Source: Minisyncoccota bacterium (GTDB lineage Bacteria; Patescibacteriota; Minisyncoccia; UBA6257; XYB1-36-10). From it: a stretch of 64,000 nucleotides of DNA. Shown piece by piece: positions 1-64,000 of this stretch. Below the pieces are notes generated by a model. It was not told where the DNA came from. It searched no databases and worked only from the letters and a program-made list of their open reading frames with translations. Both the position numbers and the translations under genes were made by a program. Numbering within the stretch: position 1 is the first letter of the stretch; each line of letters begins with the position of its first letter. The stretch lies in the NCBI GenBank assembly GCA_041651415.1, contig JBAZJH010000001.1:151713-215712 (forward strand). Reading direction: 5' to 3'.

Positions 1-2
1 AA

Positions 3-298
3 GTTAGGCAGTTTATAAACCAAGACATTCGGCCGGAGAGATTAGAGATATTAGAAGAGAGCGACACGGTTGGACTACAGGATATTTGGGACGCTATTTG
101 GGAATATAATAATGGGATATATAAAACTCTCTTAAAATCCTATCAGGACGATAAAAGCCAGGAACCGGAAGACCAAATCTTTTCCTCTCTTTTAAGGATT
201 CATAAAGAGGATGAGGACGGCCGGAAAGTTCGCCGAAATATAACAGACGCAAACGAGTTATCCGCTCATTCATTTATTTGTGGCGGATTTTTAACATG
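3..298 (+). CDS. Hypothetical protein, C-terminal fragment (5' end outside window); part of the integrated element
   Basis: Frame 3 is open from the window start to TGA at 296-298 (98 codons). No recognisable motifs. Confidence 0.3.
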
Positions 299-650
299 AA
301 AATTACTATCCCAAAAGAATACAGAGACCACTTTAAGGAAAATATAATTTATATAATGAGATTTTGGATGAAAGGCAAAAAGGTTCTGCTTTTGATGAAT
401 AAAGAAGAAAAGTGTAAGTTTTATAAAGCAATGGAAGAATAAGAGGAGAAACCGGAAAATCACGCTTTTTTCAGACTTGTAAAAGCAGGCGTTATAGAAA
501 CCGATATTGAGGTAATAAAGATGATAAGATAGATGTTATTGAGGCCTTTTGGAAGCATTTAGAGGGCAAAAAACGAGTACTTAAGAAGGATGATTGCCGG
601 GGGTTTATTTACTTTAATAAGACAGCATAAATCCTGGTATAATACAGGTA

Positions 651-1250
651 ATGAGAAGAGGTAGAGCATACAGATTAGGTATGATTGTAAAGAAAAATGG
701 CGTGAAGCAACGCAGTGATTTAACGCTAACTAAAGAAATCGCTACTACTTTAAGGGAAATGGTGTTGGCCGGCGAGAGTTTATATCAAAAAGGCGGTAAA
801 ATAAACCTTTTTTCAAAAGATGGAGAGAAAATAGCACTGTCAGTTGGAACGCTTAACGCATGGATTTTGAGGCGAAATATCGTGCCTGGTATTGGAGTTA
901 GCTTAAAGGATTATTTAGACAAGACGAGAGTTGAAAGAAGGGTAATAAAGATGAGAAAACAGCAAGAGGAGATGTGGGAGAAGGGACAGAATAATTTAGA
1001 GAAAGCATTAAGCATGCGTACTAATTTGCCGGTATTTAATAAGTTTGGGCAAGTGGTAAGAGATGAAGATGGAAATATTGTGCGGAGAGAAAATCCTAAC
1101 CTCTTGAAAATACAGTTAGATGCGGCGAAGTTTGTGTTGGAAAGGCTTAACTCGGAGAATTATGGGAAGAGAACAAAAATTAAAGACAAACATTTGGCGT
1201 TTTCATTGGCGGATTTTCGCCGGGAGGCAAAAAAGTATGAGGAGGAGTAA
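651..1250 (+). CDS. Hypothetical protein, element cargo; basic, probably nucleic-acid binding
   Basis: 199-aa ORF with no conserved catalytic motif recognised. Sits inside the integrase-bounded element. Confidence 0.45.
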   Translation: MRRGRAYRLGMIVKKNGVKQRSDLTLTKEIATTLREMVLAGESLYQKGGKINLFSKDGEKIALSVGTLNAWILRRNIVPGIGVSLKDYLDKTRVERRVIKMRKQQEEMWEKGQNNLEKALSMRTNLPVFNKFGQVVRDEDGNIVRRENPNLLKIQLDAAKFVLERLNSENYGKRTKIKDKHLAFSLADFRREAKKYEEE

Positions 1251-1614
1251 AAATAAAGTTTAGTAGATTAAGAAGTTATCCACCTAACAAAAATATATAA
1301 ATACTTTATAATTTAAGTGTAGTCGTAGCTACCCCAAAAGGAGTAGCTACATCCATTAGTTAGGCGTGGAACGGCGGTGCGGTTTAACCCTCTTGCCTTT
1401 CCTTACATAACTTCTTACGGGAACAATTTTTTGTTTTTGCTTCCCATAAGCAGATGTTTTTGTTTTTGCCATTTTATAAATAAAAATGGTTTTTAATACG
1501 ACCTTTAATGGCGTGTTTTACTCACGCCAAGTTGTCAAGCGATGTTGTAAAATACCCAAGTCGTATTTGCTATTTCCTAAATGAGATAGCTGCGACCATA
1601 CTCAAAGAACAGAA

Positions 1615-1650
1615 AACCTATAATTAAAGTAATTATAGGTTTTTATTTTA
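1615..1650 (+). terminator. Rho-independent terminator-like hairpin (AACCTATAATT-N5-AATTATAGGTT + T-run) inside a 480-nt noncoding stretch
   Basis: Perfect 11-bp stem followed by TTTTTATTTT. No CDS for about 360 nt upstream. Confidence 0.4.
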
Positions 1651-1734
1651 TAGCGTCAATAAAAGTGCGCTTTTTTAGCTTGAAATACTGCTTAAAAAAT
1701 GGGATAATTTGCTTGATTTAAGAATAAAAATGAT

Positions 1735-3522
1735 ATGAAAATGCTTTTCAAAGAGGCGGATTATAACTTGAACAGGTTGATTGAGAATATCAATGCCGGT
1801 GAAATTGGATTGCCTGATATTCAAAGGCCTTTTATTTGGAAAGATGTTAAGGTTAGAAACTTATTTGATAGTATGTATCGGGGTTATCCGATAGGATATT
1901 TGCTTTTTTGGGGAAACTTTCAACAGGAAAACACAAGAACGATAGGTAGTAACGAAGAAATGCATCGCCCCCCGCGTCTTTTAATTGTGGACGGCCAGCA
2001 ACGATTAACTTCTCTCTTCGCGGTCATAAAAGGAAAAGAAGTAGTGAGAGAAAATTATGAGAAAGAAAGAATAATAATCGCTTTTCATCCTTTAGAAGAA
2101 AAGTTTGAAGTGCCAGACGCGGCTATTAGAAATAATCCCGAATATATACAGGATATTTCTCTTATTTGGAATACGGAGAATATACATGGATTTATTACTA
2201 AACATATTAATAAGTTAAAAGAAGTAAGAGAGCTAACCAGTGAGGAGGAGAGTAAAATTGCTAATAATATAGGCAACTTACATGGTTTACTTCATTTTCA
2301 GTTTTCTGTCTTAGAAATTGACGCTACAGCTACAGAAGAAGAAGTGGCCGAGATATTTGTTCGTATCAATAGCGAAGGCAAACACTTAAAAGAGCCGGAC
2401 TTTATTTTGACTTTAATGTCGGTTTTTTGGGATGAGGGAAGGATGGAGTTAGAGAAGTTTTCTCGCGCTTCTCAAGTGCCTTCGGAAGGCATAGCTACGG
2501 CTTTTAACTATATTTTTCAACCAAAGCCAGACCAAGTGCTTAGGGTAGCTATTGGGCTGGGATTTAAGCGGGCACGAATGAAATACGCTTATAGTATTTT
2601 AAGAGGTAAAGACTTGAAAACGGAAAAGTTTAGCGAAGAACTACGAGTAGAGCAGTTTGAGGTGCTTAAAAACGCCCAGGACAAGGTTTTAGACCTTAAT
2701 AACTGGCACGAGTTCCTAAAGTCCTTAAAAGAAGCCGGATATACCCGCCAGGCGCTTGTTAGTTCAGCTTACAGTGTTATGTATTCCTATATTATATTTT
2801 TAATAGGAAAATATGAGTTTGAAGTTGAGCCGGCTGTTTTACGGAGATTAACTGCTCGTTGGTTTTTCTTTTCTTCTTTGACAGGGCGATATACGGGTTC
2901 AGCAGAAACCCAAATGGAAGAGGACTTAAATGCTATTGAAAAAGGGAAATCTCTTTATGGAGTATCTGAATATGGAACTATAAAAAATGGTGGAGAAACT
3001 TTAGAACAAATAATAAATCACATTATCGGAACAGAAATTACATCTGATTATTGGAGTATAACTTTACCGACCAGTGGGTTAGTTAGCGGTTCAGCACGCA
3101 GTCCGGCTATGCTTGCTTATTATGCCTCTCTAAATATTCTTGGCGCGAAGGTTCTTTTTTCTGACTTAACTACTATTCAGTTGATGGAAAATGGAGTAAC
3201 CGAAAAGCGTTCGGCTTTGGAAAGACATCATCTTTTCCCGCGAAAATATCTGAAGAAGATAGGAATTAAAGATTTTAATGAAATAAACCAGGTGGCTAAT
3301 TACGCTTTAATAGAGTGGGGAGATAATAATGATATAAGCGACCAATCTCCAAGTGAGTATTTGCCGATTTATTTGCCACGTCTTGGAGAGGATAAGGAAA
3401 AATGTTATTACTGGCATGCTTTGCCGGAGAATTGGGAACAGATGGAATACTCAAAGTTTTTAGAGGAACGCCGCAAGAAAATGGCGGTGGTTATAAAGGA
3501 CGCTTTTGAGAAATTAAAATAA
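1735..3522 (+). CDS. GmrSD-family type IV (modification-dependent) restriction endonuclease, DUF262 (ParB-like NTPase) + DUF1524 (His-Me/HNH-like nuclease)
   Basis: N-terminal IGLPDIQRPFIW...YRGYPIGYLLFW and the DGQQRLTSL motif are typical of DUF262. C-terminal ERHHLFPRKYL...NYALIEWGDNN region fits the DUF1524 His-Me finger. Confidence 0.7.
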   Translation: MKMLFKEADYNLNRLIENINAGEIGLPDIQRPFIWKDVKVRNLFDSMYRGYPIGYLLFWGNFQQENTRTIGSNEEMHRPPRLLIVDGQQRLTSLFAVIKGKEVVRENYEKERIIIAFHPLEEKFEVPDAAIRNNPEYIQDISLIWNTENIHGFITKHINKLKEVRELTSEEESKIANNIGNLHGLLHFQFSVLEIDATATEEEVAEIFVRINSEGKHLKEPDFILTLMSVFWDEGRMELEKFSRASQVPSEGIATAFNYIFQPKPDQVLRVAIGLGFKRARMKYAYSILRGKDLKTEKFSEELRVEQFEVLKNAQDKVLDLNNWHEFLKSLKEAGYTRQALVSSAYSVMYSYIIFLIGKYEFEVEPAVLRRLTARWFFFSSLTGRYTGSAETQMEEDLNAIEKGKSLYGVSEYGTIKNGGETLEQIINHIIGTEITSDYWSITLPTSGLVSGSARSPAMLAYYASLNILGAKVLFSDLTTIQLMENGVTEKRSALERHHLFPRKYLKKIGIKDFNEINQVANYALIEWGDNNDISDQSPSEYLPIYLPRLGEDKEKCYYWHALPENWEQMEYSKFLEERRKKMAVVIKDAFEKLK

Positions 3523-3527
3523 TTAAG

Positions 3528-4322
3528 ATGTATTTTAGTAAAAGAAATAATTATCAGATTGAGTATTCCGGGTATGAAGATGCATCACCTAATCTAAGGA
3601 AGCGACTGGCTTATGTCATAAATAAGTATCATGACGCTAATAATAATTTTATTTCTTCTGAAATGATTGCGTCTCTTGTGGATTTTGATGAGTTTCAACA
3701 TCAGGTTAAAAAGCATTTAGTTATAGATAACCCATTGGATGTTATAGACTATTACCCATTTAATATGGTTTTTGATGTGGTAGAGATATATTGGGATTTA
3801 GCAAAAGAAGTATCGTCAAAGATGGATATATATACAGAATTAAGACAAGTATTTATTTTATCTGGCTCAGTTTATCAAATTAATGGGGGGACAGGAAAAA
3901 TTGAATTAATCCCAGATGAAGAACTTGCTAAAAAAATAAATGAAACTCAAGAAGTATTTAGGGAGCAGTATGAGGTATACAAGTTATTTTCGGAAGCAGT
4001 AGGAAATCTTTTTAGCAGAAAAACAGAACCGAAAAATGTTGTAAGAGATATTTATATTGCTGCAGAAAAATATCTAAAAGCCGTGACTGGAGAAGCTCAA
4101 TATTCAAATGCTATTAAAAGAATAAATAAATCAAATATTATAAATAGTGAACAAAAATCAATAATGGAGAAACTTTATGCTTTTCGCTCTAATACACAGG
4201 GAACTTCTCATGCCGGCTCTTCTCCTGAACCAAATGAAAAGGATGCTGTATGGTTTTTGGATACTATGGCAGCACAATTAAGGAACATAGAAAAACAAAT
4301 AAAAGAAAAAAAGATTAGCTAA
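3528..4322 (+). CDS. Hypothetical protein; possible HEPN/Abi-like C-terminal R-x7-H motif (FRSNTQGTSHAG)
   Basis: 264-aa ORF starting 6 nt after the GmrSD stop, same strand. Only a weak motif-level resemblance to HEPN R-x(4-7)-H. Confidence 0.4.
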   Translation: MYFSKRNNYQIEYSGYEDASPNLRKRLAYVINKYHDANNNFISSEMIASLVDFDEFQHQVKKHLVIDNPLDVIDYYPFNMVFDVVEIYWDLAKEVSSKMDIYTELRQVFILSGSVYQINGGTGKIELIPDEELAKKINETQEVFREQYEVYKLFSEAVGNLFSRKTEPKNVVRDIYIAAEKYLKAVTGEAQYSNAIKRINKSNIINSEQKSIMEKLYAFRSNTQGTSHAGSSPEPNEKDAVWFLDTMAAQLRNIEKQIKEKKIS

Positions 4323-4323
4323 A

Positions 4324-4704
4324 ATGACAGAAGTAAATCAAAAAAGAATATGTCAAGAGTGTGGTAATGAGATGGTGGATGTTAATTATTGTAATTACTG
4401 CAATAAGAGAGTTATTAGCAATTTACATGTTTTTATATCAGAAAATATAGAGATAAGTGAGGCATATAAAGGAAAGGTGCGAGAAGGGCAGGTTGGAGAA
4501 GTAAAGCCACATTTTGAGTTTTCAGAAAAGGATGAAAAAAGTGGAGACTCGCGTTTGACTAAAGGAGTTCATATTTCAATAGCTATAGATAGAAAAAATA
4601 ATAAATATCGTCAAGTTGTTAAGGATAAAAGAACTGGAAAGATTTTACATAAAGAGAGTGAGCCACTCACAGAACATCGCTCTAAAAAATTAAATGATTT
4701 CTAA
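4324..4704 (+). CDS. Hypothetical zinc-ribbon protein (CxxC...CxxC at N-terminus)
   Basis: CQECGNEM...CNYCNKR zinc ribbon. Starts 2 nt after the previous stop. Confidence 0.4.
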   Translation: MTEVNQKRICQECGNEMVDVNYCNYCNKRVISNLHVFISENIEISEAYKGKVREGQVGEVKPHFEFSEKDEKSGDSRLTKGVHISIAIDRKNNKYRQVVKDKRTGKILHKESEPLTEHRSKKLNDF

Positions 4705-4906
4705 AAAAGAGTTAGAGAAATATAAAGCGATTTATAGGAAACACTACAGCAAGGAGATTTCCGACCAAGAAGCGCTGGAACAAGGCATAAAACTTATTCG
4801 TCTCATTGAGTTGGTTTATAAGCCGATAACTAAAGATGAATATAAGAAACTCCAAAAAAGAAGACGAGAAACAGGAGGAGTGGCAAAATGTAATTGGTTT
4901 TTTTGA
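4694..4906 (+). CDS. Hypothetical small protein (70 aa)
   Basis: ORF overlaps the upstream gene by 11 nt. Coiled-coil-like, basic C-terminus. Confidence 0.3.
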   Translation: MISKKELEKYKAIYRKHYSKEISDQEALEQGIKLIRLIELVYKPITKDEYKKLQKRRRETGGVAKCNWFF

Positions 4907-4953
4907 CTTATTGATTAAAGTAGATAGGCGAAATAATCCGCATTTATATAAAA

Positions 4954-5646
4954 ATGAAAATGAACTCAAAAGAGAAAATTGAATATATGCTTAATTTAAT
5001 TAGAGAAAAAGCAAAAATTAGCCCTCCAGGGCCTTTTTATATAAGGATAAATCCACTTTTAGATATTGGAAATAATAGAGGTATTCCTGATGAAGCACCG
5101 ATAGTTTTTTCTATTTCAGACCAGATTAGTATTTTAGAAAAGTTTGAAAAGGATGGTTTATTGTTTGGAGTTAATCTTGATGAGGATTATAAAGGGGGGT
5201 GGATTATTTTAGGAAGTTTAGATATAAATGGCGATGATAACCCTTATAACAAAACCGAAGTTGAGGGAATAGATGAAGTCGGCTCTGGTAAGGGAAAACC
5301 ATTCACATCTATCAAAGGAGGGGAGGGATATTTTCAATTTTATAAACAGGGAGAAAAGATACTTATAGGGAAAGAGGATACAAGACATTTTCGCTTACTT
5401 AGAGCTCTATCCGAACCACATTTTGGTGTTCAGAAAAATATTGAGGCTCTTTTTGAGGCAATAAAAACAACTAAAGATAAAAATGATAGTAGTTTATCAG
5501 ACTATTCTTCCCAAAGAGATAGTCGCATATTAGAGATTATTACTAATACTAAAAAAGAACTTCAGAAAAATAAGAAACTGCAAGGTAAGTTAAAGTATCG
5601 TTCTGATAATAAAAAAAGGACAATGTGGCTTGAATTAGAGGGTTAG
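4954..5646 (+). CDS. Hypothetical protein, element cargo
   Basis: 230-aa ORF, followed by the terminator at 5681-5711. Confidence 0.4.
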   Translation: MKMNSKEKIEYMLNLIREKAKISPPGPFYIRINPLLDIGNNRGIPDEAPIVFSISDQISILEKFEKDGLLFGVNLDEDYKGGWIILGSLDINGDDNPYNKTEVEGIDEVGSGKGKPFTSIKGGEGYFQFYKQGEKILIGKEDTRHFRLLRALSEPHFGVQKNIEALFEAIKTTKDKNDSSLSDYSSQRDSRILEIITNTKKELQKNKKLQGKLKYRSDNKKRTMWLELEG

Positions 5647-5680
5647 AGAGTAAAAAAACTAAGTTAGATTTCTTTAGTTT

Positions 5681-5711
5681 AGCGGGTTATGCAAAAACCC
5701 GCTTTTTTATT
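5681..5711 (+). terminator. Rho-independent terminator (AGCGGGTT-atgcaaa-AACCCGCT + T-run)
   Basis: 8-bp GC-rich stem plus TTTTTTAT, immediately downstream of the 4954-5646 gene. Confidence 0.6.
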
Positions 5712-5797
5712 ATCTAAAATCGTTATTGTTTTGTCTATTTTCCCTCTCGTTCCCTCTTTCTTTTTGGATATTAGAGGGATTGTTTCAATTAGGGCAA

Positions 5798-6052
5798 ATG
5801 ACAATGAAAAGGGAAAAAAGAATAAATAATTTCAAAACCGCAGACTTGGCGTTGGCTGCGGCGCTTTCTGTTGTCGGATTTCCGGTTGAGGAAATGGAGC
5901 AAATGGACGCGAGAAGGTTTGTATTCATATTTTCTGATAATCCAGAGCTCCAAAAAGAAATAAAGAAATACTGGCTGGGAGAACTAAAGGTCGTTCCGCA
6001 GACCTATTTCAACCAATTAAAAGTGTTGAAGGCGCGGATTTATGAGCGATAA
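5798..6052 (+). CDS. DUF5659-like small protein (phage/CPR-associated, function unknown)
   Basis: TADLALAAALSVVGFPV...DARRFVFIF...ELQKEIKKYWLGELKVVPQTYFNQLKVLKARIYER matches the DUF5659 pattern as I recall it (DLxLAAxL..GF...D.RR.vF.F...L...Y..GEL.V.P..FF...K.LK.RIY). Start chosen at the internal MTMKREK; the upstream extension looks spurious. Confidence 0.6.
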   Translation: MTMKREKRINNFKTADLALAAALSVVGFPVEEMEQMDARRFVFIFSDNPELQKEIKKYWLGELKVVPQTYFNQLKVLKARIYER

Positions 6053-6200
6053 AGCGTTATGGCGAGGAAAATAAACAAAGATATAGAAATAGAATATGAA
6101 CAAGCTCCGGTAACGCCGGAGAGTGTTGAAAAGTTAAATAGCATCTTTGACTTTATTTTTGAGCTGACGCTGAAGCGCGAATTAGAAAATAATAATAAAA

Positions 6201-7514
6201 ATGAAGATGAAAAATGTAATCAAAAAAGAATTAAATAAAAGGGGAATTATTTATAGAGATGAAAACAGCTTAATCTCTACTTATTGCCCATTTTGTCAGA
6301 ATGAAATGATTTGTCTTCGTATTAACGCTAATACGGGAGATGTTAGTTGTTTTTCTTGTAAAAAAGAAAAGGGTTGGGAAGAGTTTATAGCTAAACTGGA
6401 TGAGAATAAAAAGCAGGAAGAGATATTAAACAAAAAAAGCGTAGAATCAGAAGAAAATAAAAATCAGGAAAGAGAGATAGATAATAAAATGGTTGAGGAG
6501 TTTAAGAAAGAGACTGGTAATAAAGGTAAGTATATGTTTGAGGTTTTAACTGCAGGAGAAATTATTTCTCGCGAATATGAGAGTGAAAAATGGTTGATAA
6601 AAGATATTTTGCCTATGGAAGCGATGATGGTTATTTCCGCTCCGTCAGGAGGATTTAAGACTTTTCTTTCTCAATCTATAGCAATATCTATTTCAAGAGG
6701 CCTTCCGGTATTTGGGCATTATGAGACAATACAAACTCCGGTATTATTTATAGATGAGGAAAATAGCGGAGGAGTAATAAAAAAAAGATTATTATCTTTT
6801 GGTATTGATAAAAATGAGAATAAGATACATTACATAAGTCAGAAAAACTTTAAGGTAGATAAAGGAGATGGCGTAGAAGGAGTTTTAGAAATAGTAAGAG
6901 ATAAAAAAATTAAATTAATTATAATTGACTCATATATTCGTATTCATAGCGTAAGAGAAAATGATTCTTCGGAAATGGCTAAAGTGAGTGAAAAGTTGAG
7001 ATTATTTAGTAAGGCAGGTATAGCAGTTATCTTAATACACCATCATAAGAAAAGTAATGGCCATAACTGGGATAATATGGGAGATGATATTATGCGTGGC
7101 TCTTCAGATATTGCGGCTTCTGTAGATACCCACTTGATAATTAAATCAAATAAAAATAACAATTTTTTAACCCTGAAAGCTGGTAAGTTTAGATATTCTG
7201 CTCCTATTTCTGATGCGAAGATTGAAATAATAAAATCTGGTGAAGAAATAATAGAGTTTAGGTATGCAGGAGAAAGTAAAGAGAAAGCAGAAGAGAAATA
7301 TGATGAAGCAATAGAGGAAATAAGAAACTTATTTAATGATGAGGAAAAAAAGAGTAGAGAAGAAATACATAAAACTTTAAGGGAAGCCTTTGGTTTTGGG
7401 AGAGATGTTATTGATAGCGCTGTTAAAGAGGCCGTAAATAGAAAAATTATAGAAAGAGTAAAAAAGGAAGGTCAGAAAGGAAATAAGGCATTCTATCGTT
7501 TAATTGGCGACTAA
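6201..7514 (+). CDS. Replication protein: N-terminal primase-like zinc ribbon + RecA-like AAA_25 ATPase (RepA/primase-helicase-like) of the mobile element
   Basis: CPFCQNE...CFSCKK zinc finger. Walker A-like VISAPSGGFKTFLSQ with LFIDEEN (Walker B-like) and the IIDSYIRIH...ILIHHHKK pattern are typical of AAA_25/RepA-like proteins. Confidence 0.6.
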   Translation: MKMKNVIKKELNKRGIIYRDENSLISTYCPFCQNEMICLRINANTGDVSCFSCKKEKGWEEFIAKLDENKKQEEILNKKSVESEENKNQEREIDNKMVEEFKKETGNKGKYMFEVLTAGEIISREYESEKWLIKDILPMEAMMVISAPSGGFKTFLSQSIAISISRGLPVFGHYETIQTPVLFIDEENSGGVIKKRLLSFGIDKNENKIHYISQKNFKVDKGDGVEGVLEIVRDKKIKLIIIDSYIRIHSVRENDSSEMAKVSEKLRLFSKAGIAVILIHHHKKSNGHNWDNMGDDIMRGSSDIAASVDTHLIIKSNKNNNFLTLKAGKFRYSAPISDAKIEIIKSGEEIIEFRYAGESKEKAEEKYDEAIEEIRNLFNDEEKKSREEIHKTLREAFGFGRDVIDSAVKEAVNRKIIERVKKEGQKGNKAFYRLIGD

Positions 7515-7631
7515 TTTTAACTTCCTAACTTTCTAAACTATATATATGTCAGGAAACCAGGAAGTTATATTAAAAAAAGAAAAAAGTTTTCTACTGGACA
7601 ATTAGGAATAACTTGGAATATAATAAAGATA

Positions 7632-7808
7632 ATGAAATACTTTACTAAAGAAGAAATCGCAAAGGAGTTAATGGTTCACCCTAAAACAGTGGAAAGATGG
7701 CTTAAAAGGAGATTATTAAGAGGATATAAGTTAGGAGACGGTAAAACGGCGCTTTGGCGTATTCCCAAAGAAGAACTAAAAAGGTTTTTAGAAAAACATA
7801 AAAATTAA
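7632..7808 (+). CDS. Excisionase/MerR-like HTH DNA-binding protein (Xis-like), 58 aa
   Basis: ORF not in the supplied track (<60 aa). Translates to MKYFTKEEIAKELMVHPKTVERWLKRRLLRGYKLGDGKTALWRIPKEELKRFLEKHKN. Shows the KTV.RW...G.LP...G.RW..F helix-turn-helix pattern. Lies immediately upstream of the serine recombinase. Confidence 0.65.
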   Translation: MKYFTKEEIAKELMVHPKTVERWLKRRLLRGYKLGDGKTALWRIPKEELKRFLEKHKN

Positions 7809-7815
7809 AATAAAT

Positions 7816-9462
7816 ATGAAAGAAGAAATAAAAATTAAAAAGTTGGTGGCATTATACGCTCGTGTTTCTACCGAACGGCAGGAGGTGCAAAAAACAATTA
7901 AAACACAACTTTTAGCAATTAAGGATTTTGCTGAAAAGCAGGGTTACGCCATAGTTGAAAGATATATTGATAATGGTTGGAGTGGAGGTATTTTTGAGAG
8001 ACCGGAATTAGATAGGTTACGTCAGGATGCTCAAAGTAAAAAACGAGCATGGGAAGCGGTGATAATATACGACCCAGACCGTTTATCACGCATATATTCT
8101 CACCAGGCATTTTTGACTGAAGAGTTGCAGAAAAAAGTGGAGATTATTTTCATTACTATTTCTACACCTAAAAACGATGAGGATAAGATTTTGTATGGAG
8201 TAAGAGGATTATTCGCGGAATATGAGAGGATGAAAATAAAGGAGCGTTTTCGTTTAGGAAAGTTAAGAAAGGTAAAAGAGGGTCATATACTGACAACGGA
8301 AGCGCCTTTTGGTTATAATTATATAAAAAGGAATGAGAATGTGCATGGTTATTATAAAATTAACGAAAATGAAGCAAGAATTATTAGAGATGTTTTTCAT
8401 TGGGTAGCTGACGAAAAATTAACTCTCCGGGCAGTGGTAAGGAGATTAAAGGAAATGAATATAAAACCTCGCAAGAGTAAGAGGGGGGTATGGAATACAA
8501 CCACGCTTGGAACAATTTTAAGGAATAAAACTTATATTGGCGAAGCTCATTACGGAAAGTCGTATGCGGTAGAGCCGGAAAAGCCGTTAAAGCAGGAAAA
8601 ATATCGCAAGATTAGAAAAACAAGCAGAAAAATCAGACCGGAAGAAGAGTGGATAAAAATACCAGTGCCGGCAATAATTGATAGCTATTTATTTGAAAGA
8701 GTGGAAAGACAACTAAAAAATAATTATGAGCAATCAAAGAGAAATAGAAAAAATGATTATCTTTTAGCCGGAAAGATTTGGTGTTCGTGTGGGTGTAGGC
8801 GAGTGGGTGAGGGCGCTCAAAAAGGAAAACATTTGTATTATCGTTGCTCTGCAAGAAATCTTAATTTTCCCTTACCTGTGGAATGTAAAGAAAGAGGTAT
8901 TAACGCTAAAGTGGTTGATAGTAAGTTATGGGAACGAATGGTGAGGTTTATGAGTTCGCCTGAACTTCTACAAGAACAAGTAAACAGGTGGGGAAAAAGC
9001 AGAAAAAATAGGGTAAATGAGAGCGTAAAAGATAAAGAGATTGTTAAAAAGGAGGTTCTTAAACTTAAAGAAGAAAGAGAGCGTTATACGAAGGCCTACG
9101 GCGCGGGAGTGCTTACTTTAGAGCAACTGAAATGGAATAGTGATGAGATAGGGCAAAAGATTACTTCTTTAGAAAAAGAAATTACTGCATACGAGACGCA
9201 AGAAGGACAAACTGAAAAATTATCATTTCCAACAAAAGAAGAAATTGAAGTTTTTGCTAATAAAGCCAAAAACACTCTTAATAACTTGAACTTTGAAGAG
9301 AAAAGCCGCATAGTTAAGGACGCTATAGATAAAATAGTCGGTTATAAAGAAAAACTAAAAGTCATAGGAAAACTTCCTATCACTACATTAAATTATGTCG
9401 GGTTACAAACTATCAATGGGAATAGTGGGGTTGCCGAATGTGGGAAAGTCTACGCTTTTTAA
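7816..9462 (+). CDS. Large serine recombinase (serine integrase)
   Basis: N-terminal resolvase domain LYARVSTERQ with the catalytic Ser, followed by a recombinase domain and a Cys-rich zinc ribbon (CSCGCRR...YYRCSA) and a C-terminal coiled-coil. 548 aa. Confidence 0.9.
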   Translation: MKEEIKIKKLVALYARVSTERQEVQKTIKTQLLAIKDFAEKQGYAIVERYIDNGWSGGIFERPELDRLRQDAQSKKRAWEAVIIYDPDRLSRIYSHQAFLTEELQKKVEIIFITISTPKNDEDKILYGVRGLFAEYERMKIKERFRLGKLRKVKEGHILTTEAPFGYNYIKRNENVHGYYKINENEARIIRDVFHWVADEKLTLRAVVRRLKEMNIKPRKSKRGVWNTTTLGTILRNKTYIGEAHYGKSYAVEPEKPLKQEKYRKIRKTSRKIRPEEEWIKIPVPAIIDSYLFERVERQLKNNYEQSKRNRKNDYLLAGKIWCSCGCRRVGEGAQKGKHLYYRCSARNLNFPLPVECKERGINAKVVDSKLWERMVRFMSSPELLQEQVNRWGKSRKNRVNESVKDKEIVKKEVLKLKEERERYTKAYGAGVLTLEQLKWNSDEIGQKITSLEKEITAYETQEGQTEKLSFPTKEEIEVFANKAKNTLNNLNFEEKSRIVKDAIDKIVGYKEKLKVIGKLPITTLNYVGLQTINGNSGVAECGKVYAF

Positions 9463-10408
9463 GATTTTAACGAAACAAGATATTAATATCGCCAATTATC
9501 CGTTTGCGACTATAGACCCGAATGTGGGAGTTGTGGCAGTGCCGGATGAAAGATTGGAAAAATTAAATGAGCTGTCAAAAAGCGTTAAAAAAATTCCGGC
9601 AGTCGTGGAATTTTATGATATCGCGGGGCTTGTTAGGGGAGCAGGGAAAGGAGAGGGACTGGGAAATCAGTTTTTAGCGAATATCAGAGAGACAAACGCC
9701 ATAGTTCAGGTAGTCCGTGTTTTTCAAGGCGGGGAAATAATTCATGTGGAAGAAAGCGTCAATCCGGAAAGAGATATTGATATTATAAATTTGGAATTGA
9801 TATTTAAGGACTTGGAAACAGTGGAAAAAAGAATCGGGAGTTTGGAAAAAGAAGCGAGAGGAGACAAAAAGAAAGAAAAATCTTTGGCAATTATGAAAAA
9901 ACTGAAAGAAGAGCTTTTGGCCGATAAGCTGGCTAATTCGCTTTCGGAAGAAATAAAAGAAGAGCCGGCAGTCAAAGAATTAAATTTATTGACTTTAAAA
10001 CCGCAGATTTATTTATTGAACGGAAAAGAAGAAGACGTGGCGGAAAATTTAAAAGAAAAAATAAGGAAACTCGGAGCGGATTTTTTGATTTTTGATTTAG
10101 CGGAAGCGGAAGATGTAAACGAGCTGATAAAAAAATCGTATGAGGTTTTAGGATTAATCAGTTTCTTTACGACTGGAGTTGATGAAACGCGGGCTTGGAC
10201 AATAAGGAGGGGAGTGAAAGCACCGGAAGCGGCGGGAACTATCCATACGGATTTTGAAAAGAAATTTATCAGGGCGGAAGTGATAAATTGGCAGGAGCTT
10301 TTAAATATTGGCGGCTGGTCAGGCGCCAAACAAAAAGGCAAGCTTCGTTTGGAGGGGAAAGAGTATGTTTTTCAAGACGGGGATGTGACGGAAATCAGAC
10401 ATGGATAA
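9395..10408 (+). CDS. ychF: Ribosome-binding ATPase YchF (Obg-family GTPase)
   Basis: GIVGLPNVGKSTLF P-loop, NYPFATIDPNVGVV, and the C-terminal TGS-domain region. Alternative start at 9416 (MGIVGL). The first 68 nt overlap the integrase gene. Confidence 0.9.
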   Translation: MSGYKLSMGIVGLPNVGKSTLFKILTKQDINIANYPFATIDPNVGVVAVPDERLEKLNELSKSVKKIPAVVEFYDIAGLVRGAGKGEGLGNQFLANIRETNAIVQVVRVFQGGEIIHVEESVNPERDIDIINLELIFKDLETVEKRIGSLEKEARGDKKKEKSLAIMKKLKEELLADKLANSLSEEIKEEPAVKELNLLTLKPQIYLLNGKEEDVAENLKEKIRKLGADFLIFDLAEAEDVNELIKKSYEVLGLISFFTTGVDETRAWTIRRGVKAPEAAGTIHTDFEKKFIRAEVINWQELLNIGGWSGAKQKGKLRLEGKEYVFQDGDVTEIRHG

Positions 10409-10496
10409 TTTTATTGAAAATATTTGCTAAAAACGAATATGCAGAATAACTGAAATCTTCTGATGTTTCTTGTTGTCCAACTAGACACTAGCTATC

Positions 10497-11984
10497 CTAA
10501 ATTTTAAAAACATATTTGGCATCCTGCGGGATGCTTTTTTCTTTTTCCAGCAGAATATAAAAAATGTTTTTTTCTTTCTGCTTTTCCGGCGTGAAAGTGT
10601 CTGTGATAAACATTATCGTTTGTGAAGGCATAGGAATGCCTCTTACGAGAACGCCGTTATTTTCAACAATGACATATTTTTTTTCTTTTTGCGGGAGAGA
10701 GTTTATTATATTTCCGATTTCTGCGTAATCTGAAGAGAAAGCATCTTTGGTGTTTTTGTTATTAGCCCATTCGAAAAAATATCTTTGATAAGAATTTAAA
10801 ATAAGAAGAAGAAAGAAAACAAAAGCGAGAAAGAAGGATATTTTTCTAAAGACGGGAGAAAATTCTTTAAGTTTGCGAAAGATAAATTCGCCTCCGATAG
10901 CGGAAAAAATAAAAACAGACGGCGCCATAAGAATGGCGCGAAGAGCGTGCGGCAGGCCTTCGCTTGAGACAATAACCGGCAAGGAAGCGAGAATAAACCA
11001 AGAAAAAATAATAGAGAAGGGAAATCGGCTTTGGACTCCCGATTTATTAAACGGCGGGCAAGAAGCAATAAAATGGAAAATAGAAATGAACAGTCCGATT
11101 AGAAAAAGAATGCCGATTGGCCAGTAAAGGAGCGGAGAGCCGGAAAAATTGTGGCGCCAATTAAAATCGCCGACAAAGTTAAACATACCGAAAGTTTTCA
11201 ACACATTTTCTGTTAATAATTTTGTCGGAGAAGCGGAGGTGAAAATGGAAACTTGAGAAGTTCTTCCTAAAAAATCCTGCGGGTTGTTCAAAAAATAAAT
11301 TCCGAGCGGCGCGGCGAGAAGAATCGTGAAAAAAATAAAAACCAAAGTGAATTTCCAAAACTGCCGATTTTTATAAAAGAAAGGAATAAAAAGAAGAAAA
11401 AGAAGGGGAAGAACGCGATAGGCGATATAAGAATAAAATCCCAGACCGAAAAAGATGCCTCCTAAAGCAGAGAGAAAATAAGCTTTCCTTCTGGCGTTTT
11501 CCGGAAGCTGAACCGCTTTTAAGAAAAAATAAAGGGCAAAAACGGCAAAAAAAGGAGCTATGATGGCTCGAAAGCCGATACGGGAAAAATTGATATGCCA
11601 GAAACTTATCGCCATAAAAAAAGAAGAAAGAAGAGCGATGGTTTCCTTCTCATGCCTGTTTTTTTTTATGAGAAGTTCTTTAACGAGAAGATAAAGCCCG
11701 AGAACGGTTAAGATTCCAAAAATGGCGGAAGGCAGGCGGAGAGTTTCTGCGGTATTTGGAAGAAGCTTAAGAAATCCAGCTTGAATATTGATGAATAATC
11801 CTTCGCGGCCGTTATTTTCGGGATAAAAGATTTTATAATCGCCTGTGGCGTTAGCTTCTAGGGCATTATTGCCGTTCATAGCTTCATCGGGATAAAGCCC
11901 GGGAGGAGTTTCGGAAAGATTATAGAGGCGGAAAAAGGAAGCGACAATAATTATTAAAAAAAGAAGGAAGTATCTATTTTTCAT
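10497..11984 (-). CDS. Polytopic membrane glycosyltransferase, GT39/GT83 (ArnT/PMT-like)
   Basis: N-terminal TM helix followed by a ...PGLYPDEAMNG... loop, then more than 10 predicted TM helices. 495 aa. Confidence 0.6.
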   Translation of the reverse strand: MKNRYFLLFLIIIVASFFRLYNLSETPPGLYPDEAMNGNNALEANATGDYKIFYPENNGREGLFINIQAGFLKLLPNTAETLRLPSAIFGILTVLGLYLLVKELLIKKNRHEKETIALLSSFFMAISFWHINFSRIGFRAIIAPFFAVFALYFFLKAVQLPENARRKAYFLSALGGIFFGLGFYSYIAYRVLPLLFLLFIPFFYKNRQFWKFTLVFIFFTILLAAPLGIYFLNNPQDFLGRTSQVSIFTSASPTKLLTENVLKTFGMFNFVGDFNWRHNFSGSPLLYWPIGILFLIGLFISIFHFIASCPPFNKSGVQSRFPFSIIFSWFILASLPVIVSSEGLPHALRAILMAPSVFIFSAIGGEFIFRKLKEFSPVFRKISFFLAFVFFLLLILNSYQRYFFEWANNKNTKDAFSSDYAEIGNIINSLPQKEKKYVIVENNGVLVRGIPMPSQTIMFITDTFTPEKQKEKNIFYILLEKEKSIPQDAKYVFKI

Positions 11985-12015
11985 ATATCTAGATTATATC
12001 ATTTTTTCTTTTTCT

Positions 12016-12053
12016 TATTCTTATTCTAATGTTCTGCAGAATATTAGAATAAG
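12016..12053. promoter_or_regulatory. 38-bp near-perfect palindrome (TTCTTATTCTAAT-gttCTGCAGaat-ATTAGAATAAGAA) in the divergent intergenic region upstream of pgk, with a TATAAT box at about 12080
   Basis: Inverted repeat with one mismatch, seen directly in the sequence. It contains the TTAGAATAAGAA motif that is also upstream of tpiA. Confidence 0.5.
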
Positions 12054-12097
12054 AAATTGGCGGTAAAAATATTTCCTGTGCTATAATTTATTTCGTT

Positions 12098-13198
12098 ATG
12101 AATATCAGATATTTATCGAAAGCGAATAAAAAATATTTATCGGGAACGGCGATTGTTCGACTTGATTTGAACGATGACGGATACAGAATGGAAAGAGCTA
12201 TCCCGACTTTAAAATACATTTTAAAATTTGCGAATAAGCTGGTTATTTTATCGCACAAAGGCAGACCGGAGCCGTCTCTGACTTTAAGAGATAATAAAAA
12301 ATATTCGTTGGAACCGGAGGCGGAAAAGCTTTCCAAATTATTGGATAAGAAAATCGATTTTATCGGGCACATAAGATTATCAGAAGCGGGAAACGAAATC
12401 AGGAACGCGAAAAGCGGTTCGATTTTTATGCTGGAAAACACCAGATTTTTAGAGGGAGAAAAAGAAGACGAGAGAGAACTAGCAGAACATTTTGCTTCTT
12501 TGGGGAATTATTTTGTGAATGAAGCTTTCGCTTCTTCACACCGCAAGAACGCTTCCGTAACCGGCATAACGAAATTTTTGCCGTCTTACGCCGGATTTGA
12601 TTTTGAAGACGAGGTGGAAAATCTTTTCAGAATAATGAAAAAAACGAAAAGGCCATTTATTGCCATATTCGGAGGAGCAAAAATTTCCGATAAATTAATC
12701 ACTATGCTAAGTTTCAGGAAAAAAGCGGATTGTATGTTAATCGGCGGAGCGCTTGCCAATACTATTCTTTATCTAAGAGGGGAAAAAGTGGGAAAGTCGC
12801 TTATAGAAAAAGAAATGGACGGAGCAATGCTTAAAATCGCCGGAATGAAAAATTTGGTAATGCCGAAAGACTTCAGAAAAAAAGGAACGGCAATTCTTGA
12901 TATCGGGCCGAAAACGGAAAAAGAATATGCGGCCATTATTAAAAAAGCGAAAACCATAGTTTGGAACGGCCCGATGGGAGCCTTTGAAATGAAAGGATTT
13001 GAAAATGGAACAAAAAGGGTTATAAAGGAAATAGCGAATTCCAGAGCGTTTTCAGTAGTCGGCGGAAGCGAGACGCTTGTTTTAATCAGAAAGATGAAAT
13101 TGGAAAAAAAGTTCGGGTTTATTTCAACCGGCGGAGGAGCGATGCTGGAATTTTTAGGCGGGAAGAAACTGCCCGGAGTGGAAGCGTTAAAAAAATAA
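12098..13198 (+). CDS. pgk: Phosphoglycerate kinase
   Basis: VRLDLNDDG...RAIPTLKYIL...LSHKGRP and the C-terminal GGGA...LPGV motifs. Confidence 0.85.
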   Translation: MNIRYLSKANKKYLSGTAIVRLDLNDDGYRMERAIPTLKYILKFANKLVILSHKGRPEPSLTLRDNKKYSLEPEAEKLSKLLDKKIDFIGHIRLSEAGNEIRNAKSGSIFMLENTRFLEGEKEDERELAEHFASLGNYFVNEAFASSHRKNASVTGITKFLPSYAGFDFEDEVENLFRIMKKTKRPFIAIFGGAKISDKLITMLSFRKKADCMLIGGALANTILYLRGEKVGKSLIEKEMDGAMLKIAGMKNLVMPKDFRKKGTAILDIGPKTEKEYAAIIKKAKTIVWNGPMGAFEMKGFENGTKRVIKEIANSRAFSVVGGSETLVLIRKMKLEKKFGFISTGGGAMLEFLGGKKLPGVEALKK

Positions 13199-13241
13199 AT
13201 ACGTATCAGAGGCCGTGCGATAAAGATAGGATAAAAAAGTT

Positions 13242-13889
13242 ATGGAAGATAAAAAATTAATCTCAAACATTTTAGCGTTACATAAAAAAACATATAATGA
13301 ACTTGCAAAAGAGTATGAGAGTAGAGCTGAAAGTTTGTTTGATGTTACCAGAAACGCAATGGATAACTTTTCTTTTTTTATTAAGTCGAAAGGATTGATT
13401 TTGGATGTCGGATGCGGAGTTGGTGTTGCTATGAATATCCTTGCGAAGAAAGGTTTTAAATTAATCGGACTAGATTTATCACAAAAAATGATTGATTTTG
13501 CCAAGAAAAGAAATCCTGGAATAAAGATAATTAAAGGAGATTTTTTAAAAACGGAATTTGATGAAAAATTTGACGCAATTTTAACTTTTGCTTTCATTCA
13601 TTTATTTCCTAAATCGGAAGTTCCAAAGATATTTGATAAGATAAAATCAATTTTAAAACCTGGCGGAGTTGCATTAATCAGCTCAACGGAAAAATTTGAA
13701 AGTAAAGAAGGCATATCCATTAAAGAAGGCTATAATATAAAACTCAAGCGTTTCAGAAAATCCTGGACAGAGCAGGAACTTAGAGAGTCGATATCACAAT
13801 CAGGTTTTAGAGAGCTGGCTTTTAAAAAATATTCTGATCCTTTTAATAAAATATGGATGGATTTTATAGTACAATTTAAAATAAAATAA
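13242..13889 (+). CDS. Class I SAM-dependent methyltransferase
   Basis: Motif I LDVGCGVGV...GFKLIGLDLS. Confidence 0.75.
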   Translation: MEDKKLISNILALHKKTYNELAKEYESRAESLFDVTRNAMDNFSFFIKSKGLILDVGCGVGVAMNILAKKGFKLIGLDLSQKMIDFAKKRNPGIKIIKGDFLKTEFDEKFDAILTFAFIHLFPKSEVPKIFDKIKSILKPGGVALISSTEKFESKEGISIKEGYNIKLKRFRKSWTEQELRESISQSGFRELAFKKYSDPFNKIWMDFIVQFKIK

Positions 13890-13892
13890 AAA

Positions 13893-14750
13893 ATGACGGA
13901 CAAAAATAAAAAAATAGCGGTGATTTATCATCGGGATTGCGAAGACGGTTTCAGCGCCGCCTGGGTAGCATGGAAAAAATTCGGCAATAAAGCGGATTAT
14001 TTCCCGATGTTTTACCAAAGCGGATGGCCAAAAGGGTTAAAGAAAAAAGAAATTTATATGGTGGATTTTTCTTATCTGCCGGAAGAGTTAAAAGAAATAA
14101 AAAAGAATAATGAAAAAGTGATTGTGATTGACCATCATAAAACAGCGGAAGAATCTTTTAAAAAAGCCGATGGCGGGCTGTTTGATTTGAAGCATTCTGG
14201 CGCCACACTTGCTTGGAAATATTTTTTTCCGAATAAGAAAGTTCCTTTACTCTTAGAATATGTGGAAGACGGGGACTTGTGGCTTTTTAAGAAAAAAAAT
14301 CCTAAAGAAATGATGGCTTATATTTCCACCCTTAGTTTTGATTTCCGCGTTTTTGATAAAGCGGCTAAAGATTTTGAATCTTCGGAAAAAAGAAAAATCT
14401 TTTTAGAAAAAGGAAAATCAATTTTGAAACATGACCAAAAAATGATTGAAGAAATATTTGAATCGGGAGCCGAAGAGGTGATTTTTGAAGGAAAAAAAAT
14501 ATTTGCCGTTAATTCTCCTGTTTTAGTTTCTGAGCTCGGTCATTTCCTTCGCAAAAAAAAGCCGCCGATGGCGATTATTTGGCATAAAAAGAATGACGGG
14601 AGAATAAAAGTTTCCTTGCGTTCCGACGGAAAAGTTGATGTCGGAGAAATTGCCCAAAAAATGGCGAAAGGCGGTGGCGGTCATAAAGCCGCGGCCGGTT
14701 TTGTTTTGGAAAAAGGAACGTCTCTTCCTTGGAAATCAATCAATTCTTAA
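13893..14750 (+). CDS. DHH/DHHA1 family phosphoesterase (NrnA-like)
   Basis: IDHHKT (DHH motif) and GGGGHKAAAG (DHHA1 motif). Confidence 0.75.
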   Translation: MTDKNKKIAVIYHRDCEDGFSAAWVAWKKFGNKADYFPMFYQSGWPKGLKKKEIYMVDFSYLPEELKEIKKNNEKVIVIDHHKTAEESFKKADGGLFDLKHSGATLAWKYFFPNKKVPLLLEYVEDGDLWLFKKKNPKEMMAYISTLSFDFRVFDKAAKDFESSEKRKIFLEKGKSILKHDQKMIEEIFESGAEEVIFEGKKIFAVNSPVLVSELGHFLRKKKPPMAIIWHKKNDGRIKVSLRSDGKVDVGEIAQKMAKGGGGHKAAAGFVLEKGTSLPWKSINS

Positions 14751-14756
14751 ATTAAA

Positions 14757-15191
14757 ATGGAAAACAAACTTTTTAAAAGCTCCAACAAGCTTGTTATTTA
14801 TACTGACGGAGGCGCGCGAGGAAATCCGGGGCCGGCGGCAATCGGCGCGGTAGTCGGAGAAAAAAAATATGCGGAATATATCGGAAAAGCCACTAATAAT
14901 GTGGCGGAATATAAAGCGGTTATTTTTGCTTTAAAAAAAGCGAAACATCTTCTCGGCGGAAAAGCGGCTTCTTCGGAAATTGAGATAAGGATGGATAGCG
15001 AGCTTGTGGCAAGACAGCTTTCCGGAATTTATCGCATTAAAGAAAATGATTTAAAAATTCTTTTTGCCGACGTCCATAATTTGGAATTTGATTTTAAAGA
15101 AGTTTCTTTTATTCATATTCCACGCGAAAAAAACAAAGAAGCGGATAAACTAGTAAATGAAGAGCTGGATAAACAAAAAACTTCGTTTTAA
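14757..15191 (+). CDS. rnhA: Ribonuclease HI
   Basis: IYTDGGARGNPGPAAIGAVV with the catalytic DxE...D pattern. 144 aa. Confidence 0.9.
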   Translation: MENKLFKSSNKLVIYTDGGARGNPGPAAIGAVVGEKKYAEYIGKATNNVAEYKAVIFALKKAKHLLGGKAASSEIEIRMDSELVARQLSGIYRIKENDLKILFADVHNLEFDFKEVSFIHIPREKNKEADKLVNEELDKQKTSF

Positions 15192-15204
15192 GACGAAGTT
15201 TTTT
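15175..15204. terminator. Bidirectional rho-independent terminator shared by rnhA (+) and rnpB (-)
   Basis: AAAAAA-CTTCGT-tttaag-ACGAAG-TTTTTT, with an A-run and a T-run on opposite sides. The rnhA stop codon lies in the loop. Confidence 0.7.
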
Positions 15205-15212
15205 GATATTTA

Positions 15213-15582
15213 TTAGCCAGTTATCATTAAGCCGGATTCTGTTTCGCCCGGAGGCGAAAGCAGCAATTTATCTGCTCTGGTCTTTGCAGACCGGAGTCAA
15301 GCGGCACAAACCAACATAAAATGTTGGAATACGGCCTTGCACCAGACAGGGCTTGCCAAACCGATATTTCGCAATATCGGCCCGTGAGCTCTTACCTCGC
15401 GATTTCAACCTTACTCCGACCTAAGTCGGAGCGGTGTATTTTCTGTTGTGCTTTCCGTGGAATCGCTTCCCGTCGCCGTTAGCGACTGTCTAGAACCGCT
15501 TCGCCAAATGGCGGATAGCGATTAGTGTCCGGACTTTCCTCTCCGACCTTAAGTCGGAGTAGCTGCTTTTCAAACTAGCTTT
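15213..15582 (-). ncRNA. rnpB: RNase P RNA (bacterial type)
   Basis: On the minus strand: the P4 5' strand GGAGAGGAAAGUCCGGAC (revcomp of 15523-15540), the P4 3' strand ACAGAAUCCGGCUUA (revcomp of 15226-15240), a GGUAAGAGCUCAC module, the P3 hairpin CUCCGACUUAAGGUCGGAG, and P1 pairing AGCUAGUU/AACUGGCU. About 370 nt. Confidence 0.85.
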
Positions 15583-15744
15583 TTATATTATAACACATTA
15601 TTTAACAAAATCAATAGTAAAAAAAACACACCCCTCTAACAAACCACCGAAGAGAGACTTCATTTCTTAATTAGTTAGTCATTAAAAATTATTAATTCCT
15701 TATTTTATTATAAAGTTATCCCCAGAAAAGTGTTTGGCGGGAGG

Positions 15745-15790
15745 GAGAGGTGGTGTATAATGAAATGAAAGTGGGGAAAGGTGGGGAAAG
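15745..15790 (+). promoter_or_regulatory. mraZ promoter/operator: three direct GTGG(G/T)G repeats (15750, 15771, 15781) with 21- and 10-bp spacing, overlapping a TATAAT box (15756-15761)
   Basis: MraZ family repressors bind phased direct repeats upstream of mraZ (established knowledge). The repeats GAAAGTGGGG AAAGGTGGGG are seen directly. Confidence 0.55.
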
Positions 15791-15841
15791 AAAAAATTAA
15801 TAACGCAGTCCTTCGATTTTACTCAGAAAATAATTTAAGAA

Positions 15842-16273
15842 ATGTTTTTAGGAGAATATCAACACAATTTGGATTTGAAAGGCAGAGTGGCGATGCCGGC
15901 AAAATTCCGAACAGGATTAAAGAAGGGAGCAATTATGACAAGAGGAATAGACGAATGTTTGTTTGTTTTCAATAAAGACGAATGGCAGAAACTGGCGGAC
16001 AAATTGATGGCGCTACCAATAACACAGGCAAATTCAAGAGCGTTCGTGCGATTGATGCTGGCGGGAGCGGCGGAAGCGCCAATTGACGGACAAGGAAGAG
16101 TGCTCGTGCCGGATTACTTAAGAGCATACGCAAGATTAGACAAAGAAGCGGTGATAATCGGATTATATTCGCGGGTGGAAATCTGGGACAAGAGAGTTTG
16201 GAATAAATATAAATATCGAACTGAAAAACAGTCGGAAAGAATAGCGGAACAATTGCGGGAGCTTGGAATTTAA
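15842..16273 (+). CDS. mraZ: Transcriptional regulator MraZ
   Basis: MFLGEYQHNLDLKGRVAMPAKFR... with two MraZ repeats. First gene of the dcw cluster. Confidence 0.9.
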   Translation: MFLGEYQHNLDLKGRVAMPAKFRTGLKKGAIMTRGIDECLFVFNKDEWQKLADKLMALPITQANSRAFVRLMLAGAAEAPIDGQGRVLVPDYLRAYARLDKEAVIIGLYSRVEIWDKRVWNKYKYRTEKQSERIAEQLRELGI

Positions 16274-16276
16274 GAG

Positions 16277-17146
16277 ATGAGCCACATTCCGGTACTTTTA
16301 AAAGAAGTTTTAGAGAATCTTAAGCCAGAGGCGGGAGAATTTTTTATTGACTGCACTTTGGGAGACGGCGGACACGCAAAAGAGATTTTAGAAAAAATAG
16401 GCGAGAAAGGAAAGATGCTTCTCTTAGATTGGGATAAAGAAAATATTTCAAGATTTAAAAAAGAAAGAATAAAGAATGCTGTTTTGCAAGAAGGAAATTA
16501 TGCGGAAGCGGAAAAGTTTTTAGGAAAAGAAAAAGCGGACGGGCTCTTAGCGGACTTGGGATTTTCTTCGAGGCAACTCAAAGAATCGGGCCGAGGATTC
16601 AGTTTTAATCGGGACGGCGAGGAGCCGCTTCTCATGACTTATAGCGACGAATCGGAGCCGGTAGTGGAAATTTTAAGAAGATTGACGGAAGAAGAGCTGG
16701 CGAATGTCATCTATCAATACGGCGGAGAAAGATATTCAAGAAGAATAGCAAAAGCGATAAAAGAGGAGGAAAGAAGAGGGAAAATAGAAACAAACGGGAA
16801 ATTGGCGGAAGTGGTGAGAAGGGCGCTGCTGAGAGGATATGAAAGAGGAAGGATAGACCCGGCGACCAGAACTTTTCAAGCGCTTCGGATTTATGCCAAT
16901 CGGGAACTGGAAAATTTGGAAGAATTGCTAAAGAGTTTGCCGGAAATTATGAAGAGCGGCGGACGGGCGGGAATAATCACTTTTCATTCATTGGAGGACA
17001 AGCTGGTAAAAAATTATTTTAAAAATTATGAAAAAGAGGGAAAGGCAACTCTTTTAAATAAAAAACCAATAAGCGCTTCGCGCGAGGAAATTGAAAAAAA
17101 TCCAAGAAGCAGGTCGGCGAAGCTAAGAATAATTAAATTCAATTAA
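16277..17146 (+). CDS. rsmH: 16S rRNA (cytosine1402-N4)-methyltransferase RsmH (MraW)
   Basis: Synteny after mraZ. DCTLGDGGH and the SAM-binding pattern. Confidence 0.85.
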   Translation: MSHIPVLLKEVLENLKPEAGEFFIDCTLGDGGHAKEILEKIGEKGKMLLLDWDKENISRFKKERIKNAVLQEGNYAEAEKFLGKEKADGLLADLGFSSRQLKESGRGFSFNRDGEEPLLMTYSDESEPVVEILRRLTEEELANVIYQYGGERYSRRIAKAIKEEERRGKIETNGKLAEVVRRALLRGYERGRIDPATRTFQALRIYANRELENLEELLKSLPEIMKSGGRAGIITFHSLEDKLVKNYFKNYEKEGKATLLNKKPISASREEIEKNPRSRSAKLRIIKFN

Positions 17147-17152
17147 ATAAAA

Positions 17153-17443
17153 ATGACAATATTCAAACCAAAAAAGAAAACATATCTGAATAAAGCGGTG
17201 TTTGCTTTGGGATGCTTTTTAATGATGTTTCTCGGCGGGTGGCTTTATGTTCAGAATCTGAAAGTGGGAGTGACGCATGATTTGGAAAGCTTGGCGACAA
17301 ACTTCAGAGATTTGAAAGTCGCAAACGCGGAGATAAAGAATGAACTCTTCGGATTTTTCACTCCGGAGGAAGTAGCGGAAGCGGCAGGAGAGAGAGGACT
17401 TGTGAAAGACAATAATCCGGTATTTGTTTACGCGAGAAATTAG
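17153..17443 (+). CDS. ftsL: Cell division protein FtsL-like (single-TM)
   Basis: 96 aa with one TM helix. Position between rsmH and ftsI. Confidence 0.5.
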   Translation: MTIFKPKKKTYLNKAVFALGCFLMMFLGGWLYVQNLKVGVTHDLESLATNFRDLKVANAEIKNELFGFFTPEEVAEAAGERGLVKDNNPVFVYARN

Positions 17444-19112
17444 TTATAATAAAAAAGAGATGAAAACCAGATTCGCTTTAATAATTTTTTCTTTCACTCT
17501 TTTTTATCTGATTCTCGTTTTTAATTTATATACAATACAAGTTAAAAAAGGGGATCTTTATACGGCAAGAGCCGAGTCGCAAATTTCTTCAAAAGATTTA
17601 ACGGCGGCAAGAGGCAGTATTTATTTTTCCGACAAAGACGGCAATTTTATTCCGGCGGCGATAGAAAAAAAATATTACGAAATTTATGCCGTGCCGACAG
17701 AGATAGAGGACGCGGCGGAAGCGGCGGAAACGCTTTCGCCGGTTTTTGACATAGAAAAAGAGGAATTACTAAGAATGTTCAGCAAAGAAAAAGACCAGTA
17801 TGAACTTTTAAAAAGCAGAGTGGCGGAAGAAGATTTGGCGTCTTACTCCGAAGCGGAAAATGTGAAAGGAATATATAAAAAAGCCGAGCCGAGCCGATTT
17901 TATCCTTTAGAGAAAATCGGAGCGCATATTTTGGGGTATACAAGTTTTGATGAAGAAACTTCCATGCTTTCGGGAAAATACGGAGCGGAGTCTTATTTTA
18001 ACGAATTATTATCGGGAGAAAACGGAGGGGCGGAAGGAGACAAAACAAAGAGGCCGATAGCCGGAGAAGATTTATTTTTAACCATAGACAGAAATATCCA
18101 ATATCAGGCGGAAGAAATTTTGGAGAAATTAGTCAGTAACTATAAAGGAAAGAGCGGAAGTGTTTTAGTGGAAGACCCGAAAACCGGAAGAATTTTAGCC
18201 ATGGCAAGCATTCCCAGTTTTGACCCGAACAGCTATTCAAAATATCCGATAGAAAATTTTTTGAATCCGAGCGTCCAATCAATTTATGAACCGGGTTCAA
18301 TTTTTAAAATTTTTACCATGGCGGCGGGGCTGGACAGCGGAGCGGTAACGCCGGAAACAACTTATTACGATTCAGGAGAGGTGAAAATGAACGGACGGAC
18401 GATAAAAAATTGGGATTTGAAAGCGCATGGCACGCAAACGATGACAAATGTGATTGAGCAGTCTTTGAATACGGGAATGGTTTTTGTGGAAAAACAAATC
18501 GGGCATTCCAAATTTTTGGAATATATGAACACTTTCGGCTTTGACGAGAAAACCGAAATAACTTTGCCGGGAGAAGTGGCGGGGACCTTTGGAAATTTGG
18601 AAAAAAATCCGCAGGACATAAATTTTGCGACAGCTTCTTTCGGGCAAGGAGTTTCTCTGACGCCAATCGGACTTTTGCGGGGAGTGTCGGCAATCGCGAA
18701 TGGCGGAGTTTTAATCAAACCGACTGTAAACGCAAGAGACGGAATAAAAGAAGAGGGAGCGGCGGTTGGAAAAGACGCGGCGAAAAAAATAACAGAGATG
18801 ATGGTTTCAGCAGTGGAAAAAGCTCAAGTCGCGGCGATTTCCGGTTATAACGTGGCGGGAAAAACCGGAACGGCCCAAGTGCCTAATTTTAAAAAGGGAG
18901 GATATACGGACGAAGTGATAAACACTTATTCGGGATTCGCTCCGGCTTTTGACCCGAGATTCGTTATTTTGATAAAACTGGACGAACCGGTCGGAGCGCC
19001 GCTTGCCGGACAAACCGTGGTGCCGGCTTTTCGCGAACTGGCGGAATTCATTTTAAATTATTATAATATTCCGCCGGACAAAGAAACGGAGAAAAATAAA
19101 ACAAATGATTAG
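17424..19112 (+). CDS. ftsI: Peptidoglycan D,D-transpeptidase FtsI / PBP2-class penicillin-binding protein
   Basis: N-terminal TM, PBP dimerisation domain, SxxK (SIFK), and KTGT motifs. Confidence 0.85.
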   Translation: MFTREISYNKKEMKTRFALIIFSFTLFYLILVFNLYTIQVKKGDLYTARAESQISSKDLTAARGSIYFSDKDGNFIPAAIEKKYYEIYAVPTEIEDAAEAAETLSPVFDIEKEELLRMFSKEKDQYELLKSRVAEEDLASYSEAENVKGIYKKAEPSRFYPLEKIGAHILGYTSFDEETSMLSGKYGAESYFNELLSGENGGAEGDKTKRPIAGEDLFLTIDRNIQYQAEEILEKLVSNYKGKSGSVLVEDPKTGRILAMASIPSFDPNSYSKYPIENFLNPSVQSIYEPGSIFKIFTMAAGLDSGAVTPETTYYDSGEVKMNGRTIKNWDLKAHGTQTMTNVIEQSLNTGMVFVEKQIGHSKFLEYMNTFGFDEKTEITLPGEVAGTFGNLEKNPQDINFATASFGQGVSLTPIGLLRGVSAIANGGVLIKPTVNARDGIKEEGAAVGKDAAKKITEMMVSAVEKAQVAAISGYNVAGKTGTAQVPNFKKGGYTDEVINTYSGFAPAFDPRFVILIKLDEPVGAPLAGQTVVPAFRELAEFILNYYNIPPDKETEKNKTND

Positions 19113-20346
19113 AACAACATTGCGGATTCTCGCAAAAAACACCATAAAAAAGTACCAGCCGGAAATAATCGGGGTAGCGGGCGGAGTGGGAAAGACTTCT
19201 GCTATGGAAGCCATTTTTTTAGTTTTAAAGCAACAGAAAAGAACGAGAATAATGAAAAACTTTGAAGACGCGGAACTTTCGGCTCTTCTTGCTATTTTGG
19301 GAGGAGAAAAAAAATCTTTTCTCGCAATTGTTTCTTTAATATTTCTTTCGGTCTTCCGGCTTATTTTTAAATCTTCTTCCTATCCGGAAGTTTTGATTTT
19401 GGAATACGAAAGCGGCAGAGAAAAAAATCTGAAAAAAATTTTGCTTTTTGCCCGGCCGAATATCGCTGTTGTTACGGCTTTTGGGGAAATTCCACCCGGA
19501 ACGGAATTTTTTCCCAATCCGCAGGCGGCGATGAGAGAAAAAGGGAAAATAGTGGAACATCTTCCGGCTTCCGGTTTTGCGATTTTAAATTATGACGACC
19601 CGGAGGTTTTTAAAATGAAAGAACGGACGAAAGGAAAAATCTTAACTTACGGATTTAAAAAAGGAGCGGATATTTTGGTTTCCGGTTTGGAAAATAAAGA
19701 AGACGAGGAGGGGCCAAAAGGAATTTCATTTAAAATAGGCGACAGGGAAACATTCGTGCCAGTGAGAATAAACGGAACAGCCGGAAAAACGCAAGCATAT
19801 GCCGCGGCGGCGGGAGCGGCGGTCGGATTGATTTTAAGCGTAAATTTAGTTAAGATTTCTCAAGCATTATCTTCTTTTTCTCCGTCAAAAGGCAGGATGA
19901 AAATAGTGAAAGGAATAAAGAAAACCTTTATTTTGGACGATACTTATGAATCTTCGCCATTGTCGCTTTCTTCGGCTCTTGAAACTTTAAAAAAACTTTC
20001 AGCGAAAAGAAAAATTGCGGTTTTAGGAGATATGACGGAAATCGGAAGATATTCCATAGAAGCGCATGAGGAAGCGGGAAGAAAAGCGGCGAAGGCGGCG
20101 AATATTGTGATAACCGCAGGAGCGCGTTCAAAATTTATAGCGGAAGCGGCGATAAAAGCGGGGATGCCGAAAAAGAATATTTTTTCTTTTGAAGATTTAT
20201 ATCAAGCAGGAAAGAAAACGCAGGAAGTTTTGAAGGAAGGGGATTTAGTTTTGATAAAAGGAGGAAAAGAGCTGAAAATGGAAAAGGCGGTGGAAGAAAT
20301 AATGATGGAACCGATGAAAGCCAGAGAATTGATTTTGCAAAGATAA
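19105..20346 (+). CDS. murF: Mur ligase family protein, MurF-like (UDP-MurNAc-tripeptide D-Ala-D-Ala ligase), divergent
   Basis: P-loop-like IGVAGGVGKTS and the C-terminal DDTYESSPLSLSSAL motif (compare the MurF DDSYNANP motif). Position after ftsI. Confidence 0.55.
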   Translation: MIRTTLRILAKNTIKKYQPEIIGVAGGVGKTSAMEAIFLVLKQQKRTRIMKNFEDAELSALLAILGGEKKSFLAIVSLIFLSVFRLIFKSSSYPEVLILEYESGREKNLKKILLFARPNIAVVTAFGEIPPGTEFFPNPQAAMREKGKIVEHLPASGFAILNYDDPEVFKMKERTKGKILTYGFKKGADILVSGLENKEDEEGPKGISFKIGDRETFVPVRINGTAGKTQAYAAAAGAAVGLILSVNLVKISQALSSFSPSKGRMKIVKGIKKTFILDDTYESSPLSLSSALETLKKLSAKRKIAVLGDMTEIGRYSIEAHEEAGRKAAKAANIVITAGARSKFIAEAAIKAGMPKKNIFSFEDLYQAGKKTQEVLKEGDLVLIKGGKELKMEKAVEEIMMEPMKARELILQR

Positions 20347-20371
20347 TTTACTTCTTAAAGAGGATTATAAA

Positions 20372-20443
20372 GGCCCTTTCGTCTAGCGGCTAGGACACGG
20401 CCCTCTCACGGCCGGAACACGGGTTCGATTCCCGTAGGGGTCA
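20372..20443 (+). tRNA. tRNA-Glu (anticodon CTC)
   Basis: Cloverleaf folded by hand: acceptor GGCCCUU/AGGGGUC, D-arm UCGUCUAGCGGCUAGGA, anticodon stem CGGCC/GGCCG with loop CUCUCAC, T-arm ACGGGUUCGAUUCCCGU. Very similar to E. coli tRNA-Glu. Confidence 0.85.
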
Positions 20444-20484
20444 CAAATTTATGTTACGAAGTACGAAGTGGGTATGTTTTGTTT

Positions 20485-21171
20485 TCATTTAATAAAATGG
20501 AAAGAGGAAAGGATCTGTCGTCCGATTTCAAAATCCTCTGCATTTATTATATGAATATATCCTTTTCCATACTTTGCATATTCAATAAAATAGGTTCTAG
20601 TTCTTGAAATCTTGCCATAATCATAATCAACGATGACTTCTAGTGAGTTTATATTATTTTCGTTTTTTACTTCTTTGATTGAGACTAATTTACCACTTTC
20701 TTGCCAAAAATCCCACGCCTGCGTTTCTTCTATATATTGCCTTAGAGTCAGAGATTTATATTTATCCTCAAAATACCGAACAGTTAAATATATATATGTA
20801 CCATTATACGGGTCCATATCCTTACTCCGTAATGTTATATTAGAATTATCATTAACAATTTCTATTTTATTATTAGGATCACTAAAGCTAAACTCAATTC
20901 CCCAATAATCATTATGGTATATTTTTACTCCAGAATCTGACATTGTTACCTCTCCCTGATAAATTTTGTTTATATTACCAAAAATCGGGGCATAATTTTT
21001 CTCGTTATTTTCTATATTACTTTCTAAACTTTTTTCGTTTTCTGTCTCTTCTTTATTAATATTAATTCCTTTCTGCCAATAACCCCATCCCAAAACAGCC
21101 AAAACAACACAAGCTAAGACAATAAGAGATGATTTCGTAGACATAAATCCGTATATATTTATTAATTTCAA
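20485..21171 (-). CDS. Hypothetical membrane-anchored/secreted protein
   Basis: N-terminal TM/signal anchor. No known motifs. Confidence 0.45.
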   Translation of the reverse strand: MKLINIYGFMSTKSSLIVLACVVLAVLGWGYWQKGININKEETENEKSLESNIENNEKNYAPIFGNINKIYQGEVTMSDSGVKIYHNDYWGIEFSFSDPNNKIEIVNDNSNITLRSKDMDPYNGTYIYLTVRYFEDKYKSLTLRQYIEETQAWDFWQESGKLVSIKEVKNENNINSLEVIVDYDYGKISRTRTYFIEYAKYGKGYIHIINAEDFEIGRQILSSFHFIK

Positions 21172-21527
21172 TTCTTATGTTTATCATAAAACATCTAACC
21201 AAATTTTAAAAATTAGAAAGGAAATTTTTTTACAAATAAAAACCCTGCATATTAAAGCAGGGGAAGACATAAATACATATAGATTGGCATATTCATCGTT
21301 TTTTTGATCGAGTTAACCACATCATAAAACCAACAACAGTCGTAAATGTTAACAATCCAACCATGTTCTCAATCATCTTTTTTACTCCTTCTCTTTATAA
21401 AAAGTTATTAAATTATTCTTCTTTTATATTATACGATTTTTAATTTCAAAGCTATTTTTTTGTTTTTTAAAATTCAATCTTCTGCTATAATAAACAGGTA
21501 AAGTACTTAGAATTAAAAAAATAAAAA

Positions 21528-22301
21528 ATGGGAGAAAATAATAAAGATTTTTTAGTTCGGCCGGCGGCAATTTTGGGAATTTCAATTATCGTCGGAACTT
21601 TTCTTTGGTCCAGTTATTTTTATAAAACTAAATCAATAGAAAACGCCATTACGGTGACGGGGAGTTCGGAGCGGATGATAAGTTCCGATACGGCGAGATG
21701 GTCTTCAAACTTTTCGAGGTCTGTCGGGGCAGGCGGGCTTAATGCCGGAAGCGCGGAAATGAAAAAAGATTTAGAGGCGGTTATCGCTTATTTCAAAAGC
21801 CAAGGATTAACTGATGCGGAAATTACCGTTCAGCCGGTTTCTGTGAGTTCGACTTGTGATGAAACCAACAATTATATGTATGATAAATTCGGGGGAAGAT
21901 TGTGCAGCGCCGACCGCATTTCCGGATATTCTTTTCAGCAGTCCATTGTTGTTCAATCGACGGACGTCGCAAAAATCACCAAGCTGGCGCAGGATTCGGT
22001 TAATTACCTAACCACCCGAGGCATCATCTTCTCCAGCCAGAATTTGGATTATTTTTACAGCAAGCTTTCTGACCTGAAAATAGAAATGCTGGCAGAAGCG
22101 ACAGTGAACGCAAGAGAGCGGGCTAAAAATATCGCCGAAAGCTCCGGCGGAAAACTGGGAGCTCTGAAGAGCGCGAGCCAAGGAGTTTTCCAAATAACCC
22201 AGCCGAACTCCATTGAAGTTTCCGATTATGGCATGTATGACACTTCCACGATTGAAAAGAAGATCACGGCGGTGGCGAGAGTTTCTTTCTTAGTTAAATA
22301 A
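21528..22301 (+). CDS. SIMPL (DUF541) domain protein, membrane-anchored
   Basis: N-terminal TM, then the SIMPL-like fold pattern. Paralogous to 22995-23765 (for example VTGSSER/VTGEGKS and the C-terminal VSFLVK/VNLVYEIR). Confidence 0.6.
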   Translation: MGENNKDFLVRPAAILGISIIVGTFLWSSYFYKTKSIENAITVTGSSERMISSDTARWSSNFSRSVGAGGLNAGSAEMKKDLEAVIAYFKSQGLTDAEITVQPVSVSSTCDETNNYMYDKFGGRLCSADRISGYSFQQSIVVQSTDVAKITKLAQDSVNYLTTRGIIFSSQNLDYFYSKLSDLKIEMLAEATVNARERAKNIAESSGGKLGALKSASQGVFQITQPNSIEVSDYGMYDTSTIEKKITAVARVSFLVK

Positions 22302-22311
22302 AGCGGAGATT

Positions 22312-22340
22312 AAAAAAATTTCCCCTCGATATTATCGGGG
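22312..22340 (+). terminator. Rho-independent terminator (CCCCTCGATAttatCGGGGGG + T-run)
   Basis: Seen directly downstream of 21528-22301. Confidence 0.6.
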
Positions 22341-22356
22341 GGATTTTTTGTAAGGA

Positions 22357-22869
22357 TTAAATAAGAATATTATCTACGGGAAAGAAAAAGCAGGAATAAA
22401 GAGGTTCGTCAAATTCAATCTTTCGGTTCTTATAACCTTTTGAGGCATATACCCGGAGATGTCCATCCCAAGGTTGTATCTCTAGTAATACACCTCCTTC
22501 AAGCAGAAAATAAGATGATTCATTATTATTTTTTCTTATTATCACTCTTTCTTTGCAAAAAGGTTTTGTTTCTTTTTTACAGAGATAAGCAATCTGGTGT
22601 TGAGTAAAACAAACACTCAAATGAGAAGGAAAATTAAAGATTTCTCCAAAACAGACTTCTCTCCCTGCGTTCGGATTCAATTTATACATAGAAACGATAG
22701 TTTCTAGAGTTGATTCTGAAGAATGAGATAATCCTTCATCCCTAAACCATTCGATAGGACAAAGTCTTTCTCCAAAAATGCCGGAAGAATATAATGTTTC
22801 TTCTCCGGAAAGCGGCGGTAGAACAATTTTATTCATAGTTTTCATCAAGACATCTTTGCCGGTTCTCAT
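22357..22869 (-). CDS. Hypothetical protein
   Basis: 170-aa ORF between the two SIMPL paralogs. No motif recognised. Confidence 0.45.
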   Translation of the reverse strand: MRTGKDVLMKTMNKIVLPPLSGEETLYSSGIFGERLCPIEWFRDEGLSHSSESTLETIVSMYKLNPNAGREVCFGEIFNFPSHLSVCFTQHQIAYLCKKETKPFCKERVIIRKNNNESSYFLLEGGVLLEIQPWDGHLRVYASKGYKNRKIEFDEPLYSCFFFPVDNILI

Positions 22870-22994
22870 TTTTAACGCTCCTTTTTAAAAAGAATTTCAA
22901 ATTTCTGCCATAGCTTTACCACAACTGTCTTATTGAAGTCAATAACGGCTTGCTGTTATAATAAAAAAGTCCTTAAAATTAAAAAAATAAAAAA

Positions 22995-23765
22995 ATGAGC
23001 GAAGCAGTAAAAAAATATTTAGGGTGGGCGGGGATTTTTGCCTTAATTTTAGTCGGTTATTCTTCTTATAAATATGCGAGCGTTTATGACCGCTCGATAA
23101 GTTCGCCAAGAAGCTTTTCCGTAACCGGAGAAGGAAAGTCGGTGGTGATTCCAGACGTGGCGGAATTCAGCTTTAGCGTGATAACGGAAGGCGGAAAAGA
23201 AGTAGCGGATTTACAGAGCAAAAACACGGAAAAAGTGAATGCGGCCATCGCTTTCTTGAAAGAATCGGGAATAGAAGCAAAAGACATTAAAACGGAAGGA
23301 TATGGCATCAATCCGAGATATAAAAATAATGATTATCGCGTGTTAAGCAGTTCAAGCTTGCCGCCGGAAATCGTCGGATACACGATAACGCAAACAGTTT
23401 CCGTGAAAGTGAGAGATTTTTCCAAAACGGGAGATATTCTTTCGGGAGTGGTGAAAGCGGGCGCCAATTCGGTTTCCAGTTTGAGTTTCACGATAGACGA
23501 CCCGACAGTCGCTCAAAATGAAGCAAGGAAAGAAGCGATAGAAAAAGCGGAGAAGAAGGCGAAAGAAATGGCAAAAGCGGCTGGGTTCAGATTGGGAGAT
23601 TTAGTTTCGATAAACGACAGCAATTATTATCCTTATTACGCCAAAACAATGAGCGCGTCATCTTACGGAATGGGCGAAGATATAGCGCTTGAATCAGCTC
23701 CTATTATTGAAGCCGGATCGCAGGAAGTAACGGTTAATGTCAATTTAGTTTACGAGATACGGTAA
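22995..23765 (+). CDS. SIMPL (DUF541) domain protein, paralog
   Basis: Same architecture as 21528-22301. Shares the duplicated upstream region TATAATAAA...TTAAAAAAATAAAAAAATG. Confidence 0.6.
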   Translation: MSEAVKKYLGWAGIFALILVGYSSYKYASVYDRSISSPRSFSVTGEGKSVVIPDVAEFSFSVITEGGKEVADLQSKNTEKVNAAIAFLKESGIEAKDIKTEGYGINPRYKNNDYRVLSSSSLPPEIVGYTITQTVSVKVRDFSKTGDILSGVVKAGANSVSSLSFTIDDPTVAQNEARKEAIEKAEKKAKEMAKAAGFRLGDLVSINDSNYYPYYAKTMSASSYGMGEDIALESAPIIEAGSQEVTVNVNLVYEIR

Positions 23766-23789
23766 AAAAGAAAGAAAAGATAAAAAAGA

Positions 23790-23816
23790 AAAGCTCCGTT
23801 ATTGCGGAGCTTTTTT
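23790..23816. terminator. Bidirectional terminator (AAGCTCCG-ttattg-CGGAGCTT flanked by A and T runs)
   Basis: Seen directly. Lies between convergent genes. Confidence 0.6.
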
Positions 23817-24146
23817 GCATATTGATTTTAAAAACAGGAAAAAACAAAGAAGAAAAATGGCCGGGCTGAGATTTTCTAAAATCTCAATTAAATTTCCCAA
23901 AATTCCGATCAGAAAATAATCCGGAGGAGATAAAAAAGAAAGAGAAAGATAACCTCCGGCGAGAAAAGCAAGCTCATTCGGTTTTTCTTCAATTGTTCTT
24001 TTTTCCTCCGGCTCCCTTTCAAATACATAAATCGAAAGAACTTCCAGAAAAATTAAAATACCTAAAAAAATATCTGAAACCGCAATAACTGAACAAAGAC
24101 AAATAAAGAGCATTTCTAACATAAGGCATAACCTCCTTTTTGCCAT
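23799..24146 (-). CDS. Hypothetical small membrane protein
   Basis: 115-aa ORF with 2-3 TM segments. Weak support. Confidence 0.3.
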   Translation of the reverse strand: MAKRRLCLMLEMLFICLCSVIAVSDIFLGILIFLEVLSIYVFEREPEEKRTIEEKPNELAFLAGGYLSLSFLSPPDYFLIGILGNLIEILENLSPAIFLLCFFLFLKSICKKAPQ

Positions 24147-24247
24147 TCGCCAATTGACGGAGACATATTTTTAAGAACTGCCGAAAGATTAAACTTCTTT
24201 TTATTTTTCGTCAATAAAAATTTCATTTTGTTTTAATTAAATTTTTG

Positions 24248-24260
24248 TTAGAATAAGAAG
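24248..24260 (+). promoter_or_regulatory. TTAGAATAAGAAG motif upstream of tpiA (shared with the pgk upstream palindrome)
   Basis: The identical 12-mer TTAGAATAAGAA occurs at 12044-12055 upstream of pgk. Confidence 0.35.
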
Positions 24261-24298
24261 AAAGGCAGCTCCTCGACACGAGCTCGGAGAATAATAAA

Positions 24299-25006
24299 AT
24301 GAAAACAATAATATTCAATTGGAAGATGAATCCGGAAACGGCAGAAGAAGCCGTGAAAATATTCAAAGCGGAAAGTTCGGCATTGGGAGAAAAAAAAATA
24401 AAAATAATGGCGGCTCCGCCCTTTGTCTATTTGGATAAGCTTTCCAAAATAAAATCAAAAGTGGAACTCGCAGGGCAAAATTTGTTTTTTGAGGAGAAAG
24501 GAGCGTTTACCGGCGAAGTGTCGGCCAAAATGCTTAAAAATTTTAATGTGAAAGCGGTGATTATCGGGCATTCGGAAAGAAGGGCTCTCGGGGAAACCGA
24601 TGAGGCGGTAAACAAAAAAATAAAAGCGGCTTTAAAGGAAGGGATAAAGGCGGTGGTGTGCGTGGGAGAAAAGAAAGAGGGGAAGGCGGCGGAAAGTTTC
24701 GTTTTAAGCCAAATTAAAAAAGCTTTTGAGGGAATTGATTTAAAAAAAGAAAGAAAAAATATTTTAGTCGCTTATGAGCCGATTTTTGCTATCGGCACGG
24801 GGAAAAGCGCGACTGCGGAATATGCTTCCAAAATAGCTTCGGCTATTAAAAAAGAGATTGGAGAAATGCCGGTTCTTTACGGCGGTTCAGTAAACGGAAA
24901 AAACATAGAATCATTTTTAAAAGCAAAAAATATAGACGGGGCGCTGGTCGGCGGAGCCAGCTTAAAAATCGAGGAAACAAAAGAAATAATCGAAAAAGCA
25001 AAATGA
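24299..25006 (+). CDS. tpiA: Triosephosphate isomerase
   Basis: IIFNWKMNP, IIGHSERR, and the VAYEPIFAIGTG motifs. Confidence 0.9.
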   Translation: MKTIIFNWKMNPETAEEAVKIFKAESSALGEKKIKIMAAPPFVYLDKLSKIKSKVELAGQNLFFEEKGAFTGEVSAKMLKNFNVKAVIIGHSERRALGETDEAVNKKIKAALKEGIKAVVCVGEKKEGKAAESFVLSQIKKAFEGIDLKKERKNILVAYEPIFAIGTGKSATAEYASKIASAIKKEIGEMPVLYGGSVNGKNIESFLKAKNIDGALVGGASLKIEETKEIIEKAK

Positions 25007-25677
25007 AAGAAACGGAAAAGATATTTTTAACAACCGCAGACGGAAAAAAGATTGCCGGGATTTTTAGAAAACCGGAAAATCCTTCTTTTTGGGCGATTTT
25101 AATCCATATGCGCCCGGCGACCAAAGAATCATGGGATGAATTTGCCGGAGAACTTTTCAATAAAAATATCGCGTCTTTAGCTATAGACCTGCGAGGACAC
25201 GGGGAATCGGATAACGGGCCGGACGGATATTTAAAAAGCGAAAACGATTCGGAAAATATTTATGATTTAGAAAGCGCGGATGAGTTTTTAAGAAGCAAAG
25301 GAGCGGAGCCGAAAAATATCGTTTTTATAGGCGCTTCTATCGGAGCTAATCTGTCTTTAAAATTTTTAAGCGAAAATAAATATTTTAAAACAGCCATTCT
25401 TTTTTCTCCCGGATTAAATTATAGAGGAGTATCAGGAGAAGAAGCGGCTGAAAAAATAAGTTCCGGACAAAGAGTTCTTTTCATATCCAGCCGTGATGAC
25501 GATAGGGTCTTGGGAAATGAGTCGGAGACGCAAAAACTCTTTGACTTGGTTCCTCTTGATGCGGAAAAAGAAATCGTGGTTTATGAAAAAGGAGGACATG
25601 GCACGCAAATTTTAAAAACGGAAGAGTTGCCGGAAATAAAAGAAACAATCATTAATTTTATAATTAAAGAAAAATAA
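25003..25677 (+). CDS. Alpha/beta hydrolase (dienelactone hydrolase/esterase-like)
   Basis: GASIGANLS nucleophile elbow (GxSxG) and a DLRGHGES-type fold pattern. Confidence 0.65.
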   Translation: MKETEKIFLTTADGKKIAGIFRKPENPSFWAILIHMRPATKESWDEFAGELFNKNIASLAIDLRGHGESDNGPDGYLKSENDSENIYDLESADEFLRSKGAEPKNIVFIGASIGANLSLKFLSENKYFKTAILFSPGLNYRGVSGEEAAEKISSGQRVLFISSRDDDRVLGNESETQKLFDLVPLDAEKEIVVYEKGGHGTQILKTEELPEIKETIINFIIKEK

Positions 25678-25685
25678 AAAAATAA

Positions 25686-26150
25686 ATGAAGCTTTTAAAG
25701 CAAGTTTTTAAGTTTGTTTTGGTTGGCGGATTGAATACGGGAATAGATATCGGCATTCTGACTTTTTTAATGAAAATAAGCGGAATAACCGGAGGATATT
25801 CTTATGCCGTTTTTAAGGCATTTTCATCTCTTATAGCCATAACAAACAGTTATTTTTTAAACAAAAGATGGACATTCAGAGATAAAAGCCAGGAAAATTT
25901 AGAGCAGGCAAGCCAGTTCTTTTTTGTGAGCGGAATAGGGCTTTTGATAAACGTGGCGGCGGCATCACTCGTAAATAATTTCGTTCTGCCGATTGAACCG
26001 TTAATCGCTTTTATTAACTTCTTCCTTAATCTAGTTGGAATAACTCTTAATAGCAACGAAATTTGGGGGGTGCTGTCGGCTGCAGCCGGTTCAATTTCCG
26101 GATTGGGATGGAATTTTCTCGGATATAAATTTTTCATTTTTAAGAAATAA
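25686..26150 (+). CDS. GtrA family membrane protein (polysaccharide biosynthesis/flippase-associated)
   Basis: FKFVLVGGLNTGIDIGIL N-terminus and 4 TM helices. 154 aa. Confidence 0.7.
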   Translation: MKLLKQVFKFVLVGGLNTGIDIGILTFLMKISGITGGYSYAVFKAFSSLIAITNSYFLNKRWTFRDKSQENLEQASQFFFVSGIGLLINVAAASLVNNFVLPIEPLIAFINFFLNLVGITLNSNEIWGVLSAAAGSISGLGWNFLGYKFFIFKK

Positions 26151-26286
26151 ATCGAGAAAGCAGTTATCAACAAGAACAAACTATTGACAGATGATGTTTT
26201 TGGAGCTATACTTGCCTTATTGAATGAGTGGAAAGCGGATTTAGGCGATTTTCGACCCAAATCCATTTTACTTCATTTGTTTGGCT

Positions 26287-26318
26287 AAAAGCCCCGCTTG
26301 CGGGGTTTTTAGTTTTTT
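26287..26318 (+). terminator. Rho-independent terminator (GCCCCGC-ttg-GCGGGGC + T-run)
   Basis: Seen directly. Downstream of gtrA and of the in-frame extension. Confidence 0.65.
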
Positions 26319-26513
26319 GGTAGCATATTTGAAAGGCCTCGGAAGCGGCCGTAAGGAGAGCACTCATTCAATAACAAACAAAATGGAGGTCACCACTTAC
26401 AGCCGCTTCGGGGGCCTTTTATTTTTTTAACAACTATTGACGAGAAGAAAAAGTTATGTATAATTTTATCAGAAGTTTTAAATACATTCCCTAAAAGGAA
26501 AAGGAGAAAGACG

Positions 26514-26867
26514 ATGAAAAGAATAGTAGGAATGTCTTTATTTATGTCTTTGATTGTTGTGTCGGTTTTATTGGGAAATTTTGTTTCTCATAAAATCAAT
26601 TGCTGGGCGGAGTTCGGAGGAGAATGGAGAAAAGAGGTAGTTCTTTCAATGCAATTAATGGATTTCATGCAATCTGGGGGTGGTCCGGCCGGTCCAACAG
26701 AAAATTATTTTGCTTGGGCTTACGCAAAAAAGATTTTATCTCCGCGACCGTGGTGGCATCATGTTTTATTCCCCACCGGTTTAGTTTTTCAACCTTTTGG
26801 ATATTGGACAGTTCCGGAAAAGGAATTTCATCATCCGGCACTTGTTTCTTTTATTGAAAAACCTTAA
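26514..26867 (+). CDS. Hypothetical secreted protein
   Basis: Signal-anchor N-terminus, 117 aa. Confidence 0.4.
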   Translation: MKRIVGMSLFMSLIVVSVLLGNFVSHKINCWAEFGGEWRKEVVLSMQLMDFMQSGGGPAGPTENYFAWAYAKKILSPRPWWHHVLFPTGLVFQPFGYWTVPEKEFHHPALVSFIEKP

Positions 26868-26965
26868 CAAAAAAAGGAGAGGTTCGTTAATAAAACAAAA
26901 GCGCCGTCTTTCTAAAGAAAGGCGGCATTTTATATGCCAAAGTACCAAACCAAAACCACGGCCGT

Positions 26966-27482
26966 AAGGCCGTGGATTCGTAGGGCATATCCAGTATCTT
27001 CTTTTTCGCCCATGATATCATAAAGAGGATGAAATATTACCGCCAAGCCCATGTGGTCTACCATAATGAATACCATATCGTTTGGATACCAAGATTCAGA
27101 AGAAAAATACTGGTTCCAGGAGTGGCAGAGTATCTCAAAAAGAAAATAATGGAGGTCGGAAAGGTTTATCCAGACTTGGTTTGTTTGGAACAAAATATCC
27201 AACCGGACCATGTCCACCTCTTAATGCAGATTCCTCCTCGCATGAGCGTAAGCAGAGCTGTGAATATTTTAAAATCAAACACAAGTTCCGCTCTCAAAAA
27301 ACAATTCAAATTCCTCAAAAATGTCTACTTAGATGAAGCTGGAATCTGGTCGGTTGGATATTTTGTTTCTACCGTAGGCGTAAACGAAGCCGTCATCAGA
27401 AGATATATACAGATGCAAGAAAAAGAAGATACTGGACAAGCGAAGCTTGCTATATGAAGAAACCACGGCCGTAAGGCCGTGG
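26966..27482 (+). mobile_element. IS200/IS605-family unit: Y1 transposase gene flanked by inverted copies of the hairpin CCACGGCCGTAAGGCCGTGG (26966-26985 and 27463-27482), plus inverted GAAAAAGAAGATACTGGA arms (RAYT/REP-like arrangement)
   Basis: Both hairpins and the inverted sub-terminal arms (26999-27016 versus 27421-27438) are read directly from the sequence. Confidence 0.7.
27029..27457 (+). CDS. tnpA: IS200/IS605-family Y1 (HUH) transposase TnpA / RAYT-like
   Basis: YHIVWIPRFRRKIL, the HUH motif PDHVHLLMQIPP, and C-terminal YFVSTVG...RRYIQ carrying the catalytic Tyr. 142 aa, typical size. Confidence 0.85.
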   Translation: MKYYRQAHVVYHNEYHIVWIPRFRRKILVPGVAEYLKKKIMEVGKVYPDLVCLEQNIQPDHVHLLMQIPPRMSVSRAVNILKSNTSSALKKQFKFLKNVYLDEAGIWSVGYFVSTVGVNEAVIRRYIQMQEKEDTGQAKLAI

Positions 27483-27805
27483 AGTTTCATTTTTTAAAAA
27501 ATGAATTTGGATTTTGTTTGTTCCGCTTTCGGAATAAATGTTTCGAAAGCGGATTGATAAATTTTAAAAAACAAAACAAGTTAAATTAAAATTTAATTAT
27601 TTTAAAAAGTATCAAAAAAAGTTTCAAAATTAAAAAATAAAAAATATTTTTAAAAAAATTTCGCAAAAAAAGTTTTCCACATATTTTTTATTTCTAATTT
27701 GTTCTAAAATTAAGGTATAAGAAAATTTTTAATATTTTCTTCCCGCCAATGGAAAGGTGAAGTCAACTTTTTCATTAGTATTTTACAATTAAGTTTTTAT
27801 AAAAC

Positions 27806-27895
27806 ATGGCAGCTAAGAAAAGAAAAGCTACAAAAAAGAAGACAGCGAAAAGAAAGACCACAAAAAAGAAGACAGCGAAAAGAAAGAAGAGATAG
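27806..27895 (+). CDS. 29-aa Lys-rich basic peptide MAAKKRKATKKKTAKRKTTKKKTAKRKKR with internal 27-nt tandem repeat
   Basis: ATG at 27806 and TAG at 27893-27895. Followed by a strong terminator (27904-27940) and preceded by a 300-bp AT-rich region. Not in the ORF track (<60 aa). Confidence 0.45.
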   Translation: MAAKKRKATKKKTAKRKTTKKKTAKRKKR

Positions 27896-27903
27896 TCTTT
27901 AAT

Positions 27904-27940
27904 CCCTCTCCGATAAAATCGGAGGGGGATTTGCTTTTTG
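27904..27940 (+). terminator. Rho-independent terminator (CCCTCTCCGAtaaaaTCGGAGGGGG + T-run)
   Basis: Seen directly. Confidence 0.7.
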
Positions 27941-28019
27941 GGGTTTAAGAATGAAAGTGAAGAGCGGAAGAGATTGTATTATTTATATATATAATTAAAG
28001 TTTGTATTTATCATAAAAA

Positions 28020-28340
28020 ATGAATATAAATATAACAGCGAAGAATTTGGAATTAACAGCTCCTTTGAAAGTCTTTATAGAGAAGAAACTTGAAAGTATA
28101 AGCAAATTAGTGGGAAAATGGGAAGAAAAGGGGGCGGTTGAGATTGATTTTGAGGTGGCAAGAACCACGAAACACCATCACAAAGGAGATGTTTTCTACG
28201 CGGAAGCCAATCTGAAGCTGGGAAGAAAGGAAATAATCAGAGCGGAAAGGAGTTCAAACGACATCAGAGAAGCAATAGATACAGTGAAAGACGTATTAAA
28301 AGAAGAAGTAAACAGATATAAGAAAAAGAAGGAGAGATAA
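28020..28340 (+). CDS. hpf: Ribosome hibernation promoting factor / RaiA (YfiA) family
   Basis: MNINITAKNLELTAPLKVFIEKKL... is the typical HPF N-terminus. 106 aa. Confidence 0.8.
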   Translation: MNINITAKNLELTAPLKVFIEKKLESISKLVGKWEEKGAVEIDFEVARTTKHHHKGDVFYAEANLKLGRKEIIRAERSSNDIREAIDTVKDVLKEEVNRYKKKKER

Positions 28341-28344
28341 ACAA

Positions 28345-30963
28345 ATGAAAAATATTTTAAGTTATTTTTTTGACCCGATAAAAGAATTGAAGAAAACAGC
28401 GGAAGCGGTGAATAAGCTGGAGGCAGAAACGGAGAAACTTTCAATTTCGGAAATCAGAGAAAAAAGCGACAAATTAAAAGAAAGAGTAAAAGAAGGAGAA
28501 ACGCTCGACAGCATTTTGCCGGAAGCGTTCGCTCTTGCAAGAGAAACGGCAAAGAGAACGCTTTCGCAGCGCCATTTTGACGTTCAACTTATCGGCGGAA
28601 TGGTTTTACATAAGGGACAGATAGCGGAAATGATGACAGGAGAAGGAAAAACGCTTACCGCTACTCTGCCGATTTATTTAAACGCTTTAGCCGGAAAAGG
28701 CGCGCATGTCGTGACTGTAAACGAATATCTGGCAAAAAGAGATACGGTTTGGATGGGACAGATTTATCACGCTCTGGGACTTAGGACAGCATGCCTTATC
28801 CATGAAAGCGCGCTTTTATATGACCCGGATTTTAAAAAGAATGACGAGGAGAAAAAAGAGATGGACGAAGAAAGAGACAAAACCGGCTCTTTCCGAGTTT
28901 TTGAAGATTATCTTCGGCCAATTTCAAGAAAAGAAGCATATCTCGCCGACATCACTTACGGAACGAATCATGAATTCGGTTTTGATTATTTAAGAGACAA
29001 TTTGGCGCAAAGCAAGGAACAGCAAACGCAGAGAGATTTTTATTACGCCATTATCGACGAAGTGGACAGTATTTTAATAGACGAAGCGAGAACACCTTTG
29101 ATAATTTCGGCGCCGGACGCGGAATCAAGCGAATTTTATAAAAGATTTTCCAGAATCGCGGAAAATCTAAAAGAAGAAGAGGATTATGCGGTGGATGAAA
29201 AATTGAAATCGGTTTCCATAAACGATTCGGGAATAGAAAAAGTGGAAAGGGCTCTCAAAATTGATAATCTTTACGCTTCGGAAAATATGCGTTTGGTTCA
29301 TTATTTGGAAGAAAGTTTGAAAGCGAAAGCTTTATTTAAAAAAGACAGAAATTATGTGGTCAAAGAAGGAGAAATAATAATTGTGGACGAATTCACCGGA
29401 AGATTGATGCAAGGCAGAAGATACAGCGGCGGATTACATCAGGCAATAGAAGCAAAAGAAGGCGTGCAGGTGAAAGAAGAATCAAAAACTTTCGCCAAAA
29501 TTTCCATTCAAAATTATTTCAAGATGTATCCGAAAATAGCCGGCATGACGGGAACAGCCAAAACTTCGGCGGAAGAATTTGAAAAAGTTTACGGACTCTT
29601 GGTTATTTCCATTCCTCCCAACAAACAAGTGGCGAGAAAAGACCACCCGGACGCCATTTATAAAAACTTTGACGCCAAAATGAGAGCAGTGGCGAGAAAA
29701 GTGAAGGAGGCGGTAGAAAAAGGCCAGCCGGTTTTGGTCGGCACGACTTCCATAGAAAAAAATGAAATAGTTTCCGGTTATCTTTCAAAAGAAGGAGTGC
29801 GGCATGAAATTTTAAACGCCAAGAATCATGAACGGGAAGGAGAAATAATCGCGCAAGCGGGAAGAGCGGGAAGCGTGACGGTCGCCACCAATATGGCCGG
29901 ACGCGGAGTGGACATAGTGCTTGGAGGAAATCCGCCACTCCCGGAAAATTCAGAAAAAGTGAAAGAGGCGGGCGGACTTCTCGTTATCGGCACAGAAAGG
30001 CACGAGGCGCGGAGAATAGACAATCAGTTGCAAGGAAGAAGCGGACGGCAGGGAGACCCGGGAGAAAGCAGATTTTATCTTTCGCTCGACGACGACCTGC
30101 TTCGGGTGTTCGGCGGAGATAAAATAAAAGGCATCATGGAAAAATTCGATTTTCCGGAAGATGAGCCGATCGGGATGAAAATGATTTCAAGGTCAATCTT
30201 GCAGGCGCAAAAGCGGGTGGAAGGATTCAATTTTGACGCCAGAAAACATCTGTTGGAATACGACGATGTTTTAAACAAACAAAGACAGGCGGTTTATCGC
30301 TATCGGCAAAGCTTGCTTTCCCGAAACGGAGAAAAAGAAAAAAAAGAAATTCTTTTGGAAATTTTAAACGAACATATCGATGAACTTTATAAAATAACTT
30401 CCGGAAGGGGATTTGCGGAAGAAGATTTATCAGAAATGGAAAAGTTTCTGAAAAACACGGGAGCGATCAATGAAGAGGGCGTTTTAAAAATAAAAGAAAT
30501 TATGGAAAATCAAAATTTTTCTTTAAACGGAAAATTTGAAAATATCTTTGAATATCTGAGGGAAAACATAGAAAAAAGAGCGGAAGAAATTGCCGGAGAC
30601 CAGTTTTTGAAGCAAAGGATTTTGTCTATTTTTGATATGCTCTGGATGAATCATTTGGAAGATATGGAGGCCTTGAGCGAATCAGTGCGGCTTAGAGCTT
30701 ATGGCCAGCATGACCCGCTTGTGGAATACAGGAGAGAAGGGCATGTTTTATTCGATAATTTATTTAAGAATTTTCGAGGATGGATTTTTGAAAACATTTT
30801 CAGGCTTTCAGCTCGAGCGAGCGGAGAAAAAAATCCTTCGGCTGAAACGGCAATAAATAATACTATTAAAATAAATACGGACCCAAAATATAAGGATACG
30901 GGAAGAAACGACCCATGCCCTTGCGGAAGCGGAAAAAAATATAAGAAATGTCACGGGAAATAG
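28345..30963 (+). CDS. secA: Preprotein translocase ATPase SecA
   Basis: Walker A GEGKTLTATLP, DEVDSILIDEARTPLIIS, and the C-terminal zinc-binding CPCGSGKKYKKCHG. 872 aa. Confidence 0.95.
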   Translation: MKNILSYFFDPIKELKKTAEAVNKLEAETEKLSISEIREKSDKLKERVKEGETLDSILPEAFALARETAKRTLSQRHFDVQLIGGMVLHKGQIAEMMTGEGKTLTATLPIYLNALAGKGAHVVTVNEYLAKRDTVWMGQIYHALGLRTACLIHESALLYDPDFKKNDEEKKEMDEERDKTGSFRVFEDYLRPISRKEAYLADITYGTNHEFGFDYLRDNLAQSKEQQTQRDFYYAIIDEVDSILIDEARTPLIISAPDAESSEFYKRFSRIAENLKEEEDYAVDEKLKSVSINDSGIEKVERALKIDNLYASENMRLVHYLEESLKAKALFKKDRNYVVKEGEIIIVDEFTGRLMQGRRYSGGLHQAIEAKEGVQVKEESKTFAKISIQNYFKMYPKIAGMTGTAKTSAEEFEKVYGLLVISIPPNKQVARKDHPDAIYKNFDAKMRAVARKVKEAVEKGQPVLVGTTSIEKNEIVSGYLSKEGVRHEILNAKNHEREGEIIAQAGRAGSVTVATNMAGRGVDIVLGGNPPLPENSEKVKEAGGLLVIGTERHEARRIDNQLQGRSGRQGDPGESRFYLSLDDDLLRVFGGDKIKGIMEKFDFPEDEPIGMKMISRSILQAQKRVEGFNFDARKHLLEYDDVLNKQRQAVYRYRQSLLSRNGEKEKKEILLEILNEHIDELYKITSGRGFAEEDLSEMEKFLKNTGAINEEGVLKIKEIMENQNFSLNGKFENIFEYLRENIEKRAEEIAGDQFLKQRILSIFDMLWMNHLEDMEALSESVRLRAYGQHDPLVEYRREGHVLFDNLFKNFRGWIFENIFRLSARASGEKNPSAETAINNTIKINTDPKYKDTGRNDPCPCGSGKKYKKCHGK

Positions 30964-30966
30964 AAT

Positions 30967-31455
30967 ATGGAATATCTAAAAGATCAAAAAGAAAAAGAAG
31001 CGATTCAATGGATGAATAAAGCCGCAGAGATTGCTAAAAAGGCTCTATGCCTTAAGGCAAAATGTGGTACAGTCATCGTAAAAGATGGTGAGATAATTGG
31101 AGAGGGATATAATTCTCCGCCATTGGATCAAGAGGAAAATCGAACATGCAATACAGAATTTGGCCTTGGCAAACCAAAATACGATCGAACATGTTGTATG
31201 CACGCCGAGTGGCGAGCAATCATGGATGCATCACGGCAAAATCCAGAAAAGATAAAAGGATCAAAACTTTATTTTACAAGAGTAGATGAGAATGGAAAAA
31301 TCAAGAAGTCGGGTAAACCATATTGTACGGTATGCAGCCGTATGGCATTGGACGCAGGAATTGAGAAATTCGTATTGTGGCACGAAGAAGGGGTTTGTGA
31401 ATATCCGACGGATGAATATAACCGATTTTCATATCAATATATTCATGTGGAGTAG
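30967..31455 (+). CDS. CMP/dCMP deaminase zinc-binding family protein (dCMP deaminase-like)
   Basis: Zinc-binding motifs CMHAE...A and PCTVCSRM (PCxxC). Confidence 0.65.
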   Translation: MEYLKDQKEKEAIQWMNKAAEIAKKALCLKAKCGTVIVKDGEIIGEGYNSPPLDQEENRTCNTEFGLGKPKYDRTCCMHAEWRAIMDASRQNPEKIKGSKLYFTRVDENGKIKKSGKPYCTVCSRMALDAGIEKFVLWHEEGVCEYPTDEYNRFSYQYIHVE

Positions 31456-31490
31456 GAAATAAACACAAGAAATGCCATGGGGCGTAGGAA

Positions 31491-31625
31491 ATGAAACTCC
31501 ACGGCCTTACGGCCGTAGAATCTTCAAGTTTCACCCCGCCAAAGGCGGGGTTAATTAAATCTTTACCGCTTCAAACTCCTTAGCTAACGCGCGAGATTTT
31601 CTTTTCGCGGAGATTTAATAAAAAG
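31491..31625 (+). repeat. REP/BIME-like mosaic palindromic element, copy 1 (CCACGGCC hairpin + GTTTCACCCCGCC-aaag-GGCGGGGTT + TTATTAAATCTTT..GCGCG.. + TTTCGCGGAGATTTAATAAAAAG)
   Basis: Shares modules with the copies at 32496, 46017(-), 54156 and 59988, and with the hairpins flanking tnpA. Confidence 0.75.
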
Positions 31626-31634
31626 AAACCGCTT

Positions 31635-31847
31635 TTAAACGGTTTCTTGTAAAACTTCTCTTAATCTCCACCTTGTTTTTCCGCCACGACCACCAAGACA
31701 CTCGACTTGTTGAGAAAGAGCGCCTAGACTCTGTGAAACTCCATTTGCGGGCAGATTAACCTTTTGAGCTATCTGCAAAGTAGTAGCTTCTCCTCCTAAT
31801 TCCTCTAATGCTGTTAAAATAGTTCTCTGTCTTTTCTTAAGCGTCAT
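31635..31847 (-). CDS. Small winged-helix DNA-binding protein (70 aa)
   Basis: RQRTILTALEELGGEATTLQIAQKVNLPANGVSQSL is a wHTH pattern. Flanked on both sides by REP-like modules. Confidence 0.5.
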   Translation of the reverse strand: MTLKKRQRTILTALEELGGEATTLQIAQKVNLPANGVSQSLGALSQQVECLGGRGGKTRWRLREVLQETV

Positions 31848-31917
31848 ATCGCGCCTCCTTTTAGATATAAAATACTATAGTTAAAATACCAAATTATTAT
31901 GGTAAATGTAAAATAAA

Positions 31918-31945
31918 ATCATTTCGCGGAGATTTAATAAAAAAG
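31918..31945 (+). repeat. Solo tail module of the REP-like element (TTTCGCGGAGATTTAATAAAAAAG) abutting the NUDIX gene start
   Basis: Identical to the 3' module of the other copies. Confidence 0.6.
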
Positions 31946-32475
31946 TGCTTTGGAAAATAGAAAATGATAAAATAAATTTTATGGAAACAAATAATCAATA
32001 TCTTCATGAGGTGGCGATTACGGCGATAATCGTAAAAGACGGAAAATATTTGATTACAAGGCGGGCGGCGAATAAGAAAAGATTCCCGGGGATGTGGACT
32101 GTGCCGGGAGGAAAAATGGAAACGAGCGATTATTTGAAACTGCCGAAAGACACCGAATTTTATTGGTACAACGTTTTAGAGAGGACACTCAGAAGAGAAA
32201 TAAAAGAAGAAGTGGGGATTGAAATAGACAATATCGAATATATAACCAGTCTTGCAACGGTTCATAATGACGGAAGTCCATCACTCGTAATTTCCTGCGC
32301 GGCGGATTATGTTTTGGGAGAAGTGAAGCTTCAATTGGAAGAGAACGATGAGTTTGCTTGGGTTAGCTTAGAAGAAGCAAAAAATTACAAACTTTTGGAC
32401 GGAATTTTTGATGAGATGGCGATGGTGGAAAAAAAGAGAAAAGGAAAAAAAGAAGAGTGGAGAAGGTTTAACTGA
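31945..32475 (+). CDS. NUDIX hydrolase
   Basis: Nudix box GGKMETSDY...RTLRREIKEEVGIEI (G-x5-E-x7-REuxEExGu). Confidence 0.8.
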   Translation: MLWKIENDKINFMETNNQYLHEVAITAIIVKDGKYLITRRAANKKRFPGMWTVPGGKMETSDYLKLPKDTEFYWYNVLERTLRREIKEEVGIEIDNIEYITSLATVHNDGSPSLVISCAADYVLGEVKLQLEENDEFAWVSLEEAKNYKLLDGIFDEMAMVEKKRKGKKEEWRRFN

Positions 32476-32495
32476 ATATAAGACTCCAGCTGACG

Positions 32496-32606
32496 CACGG
32501 GGTTTTGCGGAGATTTAAACGAAACTCAATTTTGAGTTTCACCCCGCCTACGACGGGGTTTTATTAAATCTTAGCCGTAGAAACCTTGCGCTAACGCGCA
32601 ATGTTT
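32496..32606 (+). repeat. REP/BIME-like mosaic element, copy 2 (tail-fragment + GAAACTCAATTTTGAGTTTC hairpin + GTTTCACCCCGCC-tacg-ACGGGGTT + TTATTAAATCTTAGCCG..GCGCTAACGCGC)
   Basis: Module comparison by eye. The central CCACGGCC hairpin is deleted, leaving the GAAACT...AGTTTC outer stem. Confidence 0.7.
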
Positions 32607-32708
32607 TTTTAGCGTTATTTTGAAAAAAAGTCAAAAGTGAAACTTTTTTTACTTTTTTGCGTATTATTATATAGCACTTGCTAAAACCATATCCCATAGG
32701 AGGCGAAG

Positions 32709-33185
32709 ATGATTTCTTTTTCGCTAATGTTGGCAATTCTTTTTTCCGGTTCTATCTCAGGAGAAGAGAAAGGTACTTTACCCTCTTGCTTTTCCGTTCA
32801 GTCAAAGACTGGATGGCGGGAAGACACGAAGGTAAACTTAACCGAAAAGTCGCTGAAATACGCATTTTTTTTGCGTGATACGGCGATGAAAGAGGGATTA
32901 GGGGAGAAAGACCTCATATTATTAGGGAAAGCCGCCGAAACGGAAAGCGGTTGGAAACAATATGATGAGAATGGGAATGTTTTGCGCGGAGAAAATAATC
33001 CGCGAGTAGTGGGGATTTTTCAGATTTGTGAGGATTCTCATAAAAGAGAAGCGAAAAAAATGGGATTGGATATAATGACCCCAAAAGGAAACATTAAATA
33101 TGCGGTTTTTCTTTATAAAAAGGAGAGGCTTCGGCCTTGGAGGACAAACCGGAAATTAATGAATTTCATCAGAAATTTGGGGTAG
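32709..33185 (+). CDS. Lytic transglycosylase (SLT/lysozyme-like domain), secreted
   Basis: Signal peptide, then AETESGWKQ...GIFQI (the E-S...G-[LI]-[MF]-Q-I SLT catalytic motif). Confidence 0.65.
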   Translation: MISFSLMLAILFSGSISGEEKGTLPSCFSVQSKTGWREDTKVNLTEKSLKYAFFLRDTAMKEGLGEKDLILLGKAAETESGWKQYDENGNVLRGENNPRVVGIFQICEDSHKREAKKMGLDIMTPKGNIKYAVFLYKKERLRPWRTNRKLMNFIRNLG

Positions 33186-33296
33186 ATATTCCAAAGCTCC
33201 GATTTTAAAAATCGGGGCTTTTTTTATAAACAGGTTTCTGATAAAATAAAAGCAGAATTCGAACTTTAACAAAAAAAGAAAGGCGAGGAGGTTTCT

Positions 33297-33842
33297 ATGG
33301 TTGACCTTCTAAAAAACGAAATAGAAAAAGAGTTTTGCCAAAATTGCCAAGGGATTTTAGAAGAAGAGGAGGTTTTTGAAGGTACAGGCGGTGAGCGCAT
33401 TTGTAAATCATGCTGGGCAACTTTAAAGTTGAAAATAGAAAAATCCAAGGAGGAAGGAAAGAAGAAGATGGATTTTTCTTGTAGATCTATAGAATTCAGG
33501 ACTCATTTTTGTGCCAAAGGACAAGGTTTCAATCTATCTGTTAAAAGCGGAGAGATTCTTGATAAGAATGGGAACTTACTACCGGAAAATAAAATCTGTT
33601 TTTTTGTAGATATTTCTAAAAACGGATTCTATAAAGAGTTGGAAGGAAAAAAGGGAGAAAAAGAAATTACGGTAACCTCGACTTTTCTACATAAAGGAGA
33701 ACAATATTTTTATAGATTAAAAATCCCGATCAAGACAGATGAAAATGGAAATTTTCTCGAATTAGGAGCAGAAGATGATTTCAAAAAAACAATTCTGCCT
33801 TCCAGAGAATTTATCAAACAAAAATTGTTTTTTGATAAATGA
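33297..33842 (+). CDS. Hypothetical zinc-ribbon protein
   Basis: CQNCQG...CKSC N-terminal zinc ribbon. 181 aa. Confidence 0.45.
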   Translation: MVDLLKNEIEKEFCQNCQGILEEEEVFEGTGGERICKSCWATLKLKIEKSKEEGKKKMDFSCRSIEFRTHFCAKGQGFNLSVKSGEILDKNGNLLPENKICFFVDISKNGFYKELEGKKGEKEITVTSTFLHKGEQYFYRLKIPIKTDENGNFLELGAEDDFKKTILPSREFIKQKLFFDK

Positions 33843-33849
33843 ACAAATG

Positions 33850-33888
33850 ACGGCTTTGCCTTATAAGGCAAAGCCGTTTATTTTTTTT
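33850..33888. terminator. Bidirectional terminator (ACGGCTTTGCCTTATAAGGCAAAGCCGT + T-run); overlaps the last codons of the minus-strand GT4 gene
   Basis: Perfect 12-bp stem, seen directly. Confidence 0.6.
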
Positions 33889-35009
33889 AAAATTTCAGAT
33901 TTGAAATTATCTTTGCTGAATTTTTCGGCGGTTTTGGATAAAAAATGAGAATCGAATCTGGCTTCCGGAAGGCGGCCAATTGCTTCAATAATAGCTTCCG
34001 GAGTTTGTTCTTTAATAAAAAATCCATTGACGCCTTCTTCTATAATATCGGAAGAACCGCCAATGTTATAAGCGATAACCGGAGTGCCGCAAGCAATAGC
34101 TTCCGCGGCCACCAATCCGAAATCTTCTACTTGAGGGAAAATAAAAGCTTTAGCATTGCCATACATAGCGCGCATTTCATTATCAGTCATCAGAGCGGTG
34201 ATAAAATGCGTGTTTTTGGAAGTATTCAATTTAATCAGATTTTTTAGTTCCGGACCGCGGCCGACAATTTTTAAGGGAAGCTTAAGTTCATTAAAAGCCT
34301 GAATAACAATATCGAATTTTTTATAGTGCATCAGACGTCCGGCAGCCAAAAAATATTGGCGGTTTTTATAAAGATTCTCCGGATAAAAAACGTTCAAATC
34401 AACCGGCGGAAAAATAATTTCCGATTCTCTTTGATAATATTCCCGAATTTTGCCGGAAATGTATTTGGAAAGAGTAATGATTTCATCCGGTTTTTGTCCG
34501 GCTTCCATATCCCATTTTTTTAAATAAGAAACAAAAGGAGAAAGAATGGGCTTGAGAAGGCCGTAATTGCTGCCAAATTTTCCTTTTAAAAAATTATCCG
34601 ACTCCCAAGCATAACGAAGAGGCGTGAAACAATAAGAAAGATGGTAGCTGTTCTTATAAGTAATGCCTTTGGAGTAGCCGGCGCCGATAGAGATAATCAA
34701 ATCATAATTGTTGCCAAGGTTCAGACTTTCCGCCGCTTTCGGCATTAAAGGGATAAAAAGGCGATGATTGTCAATGACTATTTTTTTGTCTAAAAAAGAA
34801 GTTTTTTTAATTCTTTCTTTGGGGATGCGGCCAAAAGTTTTGTTTCGGTCAAAAAAAAGAGTAAAAAGGTCGGCTTTCGGAAAAATCTCCAGAAAATTTC
34901 CCAAAACTCTTTCACCGCCTCCATATTGGTTTAAATAATCATAAGAAAGAGCGATTCTCATTAATGGCATTATAGCTTTTTTGCCGATTTTCTGAAAATT
35001 TTCCGCCAA
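33861..35009 (-). CDS. Glycosyltransferase family 4 (GT1/GT4 retaining GT-B)
   Basis: C-terminal GT-B domain with the E-x7-E region (GTPVIAYNIGGSSDIIEEGVNGFF). Confidence 0.8.
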   Translation of the reverse strand: MAENFQKIGKKAIMPLMRIALSYDYLNQYGGGERVLGNFLEIFPKADLFTLFFDRNKTFGRIPKERIKKTSFLDKKIVIDNHRLFIPLMPKAAESLNLGNNYDLIISIGAGYSKGITYKNSYHLSYCFTPLRYAWESDNFLKGKFGSNYGLLKPILSPFVSYLKKWDMEAGQKPDEIITLSKYISGKIREYYQRESEIIFPPVDLNVFYPENLYKNRQYFLAAGRLMHYKKFDIVIQAFNELKLPLKIVGRGPELKNLIKLNTSKNTHFITALMTDNEMRAMYGNAKAFIFPQVEDFGLVAAEAIACGTPVIAYNIGGSSDIIEEGVNGFFIKEQTPEAIIEAIGRLPEARFDSHFLSKTAEKFSKDNFKSEILKKINGFAL

Positions 35010-35027
35010 TAAGGTATAATCTTAAAA

Positions 35028-35627
35028 ATGAAATACGATTTTTCGAAAAGAGCGATGGATTTGGTGATATTTTTTTTGGTTTTGCCTTTTTTTGTTTTAA
35101 TTCTTCCTTTTGTAGCTTTAGCAATAAAAGCGGAAAGCAGAGGCCCGGTCTTTTTTAAAGCAAGAAGAGTAAGCAAGGGAAGGGCGGTAACGATTTATAA
35201 GTTTCGAACAATGGCTTTGGGAGCGGAAGAAAAGAAAAAAGAATTAAATCATCTAAACGAAAGAAAAGACGGTCCTTTTTTTAAAATATCCAAAGACCCG
35301 AGAGTAACAAAAATCGGGCGGATACTTCGAAAATTTTGGATAGACGAAACGCCGCAAATTTTTAACGTTTTAAAAGGCGAAATTTCTTTTGTCGGGCCAA
35401 GACCGTATGAACCGGAAGAAATGGAAAAATATCCGGAAGAATACAGATTTTTGAAAAATGAGAAAGCGGGGATAACCGGACTTTCTCAAATAAAAGGTTC
35501 CTCCAATCTGCCTTTTTTAGAAGTTTTGAAATATGACGCTTATTACGCACGGCATAAAAGTTTAGGGCTGGATTTAAAAATCCTTTTTAAAACATTCCTG
35601 CTTCTTTTTGACCCTTCCGGAGTTTAA
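35028..35627 (+). CDS. Polyprenyl-phosphate sugar phosphotransferase (bacterial sugar transferase, PglC/WbaP C-terminal-domain-like)
   Basis: RAMDLV...LLxLP re-entrant helix, KFRTM, and GPRP motifs. Confidence 0.8.
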   Translation: MKYDFSKRAMDLVIFFLVLPFFVLILPFVALAIKAESRGPVFFKARRVSKGRAVTIYKFRTMALGAEEKKKELNHLNERKDGPFFKISKDPRVTKIGRILRKFWIDETPQIFNVLKGEISFVGPRPYEPEEMEKYPEEYRFLKNEKAGITGLSQIKGSSNLPFLEVLKYDAYYARHKSLGLDLKILFKTFLLLFDPSGV

Positions 35628-35635
35628 AGATTCTA

Positions 35636-37051
35636 ATGCATACGCACGACGGAGCTTTTTATATTTCGGTCTTAGCTTTAACAGGAATTTTTGCCGGAAC
35701 AGTTTTAAGAGTCTCTGATTTTTTTGTTCTGGCCGGCATTTGCCTTTTGGCTTTTTTAACTTTATTTATCGCTTTTTTAACCAAAGAAAAAAAGTTTTGG
35801 GCGGTTTTAGCGGCGCTCCTTTTTTTCTTTTTTTTCGGATTTTTATACGGACAAAATTTTGTTTTAAAAAGCGCGGGAAAATATCCGGAATTCAATAAGG
35901 CCAAAACTTATTTTTCTGGACAAGCGGAAGGAGAGCCGATTTTCAAGGGAAAATCTCTGGCGTTTTATTTAACATTGGAAAAACCATATCAAGGCAAAAT
36001 AAAAATATATACGGATATTTTTTCGGAGATAAAAAAAGGAGACAAAGTTTCTTTTTCAGGAATAGTTAAAACAACAGAATACGGCGAAGTTGTTTCCTTT
36101 TTTCCAAAAATAGAAAAAAGAGAAGAAGGAAAAACGGGAATTTTAAGCGGGTTTAGAGAAAAAATTATTTCCGGATTAAAGATGTTTTTGCCGGAAAAAG
36201 AAGCGGCGCTCGCCTCGGGACTCACGCTCGGCGACCGAAAGAATTTTAGCGAAGAGTTTAAAAATAATTTAAGCAAAAGCGGAACAACGCATATCGTGGC
36301 TTTGTCGGGATACAATATCACGATTATCGTTATGGCAGCCGGTTTGGTTTTCGGATATTTTTTTAAAAAAGGAATCGCTTTTTTCTTTTCTCTTATTTTA
36401 ATTATTATTTTTACAATTATGGTCGGCGGGGAACCGTCAATCGTGAGAGCGGCCATTATGGGAGGAATAGCGCTATTTGCCGCAAAAACAGAGAGATTAT
36501 ATTCAGCGAGAAACGCGATAGCGATTTCAGCTCTGTTGATGGCAATTTTTAATCCGCTTTCTTTGAAAGAACCAGGATTCCAGCTTTCGTTCTTTTCTTT
36601 AATCGGTATTGTTTATTTTCTGCCGGCAATTAAAAATTTTCTGCCGGCCTATTTTTCTGCTCCGTCTTTTTTGAATTGGAAGGAAAATCTTTTAACGACT
36701 ATGGCGGCGCAGATGGCGGTTTTGCCTCTTGTTTTTTATTATTTCGGCGCTTTTTCAATTTTGTCTTTTTTGTCGAATATCTTAATTCTGGAATTCGTGC
36801 CATACGCCATGCTTTTTTCTTTTTTCACCGGATTTTTCAGCTTATTTTCAAATTTCGGAGAATTCGCTTCTTGGGTTTTTTCTTTTCCGGCTTATTTTAT
36901 TTTAAAATACCAAATAAGCGTGATAGATTTTTTTGCGGAGAAAAGCTGGCTTATAAAAATGGAAGATTTTGGGATAACAGCGACAATCGTTTTTTATGCC
37001 CTGATATTTTTAATAGTTTACGTCTTTTATAATAGAGAAAATGATAGATAA
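35636..37051 (+). CDS. comEC: ComEC/Rec2 competence protein, membrane portion (DUF4131 + competence domain)
   Basis: Polytopic. The GTTHIVALSGYNITII motif is typical of the ComEC competence domain. Confidence 0.75.
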   Translation: MHTHDGAFYISVLALTGIFAGTVLRVSDFFVLAGICLLAFLTLFIAFLTKEKKFWAVLAALLFFFFFGFLYGQNFVLKSAGKYPEFNKAKTYFSGQAEGEPIFKGKSLAFYLTLEKPYQGKIKIYTDIFSEIKKGDKVSFSGIVKTTEYGEVVSFFPKIEKREEGKTGILSGFREKIISGLKMFLPEKEAALASGLTLGDRKNFSEEFKNNLSKSGTTHIVALSGYNITIIVMAAGLVFGYFFKKGIAFFFSLILIIIFTIMVGGEPSIVRAAIMGGIALFAAKTERLYSARNAIAISALLMAIFNPLSLKEPGFQLSFFSLIGIVYFLPAIKNFLPAYFSAPSFLNWKENLLTTMAAQMAVLPLVFYYFGAFSILSFLSNILILEFVPYAMLFSFFTGFFSLFSNFGEFASWVFSFPAYFILKYQISVIDFFAEKSWLIKMEDFGITATIVFYALIFLIVYVFYNRENDR

Positions 37052-37904
37052 AAAAGTTATTTTTATTTTAGCGGCAGCGATTCTTTTAAATGGATTTTTT
37101 TACGCTTATATTTTAGCGAACGGAAAAGAAAAAACAGCGGTTTATTTTTTAGATGTGGGACAAGGGGACGCAGAGATGGCGATTCTGCCGGGAAGCCGAA
37201 CGGCAAGATTTTTGATAGACGGAGGGCCGGATAGAAGCGTTCTGGAAGAGCTTTCCAAAATAATGCCGTTTTTTTCAAAAAGGATTGATTTAATTTCCAT
37301 TTCCCATCCGCAAGAAGACCATATGGGAGGAATTTCTTATGTTGCGGAGAGTTTTAAAACGGGAGGGTTTGTTTCGAGCGGGGAAATAGGAAAAGGCGAA
37401 GCATGGGAAAAGTTAGAGAGAGCTTTAGAAAAAAATAAAACAAATATAATAAATCTGGCGGCGGGCGATAAAATAAAATATGGAGAAAACGAGATATTGG
37501 TTTTAAATCCGGAGACAGGAAAAAAAACGGATATGAACGAAAGCTCTCTTGTTTTGTTATTAAAAAATCCAAAGATGAATGTTCTTTTCACAGGAGATAT
37601 CGGAAAAAAAACGGAAGAAAAAATAGTTGCTGATTTAAGAAAAAACGGAGAGGCAGAAGAAATTGATGTTTTGAAAGTGGCGCACCATGGGTCAAAAAAT
37701 TCAAGCGGAGAAGATTTTATCGCAGCCTTAAAGCCGAAAGTGAGCGTAATTGAAGTCGGAAAAAACAGCTACGGACATCCGACAAAAGAAGTTCTAAACC
37801 GCCTAGCGGAAATAAGAAGCTTGATTTTCAGAACGGATAAAAAGGGAACAATGAAAGTAGAAGCGGGAGAAGATAATAAAATAAAGGTTTATGAAATCGA
37901 ATAA
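37041..37904 (+). CDS. ComEC-type metallo-beta-lactamase domain protein (separate ORF with its own N-terminal TM anchor)
   Basis: FLDVGQGDA, SHPQEDHMGG, and AHHGSKNS motifs of the ComEC MBL domain. Overlaps the upstream ORF by 11 nt in another frame. Confidence 0.75.
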   Translation: MIDKKVIFILAAAILLNGFFYAYILANGKEKTAVYFLDVGQGDAEMAILPGSRTARFLIDGGPDRSVLEELSKIMPFFSKRIDLISISHPQEDHMGGISYVAESFKTGGFVSSGEIGKGEAWEKLERALEKNKTNIINLAAGDKIKYGENEILVLNPETGKKTDMNESSLVLLLKNPKMNVLFTGDIGKKTEEKIVADLRKNGEAEEIDVLKVAHHGSKNSSGEDFIAALKPKVSVIEVGKNSYGHPTKEVLNRLAEIRSLIFRTDKKGTMKVEAGEDNKIKVYEIE

Positions 37905-37950
37905 TTTTTTTTTCTTGATAATAAAAAGCGGTTGATTTATTATTTTAGGA

Positions 37951-39339
37951 ATGAGAACGCTTATAAAAGACATAGTTAAGAAAGAAGGGGAGGAGGTGGA
38001 ACTTTCCGGGTGGGTGGCGGTGAGGCGGGACCACGGGAAGCTTATTTTTATAGATTTGAGAGACAGAAGCGAAATGACGCAAGTTGTTTTTTTACCTAGC
38101 AATGCCGAAGCGCATAAAATGGCGGAAGAAATCAGGCCGGAATGGGTGGTTAAAATAAAAGGAAAAGTGAATCGCCGGCCGGAAAATATGGTGAATAAAG
38201 AAATGACGACTGGAGAATTTGAAATAGAAGCTTTAGAAATTGAAATCTTAAATAAAGCGGAAACACCCCCGATTGAAATAGAAAGCGACGGGTATGAGAT
38301 TGGGGAAGAAGTGAGAATGAAATACCGCTATTTGGATTTGCGGAGAAACAGGTTGCAGAAAAATATCCGAAAGAGAGCGAGAATTATGTCTTTTATCAGA
38401 GGGTTTTTGGAGAAAAACGATTTTGTGGAAATAGAAACGCCGATTTTAACCAAATCCACTCCGGAGGGAGCAAGGGATTATTTAGTGCCTTCGAGAGTAA
38501 GCCCGGGGAAATTTTACGCTTTGCCGCAATCGCCGCAGCAATATAAACAGCTTTTGATGGTGGGGGGGATGGAAAGATATTTTCAGATGGCAAAATGTTT
38601 CCGCGATGAGGACACAAGAGGCGATAGGCAGCCGGAATTCACCCAGCTTGATATGGAAATGAGCTTTGTCGAAATGAAAAACGTGATGAAATTGAATGAA
38701 AAATTATTAGTGGAAATAATAGAAGAGTTTTATCCGGAGAAAAAAATTCAGGAAAAGCCGTTTCCGATAATCACTTATAAAGAGGCAATGGAAAAATACG
38801 GCACGGACCGGCCGGATTTAAGGAAAGATAAAAATGATTCGAATTTGCTTGCTTTTTGCTGGGTAATAGATTTTCCATTTTTTGAAAAAACGGAAGAAGG
38901 AGGGTGGACTTTTACGCATAATCCTTTCTCGGCGCCGAAACCGGAATTTATGGAAGATTTAATAAGTAAAAGAAATATTGGAGATATTTTGACGACGCAA
39001 TATGATGTGGCTTTAAACGGAATCGAAGTCGGGGGGGGAAGCATTAGAAATCACAAGCCGGAAGCGCTGCTTTCGACTTTAGAAATAATGGGAATAAATA
39101 AAGAAAAAGCGGAAAAAAATTTCGGGCACATGCTTCAAGCCTTTAAATATGGAACGCCGCCGCACGGCGGAATTGCCTGGGGGCTGGACAGATTCATAAT
39201 GCTTTTAGAAGGAGAGCCGAATATTCGCGAAGTGATGGCTTTCCCGAAAACGGGAGACGGGAGAGACTTAATGATGGAAGCTCCATCAGAAGCGGATGAG
39301 AAACAACTAAAAGAACTAAAAATAAAGTTTGAGAAATAA
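37951..39339 (+). CDS. aspS: Aspartyl-tRNA synthetase, bacterial-type motifs but lacking the GAD insertion domain (462 aa)
   Basis: OB-fold N-terminus, motif 2 FRDEDTRGDRQPEFTQLDMEMSF, DRPDLR followed within 9 aa by WVIDFPFFE, and motif 3 GGIAWGLDR. Confidence 0.85.
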   Translation: MRTLIKDIVKKEGEEVELSGWVAVRRDHGKLIFIDLRDRSEMTQVVFLPSNAEAHKMAEEIRPEWVVKIKGKVNRRPENMVNKEMTTGEFEIEALEIEILNKAETPPIEIESDGYEIGEEVRMKYRYLDLRRNRLQKNIRKRARIMSFIRGFLEKNDFVEIETPILTKSTPEGARDYLVPSRVSPGKFYALPQSPQQYKQLLMVGGMERYFQMAKCFRDEDTRGDRQPEFTQLDMEMSFVEMKNVMKLNEKLLVEIIEEFYPEKKIQEKPFPIITYKEAMEKYGTDRPDLRKDKNDSNLLAFCWVIDFPFFEKTEEGGWTFTHNPFSAPKPEFMEDLISKRNIGDILTTQYDVALNGIEVGGGSIRNHKPEALLSTLEIMGINKEKAEKNFGHMLQAFKYGTPPHGGIAWGLDRFIMLLEGEPNIREVMAFPKTGDGRDLMMEAPSEADEKQLKELKIKFEK

Positions 39340-39374
39340 AACACTATTGTGTTATAATAAACATAGAGTAAAAA

Positions 39375-39548
39375 ATGTCTTTAAAAAATTTACATAGGGA
39401 TTTTGTTTCTAAGGAAGAACGGCGTTTTAAATTTGTCATAGGAAAAACCTTAGCTTCTTCTTTAACGGGATTTGTAGCCGGAGTAGTTTTTGCTTCTATT
39501 TTTTGGGGAGCTGTTCTTTATGTTTATTTTTTAGAAGCGGCTTTATAA
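39375..39548 (+). CDS. Hypothetical 57-aa membrane peptide
   Basis: Short ORF with one TM segment. Weak support. Confidence 0.25.
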   Translation: MSLKNLHRDFVSKEERRFKFVIGKTLASSLTGFVAGVVFASIFWGAVLYVYFLEAAL

Positions 39549-39772
39549 AAACCCAACGGTTCCAAAGCTGTGGATATCGCTTATTTTAAAAGTGCTATAA
39601 TAAAAGTGATCCCGCTCGCAGGAAGGTTACGGATCAAATAGCTTATAAAGGGAGGCCAGGTTAGAAAGTTCCGTGGAATTTTTTACCAGTCACCCACTTG
39701 AATTTAAGCCGATAACCTCTTTAAAGCGGGGTTTTTGTTGAAAAAAAAGGCGAAAAAGAGCAGAATTTAAAG

Positions 39773-40051
39773 ATGGAATGGAAAAAAGTATTTTTAATAA
39801 TCGTTTTATCTCTGCTTTTGTTTTTCGTGGGAGGAGAAGCGATAAAAGATTATCTGGAATATAAGAAAGACTTCAGAGAAGCGGAAAAGTTAAAAGCCGA
39901 TATGAGTGTTCTAAAAAAAGAAAATGAAGAATTAGAAAAAGATATAGAGTATTTTAACGACCCTTATAATCTGGAAAAAGAATTGAAATCAAAATTCAAT
40001 TATAAAAGAGAAGGAGAAAAAATGATGATAATTGTGCCGGATGAACAATAA
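39773..40051 (+). CDS. ftsB: Septum formation initiator FtsB/DivIC family
   Basis: N-terminal TM followed by a coiled-coil (LKKENEELEKDIEY) and the C-terminal GEKMMIIVP motif. Confidence 0.65.
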   Translation: MEWKKVFLIIVLSLLLFFVGGEAIKDYLEYKKDFREAEKLKADMSVLKKENEELEKDIEYFNDPYNLEKELKSKFNYKREGEKMMIIVPDEQ

Positions 40052-40056
40052 AAAAA

Positions 40057-40127
40057 GCGGGTGTCGTATAATGGCAGTACGCAACCTTCCCAAGGTTGAA
40101 GCGTGGGTCCGATTCCCATCATCCGCT
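40057..40127 (+). tRNA. tRNA-Gly (anticodon CCC)
   Basis: Hand-folded: acceptor GCGGGUG/CAUCCGC, anticodon stem CAACC/GGUUG with loop UUCCCAA, T-arm GUGGGUCCGAUUCCCAU, discriminator U. Confidence 0.85.
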
Positions 40128-40178
40128 CACGGAACAATCGCTTTCAAATTTTCAAAAAAGTAAAAAAAAATAAATACG

Positions 40179-40218
40179 CATAGCATCATTAGGTACATAT
40201 GTACCTAATGATGCTATG
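40179..40218. repeat. 40-nt perfect palindrome CATAGCATCATTAGGTACAT|ATGTACCTAATGATGCTATG (core GGTACATATGTACC), followed by a second hairpin GGCCTTTTCCGC-aatac-GCGGAAAAGGCC (40239-40267)
   Basis: Seen directly. The core is shared with the palindrome at 59099-59134. Confidence 0.8.
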
Positions 40219-40532
40219 GATAAAATAGAAAATAAAAAGGCCTTTTCCGCAATACGCGGAAAAGGCCAAAATAGAGGTAAAGGAGATAAATTAATAAATC
40301 GAATTTTTTGTTTTGCGATTATTTTTTTTTTCATTCCGACCGAAGCCAATTTGGCTTCGTTCGAATTCAACTAGTTTTTGATAAAAACTGGCAAGCCAAG
40401 CAAACGGATGTTTGGAAATGCTTATCAAAACTAACAATACGCAAATAATAAAAAGTTCCGTCATGGTCATTCTCCTTTTTATTTGTTTTTATACTGATTG
40501 AAATCATAGATTATTTATTTTATAGTGTCAAC

Positions 40533-40859
40533 ATGGCGAACGCAAAGTTTATCAAAAACAAAGAAAATTTCAAATGCGGAAATTGCGGGTTTGAGGTTTC
40601 GGGAGACGGCTACACCAATCATTGCCCAAAGTGCTTATATAGCTTGCATGTTGATATAAATCCCGGAGACAGAGCTTCTGAGTGTAAAGGAATGATGCGA
40701 CCGGAAAAGATAGAGAAAAAAGGAGAAAATTATATCATTATCCATAAATGCGAAAAGTGCGGAAAAGAAAAAAGAAACAAAATAAGAAAAGAAGATAATT
40801 TTGAAAAAATTGTAGAAGTGGTTAAAATAGCTAATAATAATGAAAATAAGCCGAAGTAG
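40533..40859 (+). CDS. RNHCP domain protein
   Basis: GYTNHCPKC...KCEKCGK is the RNHCP (PF12647) signature. The stop codon TAG (40857-40859) lies inside the first nucleotides of tRNA-Thr. Confidence 0.65.
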   Translation: MANAKFIKNKENFKCGNCGFEVSGDGYTNHCPKCLYSLHVDINPGDRASECKGMMRPEKIEKKGENYIIIHKCEKCGKEKRNKIRKEDNFEKIVEVVKIANNNENKPK

Positions 40860-40922
40860 CTCAGCTGGTAGAGCAATGCTTTCGTAAAGCAGAGGTCGTG
40901 GGTTCGATTCCCACCTTCGGCT
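40850..40922 (+). tRNA. tRNA-Thr (anticodon CGT)
   Basis: Hand-folded: acceptor GCCGAAG/CUUCGGC, D-arm GCUCAGCUGGUAGAGC, anticodon loop UUCGUAA, T-arm GUGGGUUCGAUUCCCAC. Confidence 0.85.
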
Positions 40923-40929
40923 CAGGAGA

Positions 40930-40985
40930 AATAAAAAATTTGGCTGTTCCGACAAAAAGTCGGAATGCTCAAATTTAAAATAAAT
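40930..40985 (+). promoter_or_regulatory. Conserved upstream hairpin, family A copy 1 (AAAAATTTGGCTGTTCCGAC-aaaaa-GTCGGAATGCTCAAATTTAAAATAAAT)
   Basis: Near-identical to 58181-58225 and related to 54686-54725. All lie immediately upstream of genes (prfB, the ATP-cone nuclease, scpA). Confidence 0.6.
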
Positions 40986-41015
40986 CTTTCAAGTAAAATT
41001 CATATAAATTTGGCG

Positions 41016-42101
41016 ATGACGGAAAAAGAATTAAAAAACGGAATAGAAGAATTATCATTTTCCTTGGAAAAATTAGGAGAAAATCTTTTTATCGAAAATA
41101 AAAAAAATGAACTTTCCAAAATAGAAGAAGAACTTCAAAGTCCCGATATCTGGAAAGACAGGGAAAAAGCGGAAAATCTATCAAGGGAAGCGTCGGAACT
41201 GGAAGAAACAATAAAGGATTTTGGAGATTTAAAAGAAAAAATTCCTTTATTTTCAGAAAATCCCAATGAAGAATATTTTTTTGAACTGAAAAGAAAATTC
41301 AAAAAATTGGAAATAAAAACTTTTTTTCGCGGGCCTTATGACAAGGGTAACGCTATTTTTTCCATTTTTTCCGGCGCCGGCGGACAAGACGCGGCGGATT
41401 TTGCCGGAATGCTTTTTGAAATGTATGCGAGCTACGCCCGAAAAAAAGGATTTTCAATTTCGGTGATAGATGAAAGCTTAGACGATTTCCAATCAAAAAC
41501 CGGACGAAAACCCTTGAAATCATTAACCGCGGAAATAAGAGGGAATTATGCTTACGGGTTTTTAAAAGGAGAAGCGGGAGTACACCGCTTGGTCAGAATT
41601 TCGCCTTTCTCGCCAAAGAAATTAAGACACACTTCTTTTGCGCTGGTGGAAATTCTGCCGGTGTTTCCAAAAATTGAAGAGGAGAAAATAAAAGTTCCGG
41701 AAGAGGATTTGAAAATCGATTTATTCCGGTCGTCCGGTCCCGGCGGACAGAATGTAAATAAAGTGGAAACGGCGGTGCGGATAACGCACTTGCCGACAGG
41801 CATAACAGTTTCAAGCCAAGTGGAAAGATCGCAAACGCAAAATAGGGAACGGGCAATGTCGCTTTTAAAAGCCAAATTGATTCGTTTAATGGAAGAGAGG
41901 CAAGTAAAAGAAATAACGGAATTAAGAACTAAGGAAAAACCGGAATGGGGAAGCCAAATCAGGTCTTATGTTCTCCACCCTTATAAATTAGTTAAAGACC
42001 ATCGAACAGAATTTGAAACAAGCCAAACAGAAAATGTTTTGGAAGGAAATCTGGACGGATTTATCGAGGCAGAGCTGATTAATGACATCGCAAGTCATTA
42101 G
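41016..42101 (+). CDS. prfB: Peptide chain release factor 2 (no programmed frameshift)
   Basis: SPF motif (RISPFSP) and GGQ motif (GPGGQNVNKVETAVRITHLPTG). Start set at MTEKEL, which aligns with the E. coli RF2 N-terminus. The longer ORF start at 40965 lies inside the repeated hairpin element. Confidence 0.88.
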   Translation: MTEKELKNGIEELSFSLEKLGENLFIENKKNELSKIEEELQSPDIWKDREKAENLSREASELEETIKDFGDLKEKIPLFSENPNEEYFFELKRKFKKLEIKTFFRGPYDKGNAIFSIFSGAGGQDAADFAGMLFEMYASYARKKGFSISVIDESLDDFQSKTGRKPLKSLTAEIRGNYAYGFLKGEAGVHRLVRISPFSPKKLRHTSFALVEILPVFPKIEEEKIKVPEEDLKIDLFRSSGPGGQNVNKVETAVRITHLPTGITVSSQVERSQTQNRERAMSLLKAKLIRLMEERQVKEITELRTKEKPEWGSQIRSYVLHPYKLVKDHRTEFETSQTENVLEGNLDGFIEAELINDIASH

Positions 42102-42186
42102 TTTGATAAAAGCTGAAAAACGGAGTATCTTTTGAAAAGAATTTTAAAAGATCTTACTAGATAGCAAGACAAGAAGGGAGAAGAAA

Positions 42187-42423
42187 ATGCTATGTTTGCT
42201 GATTCTTTTTTCATTTTTAATCGGCGGAGTTTATTTGATTTGGGTTCAAGAAATGAGATTGGAAAAAATGGGAAAGGGAGGCGACAGTAGGGGAAATTAT
42301 GAGAAGGCAATAAACACGCCAAGAGAAGCTTTTTTTGTTGCTTTGTTTATTTTTCTTATTGGACTACTGATAATGTTTTTGCTTCATTATTACGGCATTA
42401 AGGTAGGACTATATGATGCATAG
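42187..42423 (+). CDS. Hypothetical small membrane protein (2 TM)
   Basis: 78-aa ORF. Weak support. Confidence 0.3.
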   Translation: MLCLLILFSFLIGGVYLIWVQEMRLEKMGKGGDSRGNYEKAINTPREAFFVALFIFLIGLLIMFLLHYYGIKVGLYDA

Positions 42424-42515
42424 AATATATTTATTTTATTTAAAACAGCGGCTCTAGCCGCTTTTTTTTAATTTAATTTGATTAAGTTATCCCTTTTTTG
42501 CTATAATGACGAAAC

Positions 42516-43205
42516 ATGATTGCTTTTCAAAACGTTTCCAAAGTTTATGAAAATCATTCGGCTTCCACGGCGTTAAACGGCGTCACTTTTAAGATAGAGC
42601 CGAATGAGTTTGTTTCTTTAGTCGGCAGGTCCGGAGCGGGAAAGTCCACAATTATAAAAATGCTGATTGGGGAAGAACGGCCAACTAAAGGCAGAGTTAT
42701 TTTCGGTTCTTACGAAGTTAATAAACTAAAGAATCACGAGCTGCCTTTTTTGCGGCGTCATATCGGAGTGGTTTTTCAGGATTTCCGTCTTTTGCCGCAT
42801 AAGAACGCTTATGAAAATGTAGCTTTCGCTTTAGAGGTAGCCGGCTCGCCTCAGCAGGAAATAGACGAACTGGTGCCGCAGGTTTTAGACCTCGTGGGAC
42901 TTTCGGAAAGAATGTATAATTTTCCGCATGAGCTTTCAGGAGGAGAAAGACAAAGAGTGGCGATAGCGCGGGCAATGATTCACCGGCCGGAAGTGGTAGT
43001 GGCAGATGAGCCGACAGGCAATTTGGACCCGTTTAATACTTGGGAAATCATCAAACTGCTCGCCAAAATAAACGAGCTCGGCACGACGGTGATTTTAGCC
43101 ACGCATGACAAAGAAGTGATAAACTTTTTAAAAAGAAGAGTGATAACTATCGATAAAGGAGAAATAATCAGGGACGAAGAAAAAGGAAAATTTATTTTGG
43201 CCTAA
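42516..43205 (+). CDS. ftsE: Cell division ATP-binding protein FtsE (ABC ATPase)
   Basis: Walker A GRSGAGKST, ABC signature LSGGERQRVAIARA, and Walker B VVVADEPTGNLD. Followed by ftsX. Confidence 0.85.
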   Translation: MIAFQNVSKVYENHSASTALNGVTFKIEPNEFVSLVGRSGAGKSTIIKMLIGEERPTKGRVIFGSYEVNKLKNHELPFLRRHIGVVFQDFRLLPHKNAYENVAFALEVAGSPQQEIDELVPQVLDLVGLSERMYNFPHELSGGERQRVAIARAMIHRPEVVVADEPTGNLDPFNTWEIIKLLAKINELGTTVILATHDKEVINFLKRRVITIDKGEIIRDEEKGKFILA

Positions 43206-43208
43206 AAA

Positions 43209-44114
43209 ATGATTACCACAACTTTTAGAATAACCCGCTACGGGTTCAAGAATTTTTTAAGAAACGGATGGCTGTCGGTAGCCACAGTGGCAGTAATGCT
43301 TCTGGCGCTTTTCTTTTTTCTTGGCTTAATGCTTTTCAGATTTGTGACAATCTCGGCGCTTGATTCGGTAAAAGATAAAATAGACATCAGTGTTTATTTC
43401 AAAATAGAAACAGCAGAAGACGAAATGCTTCGAATCAAAGGAATTCTGGAAGATTTGAGCGAGATAAAAAGCATAGAATACGTTTCAAGAGACAAAGCGC
43501 TTTCAAATTTTAAAGAGAGGCATCAGGGAGACGCGGCGGAACAAGCCTTGAAAGAACTGGACGGAAATCCTTTTTTGGCATCCTTAAATATAAAAGCTAA
43601 CGACCCAAGCCAGTATTCCGCCATTTCTTCTTATATAGAAAACGGCTCTTTCGATGGAGTGATAGAAAAAATAACTTTCGCCCAAAATCAACTGGTGATT
43701 GAAAGATTGTCCACTATTATAAGCAACGTTAATCGGGCAGGATTGTCGCTCACAATAATTTTGGCAATTATCGCTATTTTGGTTGCCTTCAACACTATTT
43801 GGCTCGCGATGTATTCCAATCGCGAAGAAATCGGAATTATGCGGTTAGTCGGAGCTTCCAACACTTATATCAGAGGTCCTTACATTGTGGAAGGAATTAT
43901 TTACGGAATAATCGCGGCGGTTTTAAGCATTTTAATTTCCATTCCTGTGATTTTAACGATAAGTCCGTGGATGGCAAAAATCGCTTCAGAAATAAATTTA
44001 AAAGGATATTTCTTTTCCAATATTTTCAGTTTTCTGCTTTACCAAATTGTTTTCGGCGTTCTTCTTGGAGCAATTTCAAGCTTTATCGCTATTAGAAGAT
44101 ATTTAAGAGTCTAA
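43209..44114 (+). CDS. ftsX: Cell division permease FtsX
   Basis: N-terminal TM, a periplasmic domain, and 3 C-terminal TM helices with the MRLVGASNTYIRGPY motif. Confidence 0.8.
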   Translation: MITTTFRITRYGFKNFLRNGWLSVATVAVMLLALFFFLGLMLFRFVTISALDSVKDKIDISVYFKIETAEDEMLRIKGILEDLSEIKSIEYVSRDKALSNFKERHQGDAAEQALKELDGNPFLASLNIKANDPSQYSAISSYIENGSFDGVIEKITFAQNQLVIERLSTIISNVNRAGLSLTIILAIIAILVAFNTIWLAMYSNREEIGIMRLVGASNTYIRGPYIVEGIIYGIIAAVLSILISIPVILTISPWMAKIASEINLKGYFFSNIFSFLLYQIVFGVLLGAISSFIAIRRYLRV

Positions 44115-44122
44115 TTTCAGTT

Positions 44123-45334
44123 ATGTTTTCAGATAAAAAAATTTTAAAAACCGTTTTACTGGCGGTTTTGTTTTTTTCTTTATTTCTGCCGGTTTTTTCC
44201 TCGGCGCAGGAAGAAAGTCTTCCGACGATTTATCTTTTTTACAGCAAAACTTGCCCGCATTGCGCTAAAGAAATAGAATTTTTGAAATCATGGAAAGAGC
44301 AGGAATCAGGATTAAAGATAATAGCTTACGAAGTTAGCCAAAATCAGGCTAATTCCAATTTAGCTGTGAAAGTTATGGAAAAATTGGGAGGAGTGGCGTC
44401 GGGAGTGCCGGTAACGGTGGTAGGAGACAAATATATCGTCGGTTTTCACGAAGCAGAAACAACGGGCAATAAAATTAAATCGCTTGTTTTTGATTCTATG
44501 AACAGAGATGATTATCGAGATATAGTGGCGGAAATTTTGCAAGGTACAGAAGAAATTGTTATAAAACCAACGGAAGATGGAGGAAATCACGGAGAAGAAA
44601 AAATATCTTTGCCTGTTTTTGGAGAAATAAACCCAGGGGATTATTCTCTCTTTTCTTTAGCTTTTATAATCGGGGGACTGGACGGGTTTAATCCTTGCGC
44701 CAGCTGGGCGCTACTCTTCATTATTATGCTTTTAATAGGAATGAAAGACCGATTTCGAATGTGGGTTCTCGGACTTTCTTTTCTTTTTGCTTCCGCTTTA
44801 ACTTATTTTGCTTTTATGACTTTATGGTTAAATGTAATGCTTTTAATCGGTTATTCTTTTATTGTGCGATTTATAATCGGCGGAACAGCTTTTATTTCCG
44901 GAGGAGTTTATTTAAAAAAATGGAAAAATGACGGAAAGGGAGAGGTTTGCATAATAGCCAAAGAAGAAGGGAGAAGAAAATTAATCACGGAAAGTTTGAA
45001 AGAAGCCGTGAGAAGTAAAAATTTTTGGGTAGCAATTTTGGGCGTAATAGCACTTGGTGTTTTGGTAAATATTTTTGAGCTTTTCTGCTCTCTTGGATTA
45101 CCGGCAGTTTTTACAGGTTATCTTACTTCCGCTAAATTATCTTTTGGACAATATTATTTTTATCTTTTTGTTTATATTTTCGCTTATATGCTTGACGATG
45201 TGATAATTTTTGCGATAGCGATGAAAACATTAAAAATTTCTAATATAACAACCAAATACTCAAGATACCTTTATTTAATTGGAGGAATGGCTCTTCTTGT
45301 TATCGGCGGATGGATGCTTTATGGACTTTTCTAG
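44123..45334 (+). CDS. Thioredoxin-fold (CPHC) domain fused to a CcdA/DsbD-like polytopic membrane domain (thiol:disulfide electron transfer)
   Basis: Secreted N-terminal domain with SKTCPHCAKE. The membrane domain carries GLDGFNPCASW (the CcdA/DsbD Cys motif). Confidence 0.6.
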   Translation: MFSDKKILKTVLLAVLFFSLFLPVFSSAQEESLPTIYLFYSKTCPHCAKEIEFLKSWKEQESGLKIIAYEVSQNQANSNLAVKVMEKLGGVASGVPVTVVGDKYIVGFHEAETTGNKIKSLVFDSMNRDDYRDIVAEILQGTEEIVIKPTEDGGNHGEEKISLPVFGEINPGDYSLFSLAFIIGGLDGFNPCASWALLFIIMLLIGMKDRFRMWVLGLSFLFASALTYFAFMTLWLNVMLLIGYSFIVRFIIGGTAFISGGVYLKKWKNDGKGEVCIIAKEEGRRKLITESLKEAVRSKNFWVAILGVIALGVLVNIFELFCSLGLPAVFTGYLTSAKLSFGQYYFYLFVYIFAYMLDDVIIFAIAMKTLKISNITTKYSRYLYLIGGMALLVIGGWMLYGLF

Positions 45335-45395
45335 AAAGAAGTTGTAGAATCCGTCATAGAAATTTAAAAAAATCTTAGCAAGAAGGAGAAAGGCG

Positions 45396-45704
45396 ATGTT
45401 AGAAGTATTAGAAGAGAGAAGAAGAAGCTTAAAAAATTATTTTTCAGAGGTTTTTCTAGTGAGAGAGGGGGATCGCGTTGTTTTTCAAAGAGGAATATCA
45501 ATTGATGGTTTTAAAATTCCTGAAGGGACAGAGGCGCAAGTGATTCAAGATACATTACGTCTCTGCCATGAGCCGATGGTGGAAGGGACGGAATTAAAGC
45601 CAGCTGTTCTTGTCTATATTTCAAAAATAACAACAGAAAGGAACTTTTTTGTTCCGCTCGATGCTTTGGCTCCTGCTCCGGTGGAAGAAAAGAAAGGAGA
45701 ATGA
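45396..45704 (+). CDS. Hypothetical small protein (102 aa), paralog of the next gene
   Basis: Shares GDR[VL]...G.S...G...V..T...C...[IV]YI...FxVP with the 45701-46009 ORF. Confidence 0.45.
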   Translation: MLEVLEERRRSLKNYFSEVFLVREGDRVVFQRGISIDGFKIPEGTEAQVIQDTLRLCHEPMVEGTELKPAVLVYISKITTERNFFVPLDALAPAPVEEKKGE

Positions 45705-46009
45705 AGATGGGAGATACGACATTAAAAGAAGCTGGATTTAAGTCTTCTCTTAAATCTCTCGAAGTTGGAGATAGATTGAGATTAAGAGAGGGTTGTTCTG
45801 TAATAACAGAAATTGGACGAAAAATCCGATTATCTCATGGAGAAGTATTGAAAGTGACGGATGATTCTCCAAAATTCTGTTATGATTCAGATCACAAAAC
45901 TGATGATAATATTTATATTGGGATAAGAGTTTCTCAAGACAAAGATGAAACTCTAGTTTCTTTTGTTGTTCCGATGAACAAATGTGAAATTATCAAACAG
46001 CGGGTTTAA
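45701..46009 (+). CDS. Hypothetical small protein (102 aa), paralog of the previous gene
   Basis: 4-nt ATGA overlap with the upstream gene. The terminator at 45999-46024 overlaps its stop. Confidence 0.45.
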   Translation: MKMGDTTLKEAGFKSSLKSLEVGDRLRLREGCSVITEIGRKIRLSHGEVLKVTDDSPKFCYDSDHKTDDNIYIGIRVSQDKDETLVSFVVPMNKCEIIKQRV

Positions 46010-46016
46010 CCCGCTT

Positions 46017-46150
46017 TTTTTTATTAAATCTCCGCGAAAACCCCGCGCGTTAGCTAATGGGTTTGAAGCGGTAAAGATTTAATAAACCCCGACTTTGGTC
46101 GGGGTGAAACTCAAGACGCCACGGCCTTACGGCCGTGGAGTTTCATTGAT
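46017..46150 (-). repeat. REP/BIME-like mosaic element, copy 3 (inverted orientation)
   Basis: The reverse complement reads GAAACTCCACGGCCGTAAGGCCGTGG...GTTTCACCCCGACCAAAGTCGGGGTTTATTAAATCTTTACCGCTTCAAACCC..GCGCGGGGTTTTCGCGGAGATTTAATAA. Confidence 0.75.
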
Positions 46151-46186
46151 AAATTGCAAAGTTTTATGTAAGATTGTCTTGTAAAT

Positions 46187-46260
46187 TCGGGGATCGTCTA
46201 GTGGTAGGACGCCGCGCTCTGGACGCGGAAACTGGGGTTCGAATCCCTGTCCCCGAGCCA
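46187..46260 (+). tRNA. tRNA-Gln (anticodon CTG), CCA encoded
   Basis: Hand-folded: acceptor UCGGGGA/UCCCCGA, discriminator G, anticodon stem CCGCG/CGCGG with loop CUCUGGA, T-loop UUCGAAU. Confidence 0.75.
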
Positions 46261-46427
46261 TTGCAAATCAAGACATCTAATTTTTTAGGATTTCACTCTT
46301 ACTTCACAAACAATAAATTTCTCTTAATTAATAGAACTATTTTAAATTTTATGCCCAAGCGGCGGCGACAATCGCAGCTTGGGTATTTTTTTATAAGATT
46401 TAAAACAAGTCGTGATATAATAAAAAG

Positions 46428-47933
46428 ATGCTCGGCTTGCCATTTTTATTTTCCGCCGCGCCGTTTGCCGTTTTTCTATATCTTCTGCTCTTCAGAAAAA
46501 AAAATTTGCTTTTTGTTTCGGAAATAACGCTTTTAATAGTAGCGGTTTTAGCCGTTTTTTATTGGCGGATAATTCCCAACTTGCTTTTAATTTCTTACGC
46601 CAAAGGATTTTTAATCGCCTTTGATATTTTTATAATAATCGTCGGGGCCATTTTCTTTTTGGAAATTTCCAAGAAGCTGAAAATTATAGACAACGTTTCT
46701 TATTATTTGGAATCGTTTTCTAAAGACTACCGGGTAAAAATAATAATTTTAGCCTGGTTTTTGGAAAACTTCCTGGAAGGGACGGCAGGGTTCGGCACGC
46801 CATCAACTGTGGTGGCGCCGATTTTAATCGGATTGGGGCTTAATCCGCTTCAAGCGGTTATTGTGGCGCTTCTTGGAAACAGCGCGTCAGTGGTTTTTGG
46901 AGCGGCAGGAGCGCCTATCAGAATCGGCTTTTCTGGAATAGAAGCGGCAGCGCGCGTTCCGGAAATTGCCGCTTTAATAAATTTCGCCGGACTGCTTGTT
47001 CCGGTTTTTATGCTTTTTATCATAACGGCGGGAAAGAAAGACCGAAAAGAGCATATTTTAGAAGCACTGCCGTTCGCGATTTTTTCGGGGCTGGCTTTTG
47101 TTGTTCCGTCATTTTTATCCGTTTCTCTGGGACAGGAGTTTCCTTCAATTATCGGAGCGGCGGCAGGAGCGATACTTGTCTTTTTTGCGGCGAAGCTGAA
47201 TATCTTTATGCCGAAGAAAATAAGAAAATTAGACGGTTCGGCAAAATTAAAGAAAACACTTTCGCCTTTTAAAACTTTTTCTCCTTATGCCATTTTAATA
47301 ATTCTTCTGGTTTTCGGAAAGTTTTTTCTTGGGACAAAAAGCTTCTTAATTTCTTTTTCAGGAATAAACCATAGCTTCAGTTTTTTCAATCCGGGATTCG
47401 CTTTTATCATAACCGGACTTCTATTTATTTTTTGGAGAATTAAAAAGAAGCCGGAAGAATCGGCGGAATTAGCGGTAAAAAATTCTTTAATAAGAGCAAT
47501 TGAACCGTTTCTTGTTATCGCTCTTATGTCAGCCATGGTTCAAATAATGATAAATTCGGGACAAAACTTTTCCGGAGTTCCTTCTTTTATCGCAATACTA
47601 GCAAAGAATTTTGAAACCGCGGCTTTGCCATTTTTCGCTCCTTTTGTCGGGGCTTTCGGCAGTTTTATAACCGGTAGCGCCACTATTTCAAATATAATGT
47701 TCGGAAAATTTTTGGAAACCGCCTCGAGTATTATAGGTTATGACATAGCAGTGATTTTATCTTTGGGACTGGTCGGAGGAGCGGCGGGAAATATGATTGC
47801 TCTTGCCGATATTATGACAGCGGAAGCTGTCGTCGGAATAAAAAACAAAGAAAGAGAAGTGATTAAGGGAGTTTTTATTCCTTGTTTTATCTATCTTGCG
47901 GTCGTCGGCATTATCGGAATTTTAGTCACTTAA
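46428..47933 (+). CDS. lctP: L-lactate permease (LctP family)
   Basis: Polytopic, with the signature EGTAGFGTPSTVVAPIL. 501 aa. Confidence 0.75.
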   Translation: MLGLPFLFSAAPFAVFLYLLLFRKKNLLFVSEITLLIVAVLAVFYWRIIPNLLLISYAKGFLIAFDIFIIIVGAIFFLEISKKLKIIDNVSYYLESFSKDYRVKIIILAWFLENFLEGTAGFGTPSTVVAPILIGLGLNPLQAVIVALLGNSASVVFGAAGAPIRIGFSGIEAAARVPEIAALINFAGLLVPVFMLFIITAGKKDRKEHILEALPFAIFSGLAFVVPSFLSVSLGQEFPSIIGAAAGAILVFFAAKLNIFMPKKIRKLDGSAKLKKTLSPFKTFSPYAILIILLVFGKFFLGTKSFLISFSGINHSFSFFNPGFAFIITGLLFIFWRIKKKPEESAELAVKNSLIRAIEPFLVIALMSAMVQIMINSGQNFSGVPSFIAILAKNFETAALPFFAPFVGAFGSFITGSATISNIMFGKFLETASSIIGYDIAVILSLGLVGGAAGNMIALADIMTAEAVVGIKNKEREVIKGVFIPCFIYLAVVGIIGILVT

Positions 47934-47990
47934 AAATTAAATTCTCTCGGGTGTGGATAATTTTTAAAAAAATGGTAATATAATTAAGAT

Positions 47991-49073
47991 ATGAAAAAGC
48001 TTTTAGTTTTTTTGTTTTTATTTTTCTTTTTTGGATTTTTCAGCGCGGCGGACGCGGAAGAAATTTTTTACCGAACACTAAAAAAAGGAATGACAGGAGA
48101 TGATGTAAAAACGCTGCAAGAAATTTTAGCGAAAGACCCGGCAGTTTATCCGGAAGGAATTATTTCAAGTTATTTTGGAGAAGCGACAGAAAGAGCTCTT
48201 GGAAAGTTTCAGGAAAAAGAGGGGATAGTAAATAAAGCGGAAGGGGAAGAAAATGGCTACGGCACGGCCGGACCAAGAACAAGAGAAACGCTGAAGAAAT
48301 ATTTACCAAGCGAAATCATTGAAGAAGCAAAAAGCGAAGAAAAAACAACAGCGGAAGAGAAAATAATAACGCCTCCAGTTCCTGTTCAAGAAGAAGCAAA
48401 ACCGGAAGAAGTCGCGGAAGAAACGCCAAAGCCCTTCTTGGTTGAAATTTCAGTAAGCAATAAAGGAGAATACAGAGCGTACATAGGAGTAAAAAGCGAA
48501 AGATTGGCAAAGATGGAAGTGGAGTATGGGGAAAGCGGAAGTTTTGACAAAATAAAACTTATCTCGAGAGACCTTATGTTTTCTTTGGGAGATTACCTTG
48601 ATAATCTTGAAATCGATAAAGTTTATTCCATAAGAGCCAAGGCAACCGATAAAAACGGAATTATTTCTTATTCGGAAGAAATGACTTTTTCTCTTACAAG
48701 TGAAAACGACCCGGCAATCATAACTTACGGGCCAGCGGCAACTGTAAGAAGCCTGCCGGATGTTTTTGTGGAAATAATATGGGAAACAAATTTGGAATGC
48801 GAGGGAACTGTTTATTACGGAAAAACGGCTGATTACGGAAAAACAGCCGCGGGAAAAAAGGAGGCAAACCATAGAATAATTTTAACGGGATTGGAACCGG
48901 GAGTTTGGTATTATAAAACAAGTTGTTTTATAGGCGGAAGAACGACGGAAAGCGGGAATGCGTCTTTTATCGTGCCGGAAACTTCTTCTTTAAAGCCGGA
49001 GAATAATTTCTCGGCTTCGGCATTTTCAGCGCTTTTTGAAGTCTTCAGTTCTATCTTCAGTATTTTCAAGTAG
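47991..49073 (+). CDS. Secreted protein with an N-terminal peptidoglycan-binding (PG_binding_1-like) domain and a C-terminal beta-rich domain
   Basis: Signal peptide, then LKKGMTGDDVKTLQEILAK...FGEATERALGKFQ (PG-binding helix pair). Confidence 0.5.
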   Translation: MKKLLVFLFLFFFFGFFSAADAEEIFYRTLKKGMTGDDVKTLQEILAKDPAVYPEGIISSYFGEATERALGKFQEKEGIVNKAEGEENGYGTAGPRTRETLKKYLPSEIIEEAKSEEKTTAEEKIITPPVPVQEEAKPEEVAEETPKPFLVEISVSNKGEYRAYIGVKSERLAKMEVEYGESGSFDKIKLISRDLMFSLGDYLDNLEIDKVYSIRAKATDKNGIISYSEEMTFSLTSENDPAIITYGPAATVRSLPDVFVEIIWETNLECEGTVYYGKTADYGKTAAGKKEANHRIILTGLEPGVWYYKTSCFIGGRTTESGNASFIVPETSSLKPENNFSASAFSALFEVFSSIFSIFK

Positions 49074-49097
49074 GGAGACGGCTGATATAATAAACTA

Positions 49098-49625
49098 GTG
49101 GTAAAAAATATGACCTTGGCGCTGTCTTTTTTGACGGCAATCGGACAGATTTTTTTGGTTGTTTCAGTTTTATATTTTTTAATCAAAAAGAATCAGCCGG
49201 AGATTTTTAAAAAAAACGCTTTGCGGTTTTCTTTTTTAGTTTCGTTAATCGCAACACTTGGAAGCTTATTTTATTCGGAAGTTGCCGGATATGAACCGTG
49301 CGTTTTATGCTGGTATCAAAGAATTTTAATATATCCGGAAGTTATTATTTTTCTTTTGGCTTTAATAAAAAAGGAAGGGAAAAGAATCGCCGATTATGCC
49401 ATAACGCTTTCTGCGTTCGGAGCAGTAATTGCGGCTTTTAATTATTATCTGCAAGTGAAAGGCGCGGGAAGTTTTGCTTGTTCGACCGTTGGTTATTCAG
49501 CGGATTGTTCGGAAACTTTCTTTATGACTTTTGGGTATATAACTATTCCTTTAATGGCTTTAACGGCGTTTCTATTGATTATCATTTCCATGTTCGCTTT
49601 GAAACTGAAAGAAAAACAATTTTAA
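49098..49625 (+). CDS. Disulfide bond formation protein DsbB/BdbC family
   Basis: 4 TM helices. CVLCWYQR (CxxC) in the first periplasmic loop and a second Cys pair, FACSTVGYSADC. Confidence 0.65.
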   Translation: MVKNMTLALSFLTAIGQIFLVVSVLYFLIKKNQPEIFKKNALRFSFLVSLIATLGSLFYSEVAGYEPCVLCWYQRILIYPEVIIFLLALIKKEGKRIADYAITLSAFGAVIAAFNYYLQVKGAGSFACSTVGYSADCSETFFMTFGYITIPLMALTAFLLIIISMFALKLKEKQF

Positions 49626-49695
49626 AGGAGTTTGACTTGAGCAGTTGAGCAAGTATAATTACGGGGCTTATTTAAAATTATTTATAATTAAAAAA

Positions 49696-49950
49696 ATGAA
49701 AAAAATAAAAATTTATTCAACTCCTTCCTGTCCTTATTGCAATTTAGCCAAAGATTATTTCAAAGATAATAAGTTGGAATATGAGGAAATTAATGTGATG
49801 GAAGACCAAAAGGCGGCGGAAGAGATGGTAGAGAAAACAGGACAGATGGGAGTGCCAGTTATTATAATAAACGACGAGGACAGAAACAATGAAGAAATAA
49901 TTATCGGATTTGATAGAGGGAGAATAGCGGAGGTTTTGGGAAAAAAATAG
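49696..49950 (+). CDS. Glutaredoxin-like / NrdH-like thioredoxin-fold protein
   Basis: MKKIKIYSTPSCPYCNLAKDYF (CPYC active site). Start taken at the internal Met preceded by the AAAAAATG context. Confidence 0.7.
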   Translation: MKKIKIYSTPSCPYCNLAKDYFKDNKLEYEEINVMEDQKAAEEMVEKTGQMGVPVIIINDEDRNNEEIIIGFDRGRIAEVLGKK

Positions 49951-50227
49951 GGGGGAAAAAGTTAATTTTAAGTAGTGTATAAAAGAAGGGTTTGCGACAA
50001 ATCTTCGAAAAAAGGGATAATCGCCAAAATTTTCTCAGAATTGTCGCAAATCCTTCTAACTTTTTATAGGGAGAGGAGAGTGATAGTAATGTAATTGCCT
50101 ACTCCGAAATAAAGTCGGAGTTTAACGGCAACATTATAAAAATAGATTAAGTGTGTTTGACTTATTGATAACTTTAGTGTAAAGTGTAAAAAGAACTTAA
50201 ATCCAATACAACAAAAGGAGAAAAGAA

Positions 50228-50446
50228 ATGATTAGTGCCCCTTATACTTTTAAGAGAATTAAGCCTTCCTTTGATTCTTTAAAAGAGTACGAGCCAGAGT
50301 TTCACTTGAATTCCTGTCAGGAAGTAAAAAAAGCAGAAGAAGAGGGGAAACTAGTAACTGATTTATATATTAGCTCAATGGCGGATGTTACTACTCTGGC
50401 AGACTCAATTGATTGCAAAGATTGCAGGAGAGAATTGGAAAAATAG
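50228..50446 (+). CDS. Hypothetical small protein
   Basis: 72-aa ORF with an AGGAG RBS 8 nt upstream. Confidence 0.35.
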   Translation: MISAPYTFKRIKPSFDSLKEYEPEFHLNSCQEVKKAEEEGKLVTDLYISSMADVTTLADSIDCKDCRRELEK

Positions 50447-50482
50447 TTTTCCTAAAGACCGGTTTAAACCGGTCTTTTTAAA

Positions 50483-51592
50483 TTAAGATTTAGTAAATTC
50501 CACAAGAGCAACCTCAAAAGGAATAAAAGCAAAAGGGCTGTAGCGCATTTCACGATGGGCGGAAATGAGAAGCTTAAGAAGCTTGATGTGGCTTTCAATG
50601 GAAGAAAGTTCAGAGAGTTTTTTCATTTTTTCCAGTTCGTTTTCAGAAAAAATATTTCGAAAAGCGGATTCCATTTTAGGATTGGCTTTTAAGGAAAGAA
50701 CTTTTCCTAGGTAATTTATAAAGTCCTTATTAAACTGGACGATATCGCAGTTTTCGTTTTTTAAAGTTTCCGCAAATTCAAGCGCCTGTTCGATGTCTTT
50801 TTCCAAAAGGAAGCGGGCGAGATAATTCATTTTTTCCAAGCTTACTTTGCCGACAACGCTTTCCGCTTTCTCTAAAGTTATAGTTTCGTTTTTCCCTAAG
50901 AAAGAAACAATTTGGTCAAACATGGTTTCCGCATCGCGCATGCTGCCTTCGGAAGCGCCGGCTAAAAGCTCAAAAACCGGCTCTTCCAGAGAAATATTTT
51001 CCGAGGAAGCGACAGCTTTTAATTTTCCGATAATCAAATTTTTAGGCAGTTTGGAAAAAAGGAATTTCTGGGCGCGGGAACGGATAGTTAAAGGAACTTT
51101 TTCAATCTCGGTAGTGGCTAAAATAAACAAGGCATGGCTTGGAGGCTCTTCAATAGTCTTTAAAAGAGCGTTCCAAGCGGAAGGAGTGAGCATATGGACT
51201 TCGTCAATAATAAAAGTTTTATAACGGAAAGAAGACGGGGAAAGACGAACGCTTTCCTGAAGATTTCTGATTTCATCAATGCCGCGATTTGAGGCGGCAT
51301 CAATTTCGGTTAAATCAATGGCATTGCCGGCGTCAATTGAAAGACAAGCGGGGCAAGAGTTGCAAGGTTCGCCGGTTTTTCTAAAAAGTTCATCTTTAAG
51401 TCTGGTTTCACAATTGGCGATTTTAGCCAAAATGCGAGCAGTGGAAGTTTTGCCGCTGCCTCGTTCGCCGTAAAAAAGATAAGCATGGCTTAGACGATTT
51501 AAAATAGCGGCGTTTCTTAAAATTTCCACATTGATATCCTGGCCGATAAGGTCGGAGAGTTTTTTAGGGCGATATTTGCGATAAAAGGCCAT
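50483..51592 (-). CDS. dnaX: DNA polymerase III subunit gamma/tau (short form)
   Basis: YRPKKLSDLIGQ, Walker A GERGSGKTSTARILAK, zinc module CNSCPAC, and Walker B FIIDEVHML. Start set at MAFYRKYRPK rather than the 32-codon upstream extension. Confidence 0.85.
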   Translation of the reverse strand: MAFYRKYRPKKLSDLIGQDINVEILRNAAILNRLSHAYLFYGERGSGKTSTARILAKIANCETRLKDELFRKTGEPCNSCPACLSIDAGNAIDLTEIDAASNRGIDEIRNLQESVRLSPSSFRYKTFIIDEVHMLTPSAWNALLKTIEEPPSHALFILATTEIEKVPLTIRSRAQKFLFSKLPKNLIIGKLKAVASSENISLEEPVFELLAGASEGSMRDAETMFDQIVSFLGKNETITLEKAESVVGKVSLEKMNYLARFLLEKDIEQALEFAETLKNENCDIVQFNKDFINYLGKVLSLKANPKMESAFRNIFSENELEKMKKLSELSSIESHIKLLKLLISAHREMRYSPFAFIPFEVALVEFTKS

Positions 51593-51750
51593 AAAATAAT
51601 TAAAAGTTGTAAAGTTTAGAGGAAAAAGATAGGTAAATATAAAAAGTTTTCTTTTTTGATATTGTAGCTTAAAAAAAAGGTTTTTCAAATACGGCTTTTG
51701 TTTGAAGAAACAAAAAAAGATAGTATAATTACGCCAAAAGATAAAGGAAA

Positions 51751-52983
51751 ATGACCAGCAGATTTTTGGCTTTCGGATTTTTAACGCTCATGGCCGGAGC
51801 TTTTTTTGTTTTTGGAGGAAAAACAATCGATATAGACCCGAATGAAGAAAAAAACATAGGAGCGGAACTTGAGGCAATAAAAGAAGAAAGACCGGATGGG
51901 GATATTGAGAATCAAAAGCCGCTTGCCAGTGTTCCGGAAGATATCAAAGCTTTATACGCGACAAGTTATGCCGCCGGAACACCGTCTTTAATGGATGAAA
52001 TAATCAAAACGGCAGAGAAGACAGAAATAAACGCGATTGTGATAGATTTAAAAGATTATTCCGGATATCTTGGATATAACACCGATTTGGAAAAGCCGAA
52101 AGAATATCTGGCGGTGGAACTTAGAATAAAATATTTGAATAAATTAATAAAAGAGCTGCACGATAAAAATATTTATCTGATTGCGAGAATAGCGGTGTTT
52201 CAAGACCCGAGACTCGCAAAGGCCCGGCCGGATTTGGCGGTAAAAAATAAAGAGGGAGAGGTTTGGAAAGACAGAAAAGGACTCACTTGGGTTGACCCGA
52301 ATTCCAAAGAAGCTTGGGATTATAACGCATCCATTGCGGAAGAAGCTTTTAACCGCGGATTTGACGAAGTGAATTTCGATTACATCAGATTTCCTTCGGA
52401 CGGAAACGGCGTCAGCGGGCTCGTTTATCCTTTTTGGAATAAAAACGAAGAAGAAAAGCGGACAGTGATGAAAAATTTTTTCAGATTTTTGAAAGAAAAA
52501 TTTCCGGAACGTCCGATATCCGGAGATGTTTTCGGACAAACAACGGTGGATAAAGAAGATTTAGGCATCGGGCAGGTTTTGGAAGACGCTTACGATTATT
52601 TTGATTATGTGGCGCCGATGATTTATCCATCTCATTTTGAAAACGGATTTATCGGTTATAAAAATCCGGCGGAATATCCGGAGGAAGTGATAAAATATTC
52701 GCTTCAAGAAGCGGTGAAAAGAATCGAGGAGCACGAACTTTTAAGGCAAAGAGACGCCAGAAATTCAACTACGACGCCGGAAATGCTTTTAGACGAGGAA
52801 AAGAAAGTGGTCCGAAAAAAAATAAGGCCATGGTTGCAGGATTTTGATTTAGGCGCCGTTTACACGCCGGAGATGATTAGAAAAGAAATAACAGGCGTAA
52901 AGGAAGCGGGACTTATTGATTCTTGGATGATTTGGAATCCGAAAAATGTTTATAAAAAAGAAACTTTTTTGAGTGAGAATTAG
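51751..52983 (+). CDS. Putative glycoside hydrolase, GHL10/DUF4015-type TIM barrel, membrane-anchored
   Basis: NAIVIDLKDYSGY, ARIAVFQD, and GFDEVNFDYIRFP motifs resemble the glycosyl-hydrolase-like 10 family. Confidence 0.5.
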   Translation: MTSRFLAFGFLTLMAGAFFVFGGKTIDIDPNEEKNIGAELEAIKEERPDGDIENQKPLASVPEDIKALYATSYAAGTPSLMDEIIKTAEKTEINAIVIDLKDYSGYLGYNTDLEKPKEYLAVELRIKYLNKLIKELHDKNIYLIARIAVFQDPRLAKARPDLAVKNKEGEVWKDRKGLTWVDPNSKEAWDYNASIAEEAFNRGFDEVNFDYIRFPSDGNGVSGLVYPFWNKNEEEKRTVMKNFFRFLKEKFPERPISGDVFGQTTVDKEDLGIGQVLEDAYDYFDYVAPMIYPSHFENGFIGYKNPAEYPEEVIKYSLQEAVKRIEEHELLRQRDARNSTTTPEMLLDEEKKVVRKKIRPWLQDFDLGAVYTPEMIRKEITGVKEAGLIDSWMIWNPKNVYKKETFLSEN

Positions 52984-53020
52984 GGCTTTTGTTTTTTAAA
53001 AAAATCGGTATAATAATGGG

Positions 53021-53058
53021 AAATTAAATAGATTCCAGTTCAAGCCTGGAATGACAAA
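53021..53058 (+). promoter_or_regulatory. Conserved 5'-leader hairpin, family B copy 1 (TTAAATAGATTCCAG-ttcaagc-CTGGAATGACAA), 9 nt upstream of the ppiB ATG; TATAAT at 53009-53014
   Basis: Same flanks as 58226-58260. Confidence 0.55.
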
Positions 53059-53061
53059 AAA

Positions 53062-53703
53062 ATGATTAAAAAAATAGCAGTTTTCGTTGTAACTTTTGCG
53101 TTTCTCGGAGGCGCAATCTGGTTTGTTAATAACAATCCGGACATTATATTTAAAAACACCAAAATGAAGGAAAGAATCGTTAAAAATTTAAGTTTTGAGA
53201 AAGAGCCGGAGATGAAAATAGACGCCGCCAAAAAATACACGGCGGAAATGGAAACTTCGGAAGGAACGATGAAGTTTGAGCTTTTTGCAAGCGAGACGCC
53301 GAAAACAGTAAACAGTTTTGTATTTCTCGCGAGGGAAGGATTTTATGAAAATACTTTTTTTCACAGGATAATTAAAGGATTTATGATCCAAGGCGGAGAC
53401 CCGAAAGGGGACGGGACAGGAGGGCCGGGATATTCTTTTTCCGATGAACCGGTAAAAAGAGATTATGAAAAAGGAGTAATTGCTATGGCTAACGCCGGAG
53501 CCAACACAAACGGAAGCCAGTTTTTTATAATGGACGAAAAAGTAAGTTTGCAGAAAGATTACACGATATTCGGAAAATTAATCGAAGGGGAAGATGTTTT
53601 AGATAAAATTGCCGAAACGCCGGTTATTGATAATGGATTCGGAGAAGTTTCCAAGCCAACCAAGAAAGTTTATGTTGAGAGCGTTAAAATAATTGAAGAA
53701 TAA
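53062..53703 (+). CDS. ppiB: Peptidyl-prolyl cis-trans isomerase, cyclophilin type
   Basis: FHRIIKGFMIQGGDP, the GYSFSDE region, and MANAGANTNGSQFFI. Confidence 0.85.
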   Translation: MIKKIAVFVVTFAFLGGAIWFVNNNPDIIFKNTKMKERIVKNLSFEKEPEMKIDAAKKYTAEMETSEGTMKFELFASETPKTVNSFVFLAREGFYENTFFHRIIKGFMIQGGDPKGDGTGGPGYSFSDEPVKRDYEKGVIAMANAGANTNGSQFFIMDEKVSLQKDYTIFGKLIEGEDVLDKIAETPVIDNGFGEVSKPTKKVYVESVKIIEE

Positions 53704-53780
53704 AATAATAACTTGACTTTTTTGTAGATTTAGTTTATACTTTTACAAGAAGTAAAAATAAAACAAAGGAGGGCAAAATA

Positions 53781-54017
53781 GTGCTTGAACAATCTATAAA
53801 GTATCAGAGAATAAAAGTTGTGGCTGGATCGGCTGTCGGTGTTGTCGAAAATCCAGACAACCCCATAAAAATAAGTTCTTCATCTGTTGTGGAAGACCAG
53901 GATTTAAATAATCATCTTAACAGAGGGTGGGAACTGATTCAGATTATTACACACCATTCTGCTAAACATGATTGCACAGCCACAGCTTTTGTTATTGGCT
54001 TTCCTATTCGTAAATGA
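53781..54017 (+). CDS. Hypothetical small protein (GTG start, AAGGAGGG RBS)
   Basis: 78-aa ORF with a strong SD 8 nt upstream. Terminator-like hairpin downstream at about 54100-54140. Confidence 0.45.
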   Translation: MLEQSIKYQRIKVVAGSAVGVVENPDNPIKISSSSVVEDQDLNNHLNRGWELIQIITHHSAKHDCTATAFVIGFPIRK

Positions 54018-54155
54018 TTCCCGGTTTACGAAGATTATTGATAGCAGGGATAGCTTAAAAGATTTTTGCGTCAGAATCTTTTAAGTGACCAATATGGCGC
54101 GCTCCCTCTCAAAGCTTTTAAAGCAATGAGGGGGATTTTTATTTTAAAACAATAA

Positions 54156-54285
54156 GGAAACTCCACGGCCGCAAGGCCGTGGAGTTTCCAAGTTTCACCC
54201 CGCCTATGGCGGGGTTTATTAAATCTTTGCCGCTTCAACCCCCGCGCGTTAGCGCGGGGGTTTCGCGGAGATTTAATAAAAAAGG
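54156..54285 (+). repeat. REP/BIME-like mosaic element, copy 4 (most complete: GGAAACTCCACGGCC-gcaa-GGCCGTGGAGTTTCC + GTTTCACCCCGCC-tatg-GCGGGGTT + TATTAAATCTTTGCCGC + CCCCCGCGC-gtta-GCGCGGGGG + TTTCGCGGAGATTTAATAAAAAA)
   Basis: Three nested perfect hairpins, read directly. Followed by GGTATAAT (a -10-like box) and the start of the 54300 ORF. Confidence 0.8.
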
Positions 54286-54299
54286 TATAATAAGGCGTA

Positions 54300-54641
54300 A
54301 TGTTTGCCTCAAAACCGAAAGATGACGGAAGATATATGTGGACAAACCATATAGCTTTAAAAATGGCGCATTATCGGATTTCGCCGAGTTTAGTGAAAAG
54401 AATCGTCAGATTTCCGGAAAGAGTGGAGGAGGGAATAGCAGAAGACACGGTGGCGGCGATGAAACAAACAGATTCCAAGAAACGGGAAGAAATTTGGACG
54501 ATGTATCAGCTTTTTAAAGGAGAAACCGGCAGAGCGAAACCAAAAATAAAATTGATAACCGCCTGGCGATATCCGGGAAAAAGTCCGAAAAGAGACCCGA
54601 TTCCCAAAGAAATTATGGATGAGGTGAGAAATATATTATAA
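54300..54641 (+). CDS. Hypothetical protein (possibly DUF4258-like)
   Basis: 113-aa ORF. Only a weak pattern resemblance (WTNHIALKMAHYRISPSLVKRIV). Confidence 0.4.
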   Translation: MFASKPKDDGRYMWTNHIALKMAHYRISPSLVKRIVRFPERVEEGIAEDTVAAMKQTDSKKREEIWTMYQLFKGETGRAKPKIKLITAWRYPGKSPKRDPIPKEIMDEVRNIL

Positions 54642-54685
54642 GTTAAAAGTTTTTAAAGTTTATAAAGCAAAATACTTAAAAAAGA

Positions 54686-54753
54686 AAAATTGGCTATTCC
54701 GACACAAGGTCGGAACAATTAAAAAAATGATATCTCCGACCAAAGTCGGAGCG
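54686..54753 (+). promoter_or_regulatory. Upstream hairpin family A, copy 2 (AAAAATTGGCTATTCCGAC-acaag-GTCGGAACAATTAAAAAAATG) plus a second hairpin ATCTCCGAC-caaa-GTCGGAGCGCC; upstream of scpA
   Basis: Seen directly. Related to 40930-40985 and 58181-58225. Confidence 0.55.
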
Positions 54754-54775
54754 CCAAGCGAAATTTATAAAAAAC

Positions 54776-55486
54776 ATGTACGAGGTAAAGACAAATAATT
54801 TTTCCGGGGCGATGGAAAAGCTTCTGGAACTTATCGAGGAGAAGAAAATGGATATAACGACCGTTAATTTGTCGGAAGTAACCGGAGATTTTTTGGCGCA
54901 TCTCTCCAGATTAAAAAAATTGGAAGACGGCGGAGAAAACATTGAACGGCTGATAGCGGATTTTATCGTGGTGGCGGCCAGACTGATTCTCTTAAAATCA
55001 AAGACACTTTTGCCGGAATTAAAGTTTTCCGAAGAAGATGAGGCGGAAGTAAAAGATTTTGAGCTCCGATTAAAAATTTATAAAGAAATGCGGGAGGCCT
55101 CAAAACTTTTTTTAGGTTTATGGCAAAGAAAAGAAAGAGGATTCGCCCGCGAACTTTTTTTGGACCGGCCGGCAATTTTTCATCCTTCAGGACAATTAAA
55201 AAAAGAAGAATTGTTTTCTATCCTTAAACAAGTGGTAGAAGGCATAAAAAGCGAGATAAAAGAAGAAAAACAGGAAAGAAAAAAGATGGTGACGGTGGAA
55301 GAAAAAATGACGGAAATGCTTTTAAAGGTAAAAGAAGGATTGGTGTCTTTTTTGAAAATCTCAAAAGGCAGGGGAAAGAGCGAAGTAGTAGCGCTATTTC
55401 TGGCAATTTTGCATTTAATCAGAGACCATCTTATTACGGCGGAACAGGAAGATAATTTTTCAGATGTTATAATAAAAAAGAGTTAA
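54776..55486 (+). CDS. scpA: Segregation and condensation protein A (kleisin)
   Basis: LLELIEEKKMDITTVNLSEVTGDFLAHL N-terminus. Followed by scpB. Confidence 0.8.
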   Translation: MYEVKTNNFSGAMEKLLELIEEKKMDITTVNLSEVTGDFLAHLSRLKKLEDGGENIERLIADFIVVAARLILLKSKTLLPELKFSEEDEAEVKDFELRLKIYKEMREASKLFLGLWQRKERGFARELFLDRPAIFHPSGQLKKEELFSILKQVVEGIKSEIKEEKQERKKMVTVEEKMTEMLLKVKEGLVSFLKISKGRGKSEVVALFLAILHLIRDHLITAEQEDNFSDVIIKKS

Positions 55487-55488
55487 AT

Positions 55489-56049
55489 ATGGAAAAGAAA
55501 AATCTAGAAGCAATTATAGAAGGAATTTTATTCGCTCACGGAGAAGCGGTAAGTTTGGAGAAAATTGCCAAGACCGTAAAAAAAGATGAAGCGGAAATAA
55601 AAAATGCTTTAAAAAATCTGGAAGAGAAATATAAAAGCGAGGGAAGCGGAATCGCGCTTGTTTATCAAAAAGACAAGGTAAAATTAATCAGCGCGCCGGA
55701 AGTGGGAAGCTATATTGAAAAAATGATCAAGGAAGATTTTGACGAAAATCTGACTCCGGCGACTTTAGAAACCTTAACTATCGCCATTTATCTTGCTCCG
55801 GTTTCAAGAGCGGAAATAGATTTTATTAGAGGCGTGAATTCCGGTTTTATGTTAAGAGCGCTTTTAATGAGAGGGCTCTTGGAAAGAAAACCCGACCCGA
55901 AACGCCCGTATATTTATTTATATGAACCGACTTTCAACCTGCTTCAATATCTCGGCGTCAAAAAAATGGAAGATTTGCCGGAATACGAGAAATACCATAA
56001 TATTTTAAAATCACACGAAGAGAGCGGAGAGAAACAGGCAAGTTTATAA
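55489..56049 (+). CDS. scpB: Segregation and condensation protein B
   Basis: EAIIEGILFAHGEAVSLEKIAK and tandem winged-helix domains. Confidence 0.8.
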   Translation: MEKKNLEAIIEGILFAHGEAVSLEKIAKTVKKDEAEIKNALKNLEEKYKSEGSGIALVYQKDKVKLISAPEVGSYIEKMIKEDFDENLTPATLETLTIAIYLAPVSRAEIDFIRGVNSGFMLRALLMRGLLERKPDPKRPYIYLYEPTFNLLQYLGVKKMEDLPEYEKYHNILKSHEESGEKQASL

Positions 56050-56068
56050 TTTTAAATCTGAAAGGAAA

Positions 56069-57079
56069 ATGAAAGATAATTATCTAAGCATCGTTTTTGT
56101 GGCAGTGATGATAGGGGTAACCTTTTTCAACCAAAAATACAATAAAGAAGAAACAGTCAGAGTGATAAAAAACGTTCCGAAAACGGAGAAGCAGGCCAGC
56201 GTTATCGCTTTAGCCGATTTAAAGCCGGCAAATTTTTCCGGACTGGTTTTAAAAACAGAAGAGATAGAAAAAAAGATAGAAGAGGAAGTGATAAAAAAAG
56301 CGGGAGAAATCAGTTTTTTAGAAGGAAAAAAAACAGAAGAGGAAAAAAACAAACCGAAAATCCCTGATTTTGAAGTGATGGCTAAAGTGGCGGCGATTTA
56401 CGACCTTACGGCAAAAAAAGAAATTTTTTCTAAAAATCCGGAAATGATTTGGCCTCTGGCCTCAATCACAAAAATAATGACGGCTGTCGTGGCAGCGGAA
56501 GAAATGGGTTTTGAAGCGCCGATTAAGATTTCGAAAGAAGCTTTAGAAACAGAAGAGATGGCCGGCAATTTTAATCCGGAAGAAGAGTTTGTTCTGCGGG
56601 ATATGATAATGTCTTTATTTTTAGTTTCTTCGAATGACGGAGCGGAAGCCATTGCGGAAAATTACGGATGGGAAAGTTTTATTGGAAAATTAAACGAGAA
56701 AGCGGCGGAAATCGGCATGGAAAAAACTTTTTACAAAGAACCGGCGGGACTTTCGCCGGAGAACACGACAAGCGCCGGAGATTTAGAAAAATTAATGGCC
56801 TATGTTTATCAAGAAAAGCCGGAACTTTTATTTTTCAGCCGGCAGAAAGAAACTGAGATAACCGATATAAAGTTTGGGAATAAGAAAACTTATAAAAGCA
56901 TAAATGAATTTGCAGGAGAAGCTAATTTTATCGGAGGGAAAACAGGCTACACGGAAGCCGCCAGAGGAAATCTTGTTTCGATTTTTTCCAAAAACGGCCA
57001 CGCAATTCTAATTATAGTTCTTGGCACGGAAGACCGATTTTCCGAAACCAGAAAACTTCTTGAGTGGACAGAGATTTAG
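56069..57079 (+). CDS. D-alanyl-D-alanine carboxypeptidase (peptidase S11, PBP5-like)
   Basis: SxxK (ASITKIMT), SxN (SSND), and KTG (GGKTGYT) motifs. N-terminal TM anchor. Confidence 0.75.
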   Translation: MKDNYLSIVFVAVMIGVTFFNQKYNKEETVRVIKNVPKTEKQASVIALADLKPANFSGLVLKTEEIEKKIEEEVIKKAGEISFLEGKKTEEEKNKPKIPDFEVMAKVAAIYDLTAKKEIFSKNPEMIWPLASITKIMTAVVAAEEMGFEAPIKISKEALETEEMAGNFNPEEEFVLRDMIMSLFLVSSNDGAEAIAENYGWESFIGKLNEKAAEIGMEKTFYKEPAGLSPENTTSAGDLEKLMAYVYQEKPELLFFSRQKETEITDIKFGNKKTYKSINEFAGEANFIGGKTGYTEAARGNLVSIFSKNGHAILIIVLGTEDRFSETRKLLEWTEI

Positions 57080-57099
57080 GTTTATTATAAAGAACAATA

Positions 57100-58173
57100 A
57101 TGATAACTTCAGAAATAATAGCTTTTAGCCCATTCATTCAGGCAATAAGAGTTTTAAGTTCGGCATCGATATCATTTTTAATAGCGCTTCTTTTGACGCC
57201 GATTGTAATGAGAGGGCTGGAAAAATTTTCCATCAGAAAGCAGATAAGAACATCGGAGGAGGCGCCGATATTTTCCAATCTGCACAAGAAAAAGGAAGGA
57301 ACGCCGACGATGGGCGGAGTGATTATTTGGGGAACAGCGATTCTTATTGCCGGGTTCTTCAGAATGATGGATATATTTTTTGACGGAATCTGGACGCAGT
57401 TTAATTTTATAAACCGAGCAGAAACATATTTGCCGATAGCGGCAATGCTGATTGCGGCTTTAGTCGGATTAACCGATGATATTTTCGGAATTTTAAAAAT
57501 CGGGGGAACAAAAAGCGGGGGATTAAAAGTAAGAAATAAATTGATACTTTACACAGCCATCGCGCTTCTTGGCGCCTGGTGGTTTTATTATCGCCTGGGC
57601 TGGGATGTGCTTTTTATCCCGTTTTTGGGGTATATCAACATCGGAATATGGTATCTGCCGCTTTTCATTTTTGTGATTGTGGCTTCGGCGTTTTCCGCTA
57701 ATGAAACGGACGGACTCGACGGACTGCTCGGCGGAGTTTCTCTTTTTACTTTTTGCGCTTTATGCGCGGTGGCTTTCGCGCTCGGGAGATATGACCTCGC
57801 GGCATTTTCGGGAGTAATAATCGGAGCGCTTCTCGCTTTTCTTTGGTTTAATATCTATCCGGCCAAATTTTTTATGGGAGACACAGGGTCAATGGCTTTA
57901 GGCATCACTATCGGCGTAATAGCAATGCTCACCAACACCGCTCTCCTCTTGCCGTTTTTCGCTTTTATTTTTGTGGTGGAATCTCTTTCGGTAATAATTC
58001 AGATGTCCAGCAAAAAAATATTTAAAAGAAAGATATTTCTTTCCACGCCGATTCACCATCATTTTGAAGCCAAAGGCTGGCACGAAACAACAGTGACAAT
58101 GCGGTTTTGGATTGTGGCGGCTATTTTAAACGTAGTCGGAGTAGTAATCTTTTTCTTAAGCAGAATATTTTAG
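57100..58173 (+). CDS. mraY: Phospho-N-acetylmuramoyl-pentapeptide transferase MraY
   Basis: PTMGG, DDIFGILKIGG, DGLDGL, GDTGSMALG, and HHHFE motifs. 10 TM helices. Confidence 0.85.
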   Translation: MITSEIIAFSPFIQAIRVLSSASISFLIALLLTPIVMRGLEKFSIRKQIRTSEEAPIFSNLHKKKEGTPTMGGVIIWGTAILIAGFFRMMDIFFDGIWTQFNFINRAETYLPIAAMLIAALVGLTDDIFGILKIGGTKSGGLKVRNKLILYTAIALLGAWWFYYRLGWDVLFIPFLGYINIGIWYLPLFIFVIVASAFSANETDGLDGLLGGVSLFTFCALCAVAFALGRYDLAAFSGVIIGALLAFLWFNIYPAKFFMGDTGSMALGITIGVIAMLTNTALLLPFFAFIFVVESLSVIIQMSSKKIFKRKIFLSTPIHHHFEAKGWHETTVTMRFWIVAAILNVVGVVIFFLSRIF

Positions 58174-58180
58174 ATAATAG

Positions 58181-58260
58181 TTGTTCCGACTTACGTCGGA
58201 ATACTCAAATTTAAAATAAATTTTATTAAATAGATTCCTGCCTACGCAGGAATGACAAGA
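58181..58260 (+). promoter_or_regulatory. Family A hairpin copy 3 (GTTGTTCCGAC-ttac-GTCGGAATACTCAAATTTAAAATAAAT) immediately followed by family B hairpin copy 2 (TTAAATAGATTCCTGC-ctac-GCAGGAATGACAA), 14 nt upstream of the 58271 ATG
   Basis: Seen directly. The two families are juxtaposed here. Confidence 0.6.
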
Positions 58261-58270
58261 GAAAATTGGC

Positions 58271-59086
58271 ATGAAAAAAATAAAAATAACAAAAGCAAAC
58301 GGAGAACAGGATTATTTTTCGGCGGAAAAATTTTTAAACTCGCTTCTTAAGTCCGGGGCTTCCAGGGAAATAGCGGGAGACATTTTAAAAAAAATAGAAG
58401 GGGAATTAAGAGAGGGAATGACAACGGGAGAAATATATAAAAAAGCTTTCAGCGAGTTAAAAAGAGAACATCGGCCGGCAGCGGCGCGCTATAGCTTAAA
58501 GCAAGCTCTGATGGAACTCGGTCCGACCGGTTATCCTTTTGAACAAATAATCGGCAGAATCTTGGAAAAAGAAGGTTATAAAGTGAGTTTTCCGGATAGC
58601 GTTCAAGGAAGATGCATCAGCCACGAAGTGGACGTGGTGGCGGAAAAAGGAAAGGAAAAAATAATGGCAGAAGTTAAATTTCATAATCAGGCGGGGTTTC
58701 GAACGGACGCCAAAACAGCGATGTACGTGCGGGGAAGATTTGAGGATTTATCTTTTATAAAAGAAAACGGCTTTAGCCGCGGCTGGCTTGTCACTAACAC
58801 TAAATTTTCAAAAGACGCGATAGATTACGCCAACTGCGCCGGAATTAAAGCGATTGGATGGGATTATCCGAGCGAGCGGGGAATTGAAGAAATGCTTACT
58901 GAATCCAAACTCTTGCCGATAACAGTTTTAATAACTTTAAACAGAGAAGAAAAAAGAAAACTATTGGAAGCGGAAATTGTGGTTTGTTCCGATTTAAAAA
59001 CAAAAGGAAAGGAAGCGAGGGGAATAATCGGAGAAAAGAAATTGATTTCCGCTTTAAGAGAAGCGGAAGAGATAGAAAATAGATAA
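58271..59086 (+). CDS. ATP-cone domain fused to a Mrr-like PD-(D/E)xK restriction endonuclease domain
   Basis: N-terminal IKITKANGEQDYFSAEKFLNSL...IAGDILKKIE (ATP-cone). C-terminal FEQIIGRILEKEGYKV...HEVDVVAE...AEVKFHNQ (D..E.K catalytic triad of the Mrr_cat fold). Confidence 0.65.
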   Translation: MKKIKITKANGEQDYFSAEKFLNSLLKSGASREIAGDILKKIEGELREGMTTGEIYKKAFSELKREHRPAAARYSLKQALMELGPTGYPFEQIIGRILEKEGYKVSFPDSVQGRCISHEVDVVAEKGKEKIMAEVKFHNQAGFRTDAKTAMYVRGRFEDLSFIKENGFSRGWLVTNTKFSKDAIDYANCAGIKAIGWDYPSERGIEEMLTESKLLPITVLITLNREEKRKLLEAEIVVCSDLKTKGKEARGIIGEKKLISALREAEEIENR

Positions 59087-59098
59087 ATCTATTTTATC

Positions 59099-59134
59099 TA
59101 TCCACGTTTGGTACATATGTACCAAACGTGGATA
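59099..59134. repeat. 36-nt perfect palindrome TATCCACGTTTGGTACAT|ATGTACCAAACGTGGATA (core GGTACATATGTACC), preceded by a second hairpin TAGATAAA-tctat-TTTATCTA; between convergent genes
   Basis: Seen directly. The core is shared with 40179-40218. Confidence 0.8.
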
Positions 59135-59194
59135 ATAGTTTATTTTAGTTTTAAAAAAACTCCCTGAAAAGGGAGTTTTAAATTTGATTCGATT

Positions 59195-59908
59195 TTAATC
59201 GACGCAGAATTCTGGGTTAAAAATAATCTCGGAGGAGAAAATGATCTTCAACTCGTAGAGCAAAATGAGCAGTTTTGACAAGGTTGTTTTCTTGTCTTTT
59301 TGGTCTTTTTGCGCTTCTTTGATGAGACTTTGAAAAAGACAAGAAAGAGAATACGTGATTTTTCCCAAGAGCTTATCAAACTCAAGCCAAGTTTCCGAAG
59401 GTAAAGATTCTTCATTATAAAGAATAGAGAAGATAGTCAATTCTCGAAGAATTTGCTGAATATTTTCTTTTCCTTCGTTAAAATTTTGAGAAAGGCGGGT
59501 AAGAAAAATTTCCGGATCTTCTAAATGATTAGGGAAATTAACCACTCCTTTGATGATGATTTTTATTTCAGCTAATCTTTTCGAATCGAGCTTCTTTTCG
59601 TCTTCCAGTTTTTGAAATGCTTTATTAACTGAATCAAGAAAAGAAGAGCTCTTTTCCGGAAAGACAATTATAAACCAGGAAAGTTCAGTGAGAAACGAAT
59701 CTTCATTCCAATCTTCTTCTTTCGGAAATTTATTTAATTTTTTTTCCCATTTTATCCTTGAGAAGGCTTTAATAAAACAAAAATGGGAAATAATTTTTAG
59801 AAGAGCGAGAAAGAAGATCTCTTCGCTTTCAGCGACAAAATCAATGAGTTTTTCCATAATGGAAGGCGGGATTTCAAAAATCGATTCATTAAGAACTAAC
59901 TTTTTCAT
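59195..59908 (-). CDS. Hypothetical protein
   Basis: 237-aa ORF with no motif recognised. Confidence 0.45.
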   Translation of the reverse strand: MKKLVLNESIFEIPPSIMEKLIDFVAESEEIFFLALLKIISHFCFIKAFSRIKWEKKLNKFPKEEDWNEDSFLTELSWFIIVFPEKSSSFLDSVNKAFQKLEDEKKLDSKRLAEIKIIIKGVVNFPNHLEDPEIFLTRLSQNFNEGKENIQQILRELTIFSILYNEESLPSETWLEFDKLLGKITYSLSCLFQSLIKEAQKDQKDKKTTLSKLLILLYELKIIFSSEIIFNPEFCVD

Positions 59909-59987
59909 TGCTTTTCTCCTTTAAGACAAGATTTTTAAGGTGCCGAAAACTGAATATGTTATAAATCCTAACAACTTAAAAGTCAAT

Positions 59988-60094
59988 GAAACTTCACAGC
60001 CTGCGGTTGTTAAGTTTCACCCCGACCAAAGTCGGGGTTTTATTAAATCTTAGCCGCAAAAACCTTGCGCTAACGCGCAATGTTTCTACGGATA
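59988..60094 (+). repeat. REP/BIME-like mosaic element, copy 5 (degenerate first hairpin GAAACTTCACAGCCTGCGGTTGTTAAGTTTC + GTTTCACCCCGACC-aaag-TCGGGGTT + TTATTAAATCTTAGCCGC..GCGCTAACGCGC.. + degenerate tail)
   Basis: Module comparison by eye. Confidence 0.7.
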
Positions 60095-60138
60095 TTTAAT
60101 AAAATGACAGCTTAACAAAGAGGGGTTAAAATAAGGGC

Positions 60139-63084
60139 GTGGAAAGCGTTTATTTAAAAAGATTTAAAGAAGAAATAGCAAAGCTCAATCCCGAGCAAAA
60201 AGAGGCGGTAGAAGCGATTGAAGGGCCAGTAATGGTGGTGGCAGGGCCGGGGACGGGAAAAACTCAGATTCTGACTTTACGAATCGCCAATATCTTGGAA
60301 AAAACCGACACAACGCCGGAAGCGATTCTCGCTTTGACTTTTACCGATTCGGCAACCGCTAATATGAAAAAGAGATTAGTTTCGATTATCGGCAGTCGAG
60401 GATATTACGCAACGATTTCAACATTCCACGGATTTTGCAATAAAATAATTCAGGAATATCCGGAATTCTTTCCAGAAATTATCGGCGGGAAAAGCATAGA
60501 TGAAATCGGCCGGACAGAACTTATCCAAGAGATAATCAGAAAAAATAAATTCAAAGAAATAAAACCGTTCGGCAATCCTTATTACTACACGCAAAAAATA
60601 ATTTCCACGATAAAAAAATTGAAGAATGAAGGAATCGCCGCAGCAGATTTAAAAAAAATAACGGAAAAAGAAGAAAGAGCTTTAAAAAAAGAAAAACTGC
60701 CGGCGGGAAAAAGAATGAAGGAAGAAAGGCGGATAAGAAAAAATAAAGAATTAAGCTTTGTTTATAAAGAATATCAAAAGGGACTCCGAAAAAAAGGATA
60801 TTATGATTTTGAGGATATGGTGCTTATGACTTTAAAGGCTTTAAAAAAGAACAAGGATTTTCTTTTGGAACTCCAAGAAACATACCAATATATATTAGTG
60901 GACGAGCACCAGGACACAAACGGAGCGCAAAACAAAGTGATTGAACTTCTGGGAAATTTTCACGAGAATCCGAATATTTTCGTGGTGGGAGACGAAAAGC
61001 AAGCCATTTTTCGTTTTCAAGGAGCATCGCTTGAAAATTTTCTCTTCTTTAAACAAAAATACAAAAAAGCCAAGCTGATAAATTTAAAGAGCAACTACCG
61101 CTCAACCCAGAATATACTCGACGCGGCGGACAGCTTGATAGAAAACAATCGAGAGAAAATTCCGGCAAAACTCAAAGCGGAAGCAAAAGGAAAAAGCGAG
61201 AAAATAAAAATTCGCGTTTTAACAAATAAAGAAGAAGAAATGGATTTTGTGGCGGAAAAAATAAAGGAAGAAATAAAAGAAGGAACGCAACCGGAAGAAA
61301 TAGGAGTGATTTTCAGAGAAAATAAAGACGCGGAGGATATTGCAGAAGCTTTAAAAAGAAAAGGAATAAATTTTTCCGTGGAATCGGACACGGATATTTT
61401 TCAAGACAGGGAAGTCCAAAAATTAATAACACTTTTGTCGGCAGTGGAAAAAATAGGAGATGACGAAAAGCTTTTACAGGCTTTGCATTTGGACTTCTTA
61501 AAAATAAAACAATTGGATATTTTTAAGCTTCTCGAAGCGAGAGAAAAAACAGGAACAGCGATTGTCAGAATAATTTCCGACCGAAGAAAAATGGCGGAAG
61601 CGGAAATAGAAGAAACAGAGAAAATTTTCGCTTTTTTTGAAAAACTTATGGAGTGGAAAAAGGAAAGCCATAATTACGGGCCAGTGGCAATTTTGGAAAA
61701 AACGATAAAAGATTCGGGGTTCTCGGAAAAAGTTTTGTCCCTTCCAAATTATTTTGAAATTCTGGAAAAAGTTTCAGTTTTATTTAAAGAAGCAAAAAGA
61801 ATGGCGGCAATCAGAAAAGAATATTCTTTGACTGATTTTTTGGAACACTTGGAGCTTTTAAAAGAAGAGGGAATCAGATTAAAAGGGAAAGAGACAAGAA
61901 GGGAAGGAATGGCGCGGCTTATGACTGCCCATAAAGCCAAGGGGCTTGAATTTGATGTTGTTTTTATTATTGGAGCAAGAGACGGGCATTTCGGAAATAA
62001 GAGAACAATGGAAGCATTTCAATTGCCGAACGAGCTTTCTTTTCGGGTGGAAAAAGCGGAAAAAAACGAAGACGAGAGAAGATTGTTTTATATGGCGATA
62101 ACAAGAGCGAGAAAAAAAGTTTTTATCACTTACCCCGAATATTCGGAAGAAGGCAAAGAGCAAGCGCCGTCGCAATTCATTGAGGAAATAAAAAAAGAGC
62201 TGAAAGAAGAGAGGAAAGAGGAAAAGAAAAAAAAAGAGTTTTATTTTTTAAAAAAAGACGAGAGAAAAGCGGAAGAAGCGGAAAAAAGTTTTCTGAAAGA
62301 GAAGTTTTTAAGAAAAGGACTTTCCGTGACAGCTTTAAACAATTATTTGGAATGCCCGTGGAAGTTTTTTTATGAAAGCTTGATAAAGATGCCGAAAATG
62401 AAGATGAAGCAGGCAAGCTTCGGAACGGCAACGCACGAGGCTTTAAACAGATTCTTCAATAAAAAAAGAAAGGGAGAAAAAGCGGACAGCAAATTTATTT
62501 TAAAAGAATTTGAAAGAGCTCTTAAATTAGAAGGATTAAGGGAAGAAGATTTCGAATCGGCTCTTTCAAAAGGAAAAAGAATTTTGCCGGATTTTTATAA
62601 CAACTACAAAGATATCTGGAACTATAACACCAAGAACGAAGTGAGAATAAGAGGAGAATTTTTTGATAAAGGAATAATCTTAAACGGAATGATAGACAAA
62701 ATGGAATTCATTACTCCCACTTCGCAGAAAATAGACATCGTGGATTATAAAACAGGAAAACCGAAAAGCCGGAACGAGATAGAAGGAAAAACAAAAACAA
62801 GCGGGGGAGAATATAAGAGACAGCTTGTTTTTTATAAAATTCTTCTTCAGGCCTTGCCGCAGAAATTTATTCTTGATAAGGCGATTCTTGATTTTGTAGA
62901 GCCGACAGATGGCGGAAAATTCAGAAAAGAATATTTTGAGATAAGCGAAAAAGAAACAGAGGATTTAAAAAAAGAAATAGAAAGAGTGTGGGAAGAGATA
63001 TTAAATTTTTCTTTTTGGAACGAGAGGTGCCAAGACAAGAAGTGCAAATATTGCCGATTAAGGGAGTTTGTAAAACACACTTGA
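60139..63084 (+). CDS. UvrD/PcrA-family SF1 helicase fused to a C-terminal PD-(D/E)xK (RecB/Cas4-like) nuclease domain with a Cys cluster (AddA-like single-chain helicase-nuclease)
   Basis: LNPEQKEAV...VVAGPGTGKTQ (Walker A), DEHQDTN (motif II), and the VGDEKQAIFRFQGA helicase motifs. C-terminal CPWKFFY...IDIVDYKTGKP...C..KKCKYC fits a nuclease + Fe-S Cys pattern. Confidence 0.75.
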   Translation: MESVYLKRFKEEIAKLNPEQKEAVEAIEGPVMVVAGPGTGKTQILTLRIANILEKTDTTPEAILALTFTDSATANMKKRLVSIIGSRGYYATISTFHGFCNKIIQEYPEFFPEIIGGKSIDEIGRTELIQEIIRKNKFKEIKPFGNPYYYTQKIISTIKKLKNEGIAAADLKKITEKEERALKKEKLPAGKRMKEERRIRKNKELSFVYKEYQKGLRKKGYYDFEDMVLMTLKALKKNKDFLLELQETYQYILVDEHQDTNGAQNKVIELLGNFHENPNIFVVGDEKQAIFRFQGASLENFLFFKQKYKKAKLINLKSNYRSTQNILDAADSLIENNREKIPAKLKAEAKGKSEKIKIRVLTNKEEEMDFVAEKIKEEIKEGTQPEEIGVIFRENKDAEDIAEALKRKGINFSVESDTDIFQDREVQKLITLLSAVEKIGDDEKLLQALHLDFLKIKQLDIFKLLEAREKTGTAIVRIISDRRKMAEAEIEETEKIFAFFEKLMEWKKESHNYGPVAILEKTIKDSGFSEKVLSLPNYFEILEKVSVLFKEAKRMAAIRKEYSLTDFLEHLELLKEEGIRLKGKETRREGMARLMTAHKAKGLEFDVVFIIGARDGHFGNKRTMEAFQLPNELSFRVEKAEKNEDERRLFYMAITRARKKVFITYPEYSEEGKEQAPSQFIEEIKKELKEERKEEKKKKEFYFLKKDERKAEEAEKSFLKEKFLRKGLSVTALNNYLECPWKFFYESLIKMPKMKMKQASFGTATHEALNRFFNKKRKGEKADSKFILKEFERALKLEGLREEDFESALSKGKRILPDFYNNYKDIWNYNTKNEVRIRGEFFDKGIILNGMIDKMEFITPTSQKIDIVDYKTGKPKSRNEIEGKTKTSGGEYKRQLVFYKILLQALPQKFILDKAILDFVEPTDGGKFRKEYFEISEKETEDLKKEIERVWEEILNFSFWNERCQDKKCKYCRLREFVKHT

Positions 63085-63156
63085 TTTTATTCTATGAATA
63101 TTGTAAAATAGTGTTAGAAATTCAAGTTTTAAATTCAAAGAAGAAAAGGATAGAGA

Positions 63157-63329
63157 AAATGGAAAAGAAATGGTTTAAAAAAGAGTTAACTGAGGGATTT
63201 GTTGTTGGTTTTCTGAATGCTCTAAAAGATGCAGGGGTAGCTCCGGAAGAAATAAAAGTCGCCTCTTCATCTTTTCATGAAGGAAGTTATCTGGTTTTTT
63301 ATTATTTTTACGAAGAGGTTATAAATTAG
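63157..63329 (+). CDS. Hypothetical small protein
   Basis: 57-codon ORF from MEKKWFKK. Weak support. Confidence 0.25.
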
Positions 63330-63421
63330 ATAGCCTTAAAAAGTTTAAGCTCGGGAATTTTTCCCGAGCTTTTTTGTTTTATTCAATAAGGCAAAAAACA
63401 TTTTATGCTATAATTTAGGGA

Positions 63422-64000
63422 ATGAGCGTCCTTTTTAGAGGAGTTTTTATTGTTGACGGAACAGGAGGAAAACCTTACCGAGGAGATGTTTTAATAAAGG
63501 AAGAAAAAATAGCGGCAGTGGGAAAAATTCCGGAATACAAAGCGGAAAAAATCATTGAAACGAATGATTTGTTTTTATCTCCCGGGTTTATTGATTTAGA
63601 TTCAAGGTCTGATTTTATTTCGTCAATTTTCAAAGACAAAGAACAAAGATATTACATAGGGCAGGGGATAACAACAATAGTTTTGGGGCAAGCCGGAGCG
63701 TCGCTTGCGCCAATGTTCGGCTTACAAGAGAACATAAGAAAAACTTGGTCTCCGGAAACGCTGAATTTTGATTGGGATTCTTTTCAGGAAATGGCGGAGA
63801 AACTGAAAAAAAACAGATTTGGCGTTAATTTTCACAGCTTAGCCGGACAAGCAAATATAAGAAATATAATTTTAGGGGAGAAAGAAGAAGGCGAAGCCAC
63901 GGAAAATGAAATAAGAGCGTTAAGAGGATCGGCAAGAAGAAGCTTAAAAGAAGGAGCGGTGGGAATATCTTTTGGCATGGGTTATTTTTATTCGCCAACC
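63422..64000 (+). CDS. Amidohydrolase family protein (N-acyl-D-amino-acid deacylase / D-aminoacylase-like), 3' end outside window
   Basis: MSVLFRGVFIVDGTGGKPYRGDVLIKEEKIAAVGKIP...LSPGFIDLDS is the typical amidohydrolase N-terminal beta-sandwich and start of the TIM barrel. The frame is open to the window end. Confidence 0.6.
   Translation, partial: MSVLFRGVFIVDGTGGKPYRGDVLIKEEKIAAVGKIPEYKAEKIIETNDLFLSPGFIDLDSRSDFISSIFKDKEQRYYIGQGITTIVLGQAGASLAPMFGLQENIRKTWSPETLNFDWDSFQEMAEKLKKNRFGVNFHSLAGQANIRNIILGEKEEGEATENEIRALRGSARRSLKEGAVGISFGMGYFYSPT

Follow-up and report, generated by a model that had tools for sequence, protein, structure and literature searches.

The first 9.4 kb of the window (the whole 64,000-nucleotide stretch of DNA analyzed here) constitute the right-hand two thirds of a mobile element of 14,750 bp that, judged from sequence comparisons, was inserted by a large serine recombinase (LSR) into codon 6 of the essential-type GTPase gene ychF on a chromosome of Candidatus Liptonbacteria (CPR/Patescibacteria). 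The open reading frame (ORF) of the element's integrase appears to span the attachment site attP itself, such that the enzyme would lose a conserved C-terminal tail upon integration. We put the probability of this reading at roughly 85%.

Both ends of the element were located by extending the contig leftwards (extended contig L001). The left end, attL, lies at L001 4019-4020, 5,331 bp to the left of window position 1, and the right end lies at window 9419-9420. In related genomes, including L006, L007, L049, and L025, the genes PMT_2 (-), Pur_DNA_glyco (+), and ychF (+) are contiguous, and the interval between Pur_DNA_glyco and ychF measures 12-700 bp or holds a single small ORF, versus ~14.9 kb here. 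The G+C content of the element (0.31-0.34 over window 3500-8000) is lower than that of the flanking host genes (0.36-0.44), and an identical layout is found in independent assemblies, namely Logan SRR8542065, ENA ERZ27247363, and an NCBI MAG. Neither an empty site nor an excised circle of the same strain was recovered; support for the boundaries comes from genomes with 75-81% identity in YchF and from the internal logic of the att sites.

The att sites themselves are consistent with this placement. attL and attR agree at 20 of 24 nucleotides over a spacing of 14,750 bp, the sole such match in 20.6 kb, with a chance expectation of ~8e-4. The attL remnant, ATGAAACTCTCAATGGGCATTGTCGGG, translates to MKLSMGIVG, the native YchF N-terminus of most of ~70 related genomes. 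attP covers ~50 bp, in which the motifs ATGTCG (-24 to -19) and CGACAT (approximately +19 to +24) are inverted about a central GG, and a consensus of 19 attP, 72 attB, and 55 attR sites puts the symmetry axis exactly on the GG. The proposed central dinucleotide of attR occupies 9419-9420, within the Gly codon of ...MGIVGL..., placing the proposed crossover at the ychF Gly6 codon. This dinucleotide was deduced from the symmetry and the shared core; the crossover itself was not observed. The uninterrupted attB junction is predicted to read ...GAATATGAAACTCTCAATGG / GAATAGTGGGGTTGCC..., and the attP junction of the circle ...ATGTCGGGTTACAAACTATCAATGG / GCATTGTCGGGACACAATCGGACAT... (slash, junction). 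Hybrid attL and attR sites are present in four complete elements, in keeping with the 40-50-bp sites, imperfect dyad around a 2-bp crossover, and hybrid ends of LSR systems.

The original prediction, an integrated element with a serine integrase at its edge and a left end outside the window, agrees with the synteny, the att sites, and the Pfam domains. The two comparisons it proposed, with genomes lacking the insertion and with a repeat of the 9395-9462 region at the far left boundary, yielded the neighboring glycosylase and ychF genes of the relatives and the native ychF start remnant at attL, respectively. It erred in having the block end exactly at ychF; instead, the integrase stop codon at 9462 overlaps ychF, which starts at 9395. 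The earlier interpretation was incomplete and not wrong, as the element is larger and the attP within the integrase ORF had been missed.

This overlap gives ychF a new beginning. Its start codon is now supplied by the element from within the 3' end of the integrase gene, the outer attR motif ATGTCG (9395-9400) also being the new ychF ATG, and the YchF N-terminus now reads MSGYKLSMGIVGL versus MKLS[IM]GIVGL in most related genomes. Read in the +1 frame, the left outer attP motif thus provides a substitute start and N-terminal codons for YchF, which keeps the target gene intact. Transcription of ychF is inferred to proceed now from inside the element. Its source is undetermined, since promoter-like sites are no commoner here than in shuffled sequence.

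On the integrase side, attP is located in codons of a flexible linker within the ORF. Consequently, integration would remove the conserved tail from the integrase, and the excised circle would encode an enzyme of 580 residues. The element encodes residues 1-535 of the 548-residue integrated form; ychF codons read in a different frame provide the final 13 (NSGVAECGKVYAF). The tail comprises ~45 C-terminal residues and stays at attL. Integration would thereby leave 45 tail codons attached just after the native ychF start, now orphaned, and the integrated-state gene product would be the 535-residue core followed by the 13 frameshifted residues. When the 580-residue ORF is rebuilt, its tail aligns with those of full-length homologues (for example, VVPFSFSIKIPSSLKRGVDYGF versus LIPFDFVVKLPAPLKTGVDYGF). 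The tail motif, IPFxFxIKLPxP..., resides in a C-terminal beta mini-domain that no Pfam model covers. In the AF2 model of a full-length homologue (P0056), the zinc-ribbon domain ends at residue 520, the translated att site forms a disordered segment at 521-546 (pLDDT <50 at 524-530 and 532-544), and strands follow at 547-555 (block pLDDT ~85), 563-568, and 574-579.

The remainder of the protein has the hallmarks of an intact LSR. The AF2 model of a homologue contains long helices at 382-467 (a zinc ribbon with an inserted coiled coil), and in Foldseek the best structural matches come from integrase-att complexes of the SPbeta, PhiC31, and Bxb1 types (E down to 6e-23). Identity as a tyrosine recombinase was excluded by the Pfam and structural matches. 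In the YARVS motif, S18 and R16 are invariant in 30 and 70 homologues, the four Cys zinc ligands are invariant in integrase homologues, and catalytic and zinc-ligand residues are invariant over 25-56 integrated-form sequences that are ~55% identical. By sequence alone, then, the integrated integrase is not decayed; activity of the 535-residue form is only inferred, and we have no data on the function of the tail or the activity of the shortened enzyme.

Other loci repeat this arrangement. Among the 120 closest homologues, 101 read through at their ends into frameshifted YchF P-loop codons, and all three of these ychF-reading (class A) homologues that were looked up adjoin ychF. Across 80 metagenome loci, 50 integrases adjoin ychF, with the P-loop at the integrase 3' end and no tail, and 19 loci contain a full-length integrase with an intact attP and no ychF in the vicinity. 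The YchF N-terminus mimic in the +1 frame of these 19 loci is the intact attP. Both states at a single locus were not encountered in any of the 80. 'Full length' cannot be equated with 'episomal', as some full-length copies belong to contigs of great length or to chromosomes (L135, 689 kb; Bradyrhizobium), and circularity could not be demonstrated for any of the class-B (as opposed to class A) or complete-element contigs checked. An equivalent integrase-ychF arrangement occurs in four GTDB genomes.

The separated tail is also recognizable at attL, where it is in frame in four complete elements and four attL remnants, one of the latter shortened by an early stop and still in frame. A tail HMM matches the attL side of the present element (E 3e-8) and of L098, L115, and L151 (E 1e-17 to 1e-18), and also finds remnants in L032 and L074, all matches lying in the integrase frame directly behind the ychF-start remnant. 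In L089 the match was merely weak, and a stop codon separates the junction from the tail motif. Sixteen integrated loci for which 10 kb of upstream sequence was fully available yielded no attL tail; these elements may exceed 10 kb or may have lost the tail. These comparisons place the element in a large family, found mainly in CPR bacteria, whose integrases all target the ychF site. The family core consists of the integrase and the HTH_17 gene, with the DUF5659 and AAA_25 ATPase genes in some members and the GmrSD-like and AbiJ-like genes as variable cargo; the relatives L088 and L091 have TrwB/DUF87-type ATPases.

What the split signifies is far less settled. First, it may carry no regulatory meaning, the tail being dispensable and the 535-residue core capable of both integration and, with a recombination directionality factor (RDF), excision. 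On this view, the ORF crosses attP merely because the site arose in a tolerant linker whose DNA could also supply a ychF start. The shortened integrase does retain the catalytic, recombinase, zinc-ribbon, and coiled-coil domains, the att-encoded peptide falls in a low-confidence linker of the AF2 model, and many characterized LSRs have no such tail (structural matches of 486-596 residues). However, the tail motif is conserved over lineages just ~55% identical in the core, and at attL the tail is stop-free as well as in frame in the four complete elements. This conservation, together with the open tail at attL, argues for selection on the full-length integrase, and leaves the absence of any regulatory meaning a serious possibility that we do not expect to hold.

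As part of the main reading, removal of the tail is instead inferred to make the integrase behave differently in the episomal and the integrated state, acting as a switch of directionality or stability. A specific form of this idea, which remains speculative and which we would rather doubt than assert, invokes two state-dependent isoforms, whereby the 580-residue enzyme, made only from the circle, is needed for, or biased toward, attP x attB recombination and the tail-less enzyme is either excision-competent or silenced. If true, a serine integrase would have the control of its directionality or stability built into its own att site, and the family would represent a bacterial serine-recombinase counterpart, widespread in CPR bacteria, of the 'suicidal' integrases known from archaea. 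As major tools of genome engineering, serine integrases are being actively studied for their directionality control, and a natural state-dependent isoform pair could be tested directly using two proteins plus four short DNA sites.

It is unlikely that the element is instead locked in, much like those of the archaeal 'suicidal' integrases, with tail loss inactivating the integrase and leaving an immobile, slowly decaying, defence-carrying island. Decay products do occur, namely a 217-residue integrase remnant with three attL remnants in L032 and an attL remnant without integrase in L074, and no transfer genes (capsid, relaxase, T4SS or coupling protein) were detected in the 14.75-kb element. 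Yet ~50 integrated integrase genes remain intact over ~530 codons, their catalytic residues are invariant, the HTH_17 gene next to them is conserved, and all ORFs of the present element are open. A prophage or a phage satellite of the PICI type (int, xis, primase/rep, small terminase) in place of a plasmid-like integrative element is very unlikely, for although the int-xis-rep order resembles that of satellites, the 14.75-kb size is typical of them, and the 199-residue ORF weakly resembles a small terminase, that resemblance is confined to 42 residues of a protein without homologue in ~170 related loci, and thus cargo or element-specific, none of the 19 element proteins match capsid, portal, large terminase, tail, or lysis PHROGs, and IMG/VR holds no relatives of the element.

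Features of the element within the window and of its junction with ychF (positions in the window unless stated otherwise).
Feature	Position	Strand	Evidence
236-aa ORF, 3' end, central hydrophobic segment	1-296 (L001 8939-9649)	+	no family match
48-aa ORF	296-442	+	ORF list
199-aa ORF	651-1250	+	weak partial small-terminase PHROG match, E 1.3e-3, residues 140-181
Non-coding gap	1284-1655	both	unusually stable predicted structure, z -6.1 and -8.0
GmrSD-like (DUF262/ParB-like N domain) putative type IV restriction enzyme	1735-3522	+	Pfam GmrSD_N E 1.4e-32
AbiJ-N-terminal-domain protein, PADLOC candidate PDC-S32	3528-4322	+	AbiJ_NTD4 35.8 bits (cut-off 34)
126-aa protein, N-terminal zinc-ribbon-like CxxC...CxxC	4324-4704	+	sub-threshold double zinc ribbon
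70-aa ORF	4694-4906	+	weak homologues in 2 related loci
230-aa protein	4954-5646	+	common to 3 other family elements (L093, L101, L122)
DUF5659 protein	5798-6052	+	Pfam E 1.3e-12; recurs in 14 family loci
59-aa ORF, overlaps ATPase gene start	6059-6238	+	ORF list
Zn-ribbon + AAA_25 RecA-like ATPase	6201-7514	+	Pfam AAA_25 E 1.9e-25
HTH_17 (excisionase-family) protein, 58 aa	7632-7808	+	Pfam E 6e-12
LSR, integrated (shortened) form, 548 aa	7816-9462	+	Pfam Resolvase (E 1.5e-28), Recombinase (E 7.8e-19), Zn_ribbon_recom (E 6e-7)
attR	9395-9444	+	left half from attP, right half from attB
ychF (host GTPase gene), 5' end replaced	9395-10408	+	comparison with related genomes

The gene content largely follows the original prediction, in that the ORFs lie at the predicted positions, the genes from 651 to 9462 are co-directional and HMM searches recovered every domain named, including those of the DUF5659-like gene, the zinc-ribbon AAA_25 ATPase (its zinc ribbon only as a sub-threshold CHC2 zinc finger, E 0.004), the Xis-like HTH gene, and the 548-residue LSR, with the exception of DUF1524. 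For the supposed DUF262+DUF1524 nuclease, Pfam supports only the first half and detects no DUF1524 in the C-terminal 240 residues even when the cut-off is relaxed to E 0.1; the resemblance there is at motif level only, an ERHHLFP...N..L.E..NN stretch that aligns non-significantly to the corresponding C-terminal region of BrxU (7P9K), the best solved relative. The protein matches PADLOC HEC-05 (E 2.6e-33) and displays a DGQQR motif (IVDGQQRLTSLF). Cleavage of modified (glucosyl-hmC and similar) DNA is only inferred, without activity data. One of four ORFs described as unknown, which begins 6 nt past the GmrSD-like stop codon, is AbiJ-like (PADLOC PDC-S32, E 1.3e-13); the others stay unassigned. 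The GmrSD-like and AbiJ-like genes are inferred to be anti-phage cargo. The AbiJ-like protein also contains RSNTQGTSH, with 7 residues from R to H versus the Rx4-6H of HEPN, without support from domain searches.

The ATPase matches PHROGs 906, 2597, and 6012, which are primase/helicase families, and has homologues in eight related loci; no primase catalytic domain was found in it. It is presumed to be a replication initiator or helicase that replicates the excised circle, and the label 'replication module' rests solely on this Zn-ribbon plus AAA_25 ATPase. In 45 loci the integrase gene is immediately preceded by the HTH_17 gene (60-72% identical among the matches listed), which here has a promoter-like site nearby (7595-7624). 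Its product is, by inference, a candidate RDF or regulator, and RDF-dependent excision is likewise only inferred. A terminator-like hairpin (5681-5703) lies 3' of the 230-residue gene, and the DUF5659 ORF, called at 5726-6052, likely starts at 5798. Outside the window, a minus-strand arm of the element carries a radical SAM/SPASM gene. The non-coding gap contains promoter-like sites at 1284-1312 (+) and 1659-1632 (-), a perfect 14-bp hairpin with a T run (1613-1650), and, on the minus strand, a possible ORF for 38 very basic residues (1356-1472). It has no Rfam match and no homologue in the fetched loci; whether it is an RNA or an origin is unknown.

These results define the exact ends and the att sites of a mobile element of the CPR/Patescibacteria, whose mobile elements are, to our knowledge, poorly characterized. 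They identify ychF codon 6 as a widely used landing site for elements with variable cargo, including candidate defence genes, and extend the attP-inside-integrase architecture to bacterial LSRs. The same ~50 bp fulfill three roles at once: they act as recombination site, encode the integrase linker, and, read in another frame, provide the new start of the target gene.

The present integrase shares its domain set with the canonical LSRs (PhiC31, Bxb1, A118/LI, SPbeta SprA, and TP901-1), as well as their ~50-bp att sites, inverted outer motifs, non-palindromic central dinucleotide, and edge-located integrase gene, whereas sequence identity to them is only ~15-18%. In the characterized LSRs, to the best of our knowledge, attP is not part of the integrase coding sequence, and the identical protein is made in both states. 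A parallel for the altered C-terminus comes from cluster G/N/P mycobacteriophages (BPs, Brujita) and their integration-dependent immunity, in which loss of a degradation tag was reportedly shown experimentally by Broussard et al. in 2013. There, too, attP lies in a coding sequence and integration changes a C-terminus and with it the protein's behavior; in contrast, their split gene is the repressor and their integrase a tyrosine recombinase, while the gene split here is the serine integrase, with unknown consequence.

Actinomycete integrative elements of the pSAM2/SLP1 type rely on tyrosine integrases, insert at tRNA targets, encode an FtsK-like transfer protein, and can replicate after excision. 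Small size and adjacent excisionase-like, integrase, and replication genes are common to them and the present element, in which a transfer gene was not seen. GmrSD/BrxU and AbiJ systems, as cargo of mobile defence islands, share with the present cargo the location in an integrative element, and GmrSD/BrxU enzymes also share with the GmrSD-like protein an N-terminal DUF262 domain with DGQQR, the likeness of this protein to characterized members being confined to the N-terminal domain.

The landing site has precedents. LSR-bearing pipolins (piPolB elements) of Actinobacteria integrate at ychF (PMC11551731), and a defective S. pneumoniae prophage has int directly upstream of ychF, with attB between a DUF951 gene and ychF (PMC8637289). 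Both share with the present element ychF or its 5' flank as site and an integrase adjoining ychF; a split integrase or a replaced ychF start is not described in either source.

The nearest architectural counterparts are the SSV-type integrases of archaeal viruses and plasmids (SSV1, pTN3, pT26-2), in which attP lies within the ORF and is translated, and parts of the gene flank the integrated element (PMC7253208), an architecture described in 2020 for tyrosine integrases as 'so far restricted to archaea' (PMC7253208). As in these type I or 'suicidal' systems, the att site of the present element resides in the integrase ORF and the gene is partitioned upon integration. They differ in that SSV-type elements use tyrosine recombinases and tRNA targets in archaea, whereas here a serine recombinase acts at the 5' end of a protein gene in bacteria. 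Moreover, the SSV-type split yields two inactive pseudogenes, whereas the present split removes the last 45 of 580 codons and leaves all canonical domains in place.

The YchF protein of the window is closest to Candidatus Liptonbacteria MAG proteins (81% and 75% identity). In relatives (L006, L007, L049, L025, L021 and others) PMT_2 (minus strand) is followed by Pur_DNA_glyco and ychF (both plus strand), with at most one small variable ORF between the last two; the uninterrupted ychF 5' region to be sought in related genomes is found there, the glycosylase gene and ychF being nearly adjacent. The contig L001, obtained by exact-protein look-up, matches 11,250 bp of the window without a difference and reaches 9,350 bp further left. 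In L001 the last position of the glycosylase gene is 3863 and ychF begins near 18750, so about 14.9 kb has been inserted. The left end indeed lies beyond the window, as the original prediction had it, the window containing only the right two thirds of the insert. Exact-protein look-ups found no strain without the element. At the level of sequence, this comparison shows a site-specific insertion into codon 6 of ychF, with the ychF reading frame preserved by an element-borne start. The glycosylase-ychF spacer is variable even without the element, holding a 162-aa ORF in L006 (5747-6235) and a different, 103-aa ORF on the minus strand in L007 (9435-9746).

Both ends of the element carry ychF start sequence. 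Downstream of the glycosylase gene, attL (ATGAAACTCTCAATGGGCATTGTCGGG, L001 4004-4030) translates to MKLSMGIVG, matching the native YchF N-terminus, which is MKLS[IM]GIVGLPNVGKS in most of about 70 related genomes; past this peptide, similarity to ychF stops. The right end, in the window, reads TACAAACTATCAATGGGAATAGTGGGG, where TAC stands in place of the native ATG and a new ATG three codons upstream gives the N-terminus MSGYKLSMGIVGL. The repeat expected at the far left boundary therefore exists as a copy identical at 20 of 24 nt, 14,750 bp from its partner and the sole such match in L001 (chance expectation 8e-4). A generic repeat search of L001 did not list it because the repeat is short and imperfect, and a protein-motif scan for a second P-loop copy missed attL because just nine ychF codons are left there; reading the DNA downstream of the glycosylase gene revealed it. 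The block was thought to end exactly at ychF; instead the two overlap, the integrase stop codon (9462) lying inside ychF, whose ORF starts at 9395.

The integrase belongs to a very large family recovered by protein search (52-59% identity, mostly CPR bacteria). Its frame is one base out of phase with ychF, so that read-through of the conserved P-loop codons leaves a telltale peptide such as RNCRIAECR. Such a frameshifted ychF P-loop peptide terminates 101 of the 120 best homologues, and all three read-through homologues that were looked up (P0004, P0005 and P0027) lie directly upstream of ychF and overlap it. Sixteen of the homologues that do not end in the ychF peptide share instead a conserved tail, ...NT.RH....IPFxFxIKLPxP.... 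When the window integrase is joined at the shared GG to the sequence right of attL, an open 580-aa ORF results, whose last 45 residues, HCRDTIGHYYYQAEVKVVPFSFSIKIPSSLKRGVDYGFRRKQVYR, carry this conserved tail; the counterpart in the homologue P0101 is LIPFDFVVKLPAPLKTGVDYGF.

An HMM built from the homologue tails was run on this element and in a metagenome scan. It matches the attL side of this element (E 3e-8) and that of three complete elements, L098 (~7.1 kb), L115 (~10.9 kb) and L151 (~10.7 kb), with E values of 1e-17 to 1e-18, and also four remnants, three of them in tandem in L032 and the other in L074; all eight tails are in the integrase frame, directly behind a native-type ychF-start remnant. 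Among 80 metagenome loci, 50 have the ychF P-loop at the integrase 3' end without a contiguous tail, 19 have a full-length integrase with the tail and no ychF within reach, and none has both a ychF P-loop end and a contiguous tail. For roughly 16 of the integrated loci, searched over 10 kb of upstream sequence, no attL was detected. At the junction, the full-length genes contain a mimic of the YchF N-terminus (MS..LSIGIV...) in the +1 frame, which is the unrecombined attP. What comparison of these loci shows, with nothing but sequences to go on, is an integrase gene partitioned on integration.

Full-length copies whose internal attP is unrecombined are also found away from ychF on chromosome-sized contigs: in Bradyrhizobium diazoefficiens (L177, chromosome, 4.43 Mb) one lies in an IS-rich region near an OLD-like/UvrD pair, and another is on the 689-kb contig L135. 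Full length is therefore not always episomal. Terminal overlaps are absent from all 17 contigs bearing full-length homologues with tail and intact attP, and L098 and L115, which hold complete elements, lack them too; none of these contigs is demonstrably circular.

In GTDB genomes, an integrase homologue adjoins ychF in L032 (a 217-aa remnant), L041 and L060, and a fourth genome, L074, has a remnant at ychF without an integrase. The attL-like remnants of L032 stand in tandem (5089-5267, about 6960-7077 and 7129-7268), each a ychF-start remnant followed by integrase-tail coding sequence, and the integrase remnant at ychF (9379-10032) is downstream of all three. Two of them begin MRLSIG, which is neither the native start of the L032 genome nor an element-type start. 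The locus suggests repeated integration and decay at the site. The L074 remnant is of attL type (2825-2953, MALSIG... then LIPFEFTIKL); it precedes ychF by 2.7 kb without an intervening integrase gene and is probably the scar of a lost element. A weak tail-HMM match in L089 (1300-1480; E 0.22, VIPFKFIIDI), about 8.6 kb upstream of the P0027 integrase and with a stop codon between the putative junction and the tail motif, may be a decayed attL.

Aligning 19 attP, 72 attB and 55 attR sequences at the Gly codon gave, for attP, the consensus ATGTCG (-24 to -19) ... AT.GG.AT ... CGACAT (about +19 to +24), with the axis of the inverted hexamers exactly on GG, a layout as expected for a serine-integrase attP. 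Because of this fit we infer that GG is likely the central dinucleotide (window 9419-9420, L001 4019-4020); the predicted attP is AATTATGTCGGGTTACAAACTATCAATGGGCATTGTCGGGACACAATCGGACATTATT and the predicted attB TATTAGAATATGAAACTCTCAATGGGAATAGTGGGGTTGCCGAATGTGGGAAAGTC. The dyad-symmetry score of the single reconstructed attP/attB was not decisive; the family consensus was. The att DNA has three readings. It is the recombination site, it supplies integrase codons (..N-Y-V.. to the left and ..R-H.. to the right), and in the +1 frame it provides the start codon and opening residues of the post-integration YchF, whose new N-termini are MSGYKLSM in this element, MSGSKQTI in L098, MSSSKLSV in L151 and MSSSSLKV in L115.

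In an AlphaFold2 model of P0056, a full-length homologue of 580 aa (mean pLDDT 79.6, from an alignment of 70 sequences), the last hairpin of the zinc-ribbon domain lies at 503-520. Residues 521-546, which contain the translated att site, are disordered (524-530 and 532-544 with pLDDT below 50), and strands follow at 547-555 (block pLDDT about 85), 563-568 and 574-579. No Pfam model covers the tail, and the top structural matches are recent SPbeta-type, PhiC31 and Bxb1 integrase-att complexes. On this model, the truncated prophage-state protein keeps all canonical domains and loses a small extra C-terminal module.

We infer the following working. The circle would express the 580-aa enzyme, and this form would recombine attP with attB. 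In the integrated state ychF would be transcribed from within the element; all element genes left of ychF in the window are co-directional with it, but sites resembling promoters occur no more often than shuffling alone would give. Excision would be carried out by the tail-less integrase together with the HTH_17 protein, restoring both genes, and the AAA_25 ATPase would then replicate the excised circle. Tail loss may act as a switch, may have no effect or may lock the element in. In about 50 loci the integrated integrase gene is still intact and conserved, its catalytic and zinc residues being invariant, which argues against simple decay, although decayed examples do exist (L032, L074). A dN/dS analysis of the integrated integrases was abandoned because synonymous sites are probably saturated, only three pairs exceeding 70% amino-acid identity.

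As predicted for a co-directional accessory block, all substantial ORFs at 651-9462 are on the plus strand, and the large serine recombinase at its edge has the full set of expected domains. G+C falls to 0.31-0.34 within the block versus 0.36-0.44 in the host genes rightward. The GmrSD-like assignment holds for its DUF262 part; DUF1524 was not detected in domain searches. The best solved relative of this protein is BrxU (7P9K), whose C-terminal region its own resembles at the motif level only.

Features of the element, in window positions unless L001 is named
Feature	Position	Strand	Evidence or remark
Gap upstream of GmrSD-like gene	1251-1734		485 bp
Structured non-coding stretch	1284-1655		within the gap
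Possible 38-aa ORF	1356-1472	-	highly basic
GmrSD_N/DUF262 protein	1735-3522	+	E 1.4e-32; PADLOC HEC-05 2.6e-33
AbiJ_NTD4 / PADLOC PDC-S32	3528-4322	+	domain searches
DUF5659	5798-6052	+	domain search
AAA_25 ATPase	6201-7514	+	sub-threshold CHC2 zinc finger; primase/helicase PHROGs
HTH_17	7632-7808	+	excisionase PHROG match
548-aa large serine recombinase	7816-9462	+	Resolvase, Recombinase, Zn_ribbon_recom; PHROG integrase 6e-91
Element left arm	L001, outside window		4 minus-strand genes and 4 plus-strand ORFs
Minus-strand gene block of left arm	L001 4160-7554	-	four genes
158-aa P-loop-like protein	L001 left arm	-	
Radical SAM/SPASM protein	L001 left arm	-	
Two unknown proteins, 159 and 275 aa	L001 left arm	-	
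336-aa protein with N-terminal membrane anchor	L001 left arm	+	among the plus-strand ORFs

On either strand, the gap before the GmrSD-like gene folds far more stably than its shuffled controls (z -6.1 and -8.0). Each strand has promoter-like sites, and the gap also contains a perfect 14-bp hairpin with a T run behind it. Rfam gave only chance-level matches to the structured stretch, which has no homologue among the fetched loci; a non-coding RNA, a leader and the replication origin are all possible. Three ORFs, of 38 aa (the basic one), 199 aa and 230 aa, have no Pfam match. The radical SAM/SPASM protein is best matched by peptide-maturase or heme-type families, all NCBIfam matches falling far below cut-offs; a viperin reading was rejected, the PADLOC pVip match spanning the generic radical-SAM core only.

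When the element's proteins were searched against the roughly 170 fetched loci, the HTH_17 protein was found again in 45, immediately before the integrase gene (60-72% identity among the hits listed), DUF5659 in 14, the AAA_25 ATPase in eight and the 230-aa ORF in three; nothing there corresponds to the GmrSD-like, AbiJ-like, radical SAM/SPASM and 199-aa genes or to the rest. Cargo elsewhere includes an OLD-family nuclease, a patatin and Trypco1/trypsin in the P0058 element, and a methyltransferase with a TrwB/DUF87 ATPase in L088 and L091. Since no virion, relaxase or T4SS genes were detected among this element's proteins, and IMG/VR scans with the integrase, the ATPase and the predicted attP junction returned no relatives, we take it for an integrative element of plasmid-like type that carries defence cargo, its transfer route unknown.

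Among related elements integrated at ychF, those of L088 (1-1156 and 5592-6374) and L091 (3464-4156) have, besides the TrwB/DUF87-type ATPase, another serine recombinase, a tyrosine integrase or both, which hints at composite or conjugation-related relatives. The long, widely recurring contigs L094-L096 (68-101 kb) carry P0058, a family integrase that is full length and keeps its internal attP intact; this protein is listed in 67 blocks of the assembly collection, and its neighbours are OLD-family/AAA_15, patatin and Trypco1/trypsin genes, with pilin-like (N_methyl) genes downstream. These contigs could represent a large episome or phage able to integrate at ychF.

We found no description of a large serine recombinase (LSR) whose ORF spans attP in the literature, including the LSR survey of Durrant et al.; coverage was incomplete, so absence is unproven. 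Integrative elements as a standard strategy bring a substitute for the lost gene end with their attP (PMC7192596). In Actinobacteria, LSR-bearing pipolins are reported to target ychF, and in a defective prophage of pneumococcus the int gene immediately precedes ychF. Archaeal SSV-type tyrosine integrases are defined by an attP inside the integrase ORF, a property stated to be 'so far restricted to archaea' (PMC7253208). This element shares with them the attP inside the integrase ORF, but here the enzyme is a serine integrase, whereas those of the SSV type are tyrosine integrases.

Follow-up and report, generated by a model that had tools for sequence, protein, structure and literature searches.

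The 3' end of a serine integrase (LSR) gene and the 5' end of ychF overlap in the stretch of DNA that we analyzed (64,000 nucleotides, here called the window), and this overlap is the right junction (attR) of an integrative element of 14,750 bp. Comparison with related loci makes it very probable that ychF received the element in its 5' coding end through the action of the LSR, that the attachment site of the element (attP) lies in the LSR's own gene, and that the two genes swapped their ORF ends reciprocally. Such an exchange, linked to integration, running in both directions, and arising from an attP inside the integrase gene, is indicated by the junctions described below and was absent from an earlier note made on this DNA.

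The LSR ORF (7816..9462, + strand, 548 aa) ends in ...NYVGLQTINGNSGVAECGKVYAF*, and the ychF ORF (9395..10408, + strand, 337 aa) begins with MSGYKLSMGIVGLPNVGKSTLFK. In the sequence and the ORF list the two share 68 nt (9395-9462), with the ychF frame shifted by one base relative to the LSR frame, as the earlier note had read it. The LSR matched the Pfam families Resolvase (1.5e-28, residues 11-157), Recombinase (7.8e-19), and Zn_ribbon_recom (6.1e-07). The ychF product has an OBG-HflX-like G domain and a C-terminal YchF/TGS domain (Pfam, MMR_HSR1 5.5e-19, YchF-GTPase_C 1.8e-35, and TGS 0.0024), with the YchF/OLA1 G1 motif GIVGLPNVGKS at residues 9-19. The ATG at 9395 is the ychF start conserved in the family, standing in most loci at position -24 relative to the crossover; a public gene call for the same DNA places the start at an internal ATG (9416).

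Across 80 loci with LSR relatives of ~50-57% identity, ychF followed immediately downstream with the identical frame offset and the same GG dinucleotide in 63, and the overlap was exactly 68 nt in 35 of these. Four further loci end at contig edges and carry ychF-frame tails. In the protein database, the LSR tail was an out-of-frame GIVGLPNVGK in ~100 of the best 120 homologues. The recurrence of the frame offset and of the identical 68-nt overlap argues that the arrangement is beyond chance.

The other junction (attL) lies 5.3 kb upstream of the window, on the same contig extended (L001; L001 coordinate = window coordinate + 9350). It was located with an HMM of native LSR tails, which matched at L001 ~4009-4102, and was then read directly from the DNA: ATGAAACTCTCAATG-GG-CATTGTCGGGACACAATCGGACAT... 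encodes host MKLSMG and then, in the LSR frame, GHCRDTIGHYYYQAEVKVVPFSFSIKIPSSLKRGVDYGFRRKQVYR*, with the GG at window coordinate -5331/-5330 (L001 4019-4020). Because attL is outside the window, tblastn and a motif search over the whole window found no remnant of the LSR tail. The divergent intergenic region at L001 7555-7795, which has an ORF with a TRH-like motif, was dropped as a left boundary, since the tail HMM and the orphan ychF start put attL at ~4009-4102; a crossover at 'AAT' in that region gives the reconstructed ychF a stop codon. Positions 1..9418 of the window (+ strand) hold the right-hand 9.4 kb of the element, as judged from the extended contig and from a relative (L094) without the whole segment.

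Corresponding attL sites were found 5.6-14.7 kb upstream in 23 loci, whose elements span 5.6-14.7 kb, and both junctions could be paired in 22. Each of the 23 consists of a host ATG plus 2-6 codons (counted up to the codon before the crossover Gly), followed by the GG, then the P' arm, and then an uninterrupted tail ORF (33-53 aa). Where the element is missing, ychF begins with MKLSMGIVGLPNVGKS in five distinct genes, none of whose recovered flanks (0.15-8 kb upstream) contains an LSR, and L094 represents a syntenic empty site that keeps PMT_2 / Pur_DNA_glyco / ychF / PMT. A metagenome scan for the exact empty site of the element's own species returned other species only, one of them syntenic. 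That the element integrated at the very 5' end of ychF, as the earlier note had proposed, is borne out by the attL with its original host start, by 22 attL/attR pairs from other genomes, and by the syntenic empty site.

We placed the crossover at the GG at 9419..9420 (+ strand), which forms nt 2-3 of LSR codon G535 and nt 1-2 of the ychF Gly codon before IVGLPNVGKS. Symmetry and invariance across loci both point to this position: the GG was invariant in 63/63 attR and in all 23 attL found, it is the only adjacent position pair identical between attL and attR in 22/22 pairs, and it is the symmetry center of the 24+2+24 attP. To its left, alignment of 64 attR junctions delimited the element-derived P arm (9395..9418, + strand, 24 nt, ATGTCGGGTTACAAACTATCAATG), which encodes Y527-N534 and the first base of the G535 codon in the LSR frame and codons 1-8 (MSGYKLSM) in the ychF frame. 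The consensus of this arm over the 64 junctions is tATGTC..gttcaaaaCTa.C.ATc, and the ATGTC on its outer side has its mirror image, GACAT, in the P' arm. To the right is the host-derived B' arm (9421..9444, + strand, AATAGTGGGGTTGCCGAATGTGGG), with the consensus aAT.GT.GG.cTgCC.AAtGT.GG.AAa over 64 loci and a like sequence in element-free ychF genes; it codes for the third base of Gly9 and IVGLPNVG of the P-loop in the ychF frame and for NSGVAECG in the LSR frame.

Reconstructed from the 22 attL/attR pairs, and seen intact in a further contig (L100) and in 13 full-length genes, attP is 50 bp long (24 nt + GG + 24 nt) with imperfect inverted-repeat arms (ATGTC...GACAT). It lies inside the LSR 3' coding region, within a predicted flexible linker. 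The P arm agreed with the reverse complement of P' at 12.9/24 positions, and the figure for B vs B' was 7.1/24. For the element itself we predict ...GGGTTACAAACTATCAATG-GG-CATTGTCGGGACACAATCGG... as attP and ...TTAGAATATGAAACTCTCAATG-GG-AATAGTGGGGTTGCCGAATG... as attB. A ~50-bp attP, a shorter and less symmetric attB, inverted half-sites around a 2-bp crossover, and no long direct repeats are the features of serine integrase sites, and the reconstructed sites fit this pattern. These alignments indicate that attB is the ychF start and that the conserved P-loop codons form its B' half-site. The attR core (9395-9444) agrees with the claim that the att site falls within ~70 bp, whereas the idea that the element rebuilds the P-loop does not stand: the crossover is upstream of the P-loop, and IVGLPNVGKS is host DNA that the integrase reads out of frame.

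On integration, ychF loses its own promoter and its ATG + 5 codons (MKLSM) and gains an element ATG + 8 codons (MSGYKLSM), with the ORF left intact. The chimeric gene at 9395..10408 is indeed intact (337 aa, with the Pfam matches given above), its codons 1-8 coming from the element and the remainder from the host, whose MKLSMG remnant stands at attL. The change from host MKLSMG to MSGYKLSMG upholds the earlier claim of an element-supplied YchF N terminus, and an in-frame ATG is present in the P arm in 61/63 loci. Since attP lies inside the LSR 3' coding region, integration in turn swaps the last 45 aa of the LSR for 13 aa; out-of-frame ychF replaces a conserved tail (...VPFSFSIKIP..GVDYGF), which remains at attL, joined to the orphaned ychF start in front of it. 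By Pfam and tail comparison, the integrated (attR) form at 7816..9462 comprises residues 1-535 from the element and a last 13 aa (NSGVAECGKVYAF) from out-of-frame host ychF, 548 aa in all, and the reconstructed excised form has 580 aa (residues 1-535 + HCRDTIGHYYYQAEVKVVPFSFSIKIPSSLKRGVDYGFRRKQVYR).

The resolvase catalytic domain carries a YARVS motif, with Ser18 invariant in 39 relatives, and the four Zn-ribbon Cys are invariant in the LSR family alignment. The AlphaFold model of a full-length relative (P0088) matched the LSR-att complexes 9dxf, 9rah, 9iu2, and 4kis (Foldseek E 6e-22 to 5e-15), with identity to solved LSRs of only 14-19%, and it combines the Recombinase domain and zinc ribbon with a coiled coil, long helices (367-506) standing between the zinc-ribbon strands. 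In this model the attP-encoded residues (~530-546) have a pLDDT of <50, whereas the IIPFEFRIK that comes next forms a confidently predicted strand (pLDDT ~88). The corresponding motif of the displaced tail, IPFxFxIxLP, is conserved across phyla, and the host-encoded replacement tails have their stops 20 to 167 nt after the GG. The products observed are attL, attR, one circular attP form, and empty attB sites, and the HTH_17 protein described below is a candidate for the directionality factor with which a serine integrase would recombine attL x attR in addition to attP x attB.

The excised circle would encode a 580-aa enzyme with a C-terminal beta-strand module and the integrated element a 548-aa enzyme without it, and the two isoforms may bias direction or stabilize integration, as in phage Mx8. 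They may differ in directionality or stability if, for instance, the full-length form is integration-proficient and the truncated form is locked or depends on HTH_17 for excision. A tentative proposal, which we consider possible and on balance rather unlikely, is that the integrase, through its in-gene attP, acts as a sensor of its own topology, excised or integrated, and that the element also takes control of where YchF transcription and translation begin, so that host fitness would be linked to the integrase operon. If true, this combination would give the element an inbuilt means of directionality and retention of a kind so far undescribed among serine integrases.

The tail swap could also be a neutral by-product, a reading that has real weight and falls somewhat short of an even chance. 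Here attP would occupy a dispensable 3' linker of compact elements, the 548-aa and 580-aa forms would act alike, and direction would be set by a separate factor, as it is by a separate RDF in well-studied LSRs. The predicted disorder of the attP-encoded segment and the conservation of an excisionase-like gene beside the LSR are in keeping with neutrality, and the replacement tails vary in both length and sequence, suggesting no selection on the new tail. However, neutrality fits poorly with a displaced tail that is conserved across phyla and predicted as a confident strand, and with the finding that 23/23 displaced tails at attL are still intact ORFs; moreover, the equivalent change in Mx8 alters integrase behavior (PMC6070905).

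As for the takeover of ychF expression that the sensor proposal includes, a promoter-like site (TGGACA-18-TATAAT, 7595..7624, + strand, 11/12 matches) stands upstream of HTH_17; it comes from a consensus scan only, and promoters of CPR bacteria have been little characterized. Over the final 1.1 kb of the LSR gene the scan gave no + strand promoter-like site of comparable strength, and a scan for terminator-like sites gave none before ychF. The earlier note presumed that the element supplies a promoter, and we regard 7595-7624 as a candidate promoter of an HTH_17-LSR-ychF transcript. The ychF gene would then be transcribed from the element, probably via this site, and its expression would be tied to the integrase operon.

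A probable dependence of ychF on element transcription would also suit a domesticated, vertically inherited CPR operon in which the recombinase serves the host as a regulatory switch on ychF, as would the ychF-fused state of most of the best homologues, the LSR being intact in all loci examined, and the element upstream of ychF in S. pneumoniae that acts as an expression switch (PMC6375853). This reading is largely refuted, and we consider it very improbable. The divergence of LSR and YchF is uncorrelated (identities, Spearman 0.07), and near-identical LSRs can stand beside quite different YchF proteins (L014 vs L022, 98% LSR identity and 69% YchF identity). Against vertical inheritance there are also the empty site in the syntenic relative, the orphaned host ychF starts at attL, which mark discrete insertions, and the cargo, which is unique to each element, with HTH_17 conserved. 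Furthermore, a circular copy exists: L100 is an 8.4-kb contig with a 16-nt terminal overlap, across whose ends the HTH_17 ORF closes, and it carries a full-length 586-aa LSR and an intact CPR-type attP. Among the contigs with a full-length LSR, only L100 closes, L096-L099 being without terminal overlap.

These comparisons indicate instead that the elements move between hosts and that the design of in-gene attP and exchanged ORF ends is common to most of the CPR representatives within a very large family of LSRs. The conserved P-loop target probably gives them a broad host range. In 13 non-CPR relatives, the same palindrome is intact within a full-length chromosomal LSR gene, meaning either that a site within the gene sometimes goes unused or that these copies stand in another context; extra LSR paralogues, sought in the non-CPR loci as an explanation for the intact genes, were not found. 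That the two genes merely adjoin in a compact genome and their overlap holds no recombination site is so improbable that we take it as refuted by the comparisons: gene overlaps are common in small genomes, and no meaningful direct or inverted repeats were found around the integrase (window 1-10500), but a lack of flanking direct repeats is expected because LSR att sites have only a 2-bp core in common, 63 loci repeat the overlap with its frame and GG, attL with an orphaned ychF start and LSR tail is present in 23, and element-free ychF genes, the check that the earlier note had suggested for mere adjacency, have unrelated upstream DNA.

Directly before the LSR, the element encodes a 58-aa HTH_17 (excisionase-family) protein (7632..7808, + strand; Pfam HTH_17 6.4e-12; PHROGs phrog_66 'excisionase and transcriptional regulator'). 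In at least 47/80 loci, mostly at 50-72% identity, and also in circular L100, its counterpart immediately precedes the LSR, and it is a candidate recombination directionality factor or regulator. Further upstream, a primase/helicase-like AAA_25 ATPase (6201..7514, + strand; Pfam AAA_25 1.9e-25) has a weak CHC2 zinc finger (Zn_ribbon_DnaG 0.0039, below cut-off) and PHROGs matches to DNA polymerase/primase and primase families; it probably acts in replicating the circle after excision. An 84-aa DUF5659 protein (5798..6052, + strand; Pfam DUF5659 1.3e-12) is semi-conserved, with homologues upstream of the LSR in 18/80 loci. The cargo includes a GmrSD-type (DUF262) restriction/defense protein (1735..3522, + strand; Pfam GmrSD_N 1.4e-32; PADLOC HEC-05 4.1e-33) and an AbiJ-like abortive-infection protein (3528..4322, + strand; Pfam AbiJ_NTD4 1.4e-08; PADLOC PDC-S32 1.3e-13).

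A search of the element genes (PHROGs, Pfam) gave no structural or packaging matches of the kind a temperate phage would have. An IMG/VR scan gave no LSR relatives above ~32% identity, its matches being at ~30%, and no match to the exact attP of the element. An Rfam scan of the junction, its surroundings, and the 484-nt gap at 1251-1734 found no RNA family. With high confidence, we regard this as a non-phage integrative element that carries defense cargo and has a core of primase/helicase-like ATPase, HTH_17, and LSR.

The LSR shares its domain order and fold with the integrases of PhiC31, Bxb1, A118/LI, TP901-1, and SPbeta SprA, and its sites resemble theirs in the ~50-bp attP, inverted half-sites, non-palindromic 2-bp crossover, and less symmetric attB; PhiC31-type systems and the CPR element are also alike in having no long direct repeats and a small accessory gene beside int. 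The PhiC31-type systems known to us have attP outside the integrase ORF, and their target genes are usually disrupted or only adjoined by the inserted element. In the CPR element, by contrast, attP is inside the ORF, the integrase C terminus changes, and the target gene gets a repaired 5' end. Mycobacteriophages with integration-dependent immunity, reportedly described by Broussard et al. in 2013, are said to have attP in a regulatory gene, with free and integrated C-terminal isoforms that differ in activity or stability. There attP crosses a repressor gene and the integrase is a tyrosine integrase, whereas in the CPR element attP crosses the serine integrase gene itself.

The SSV1 integrase targets tRNA genes. 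In gene architecture, the CPR element is like the Mx8 IntP/IntX and SSV1-type systems, having the in-gene attP of Mx8 IntP and SSV1 Int, and it is not a member of either: its integrase is a serine recombinase with no Phage_integrase match (Pfam). Mx8 and SSV1 have tyrosine recombinases and identity segments, with Mx8 using attB1/attB2; the CPR element differs in its serine recombinase, its 2-bp core, its target at a protein-coding 5' end, and the reciprocal swap of the host N terminus. In Mx8, attP is within the int coding sequence, and the recombinant int with its new 3' end has activity that is modified and not destroyed (PMC6070905); attP within the int gene has been noted for both Mx8 and SSV (PMC4383910). 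Genomic islands at tRNA/tmRNA genes carry a copy of the displaced target end that regenerates the gene, and an orphan fragment marks their far junction (PMC4383910). The islands regenerate the 3' end of an RNA gene via a long identity block, whereas the CPR element regenerates the 5' end of a protein gene with a different peptide (MSGYKLSM vs MKLSM).

Integration at ychF itself has precedents. Pipolins of Actinomycetota with LSRs, which are defense-gene carriers, have ychF as a reported integration site; in the portion of that source available, the site is known from gene context, and an in-gene attP, the crossover, and ORF swaps are undescribed (PMC11551731). The element genes contain no PolB domain (Pfam, PHROGs), the pipolin hallmark being the primer-independent family-B DNA polymerase piPolB (PMC11551731), and the hosts belong to a different phylum from the CPR hosts here. 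In S. pneumoniae, a defective prophage lies between dnaN and ychF with int adjoining ychF, and its integration and excision change the ychF promoter and lower expression, which has been described as active lysogeny (PMC6375853). The prophage is a promoter insertion with a 14-bp direct repeat that leaves the ychF coding sequence untouched and involves no ORF swap, unlike the CPR element.

The searchable literature, which leaves out most subscription journals, yielded no account of integrases of CPR bacteria at ychF, and none of a serine integrase whose attP lies in its own gene. A natural serine integrase that differs between its free and integrated states would bear on how direction is controlled. 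The loci also supply natural integrase/attP/attB sets by the dozen, each with a GG core, and a defined landing site in bacteria for which genetic tools are few; the conserved HTH_17-LSR-attP module, together with the near-universal ychF site, could serve as a CPR integration tool. In CPR genomes, odd integrase C termini and variable YchF N termini are junction products and not errors, and the elements that produce them form a common class of small defense-gene carriers. Such an element can enter the nearly universal YchF P-loop motif without killing the gene, which survives through a substitute start codon carried inside the element's own DNA-recognition motif, a design that would explain a broad host range across Patescibacteria.

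In the window, two plus-strand ORFs, one at 7816-9462 (548 aa) and the other at 9395-10408 (337 aa), share 68 nt, with the second frame offset by one base. The Pfam domains Resolvase, Recombinase and Zn_ribbon_recom mark the first ORF as a large serine recombinase (LSR), and MMR_HSR1, YchF-GTPase_C and TGS mark the second as the GTPase YchF; the ORF list and Pfam assignments confirmed the coordinates and peptides of the LSR-ychF overlap claimed in the earlier note. Homologues of the LSR numbered more than 1,000 at about 55% identity, chiefly in Patescibacteria (CPR), and had two classes of C-terminus. About 100 of the best 120 carried a ychF-type end, ...NYVxFKTIHRNCGVAECGEVHAF, whose residues past R are an out-of-frame reading of GIVGLPNVGKSTLF; a conserved "native" tail, ...RHG.NTTRH....IPFEF.I.LP..., was found in 15 to 16 of these 120. 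When one genome per species was scanned with the family alignment (80 loci), ychF lay immediately 3′ in the same relative frame in 63, with an overlap of exactly 68 nt in 35 of those. Four further loci were broken by contig ends and had tails in the ychF frame, and the other 13, from non-CPR taxa (Bradyrhizobium, Limisphaerales, Bacteroidota and others), had the native tail without ychF.

We built a site consensus by aligning all left (attL) and right (attR) junctions. The attR consensus was tATGTC..gttcaaaaCTa.C.ATc GG aAT.GT.GG.cTgCC.AAtGT.GG.AAa, and attL ran from host upstream DNA through ATG plus 2 to 6 codons (the last being the one that precedes the crossover Gly) into GG cAt.G..tGaACACAAcccGACAT. 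The GG did not vary in any of the 63 attR or of the 23 attL identified, and among 22 attL/attR pairs it was the sole adjacent position pair identical in all. The element arms P and P′ are inverted repeats (12.9/24 positions matching, outer ATGTC/GACAT nearly invariant) whereas the host arms match at 7.1/24 positions, so that the reconstructed element site, attP, is a canonical 24+2+24 site. In the window, the GG is at 9419-9420; it completes LSR codon G535 (positions 2 and 3) and opens the ychF Gly codon ahead of IVGLPNVGKS (positions 1 and 2), and the P-loop codons therefore make up the host B′ half-site. The element-supplied part of ychF is the ATG at 9395 plus eight codons. In the ychF frame, the P-arm start codon is ATG in 61/63 loci and GTG in the other two; the ATG belongs to the ATGTC recognition motif. 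The earlier reading of an insertion at the ychF 5′ end is supported, except that the P-loop it assigned to the rebuilt region is host DNA; it also lacked the reciprocal half of the event, the swap of the integrase's own tail.

To locate displaced tails, we ran a native-tail HMM on six-frame translations and in 23 ychF-type loci found short plus-strand tail ORFs, 5.6 to 14.7 kb upstream of the LSR. The same contig was fetched to read upstream of the window (L001; L001 coordinate = window coordinate + 9350). Its DNA at L001 4004-4158 begins ATG AAA CTC TCA ATG GG, then C ATT GTC GGG ACA CAA TCG GAC AT...; in the ychF frame this reads MKLSMG(IVG) and nonsense thereafter, and in the LSR frame it goes on as GHCRDTIGHYYYQAEVKVVPFSFSIKIPSSLKRGVDYGFRRKQVYR to a stop, a peptide that agrees with the native tail down to the GVDYGF motif seen in the Bradyrhizobium homologue. 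The MKLSMG start and the native-tail match indicate that this attL, 5.3 kb beyond the window, is the orphaned host ychF start fused to the displaced LSR tail, giving an element of 14,750 bp. No repeats flank the LSR region, as expected of a serine integrase. In a related locus, L043, whose element has a proper attL at 2375, a second, decayed LSR-tail remnant (...HSGNTARPTATPVLIPFNFKITLPAPRYERLITNRDEQGRILHSVSP; 3291-3554) sits some 1 kb further in, perhaps left by an earlier or a tandem insertion.

In the 13 non-CPR relatives (L009, L012, L024, L028, L037, L039, L041, L053, L055, L069, L076, L079, L081), the P-GG-P′ palindrome is unbroken within a full-length LSR gene. Several of these copies sit on Mb-scale chromosomal contigs, and no ychF or second LSR was found near them. 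In Bradyrhizobium (L012), the tail of the LSR is frameshifted, and another, decayed piece of tail lies apart from it, 8.7 kb upstream. In Nemorincola caseinilytica JCM 32105 (L081), two attL-type cassettes (13594-13760 and 17657-17755) lie downstream of the intact LSR, each a host-like start ATGTCACTTAGTATA-GG (MSLSIG) followed by a different LSR tail; between them are Gabija-like defence genes (AAA_15/OLD-TOPRIM + UvrD) and TraG-like genes.

Empty sites were sought with a degenerate pattern of the predicted attB-form (host-site) start (MKLSMGIVGLPNVGK). It matched five different ychF genes from metagenomes; their upstream DNA was unrelated, and none had an LSR in the flanking DNA recovered (0.15 to 8 kb upstream). 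One of them, L094 (YchF 75% identical), retains the host synteny of both element flanks in the order orf, PMT_2 (54% identity), Pur_DNA_glyco (58%), ychF, with a 541-aa ORF convergent to ychF at the place of PMT in this genome. One member of the family was apparently captured in its free state, as an 8.4-kb circle: the ends of ENA scaffold GROS21-1_SAMEA9560778_METAG-scaffold_3790 (L100; 8,445 nt) overlap by 16 nt, and an HTH_17 ORF is completed across them. The scaffold encodes HTH_17, a full-length 586-aa LSR, HTH_36 and an IstB-like ATPase. Within its LSR gene, tATGTCGAGTCACTCCCTCTCCATC-GG-CATGGAGTGAACACAACCCAACAT makes up an intact attP of the CPR type; translated in the frame of ychF, the P arm gives MSSHSLSIG. 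Over 51 loci, pairwise identity of the LSR showed essentially no correlation with that of YchF (Spearman 0.07); loci L014 and L022 have LSRs 98% identical and YchF just 69%. At least 47/80 loci have HTH_17 immediately before the LSR, and each element has cargo genes of its own.

Two MAGs each had two different LSR loci, perhaps because strains were mixed or ychF is present twice. Both loci of ELA641 (contigs 15 and 16; L034 and L040) abut a ychF start; in SRP170004_co1_269, ychF was seen at L059 but not at L031, because the latter is broken at a contig end (ychF-frame tail only). The LSR homologue P0034 (648 aa, JGI) has a C-terminus that continues, apparently in frame, into sequence resembling YchF (...VVRIFEDDNIIHVHGAD); this LSR-YchF fusion call probably stems from a frameshift or an error of assembly.

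In this Candidatus Paceibacterota MAG, the plus-strand genes upstream of the LSR comprise a 58-aa HTH_17 (excisionase-family) gene and an AAA_25 primase/helicase-like gene (both Pfam, PHROGs), a DUF5659 gene (Pfam), AbiJ-like (3528-4322) and GmrSD-like (1735-3522) genes (both Pfam, PADLOC) and several orphans; Pfam and PHROGs found no phage structural genes among them. Inside the element upstream of the window, a minus-strand radical SAM/SPASM protein (L001 4808-6118), adjoining three orphan genes and weakly similar to prokaryotic viperins (PADLOC pVip 4.4e-15), is possibly further defence cargo. A 484-nt noncoding gap (1251-1734) holds a hairpin, GTAGCTAC...GTAGCTAC, at about 1322-1350, and no Rfam family reached the gathering threshold there. 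Ordinary host features, none adjoining the element, are a class A RNase P RNA (15213-15578, minus strand, 188.9 bits) and four plus-strand tRNA genes (Glu-CTC, Gly-CCC, Thr-CGT and Gln-CTG at 20372, 40057, 40850 and 46187).

From gene context only, ychF has been named as an integration site of LSR-bearing pipolins of Actinomycetota (PMC11551731). In-gene attP sites are known in the Mx8 and SSV tyrosine integrases (PMC6070905, PMC4383910); the searchable literature, whose coverage is incomplete, yielded neither CPR integrases at ychF nor a serine integrase with attP within its own ORF. In phage Mx8, the in-gene attP alters the Int C-terminus and behaviour (PMC6070905), a precedent for such a change, although in a tyrosine rather than a serine integrase.

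Here, the LSR is predicted to be 580 aa when excised and is 548 aa when integrated, with its last 13 residues set by the host. Translation usually ends at a TAA arising from conserved Phe-Lys/Asn codons (TTT AAx), and hosts using other codons there give a shorter or longer tail. The full-length homologue P0088 was modelled with AlphaFold (mean pLDDT 76.5), and the model agrees with solved LSR-att complexes. In it, the stretch encoded by attP (residues ~530-546) is a linker of low confidence after the last zinc-ribbon hairpin (strands 507-524), followed by the conserved IIPFEFRIK as a confident strand (block pLDDT 88). At attL, each of the 23 displaced tails has kept an intact ORF, as would be expected if the whole enzyme must be restored upon excision; recent insertion could also explain it.

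We hold the insertion architecture with high confidence and offer its regulatory consequences as hypotheses. The native ychF promoter region has been displaced to 14.7 kb away. In Streptococcus pneumoniae, an unrelated element upstream of ychF measurably reduces its expression (PMC6375853). The sole strong promoter-like site nearby, TGGACA-18-TATAAT (7595-7624), lies upstream of HTH_17, and no terminator-like site was found between the LSR and ychF; these sequence features suggest that ychF is likely co-transcribed with the LSR.

Follow-up and report, generated by a model that had tools for sequence, protein, structure and literature searches.

The window analysed in this work is a 64-kb stretch of DNA from a bacterium of Candidatus Paceibacterota, a tiny-genome member of the Patescibacteria (CPR). 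It carries a single copy of tnpA (27029-27457, plus strand), encoding a 142-aa Y1 HUH transposase (Pfam Y1_Tnp, 3e-28), together with a gene-less element of 114-128 nt built from three hairpins, which is present in five copies and, in addition, as one end fragment of 15 nt. The first-pass annotation had described five copies and a solo tail sharing an ordered set of modules, lying in intergenic regions in both orientations and showing module deletion or degeneration, and all of this was borne out, each copy being where it had been placed.

The insertion sequence carrying tnpA

Judging by its sequence, TnpA is an intact Y1 transposase of the IS200/IS605 family, passing the NCBIfam IS200/IS605 equivalog model with 116 bits (cut-off 55) and failing the RAYT model with 29.8 bits (cut-off 80). 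When aligned with the IS608 TnpA, the HUH motif (DHVHLL), the catalytic tyrosine (RRYIQMQ) and the glutamine four residues on are all conserved. The gene belongs to a complete IS200-group insertion sequence of 558 bp (26934-27491, plus strand; TTTTAT/ATGCC ... GGAGTTTCATT/, slashes marking boundaries), placed directly past a terminator-like hairpin plus ATTTTAT. Its boundaries were set by homologous insertion sequences that are identical inside and different outside, the left contexts differing between L016 and L017 and the right ones between L016 and L019 and between L023 and L024. The core of the hairpin HP1 flanks tnpA on both sides in direct orientation, a feature missed by the first-pass annotation: the left-end subterminal hairpin, CCACGGCC-GTAA-GGCCGTGG, lies at 26956-26975 (plus strand), 22 nt from the left boundary, and the right-end one at 27463-27482 (plus strand), with the boundary 9 nt further (AGTTTCATT/). 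Only one context is recorded for a protein identical to this TnpA. Related TnpA proteins were found in differing contexts (P0031 in two left and two right, P0009 in two right), which indicates that this group of insertion sequences moves, and homologues at 70-77% identity are likewise bounded insertion sequences in several contexts.

The family of small elements

The limits of the copies were refined using the empty site of copy 3 and the boundaries of the insertion sequence, and the strand given for each copy is that of its IS-like orientation. Copy 1 (31490-31617, minus strand; 128 nt, model score 125.6 bits) is located 35 nt past the stop of a deaminase gene, and its target (31618-31648, minus strand) is the terminator hairpin of a 70-aa minus-strand ORF, then TTTTTAT. 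The solo left end (31922-31936, minus strand; TAAATCTCCGCGAAA) is preceded by TTTTTTAT (31937-31944, plus strand), the remaining element being missing. Copy 2 (about 32492-32620, minus strand; 80.2 bits) is a decayed tandem, in which the left-end remnant of one unit is joined to the right end of another (..GAGTTTCGTT/TAAATCTCCGC), the latter now without the core of HP1 and the 3' arm of HP3. An intact tandem built in the same way occurs in L008 (1560-1798), and in both the right end lies directly against the left end. Copy 3 (46025-46147, plus strand; 133.4 bits) is inverted relative to the other copies and is the sole one oriented like tnpA; its target (46000-46024, plus strand) is a terminator hairpin, GCGGGTTTAACCCGC, plus TTTTTTTTAT. 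Copy 4 (54154-54275, minus strand; 122 nt, 142.8 bits) is the only one with three perfect hairpins, and copy 5 (59985-60098, minus strand; 114 nt, 116.9 bits), between divergent genes, has a degenerate HP1. A covariance model search of the window detected no complete copy beyond these.

The three modules are HP1 (GAAACT-CCACGGCC-N4-GGCCGTGG-AGTTTC), HP2 (GTTTCACCCCGCC-N3/4-GGCGGGGTT) and HP3, a long stem (TTATTAAATCT..CCGC / GCGG.AGATTTAATAA) around a GC hairpin. Motif counts are far above chance, with five matches in the window for the HP1 core (0.01 expected) and three for HP2 (0.00 expected), copies 1 and 2 being missed solely for their 3-nt loop. HP2 is nearly invariant across 12 copies from the window and other genomes. 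The elements decay as hairpin tips and internal segments are deleted and as loops and modules flip; the HP3 tip is degenerate in copies 1 and 3, and a 72-nt version in L001 keeps the stem bases and HP2, the tips alone being lost.

A right end and a target in common

Read in the orientation of the insertion sequence, the small elements have the form TTTTAT/TAAATCTCCGCG...GGAGTTTCATT/. Their right end of 20-30 nt (GGCCGTGGAGTTTCATT) is common to them and to the tnpA-bearing insertion sequence (repeat I5, 38 nt at 92%), and it is composed of the hairpin CCACGGCC..GGCCGTGG plus AGTTTCATT/, all right ends finishing in GGAGTTTCATT or CCTT. The 5' flanking target TTTTAT, often the T-run of a terminator, is also shared: a T-run plus AT precedes copies 1, 3, 4 and 5, the solo end, the insertion sequence and the elements L001, L002, L003, L008b and L009, while TTTTAT has a background frequency of only 0.28% of positions. 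The left end has a sequence unlike that of the insertion sequence, and the TnpA hairpin is not matched by the GC hairpin of HP3 (CCCCCGCGC..); thus, each element has one clear TnpA-type hairpin. The linkers are of 15 nt at the left and 9 nt at the right.

Comparison of insertion sites between genomes, as the first-pass annotation had proposed, was informative for copy 3. In the related genome L036 the site is cleanly empty (cccgcTTTTTTTTAT/TGATAAATTACAAAG), where the window reads ...TTAT[TAAATC...GTTTCAT]TGATAAATTGCAAAG, a precise insertion of 122 nt (the coordinates cover 123 nt, one T being ambiguous), and no target duplication is present at the filled site relative to the empty one. These data, with the common right end and the TTTTAT target, support the earlier proposal that the elements are mobile and linked to tnpA.

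The small size of the elements, their AT-rich ends and a weak terminal similarity might suggest a classical DDE-transposon MITE, with terminal inverted repeats and target-site duplication, and HP2 superficially resembles a CRISPR repeat, as in a degenerate array. Nevertheless, the terminal similarity (AAATCTCCGCG versus AAA-CTCCACG, 9 of 11 positions alike) was equalled by 55 of 500 shuffles and is not significant, and the absence of duplication at the empty site refutes a MITE for copy 3. The copies are 1-14 kb apart, form no array and show no regular spacers, so the CRISPR reading had been rightly discarded. We consider both of these explanations highly improbable. Therefore, from the earlier label of REP or MITE, the palindromic mobile family stands and the classical MITE does not, nor does REP/BIME in the RAYT sense, as discussed below.

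DNA palindromes and gene neighbourhood

Folded as DNA, copy 4 reaches -56.6 kcal/mol, whereas its shuffles give -21.5 +/- 2.9 (z = -12), and z is about -12 with DNA or RNA folding, on either strand. Among the 12 copies, 83.7% of cells are paired, compared with 31-53% when partners are slid, and ten pairs are changed on both sides, compared with 5.6 +/- 1.6 in shuffles. Such a stable fold, with compensatory changes retained across genomes of 37-49% GC, would also be expected of a structured RNA repeated by coincidence, whether the gene of a small RNA or a 3'-UTR/terminator module, under selection at the RNA level and with mobility secondary or absent. The near invariance of HP2, its terminator-like character in copy 2, the L001 version that loses only its tips and the full conservation of copy 4 in a related genome agree with this explanation, as does the fact that 5 of the 12 element sites begin -4 to 35 nt from a co-directional stop codon. 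However, four copies lie upstream of divergent genes and both orientations occur. Moreover, G.T and A.C mismatches are balanced (9 versus 8 in HP3, 2 versus 4 in HP2), the loops of some copies are inversions of those in others (TTAC/GTAA, TAAC/GTTA), and in L009 the HP3 module is inverted as a whole. Since there is no strand bias and loops and modules invert, the stems behave as DNA palindromes and not as an RNA gene. A known structured RNA family, which the earlier annotation had named as evidence against its proposal, was not found either, as the Rfam search of the element gave no family at threshold, even when permissive. Considering also the precise insertion of copy 3 at an IS-type target, with the right end of the insertion sequence, selection as an RNA seems unlikely to us.

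HP2 precedes a TTTATT on the strand that runs against the IS-like orientation, and on that strand the HP2 of copy 2, the one copy scanned, reads as an intrinsic terminator. A terminator role is possible, and HP2 may serve the convergent upstream gene in this way; this invariant middle hairpin may have been retained for host service. As for copy 4, it had been proposed as a promoter source, but the TATAAT box lies outside the element and is kept in relatives without it, and therefore is not supplied by the element.

Age of the copies

Neither copy 3 nor copy 4 is present in L036 and L040, two relatives with conserved synteny. In L010, copy 4 is 100% identical and its flanks differ at 6-14% of positions; the identical tract is 230 nt in all and extends into coding sequence, so it could be a recombination tract. 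Together with the invariance of HP2, the identity of copy 4 across diverged genomes may hint at host use. At the site of copy 5, L010 has only a head-plus-tail remnant of about 45 nt, and copy 5 is older than the split from L010. As copy 4 also occupies a fixed site, the majority of copies give an impression of age and not of activity. With a positive GC skew throughout the window, the IS-like strand of four of the five copies is opposite to the expectation for insertion into the lagging-strand template, which counts against the mobilisation proposed below.

The age of the copies, their mosaic and intergenic nature, the conservation of copy 4, the presence of one tnpA in the window with its exact protein in one context only, and the hairpin repeated on either side of the gene could fit a REP/BIME-RAYT system (REPtron), with a domesticated single-copy tnpA and repeats kept as REP/REPIN clients for host function. 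Against it, TnpA scores as IS200 and well below the RAYT cut-off, its close homologues are bounded insertion sequences in several contexts, and the hairpins flanking tnpA point the same way and have IS-type linkers at left and right, unlike inverted REPs. In addition, the elements have no inverted doublet of the TnpA-type hairpin, and the sequence 5' of HP1 in almost every copy is AATGAAACT, not GTAG. Domestication of this kind is, in our opinion, quite unlikely.

Proposed origin and comparison with known systems

The repeats are probably PATE-like, non-autonomous elements of the IS200/IS605 type beside the autonomous 558-bp IS200-group element; as right end and insertion site are shared with the insertion sequence, they are most likely its non-autonomous passengers. 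Single-strand peel-and-paste transposition is established for IS608. By analogy, TnpA supplied in trans would bind HP1, the hairpin of the right end, and a structure at the left end, which may be HP3, with its GC hairpin 15 nt from the left boundary. It would then cut one strand after TTAT and after CATT, releasing a single-stranded circle that could re-insert on the 3' side of another TTTTAT where the DNA is single-stranded at a replication fork.

The elements are of a known kind, in a little-studied host. PATEs (palindrome-associated transposable elements), non-autonomous IS200/IS605 derivatives, were originally described in Haloquadratum walsbyi (PMC3119063), and Geobacillus stearothermophilus has since been found to carry them as well (PMC10055086). 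Like them, the elements described here are devoid of terminal inverted repeats and target duplication, insert 3' of a short fixed sequence, match an IS200/IS605 element of the same genome at one end and leave terminal-only remnants after core deletion, such as the solo left end and what L010 retains in place of copy 5. They also have palindromes near both ends with the longer linker 5', as in PATEs (PMC3119063) and in IS608, with linkers of 19 and 10 (PMC3597680). Unlike PATEs, they match the resident insertion sequence at the right end alone, they have the extra hairpin HP2, with no counterpart in the insertion sequence, and the host is a Patescibacteria bacterium. Their partner is also a tnpA-only IS200-group element, and thus no tnpB or omega-RNA is involved.

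The 558-bp insertion sequence resembles Salmonella IS200 and the mechanistic model IS608 in its Y1 HUH TnpA with H-u-H, Tyr and Gln, in the similar direct subterminal hairpins at both ends, with no inverted repeats, and in target-specific insertion 3' of a tetranucleotide. The target of IS608 is TTAC, complementary to its guide. In the window, a guide-like AAAA 5' of the left hairpin is complementary to the target TTAT position by position, the guide of IS608 being AAAG (PMC3597680). The insertion sequence differs by being very compact (558 bp versus about 700 bp for IS200), by its target in terminator T-runs (TTTTAT) and by its hairpin sequence.

As with REP/BIME/REPIN sequences and their RAYT (TnpA-REP) transposases (PMC6006769, PMC5581495), the elements are short palindromes between genes, akin to ends that a Y1 transposase recognises, mosaic, modular and in both orientations, and may act as terminators or mRNA stabilisers. 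In contrast, the transposase here is not a RAYT, there is no REPtron arrangement, inverted REP doublet or GTAG guide, and insertion is precise, at a fixed IS-type target. The pneumococcal BOX and neisserial Correia elements also have ordered modules, some missing or repeated, and strong hairpin potential, and they affect the expression of neighbouring genes. Inverted repeats and duplication of TA characterise the Correia elements, and no transposase is known for BOX, whereas in the elements described here both the cognate end of an insertion sequence and its target are identifiable.

Results

A small element made of three hairpins

Five copies sharing an ordered set of modules had been described in the first-pass annotation, and this is borne out: the copies (c1 to c5) were read where it had placed them and align over about 130 columns. 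All five are intergenic. The modules form three hairpins. HP1, near the right end, is GAAACT-CCACGGCC-N4-GGCCGTGG-AGTTTC; HP2, in the middle, is GTTTCACCCCGCC-N3/4-GGCGGGGTT; and HP3, near the left end, is a long AT-rich stem (TTATTAAATCT..CCGC / GCGG.AGATTTAATAA) around a GC hairpin, with an A-run next to it. A pattern scan of the window returned the HP1 core 5 times (0.01 expected) and the HP2 pattern 3 times (0 expected), c1 and c2 being missed for HP2 solely through a 3-nt loop. With a covariance model trained on nine copies, c1 to c5 scored 80-143 bits and no other full copy was present in the window; the solo tail (31922-31944) consists of a fragment of the left end and its T-run. Copy 4 forms three perfect hairpins, its DNA fold reaching -56.6 kcal/mol against -21.5 ± 2.9 in shuffles, and its RNA fold is equally good on both strands. 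At 114-128 nt the elements are too short for a transposase gene, and copy 4 is crossed only by a spurious ORF of 55 aa. When the elements are oriented like the insertion sequence (IS) described below, they lie on the minus strand in c1, c2, c4 and c5 and on the plus strand in c3.

The sequence GCGGAGATTAAAAAA at 22303 was considered as a further remnant and is too weak to call. The stretch GCGGAGATTAAAAAAA at 22303-22350, which directly follows a stop codon and precedes a terminator hairpin, may be either the worn remains of another left end or a match by chance.

The IS200-group insertion sequence

A feature missed in the first reading is that an HP1-type hairpin (CCACGGCC) flanks the 142-aa ORF at 27029-27457 on both sides, in direct orientation. 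The 24-nt sequence AAACCACGGCCGTAAGGCCGTGGA is identical at 26953-26976 and 27460-27483, so that both ends of the IS carry similar subterminal hairpins on the same strand. The ORF matches Pfam Y1_Tnp (3e-28), and its product scores 116 bits with the NCBIfam IS200/IS605 equivalog NF033573 (cut-off 55) and 29.8 bits with the RAYT model NF047646, below the cut-off of 80. The protein aligns over its full length with the TnpA of IS608 and keeps the HUH motif (DHVHLL), the catalytic Tyr (RRYIQMQ) and the Gln four residues on; judged by its sequence, it is an IS200/IS605 Y1 transposase.

CPR metagenomes commonly contain homologues of this TnpA with 70-77% identity, most of which lie on contigs about 1 kb long. 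The boundaries of the IS were drawn by retrieving the loci of four such homologues and comparing their flanks. Two left flanks (L016, L017) and two right flanks (L016, L019) were available for a Komeilibacteria-type IS, and two right flanks (L023, L024) for another type. Identity among the homologous ISs begins at TTTTTTAT/ATGCC, the slash marking the boundary, and ends with GGAGTTTCATT, which places the window IS at 26934-27491 with a length of 558 bp. From each of its hairpins to the nearer boundary there are 22 nt on the left side and 9 nt on the right. Insertion in several contexts without duplication was seen for the 70-77% homologues; tnpA has a single copy in the window, and the window's own IS has one context on record.

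In five of six distinct left contexts a hairpin, a T-run and then AT stand just 5' of the IS left boundary, the sixth (L023) being TTTAA, and this indicates that the IS targets terminator tails, entering 3' of TTAT. The tetranucleotide 5' of the left hairpin is AAAA with a TTAT target and AAAT with the TTAA flank of L023. The target of IS608 is TTAC. Position by position, guide and target of the window IS appear to be complementary in the same way as AAAG and TTAC in IS608, as far as very few cases can tell. The AAAG guide of IS608 has been described (PMC3597680).

Ends and target of the small elements

Read in the IS-like orientation, all copies consist of a T-run and AT, then the boundary, TAAATCTCCGCG, HP3, HP2, HP1 and the terminal GGAGTTTCATT. 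The right end matches that of the IS over 38 nt at 92%, both terminating in GGAGTTTCATT, while the left end (TAAATCTCCGCG...) has no sequence similarity to the IS left end. TTTTAT, which occurs at 0.28% of window positions, is found directly 5' of c1, c3, c4, c5 and the solo left end (31922-31936), and a T-run plus AT also precedes the elements in five loci from other genomes and metagenomes (L001, L002, L003, L008b and L009). At three of these sites, c1, c3 and L008b, the T-run belongs to a terminator hairpin, of which it forms the tail. Tandem units occur in c2 and, intact, in L008; there the right end of one unit abuts the left end of the next (..GAGTTTCGTT/TAAATCTCCGC), and these junctions agree with the element boundaries. 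Palindromes lie near both termini, the GC hairpin of HP3 at 15 nt from the left boundary and HP1 at 9 nt from the right.

The c3 insertion can be compared with an empty site. L036, the NCBI MAG GCA_028709185.1, has a lactate permease that shares 86% identity with the one in the window and is syntenic with the window over about 36-58 kb. It reads ...cagcgggtttaacccgcTTTTTTTTAT/TGATAAATTACAAAG... and then tRNA-Gln, and the window reads ...cccgcTTTTTTTTAT, the element from TAAATCTCC to GGAGTTTCAT, and TGATAAATTGCAAAG... The two sites differ by exactly 122 nt, with one ambiguous T and without target duplication. A search for terminal inverted repeats gave at best 9/11 matches, with one gap, between the left end and the reverse-complemented right end; this was equalled in 55-62 of 500 shuffles and is not significant. 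A classical MITE was rejected on both counts, the terminal repeats and the empty site.

Position, age and decay of the copies

No element turned up when the whole of L036 and of L040, a second syntenic relative, was scanned with the covariance model, so both c3 and c4 are absent there. At the c4 site these relatives (L036 17133-19020, L040 11287-13189) carry CbiZ and CobD between the PPIase gene and a 112/113-aa gene. Both genes are missing in the window (53703-54300), where copy 4 lies at the junction, and in L010, a locus from the same metagenome as L008 and L009 that is syntenic with window positions 51.3-62.9 kb at 84-93% identity. Similarly, positions 28345-33185 contain SecA, a deaminase, copy 1, a 70-aa ORF, the solo left end, a NUDIX gene and copy 2; in the relatives L031 and L033 NUDIX follows SecA after a 20-nt gap, an adjacency that is broken in the window. 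Copies thus sit where gene order differs, and the elements between SecA and copy 2 mark a local rearrangement. Copy 4 had also been thought to supply a TATAAT box to the following gene; this has to be given up, as the box falls beyond the limits of the element and recurs in relatives from which the element is missing.

At the c5 site L010 retains just a 45-nt remnant made of head plus tail. It follows that c5 is older than the split and that elements lose their cores by internal deletion, as has been described for palindrome-associated transposable elements (PATEs; PMC3119063). The HP1 core is lacking in c2 and L008b, and L001 (3077-3148) has a minimal copy of 72 nt, 5 nt upstream of a divergent gene start, in which the tips of HP1 and HP3 are gone and the stem bases and an intact HP2 remain. 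The L001 contig, with a GC content of 46%, has been assigned to the bin of an uncultured gammaproteobacterium; it is either mis-binned or the result of transfer outside Patescibacteria. Copy 4 and its counterpart in L010 show 0 differences over 133 aligned positions, against 23 of 168 nt in the upstream flank and 20 of 342 in the downstream gene. The identical tract comprises 230 nt and extends into the gene, and may reflect selection or a recombination tract.

Some neighbouring features deserve mention in their own right. About 290 nt of the window (53704-53990) are missing from the syntenic L010; they carry a 78-aa ORF (53781-54017), with no family match, that has TTGACT..TATACT and AAGGAGG upstream. 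The 70-aa ORF at 31635-31847 (minus strand), flanked by the solo left end and copy 1, ends in a terminator of its own; its weak winged-helix matches all stay below the Pfam cut-offs (best HTH_24, E = 0.002), and it could be cargo or a later insertion. More than 100 cluster representatives named from many CPR classes (Komeilibacteria, Portnoybacteria, Nealsonbacteria, Brennerbacteria and others) share 80-87% identity with the NUDIX protein (31981-32475), a conservation that is unusually high for such distant lineages; very many of these representatives are on contigs of about 1 kb, which hints at repeats or strain variation on both sides. The window also contains a bacterial class A RNase P RNA (15213-15578, minus strand, 188.9 bits) and four tRNA genes (Glu-CTC, Gly-CCC, Thr-CGT and Gln-CTG).

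DNA palindromes or a structured RNA

A conserved fold of this kind could also belong to an RNA. The three-hairpin structure was tested on 12 copies from at least four genomes with GC contents of 37-49%: 83.7% of cells were paired, against 31-53% with slid partners, and ten pairs had changed on both sides, against 5.6 ± 1.6 in shuffles. The HP3 stem changes in a compensatory manner across genomes (AAATCT/AGATTT, AAATTC/GAATTT, AAATCCC/GGGATTT). Template switching inside a palindrome can itself yield such paired changes. G.T and A.C mismatches are equally frequent in the stems, and the lack of asymmetry gives no support to an RNA read from one strand. Moreover, loops are inverted between copies (TTAC/GTAA/GCAA in HP1, TAAC/GTTA in HP3), and in the L009 copy (3991-4123) HP3 is inverted in its entirety compared with every other copy, with bulge and loop on the opposite side and the outer AT-rich arms unmoved. 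Rfam at gathering thresholds gave no match on the elements in the whole window, and a permissive search with copy 4 returned hairpin noise only (best 31.8 bits against a threshold of 60). As read from the aligned copies, the pattern is probably that of DNA palindromes, and what single-strand transposition needs, rather than that of an RNA from one strand.

Distribution

Exact-pattern scans gave 7 stretches in GTDB species genomes, with the element in L001, L002 and L003, the last two belonging to the MAGs JAGXBC01 and JAGVPS01, and 3 contigs from one sample in JGI metagenomes; viral contigs gave none, nor did BLASTN of copy 4 against plasmids and phages. The covariance model detected no element within 10 kb of the tnpA homologues of Komeilibacteria and other CPR groups, or near NUDIX orthologues. 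The few pattern matches indicate that the family is rare or narrowly distributed, though strict patterns were used.

Discussion

In the IS200/IS605 family, TnpA dimers bind subterminal hairpins on one strand and short guides set the cut sites; a single-stranded circle is released and inserted 3' of a fixed tetra- or pentanucleotide, into single-stranded DNA that is chiefly the lagging-strand template (PMC3597680, PMC6006769). The IS of the window has all the parts for this mechanism, and the small elements share its right-end hairpin, its right cleavage context and its target. TnpA probably mobilises them in trans, by way of such a circle, and HP3 would serve as their left-end structure. The distance from the left hairpin to the boundary is 15 nt for the GC hairpin of HP3, compared with 19 nt in IS608 and 22 nt in the window IS. 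In addition, an outer stem of HP3 is formed by the flanking TTAT and the first 7 nt of the element with the internal AGATTTAATAA, and could hold the cleavage site in place. There are three weak points. The left hairpin of the small elements is unlike the TnpA hairpin, and the likeness between the two termini of the element is not significant.

The third is the orientation of the copies. Every 4-kb bin of the window has a positive GC skew (0.08-0.30), and the plus strand carries most of the genes, so that the whole window is one replichore arm with the plus strand as the leading-strand sequence. Insertion into the lagging-strand template should give the orientation that is seen in the IS and in c3 alone; the other four of the five copies (c1, c2, c4 and c5) have the opposite one, and may be frozen or may have arisen by later rearrangement.

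No module is better conserved than HP2, in which 20 of 26 positions are invariant or almost so among 12 copies, and nothing in the IS corresponds to it. Read on the opposite strand to that of the IS-like orientation, HP2 is a GC stem followed by TTTATT, and a terminator scan flags it in copy 2. Of the 12 element sites, five begin within -4 to 35 nt of the stop codon of a gene that the same strand encodes. Our best guess is that HP2 is a predicted terminator for the convergent gene, a role that would explain why insertions behind terminators are tolerated. Gene-dense, reduced genomes such as these may have co-opted the scaffold of two stem bases and an invariant HP2, all kept in the 72-nt L001 copy, as a portable terminator or insulator, which would make the element more than a passenger: inserted behind the terminator of one strand, it may supply a terminator for the other. 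The internal AGATTTA-ATAA, which pairs with the first 7 nt of the element and the flanking TTAT, may be a candidate for target recognition, and recognition by such Watson-Crick pairing would differ from the geometry of guide and cleavage site in IS608. That the scaffold has been co-opted in this way and that the left end also recognises its target by pairing is, taken together, an unlikely proposal.

The window comes from a 298-kb contig of a Candidatus Paceibacterota MAG, and genomes of Paceibacterota (CPR/Patescibacteria) are very small and tightly packed. Five copies in 64 kb, at terminators, beside a tRNA gene and where gene order differs from relatives, suggest that the elements contribute to changes in gene order and possibly to transcription boundaries. 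Hairpin repeats of this kind also break short-read assemblies, and contigs of roughly 1 kb hold many of the homologous tnpA genes. We found no description of MITE- or PATE-like repeats in Paceibacterota in a narrow keyword search of the literature, which is weak evidence. For the study of single-strand transposition, an autonomous IS of 558 bp, passengers that have no more in common with it than right end and target, and a filled/empty pair are clean material and raise the question of how much left-end similarity TnpA needs; with the hybrid ends and the invariant middle hairpin, they make a useful small system.

Several known systems were compared. The CRISPR array had already been set aside in the first-pass annotation, and rightly so, as the copies are 1-14 kb apart and in both orientations. 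That annotation favoured a REP/MITE family linked to tnpA; the link to tnpA holds, by right end and target, and the REP and MITE labels do not. The transposase is not of the RAYT family (29.8 bits against a cut-off of 80, compared with 116 for IS200), which argues against REP/RAYT. A REPtron does not fit either, the hairpins that flank tnpA being direct repeats with IS-type linkers and not inverted REPs, and an inverted REP doublet is excluded by the single TnpA-type hairpin of each element. A single-copy, vertically inherited transposase, as in RAYT systems, would fit the one tnpA copy of the window and its one context on record, in data from incomplete genomes; close homologues occur in several contexts. 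PATEs are non-autonomous derivatives of IS200/IS605, and the small elements agree with their definition (PMC3119063) in size, in having no inverted repeats and no duplication, in their near-terminal palindromes, which as in PATEs lie further from the 5' end (15 nt) than from the 3' end (9 nt), and in their fixed target. Kinship with the IS200/IS605 palindromes is seen at the right end but not at the left. The small elements are probably PATE-type, an already known kind, with hybrid ends, in a host group for which the narrow search returned no such report. Nothing in this system contradicts current understanding.
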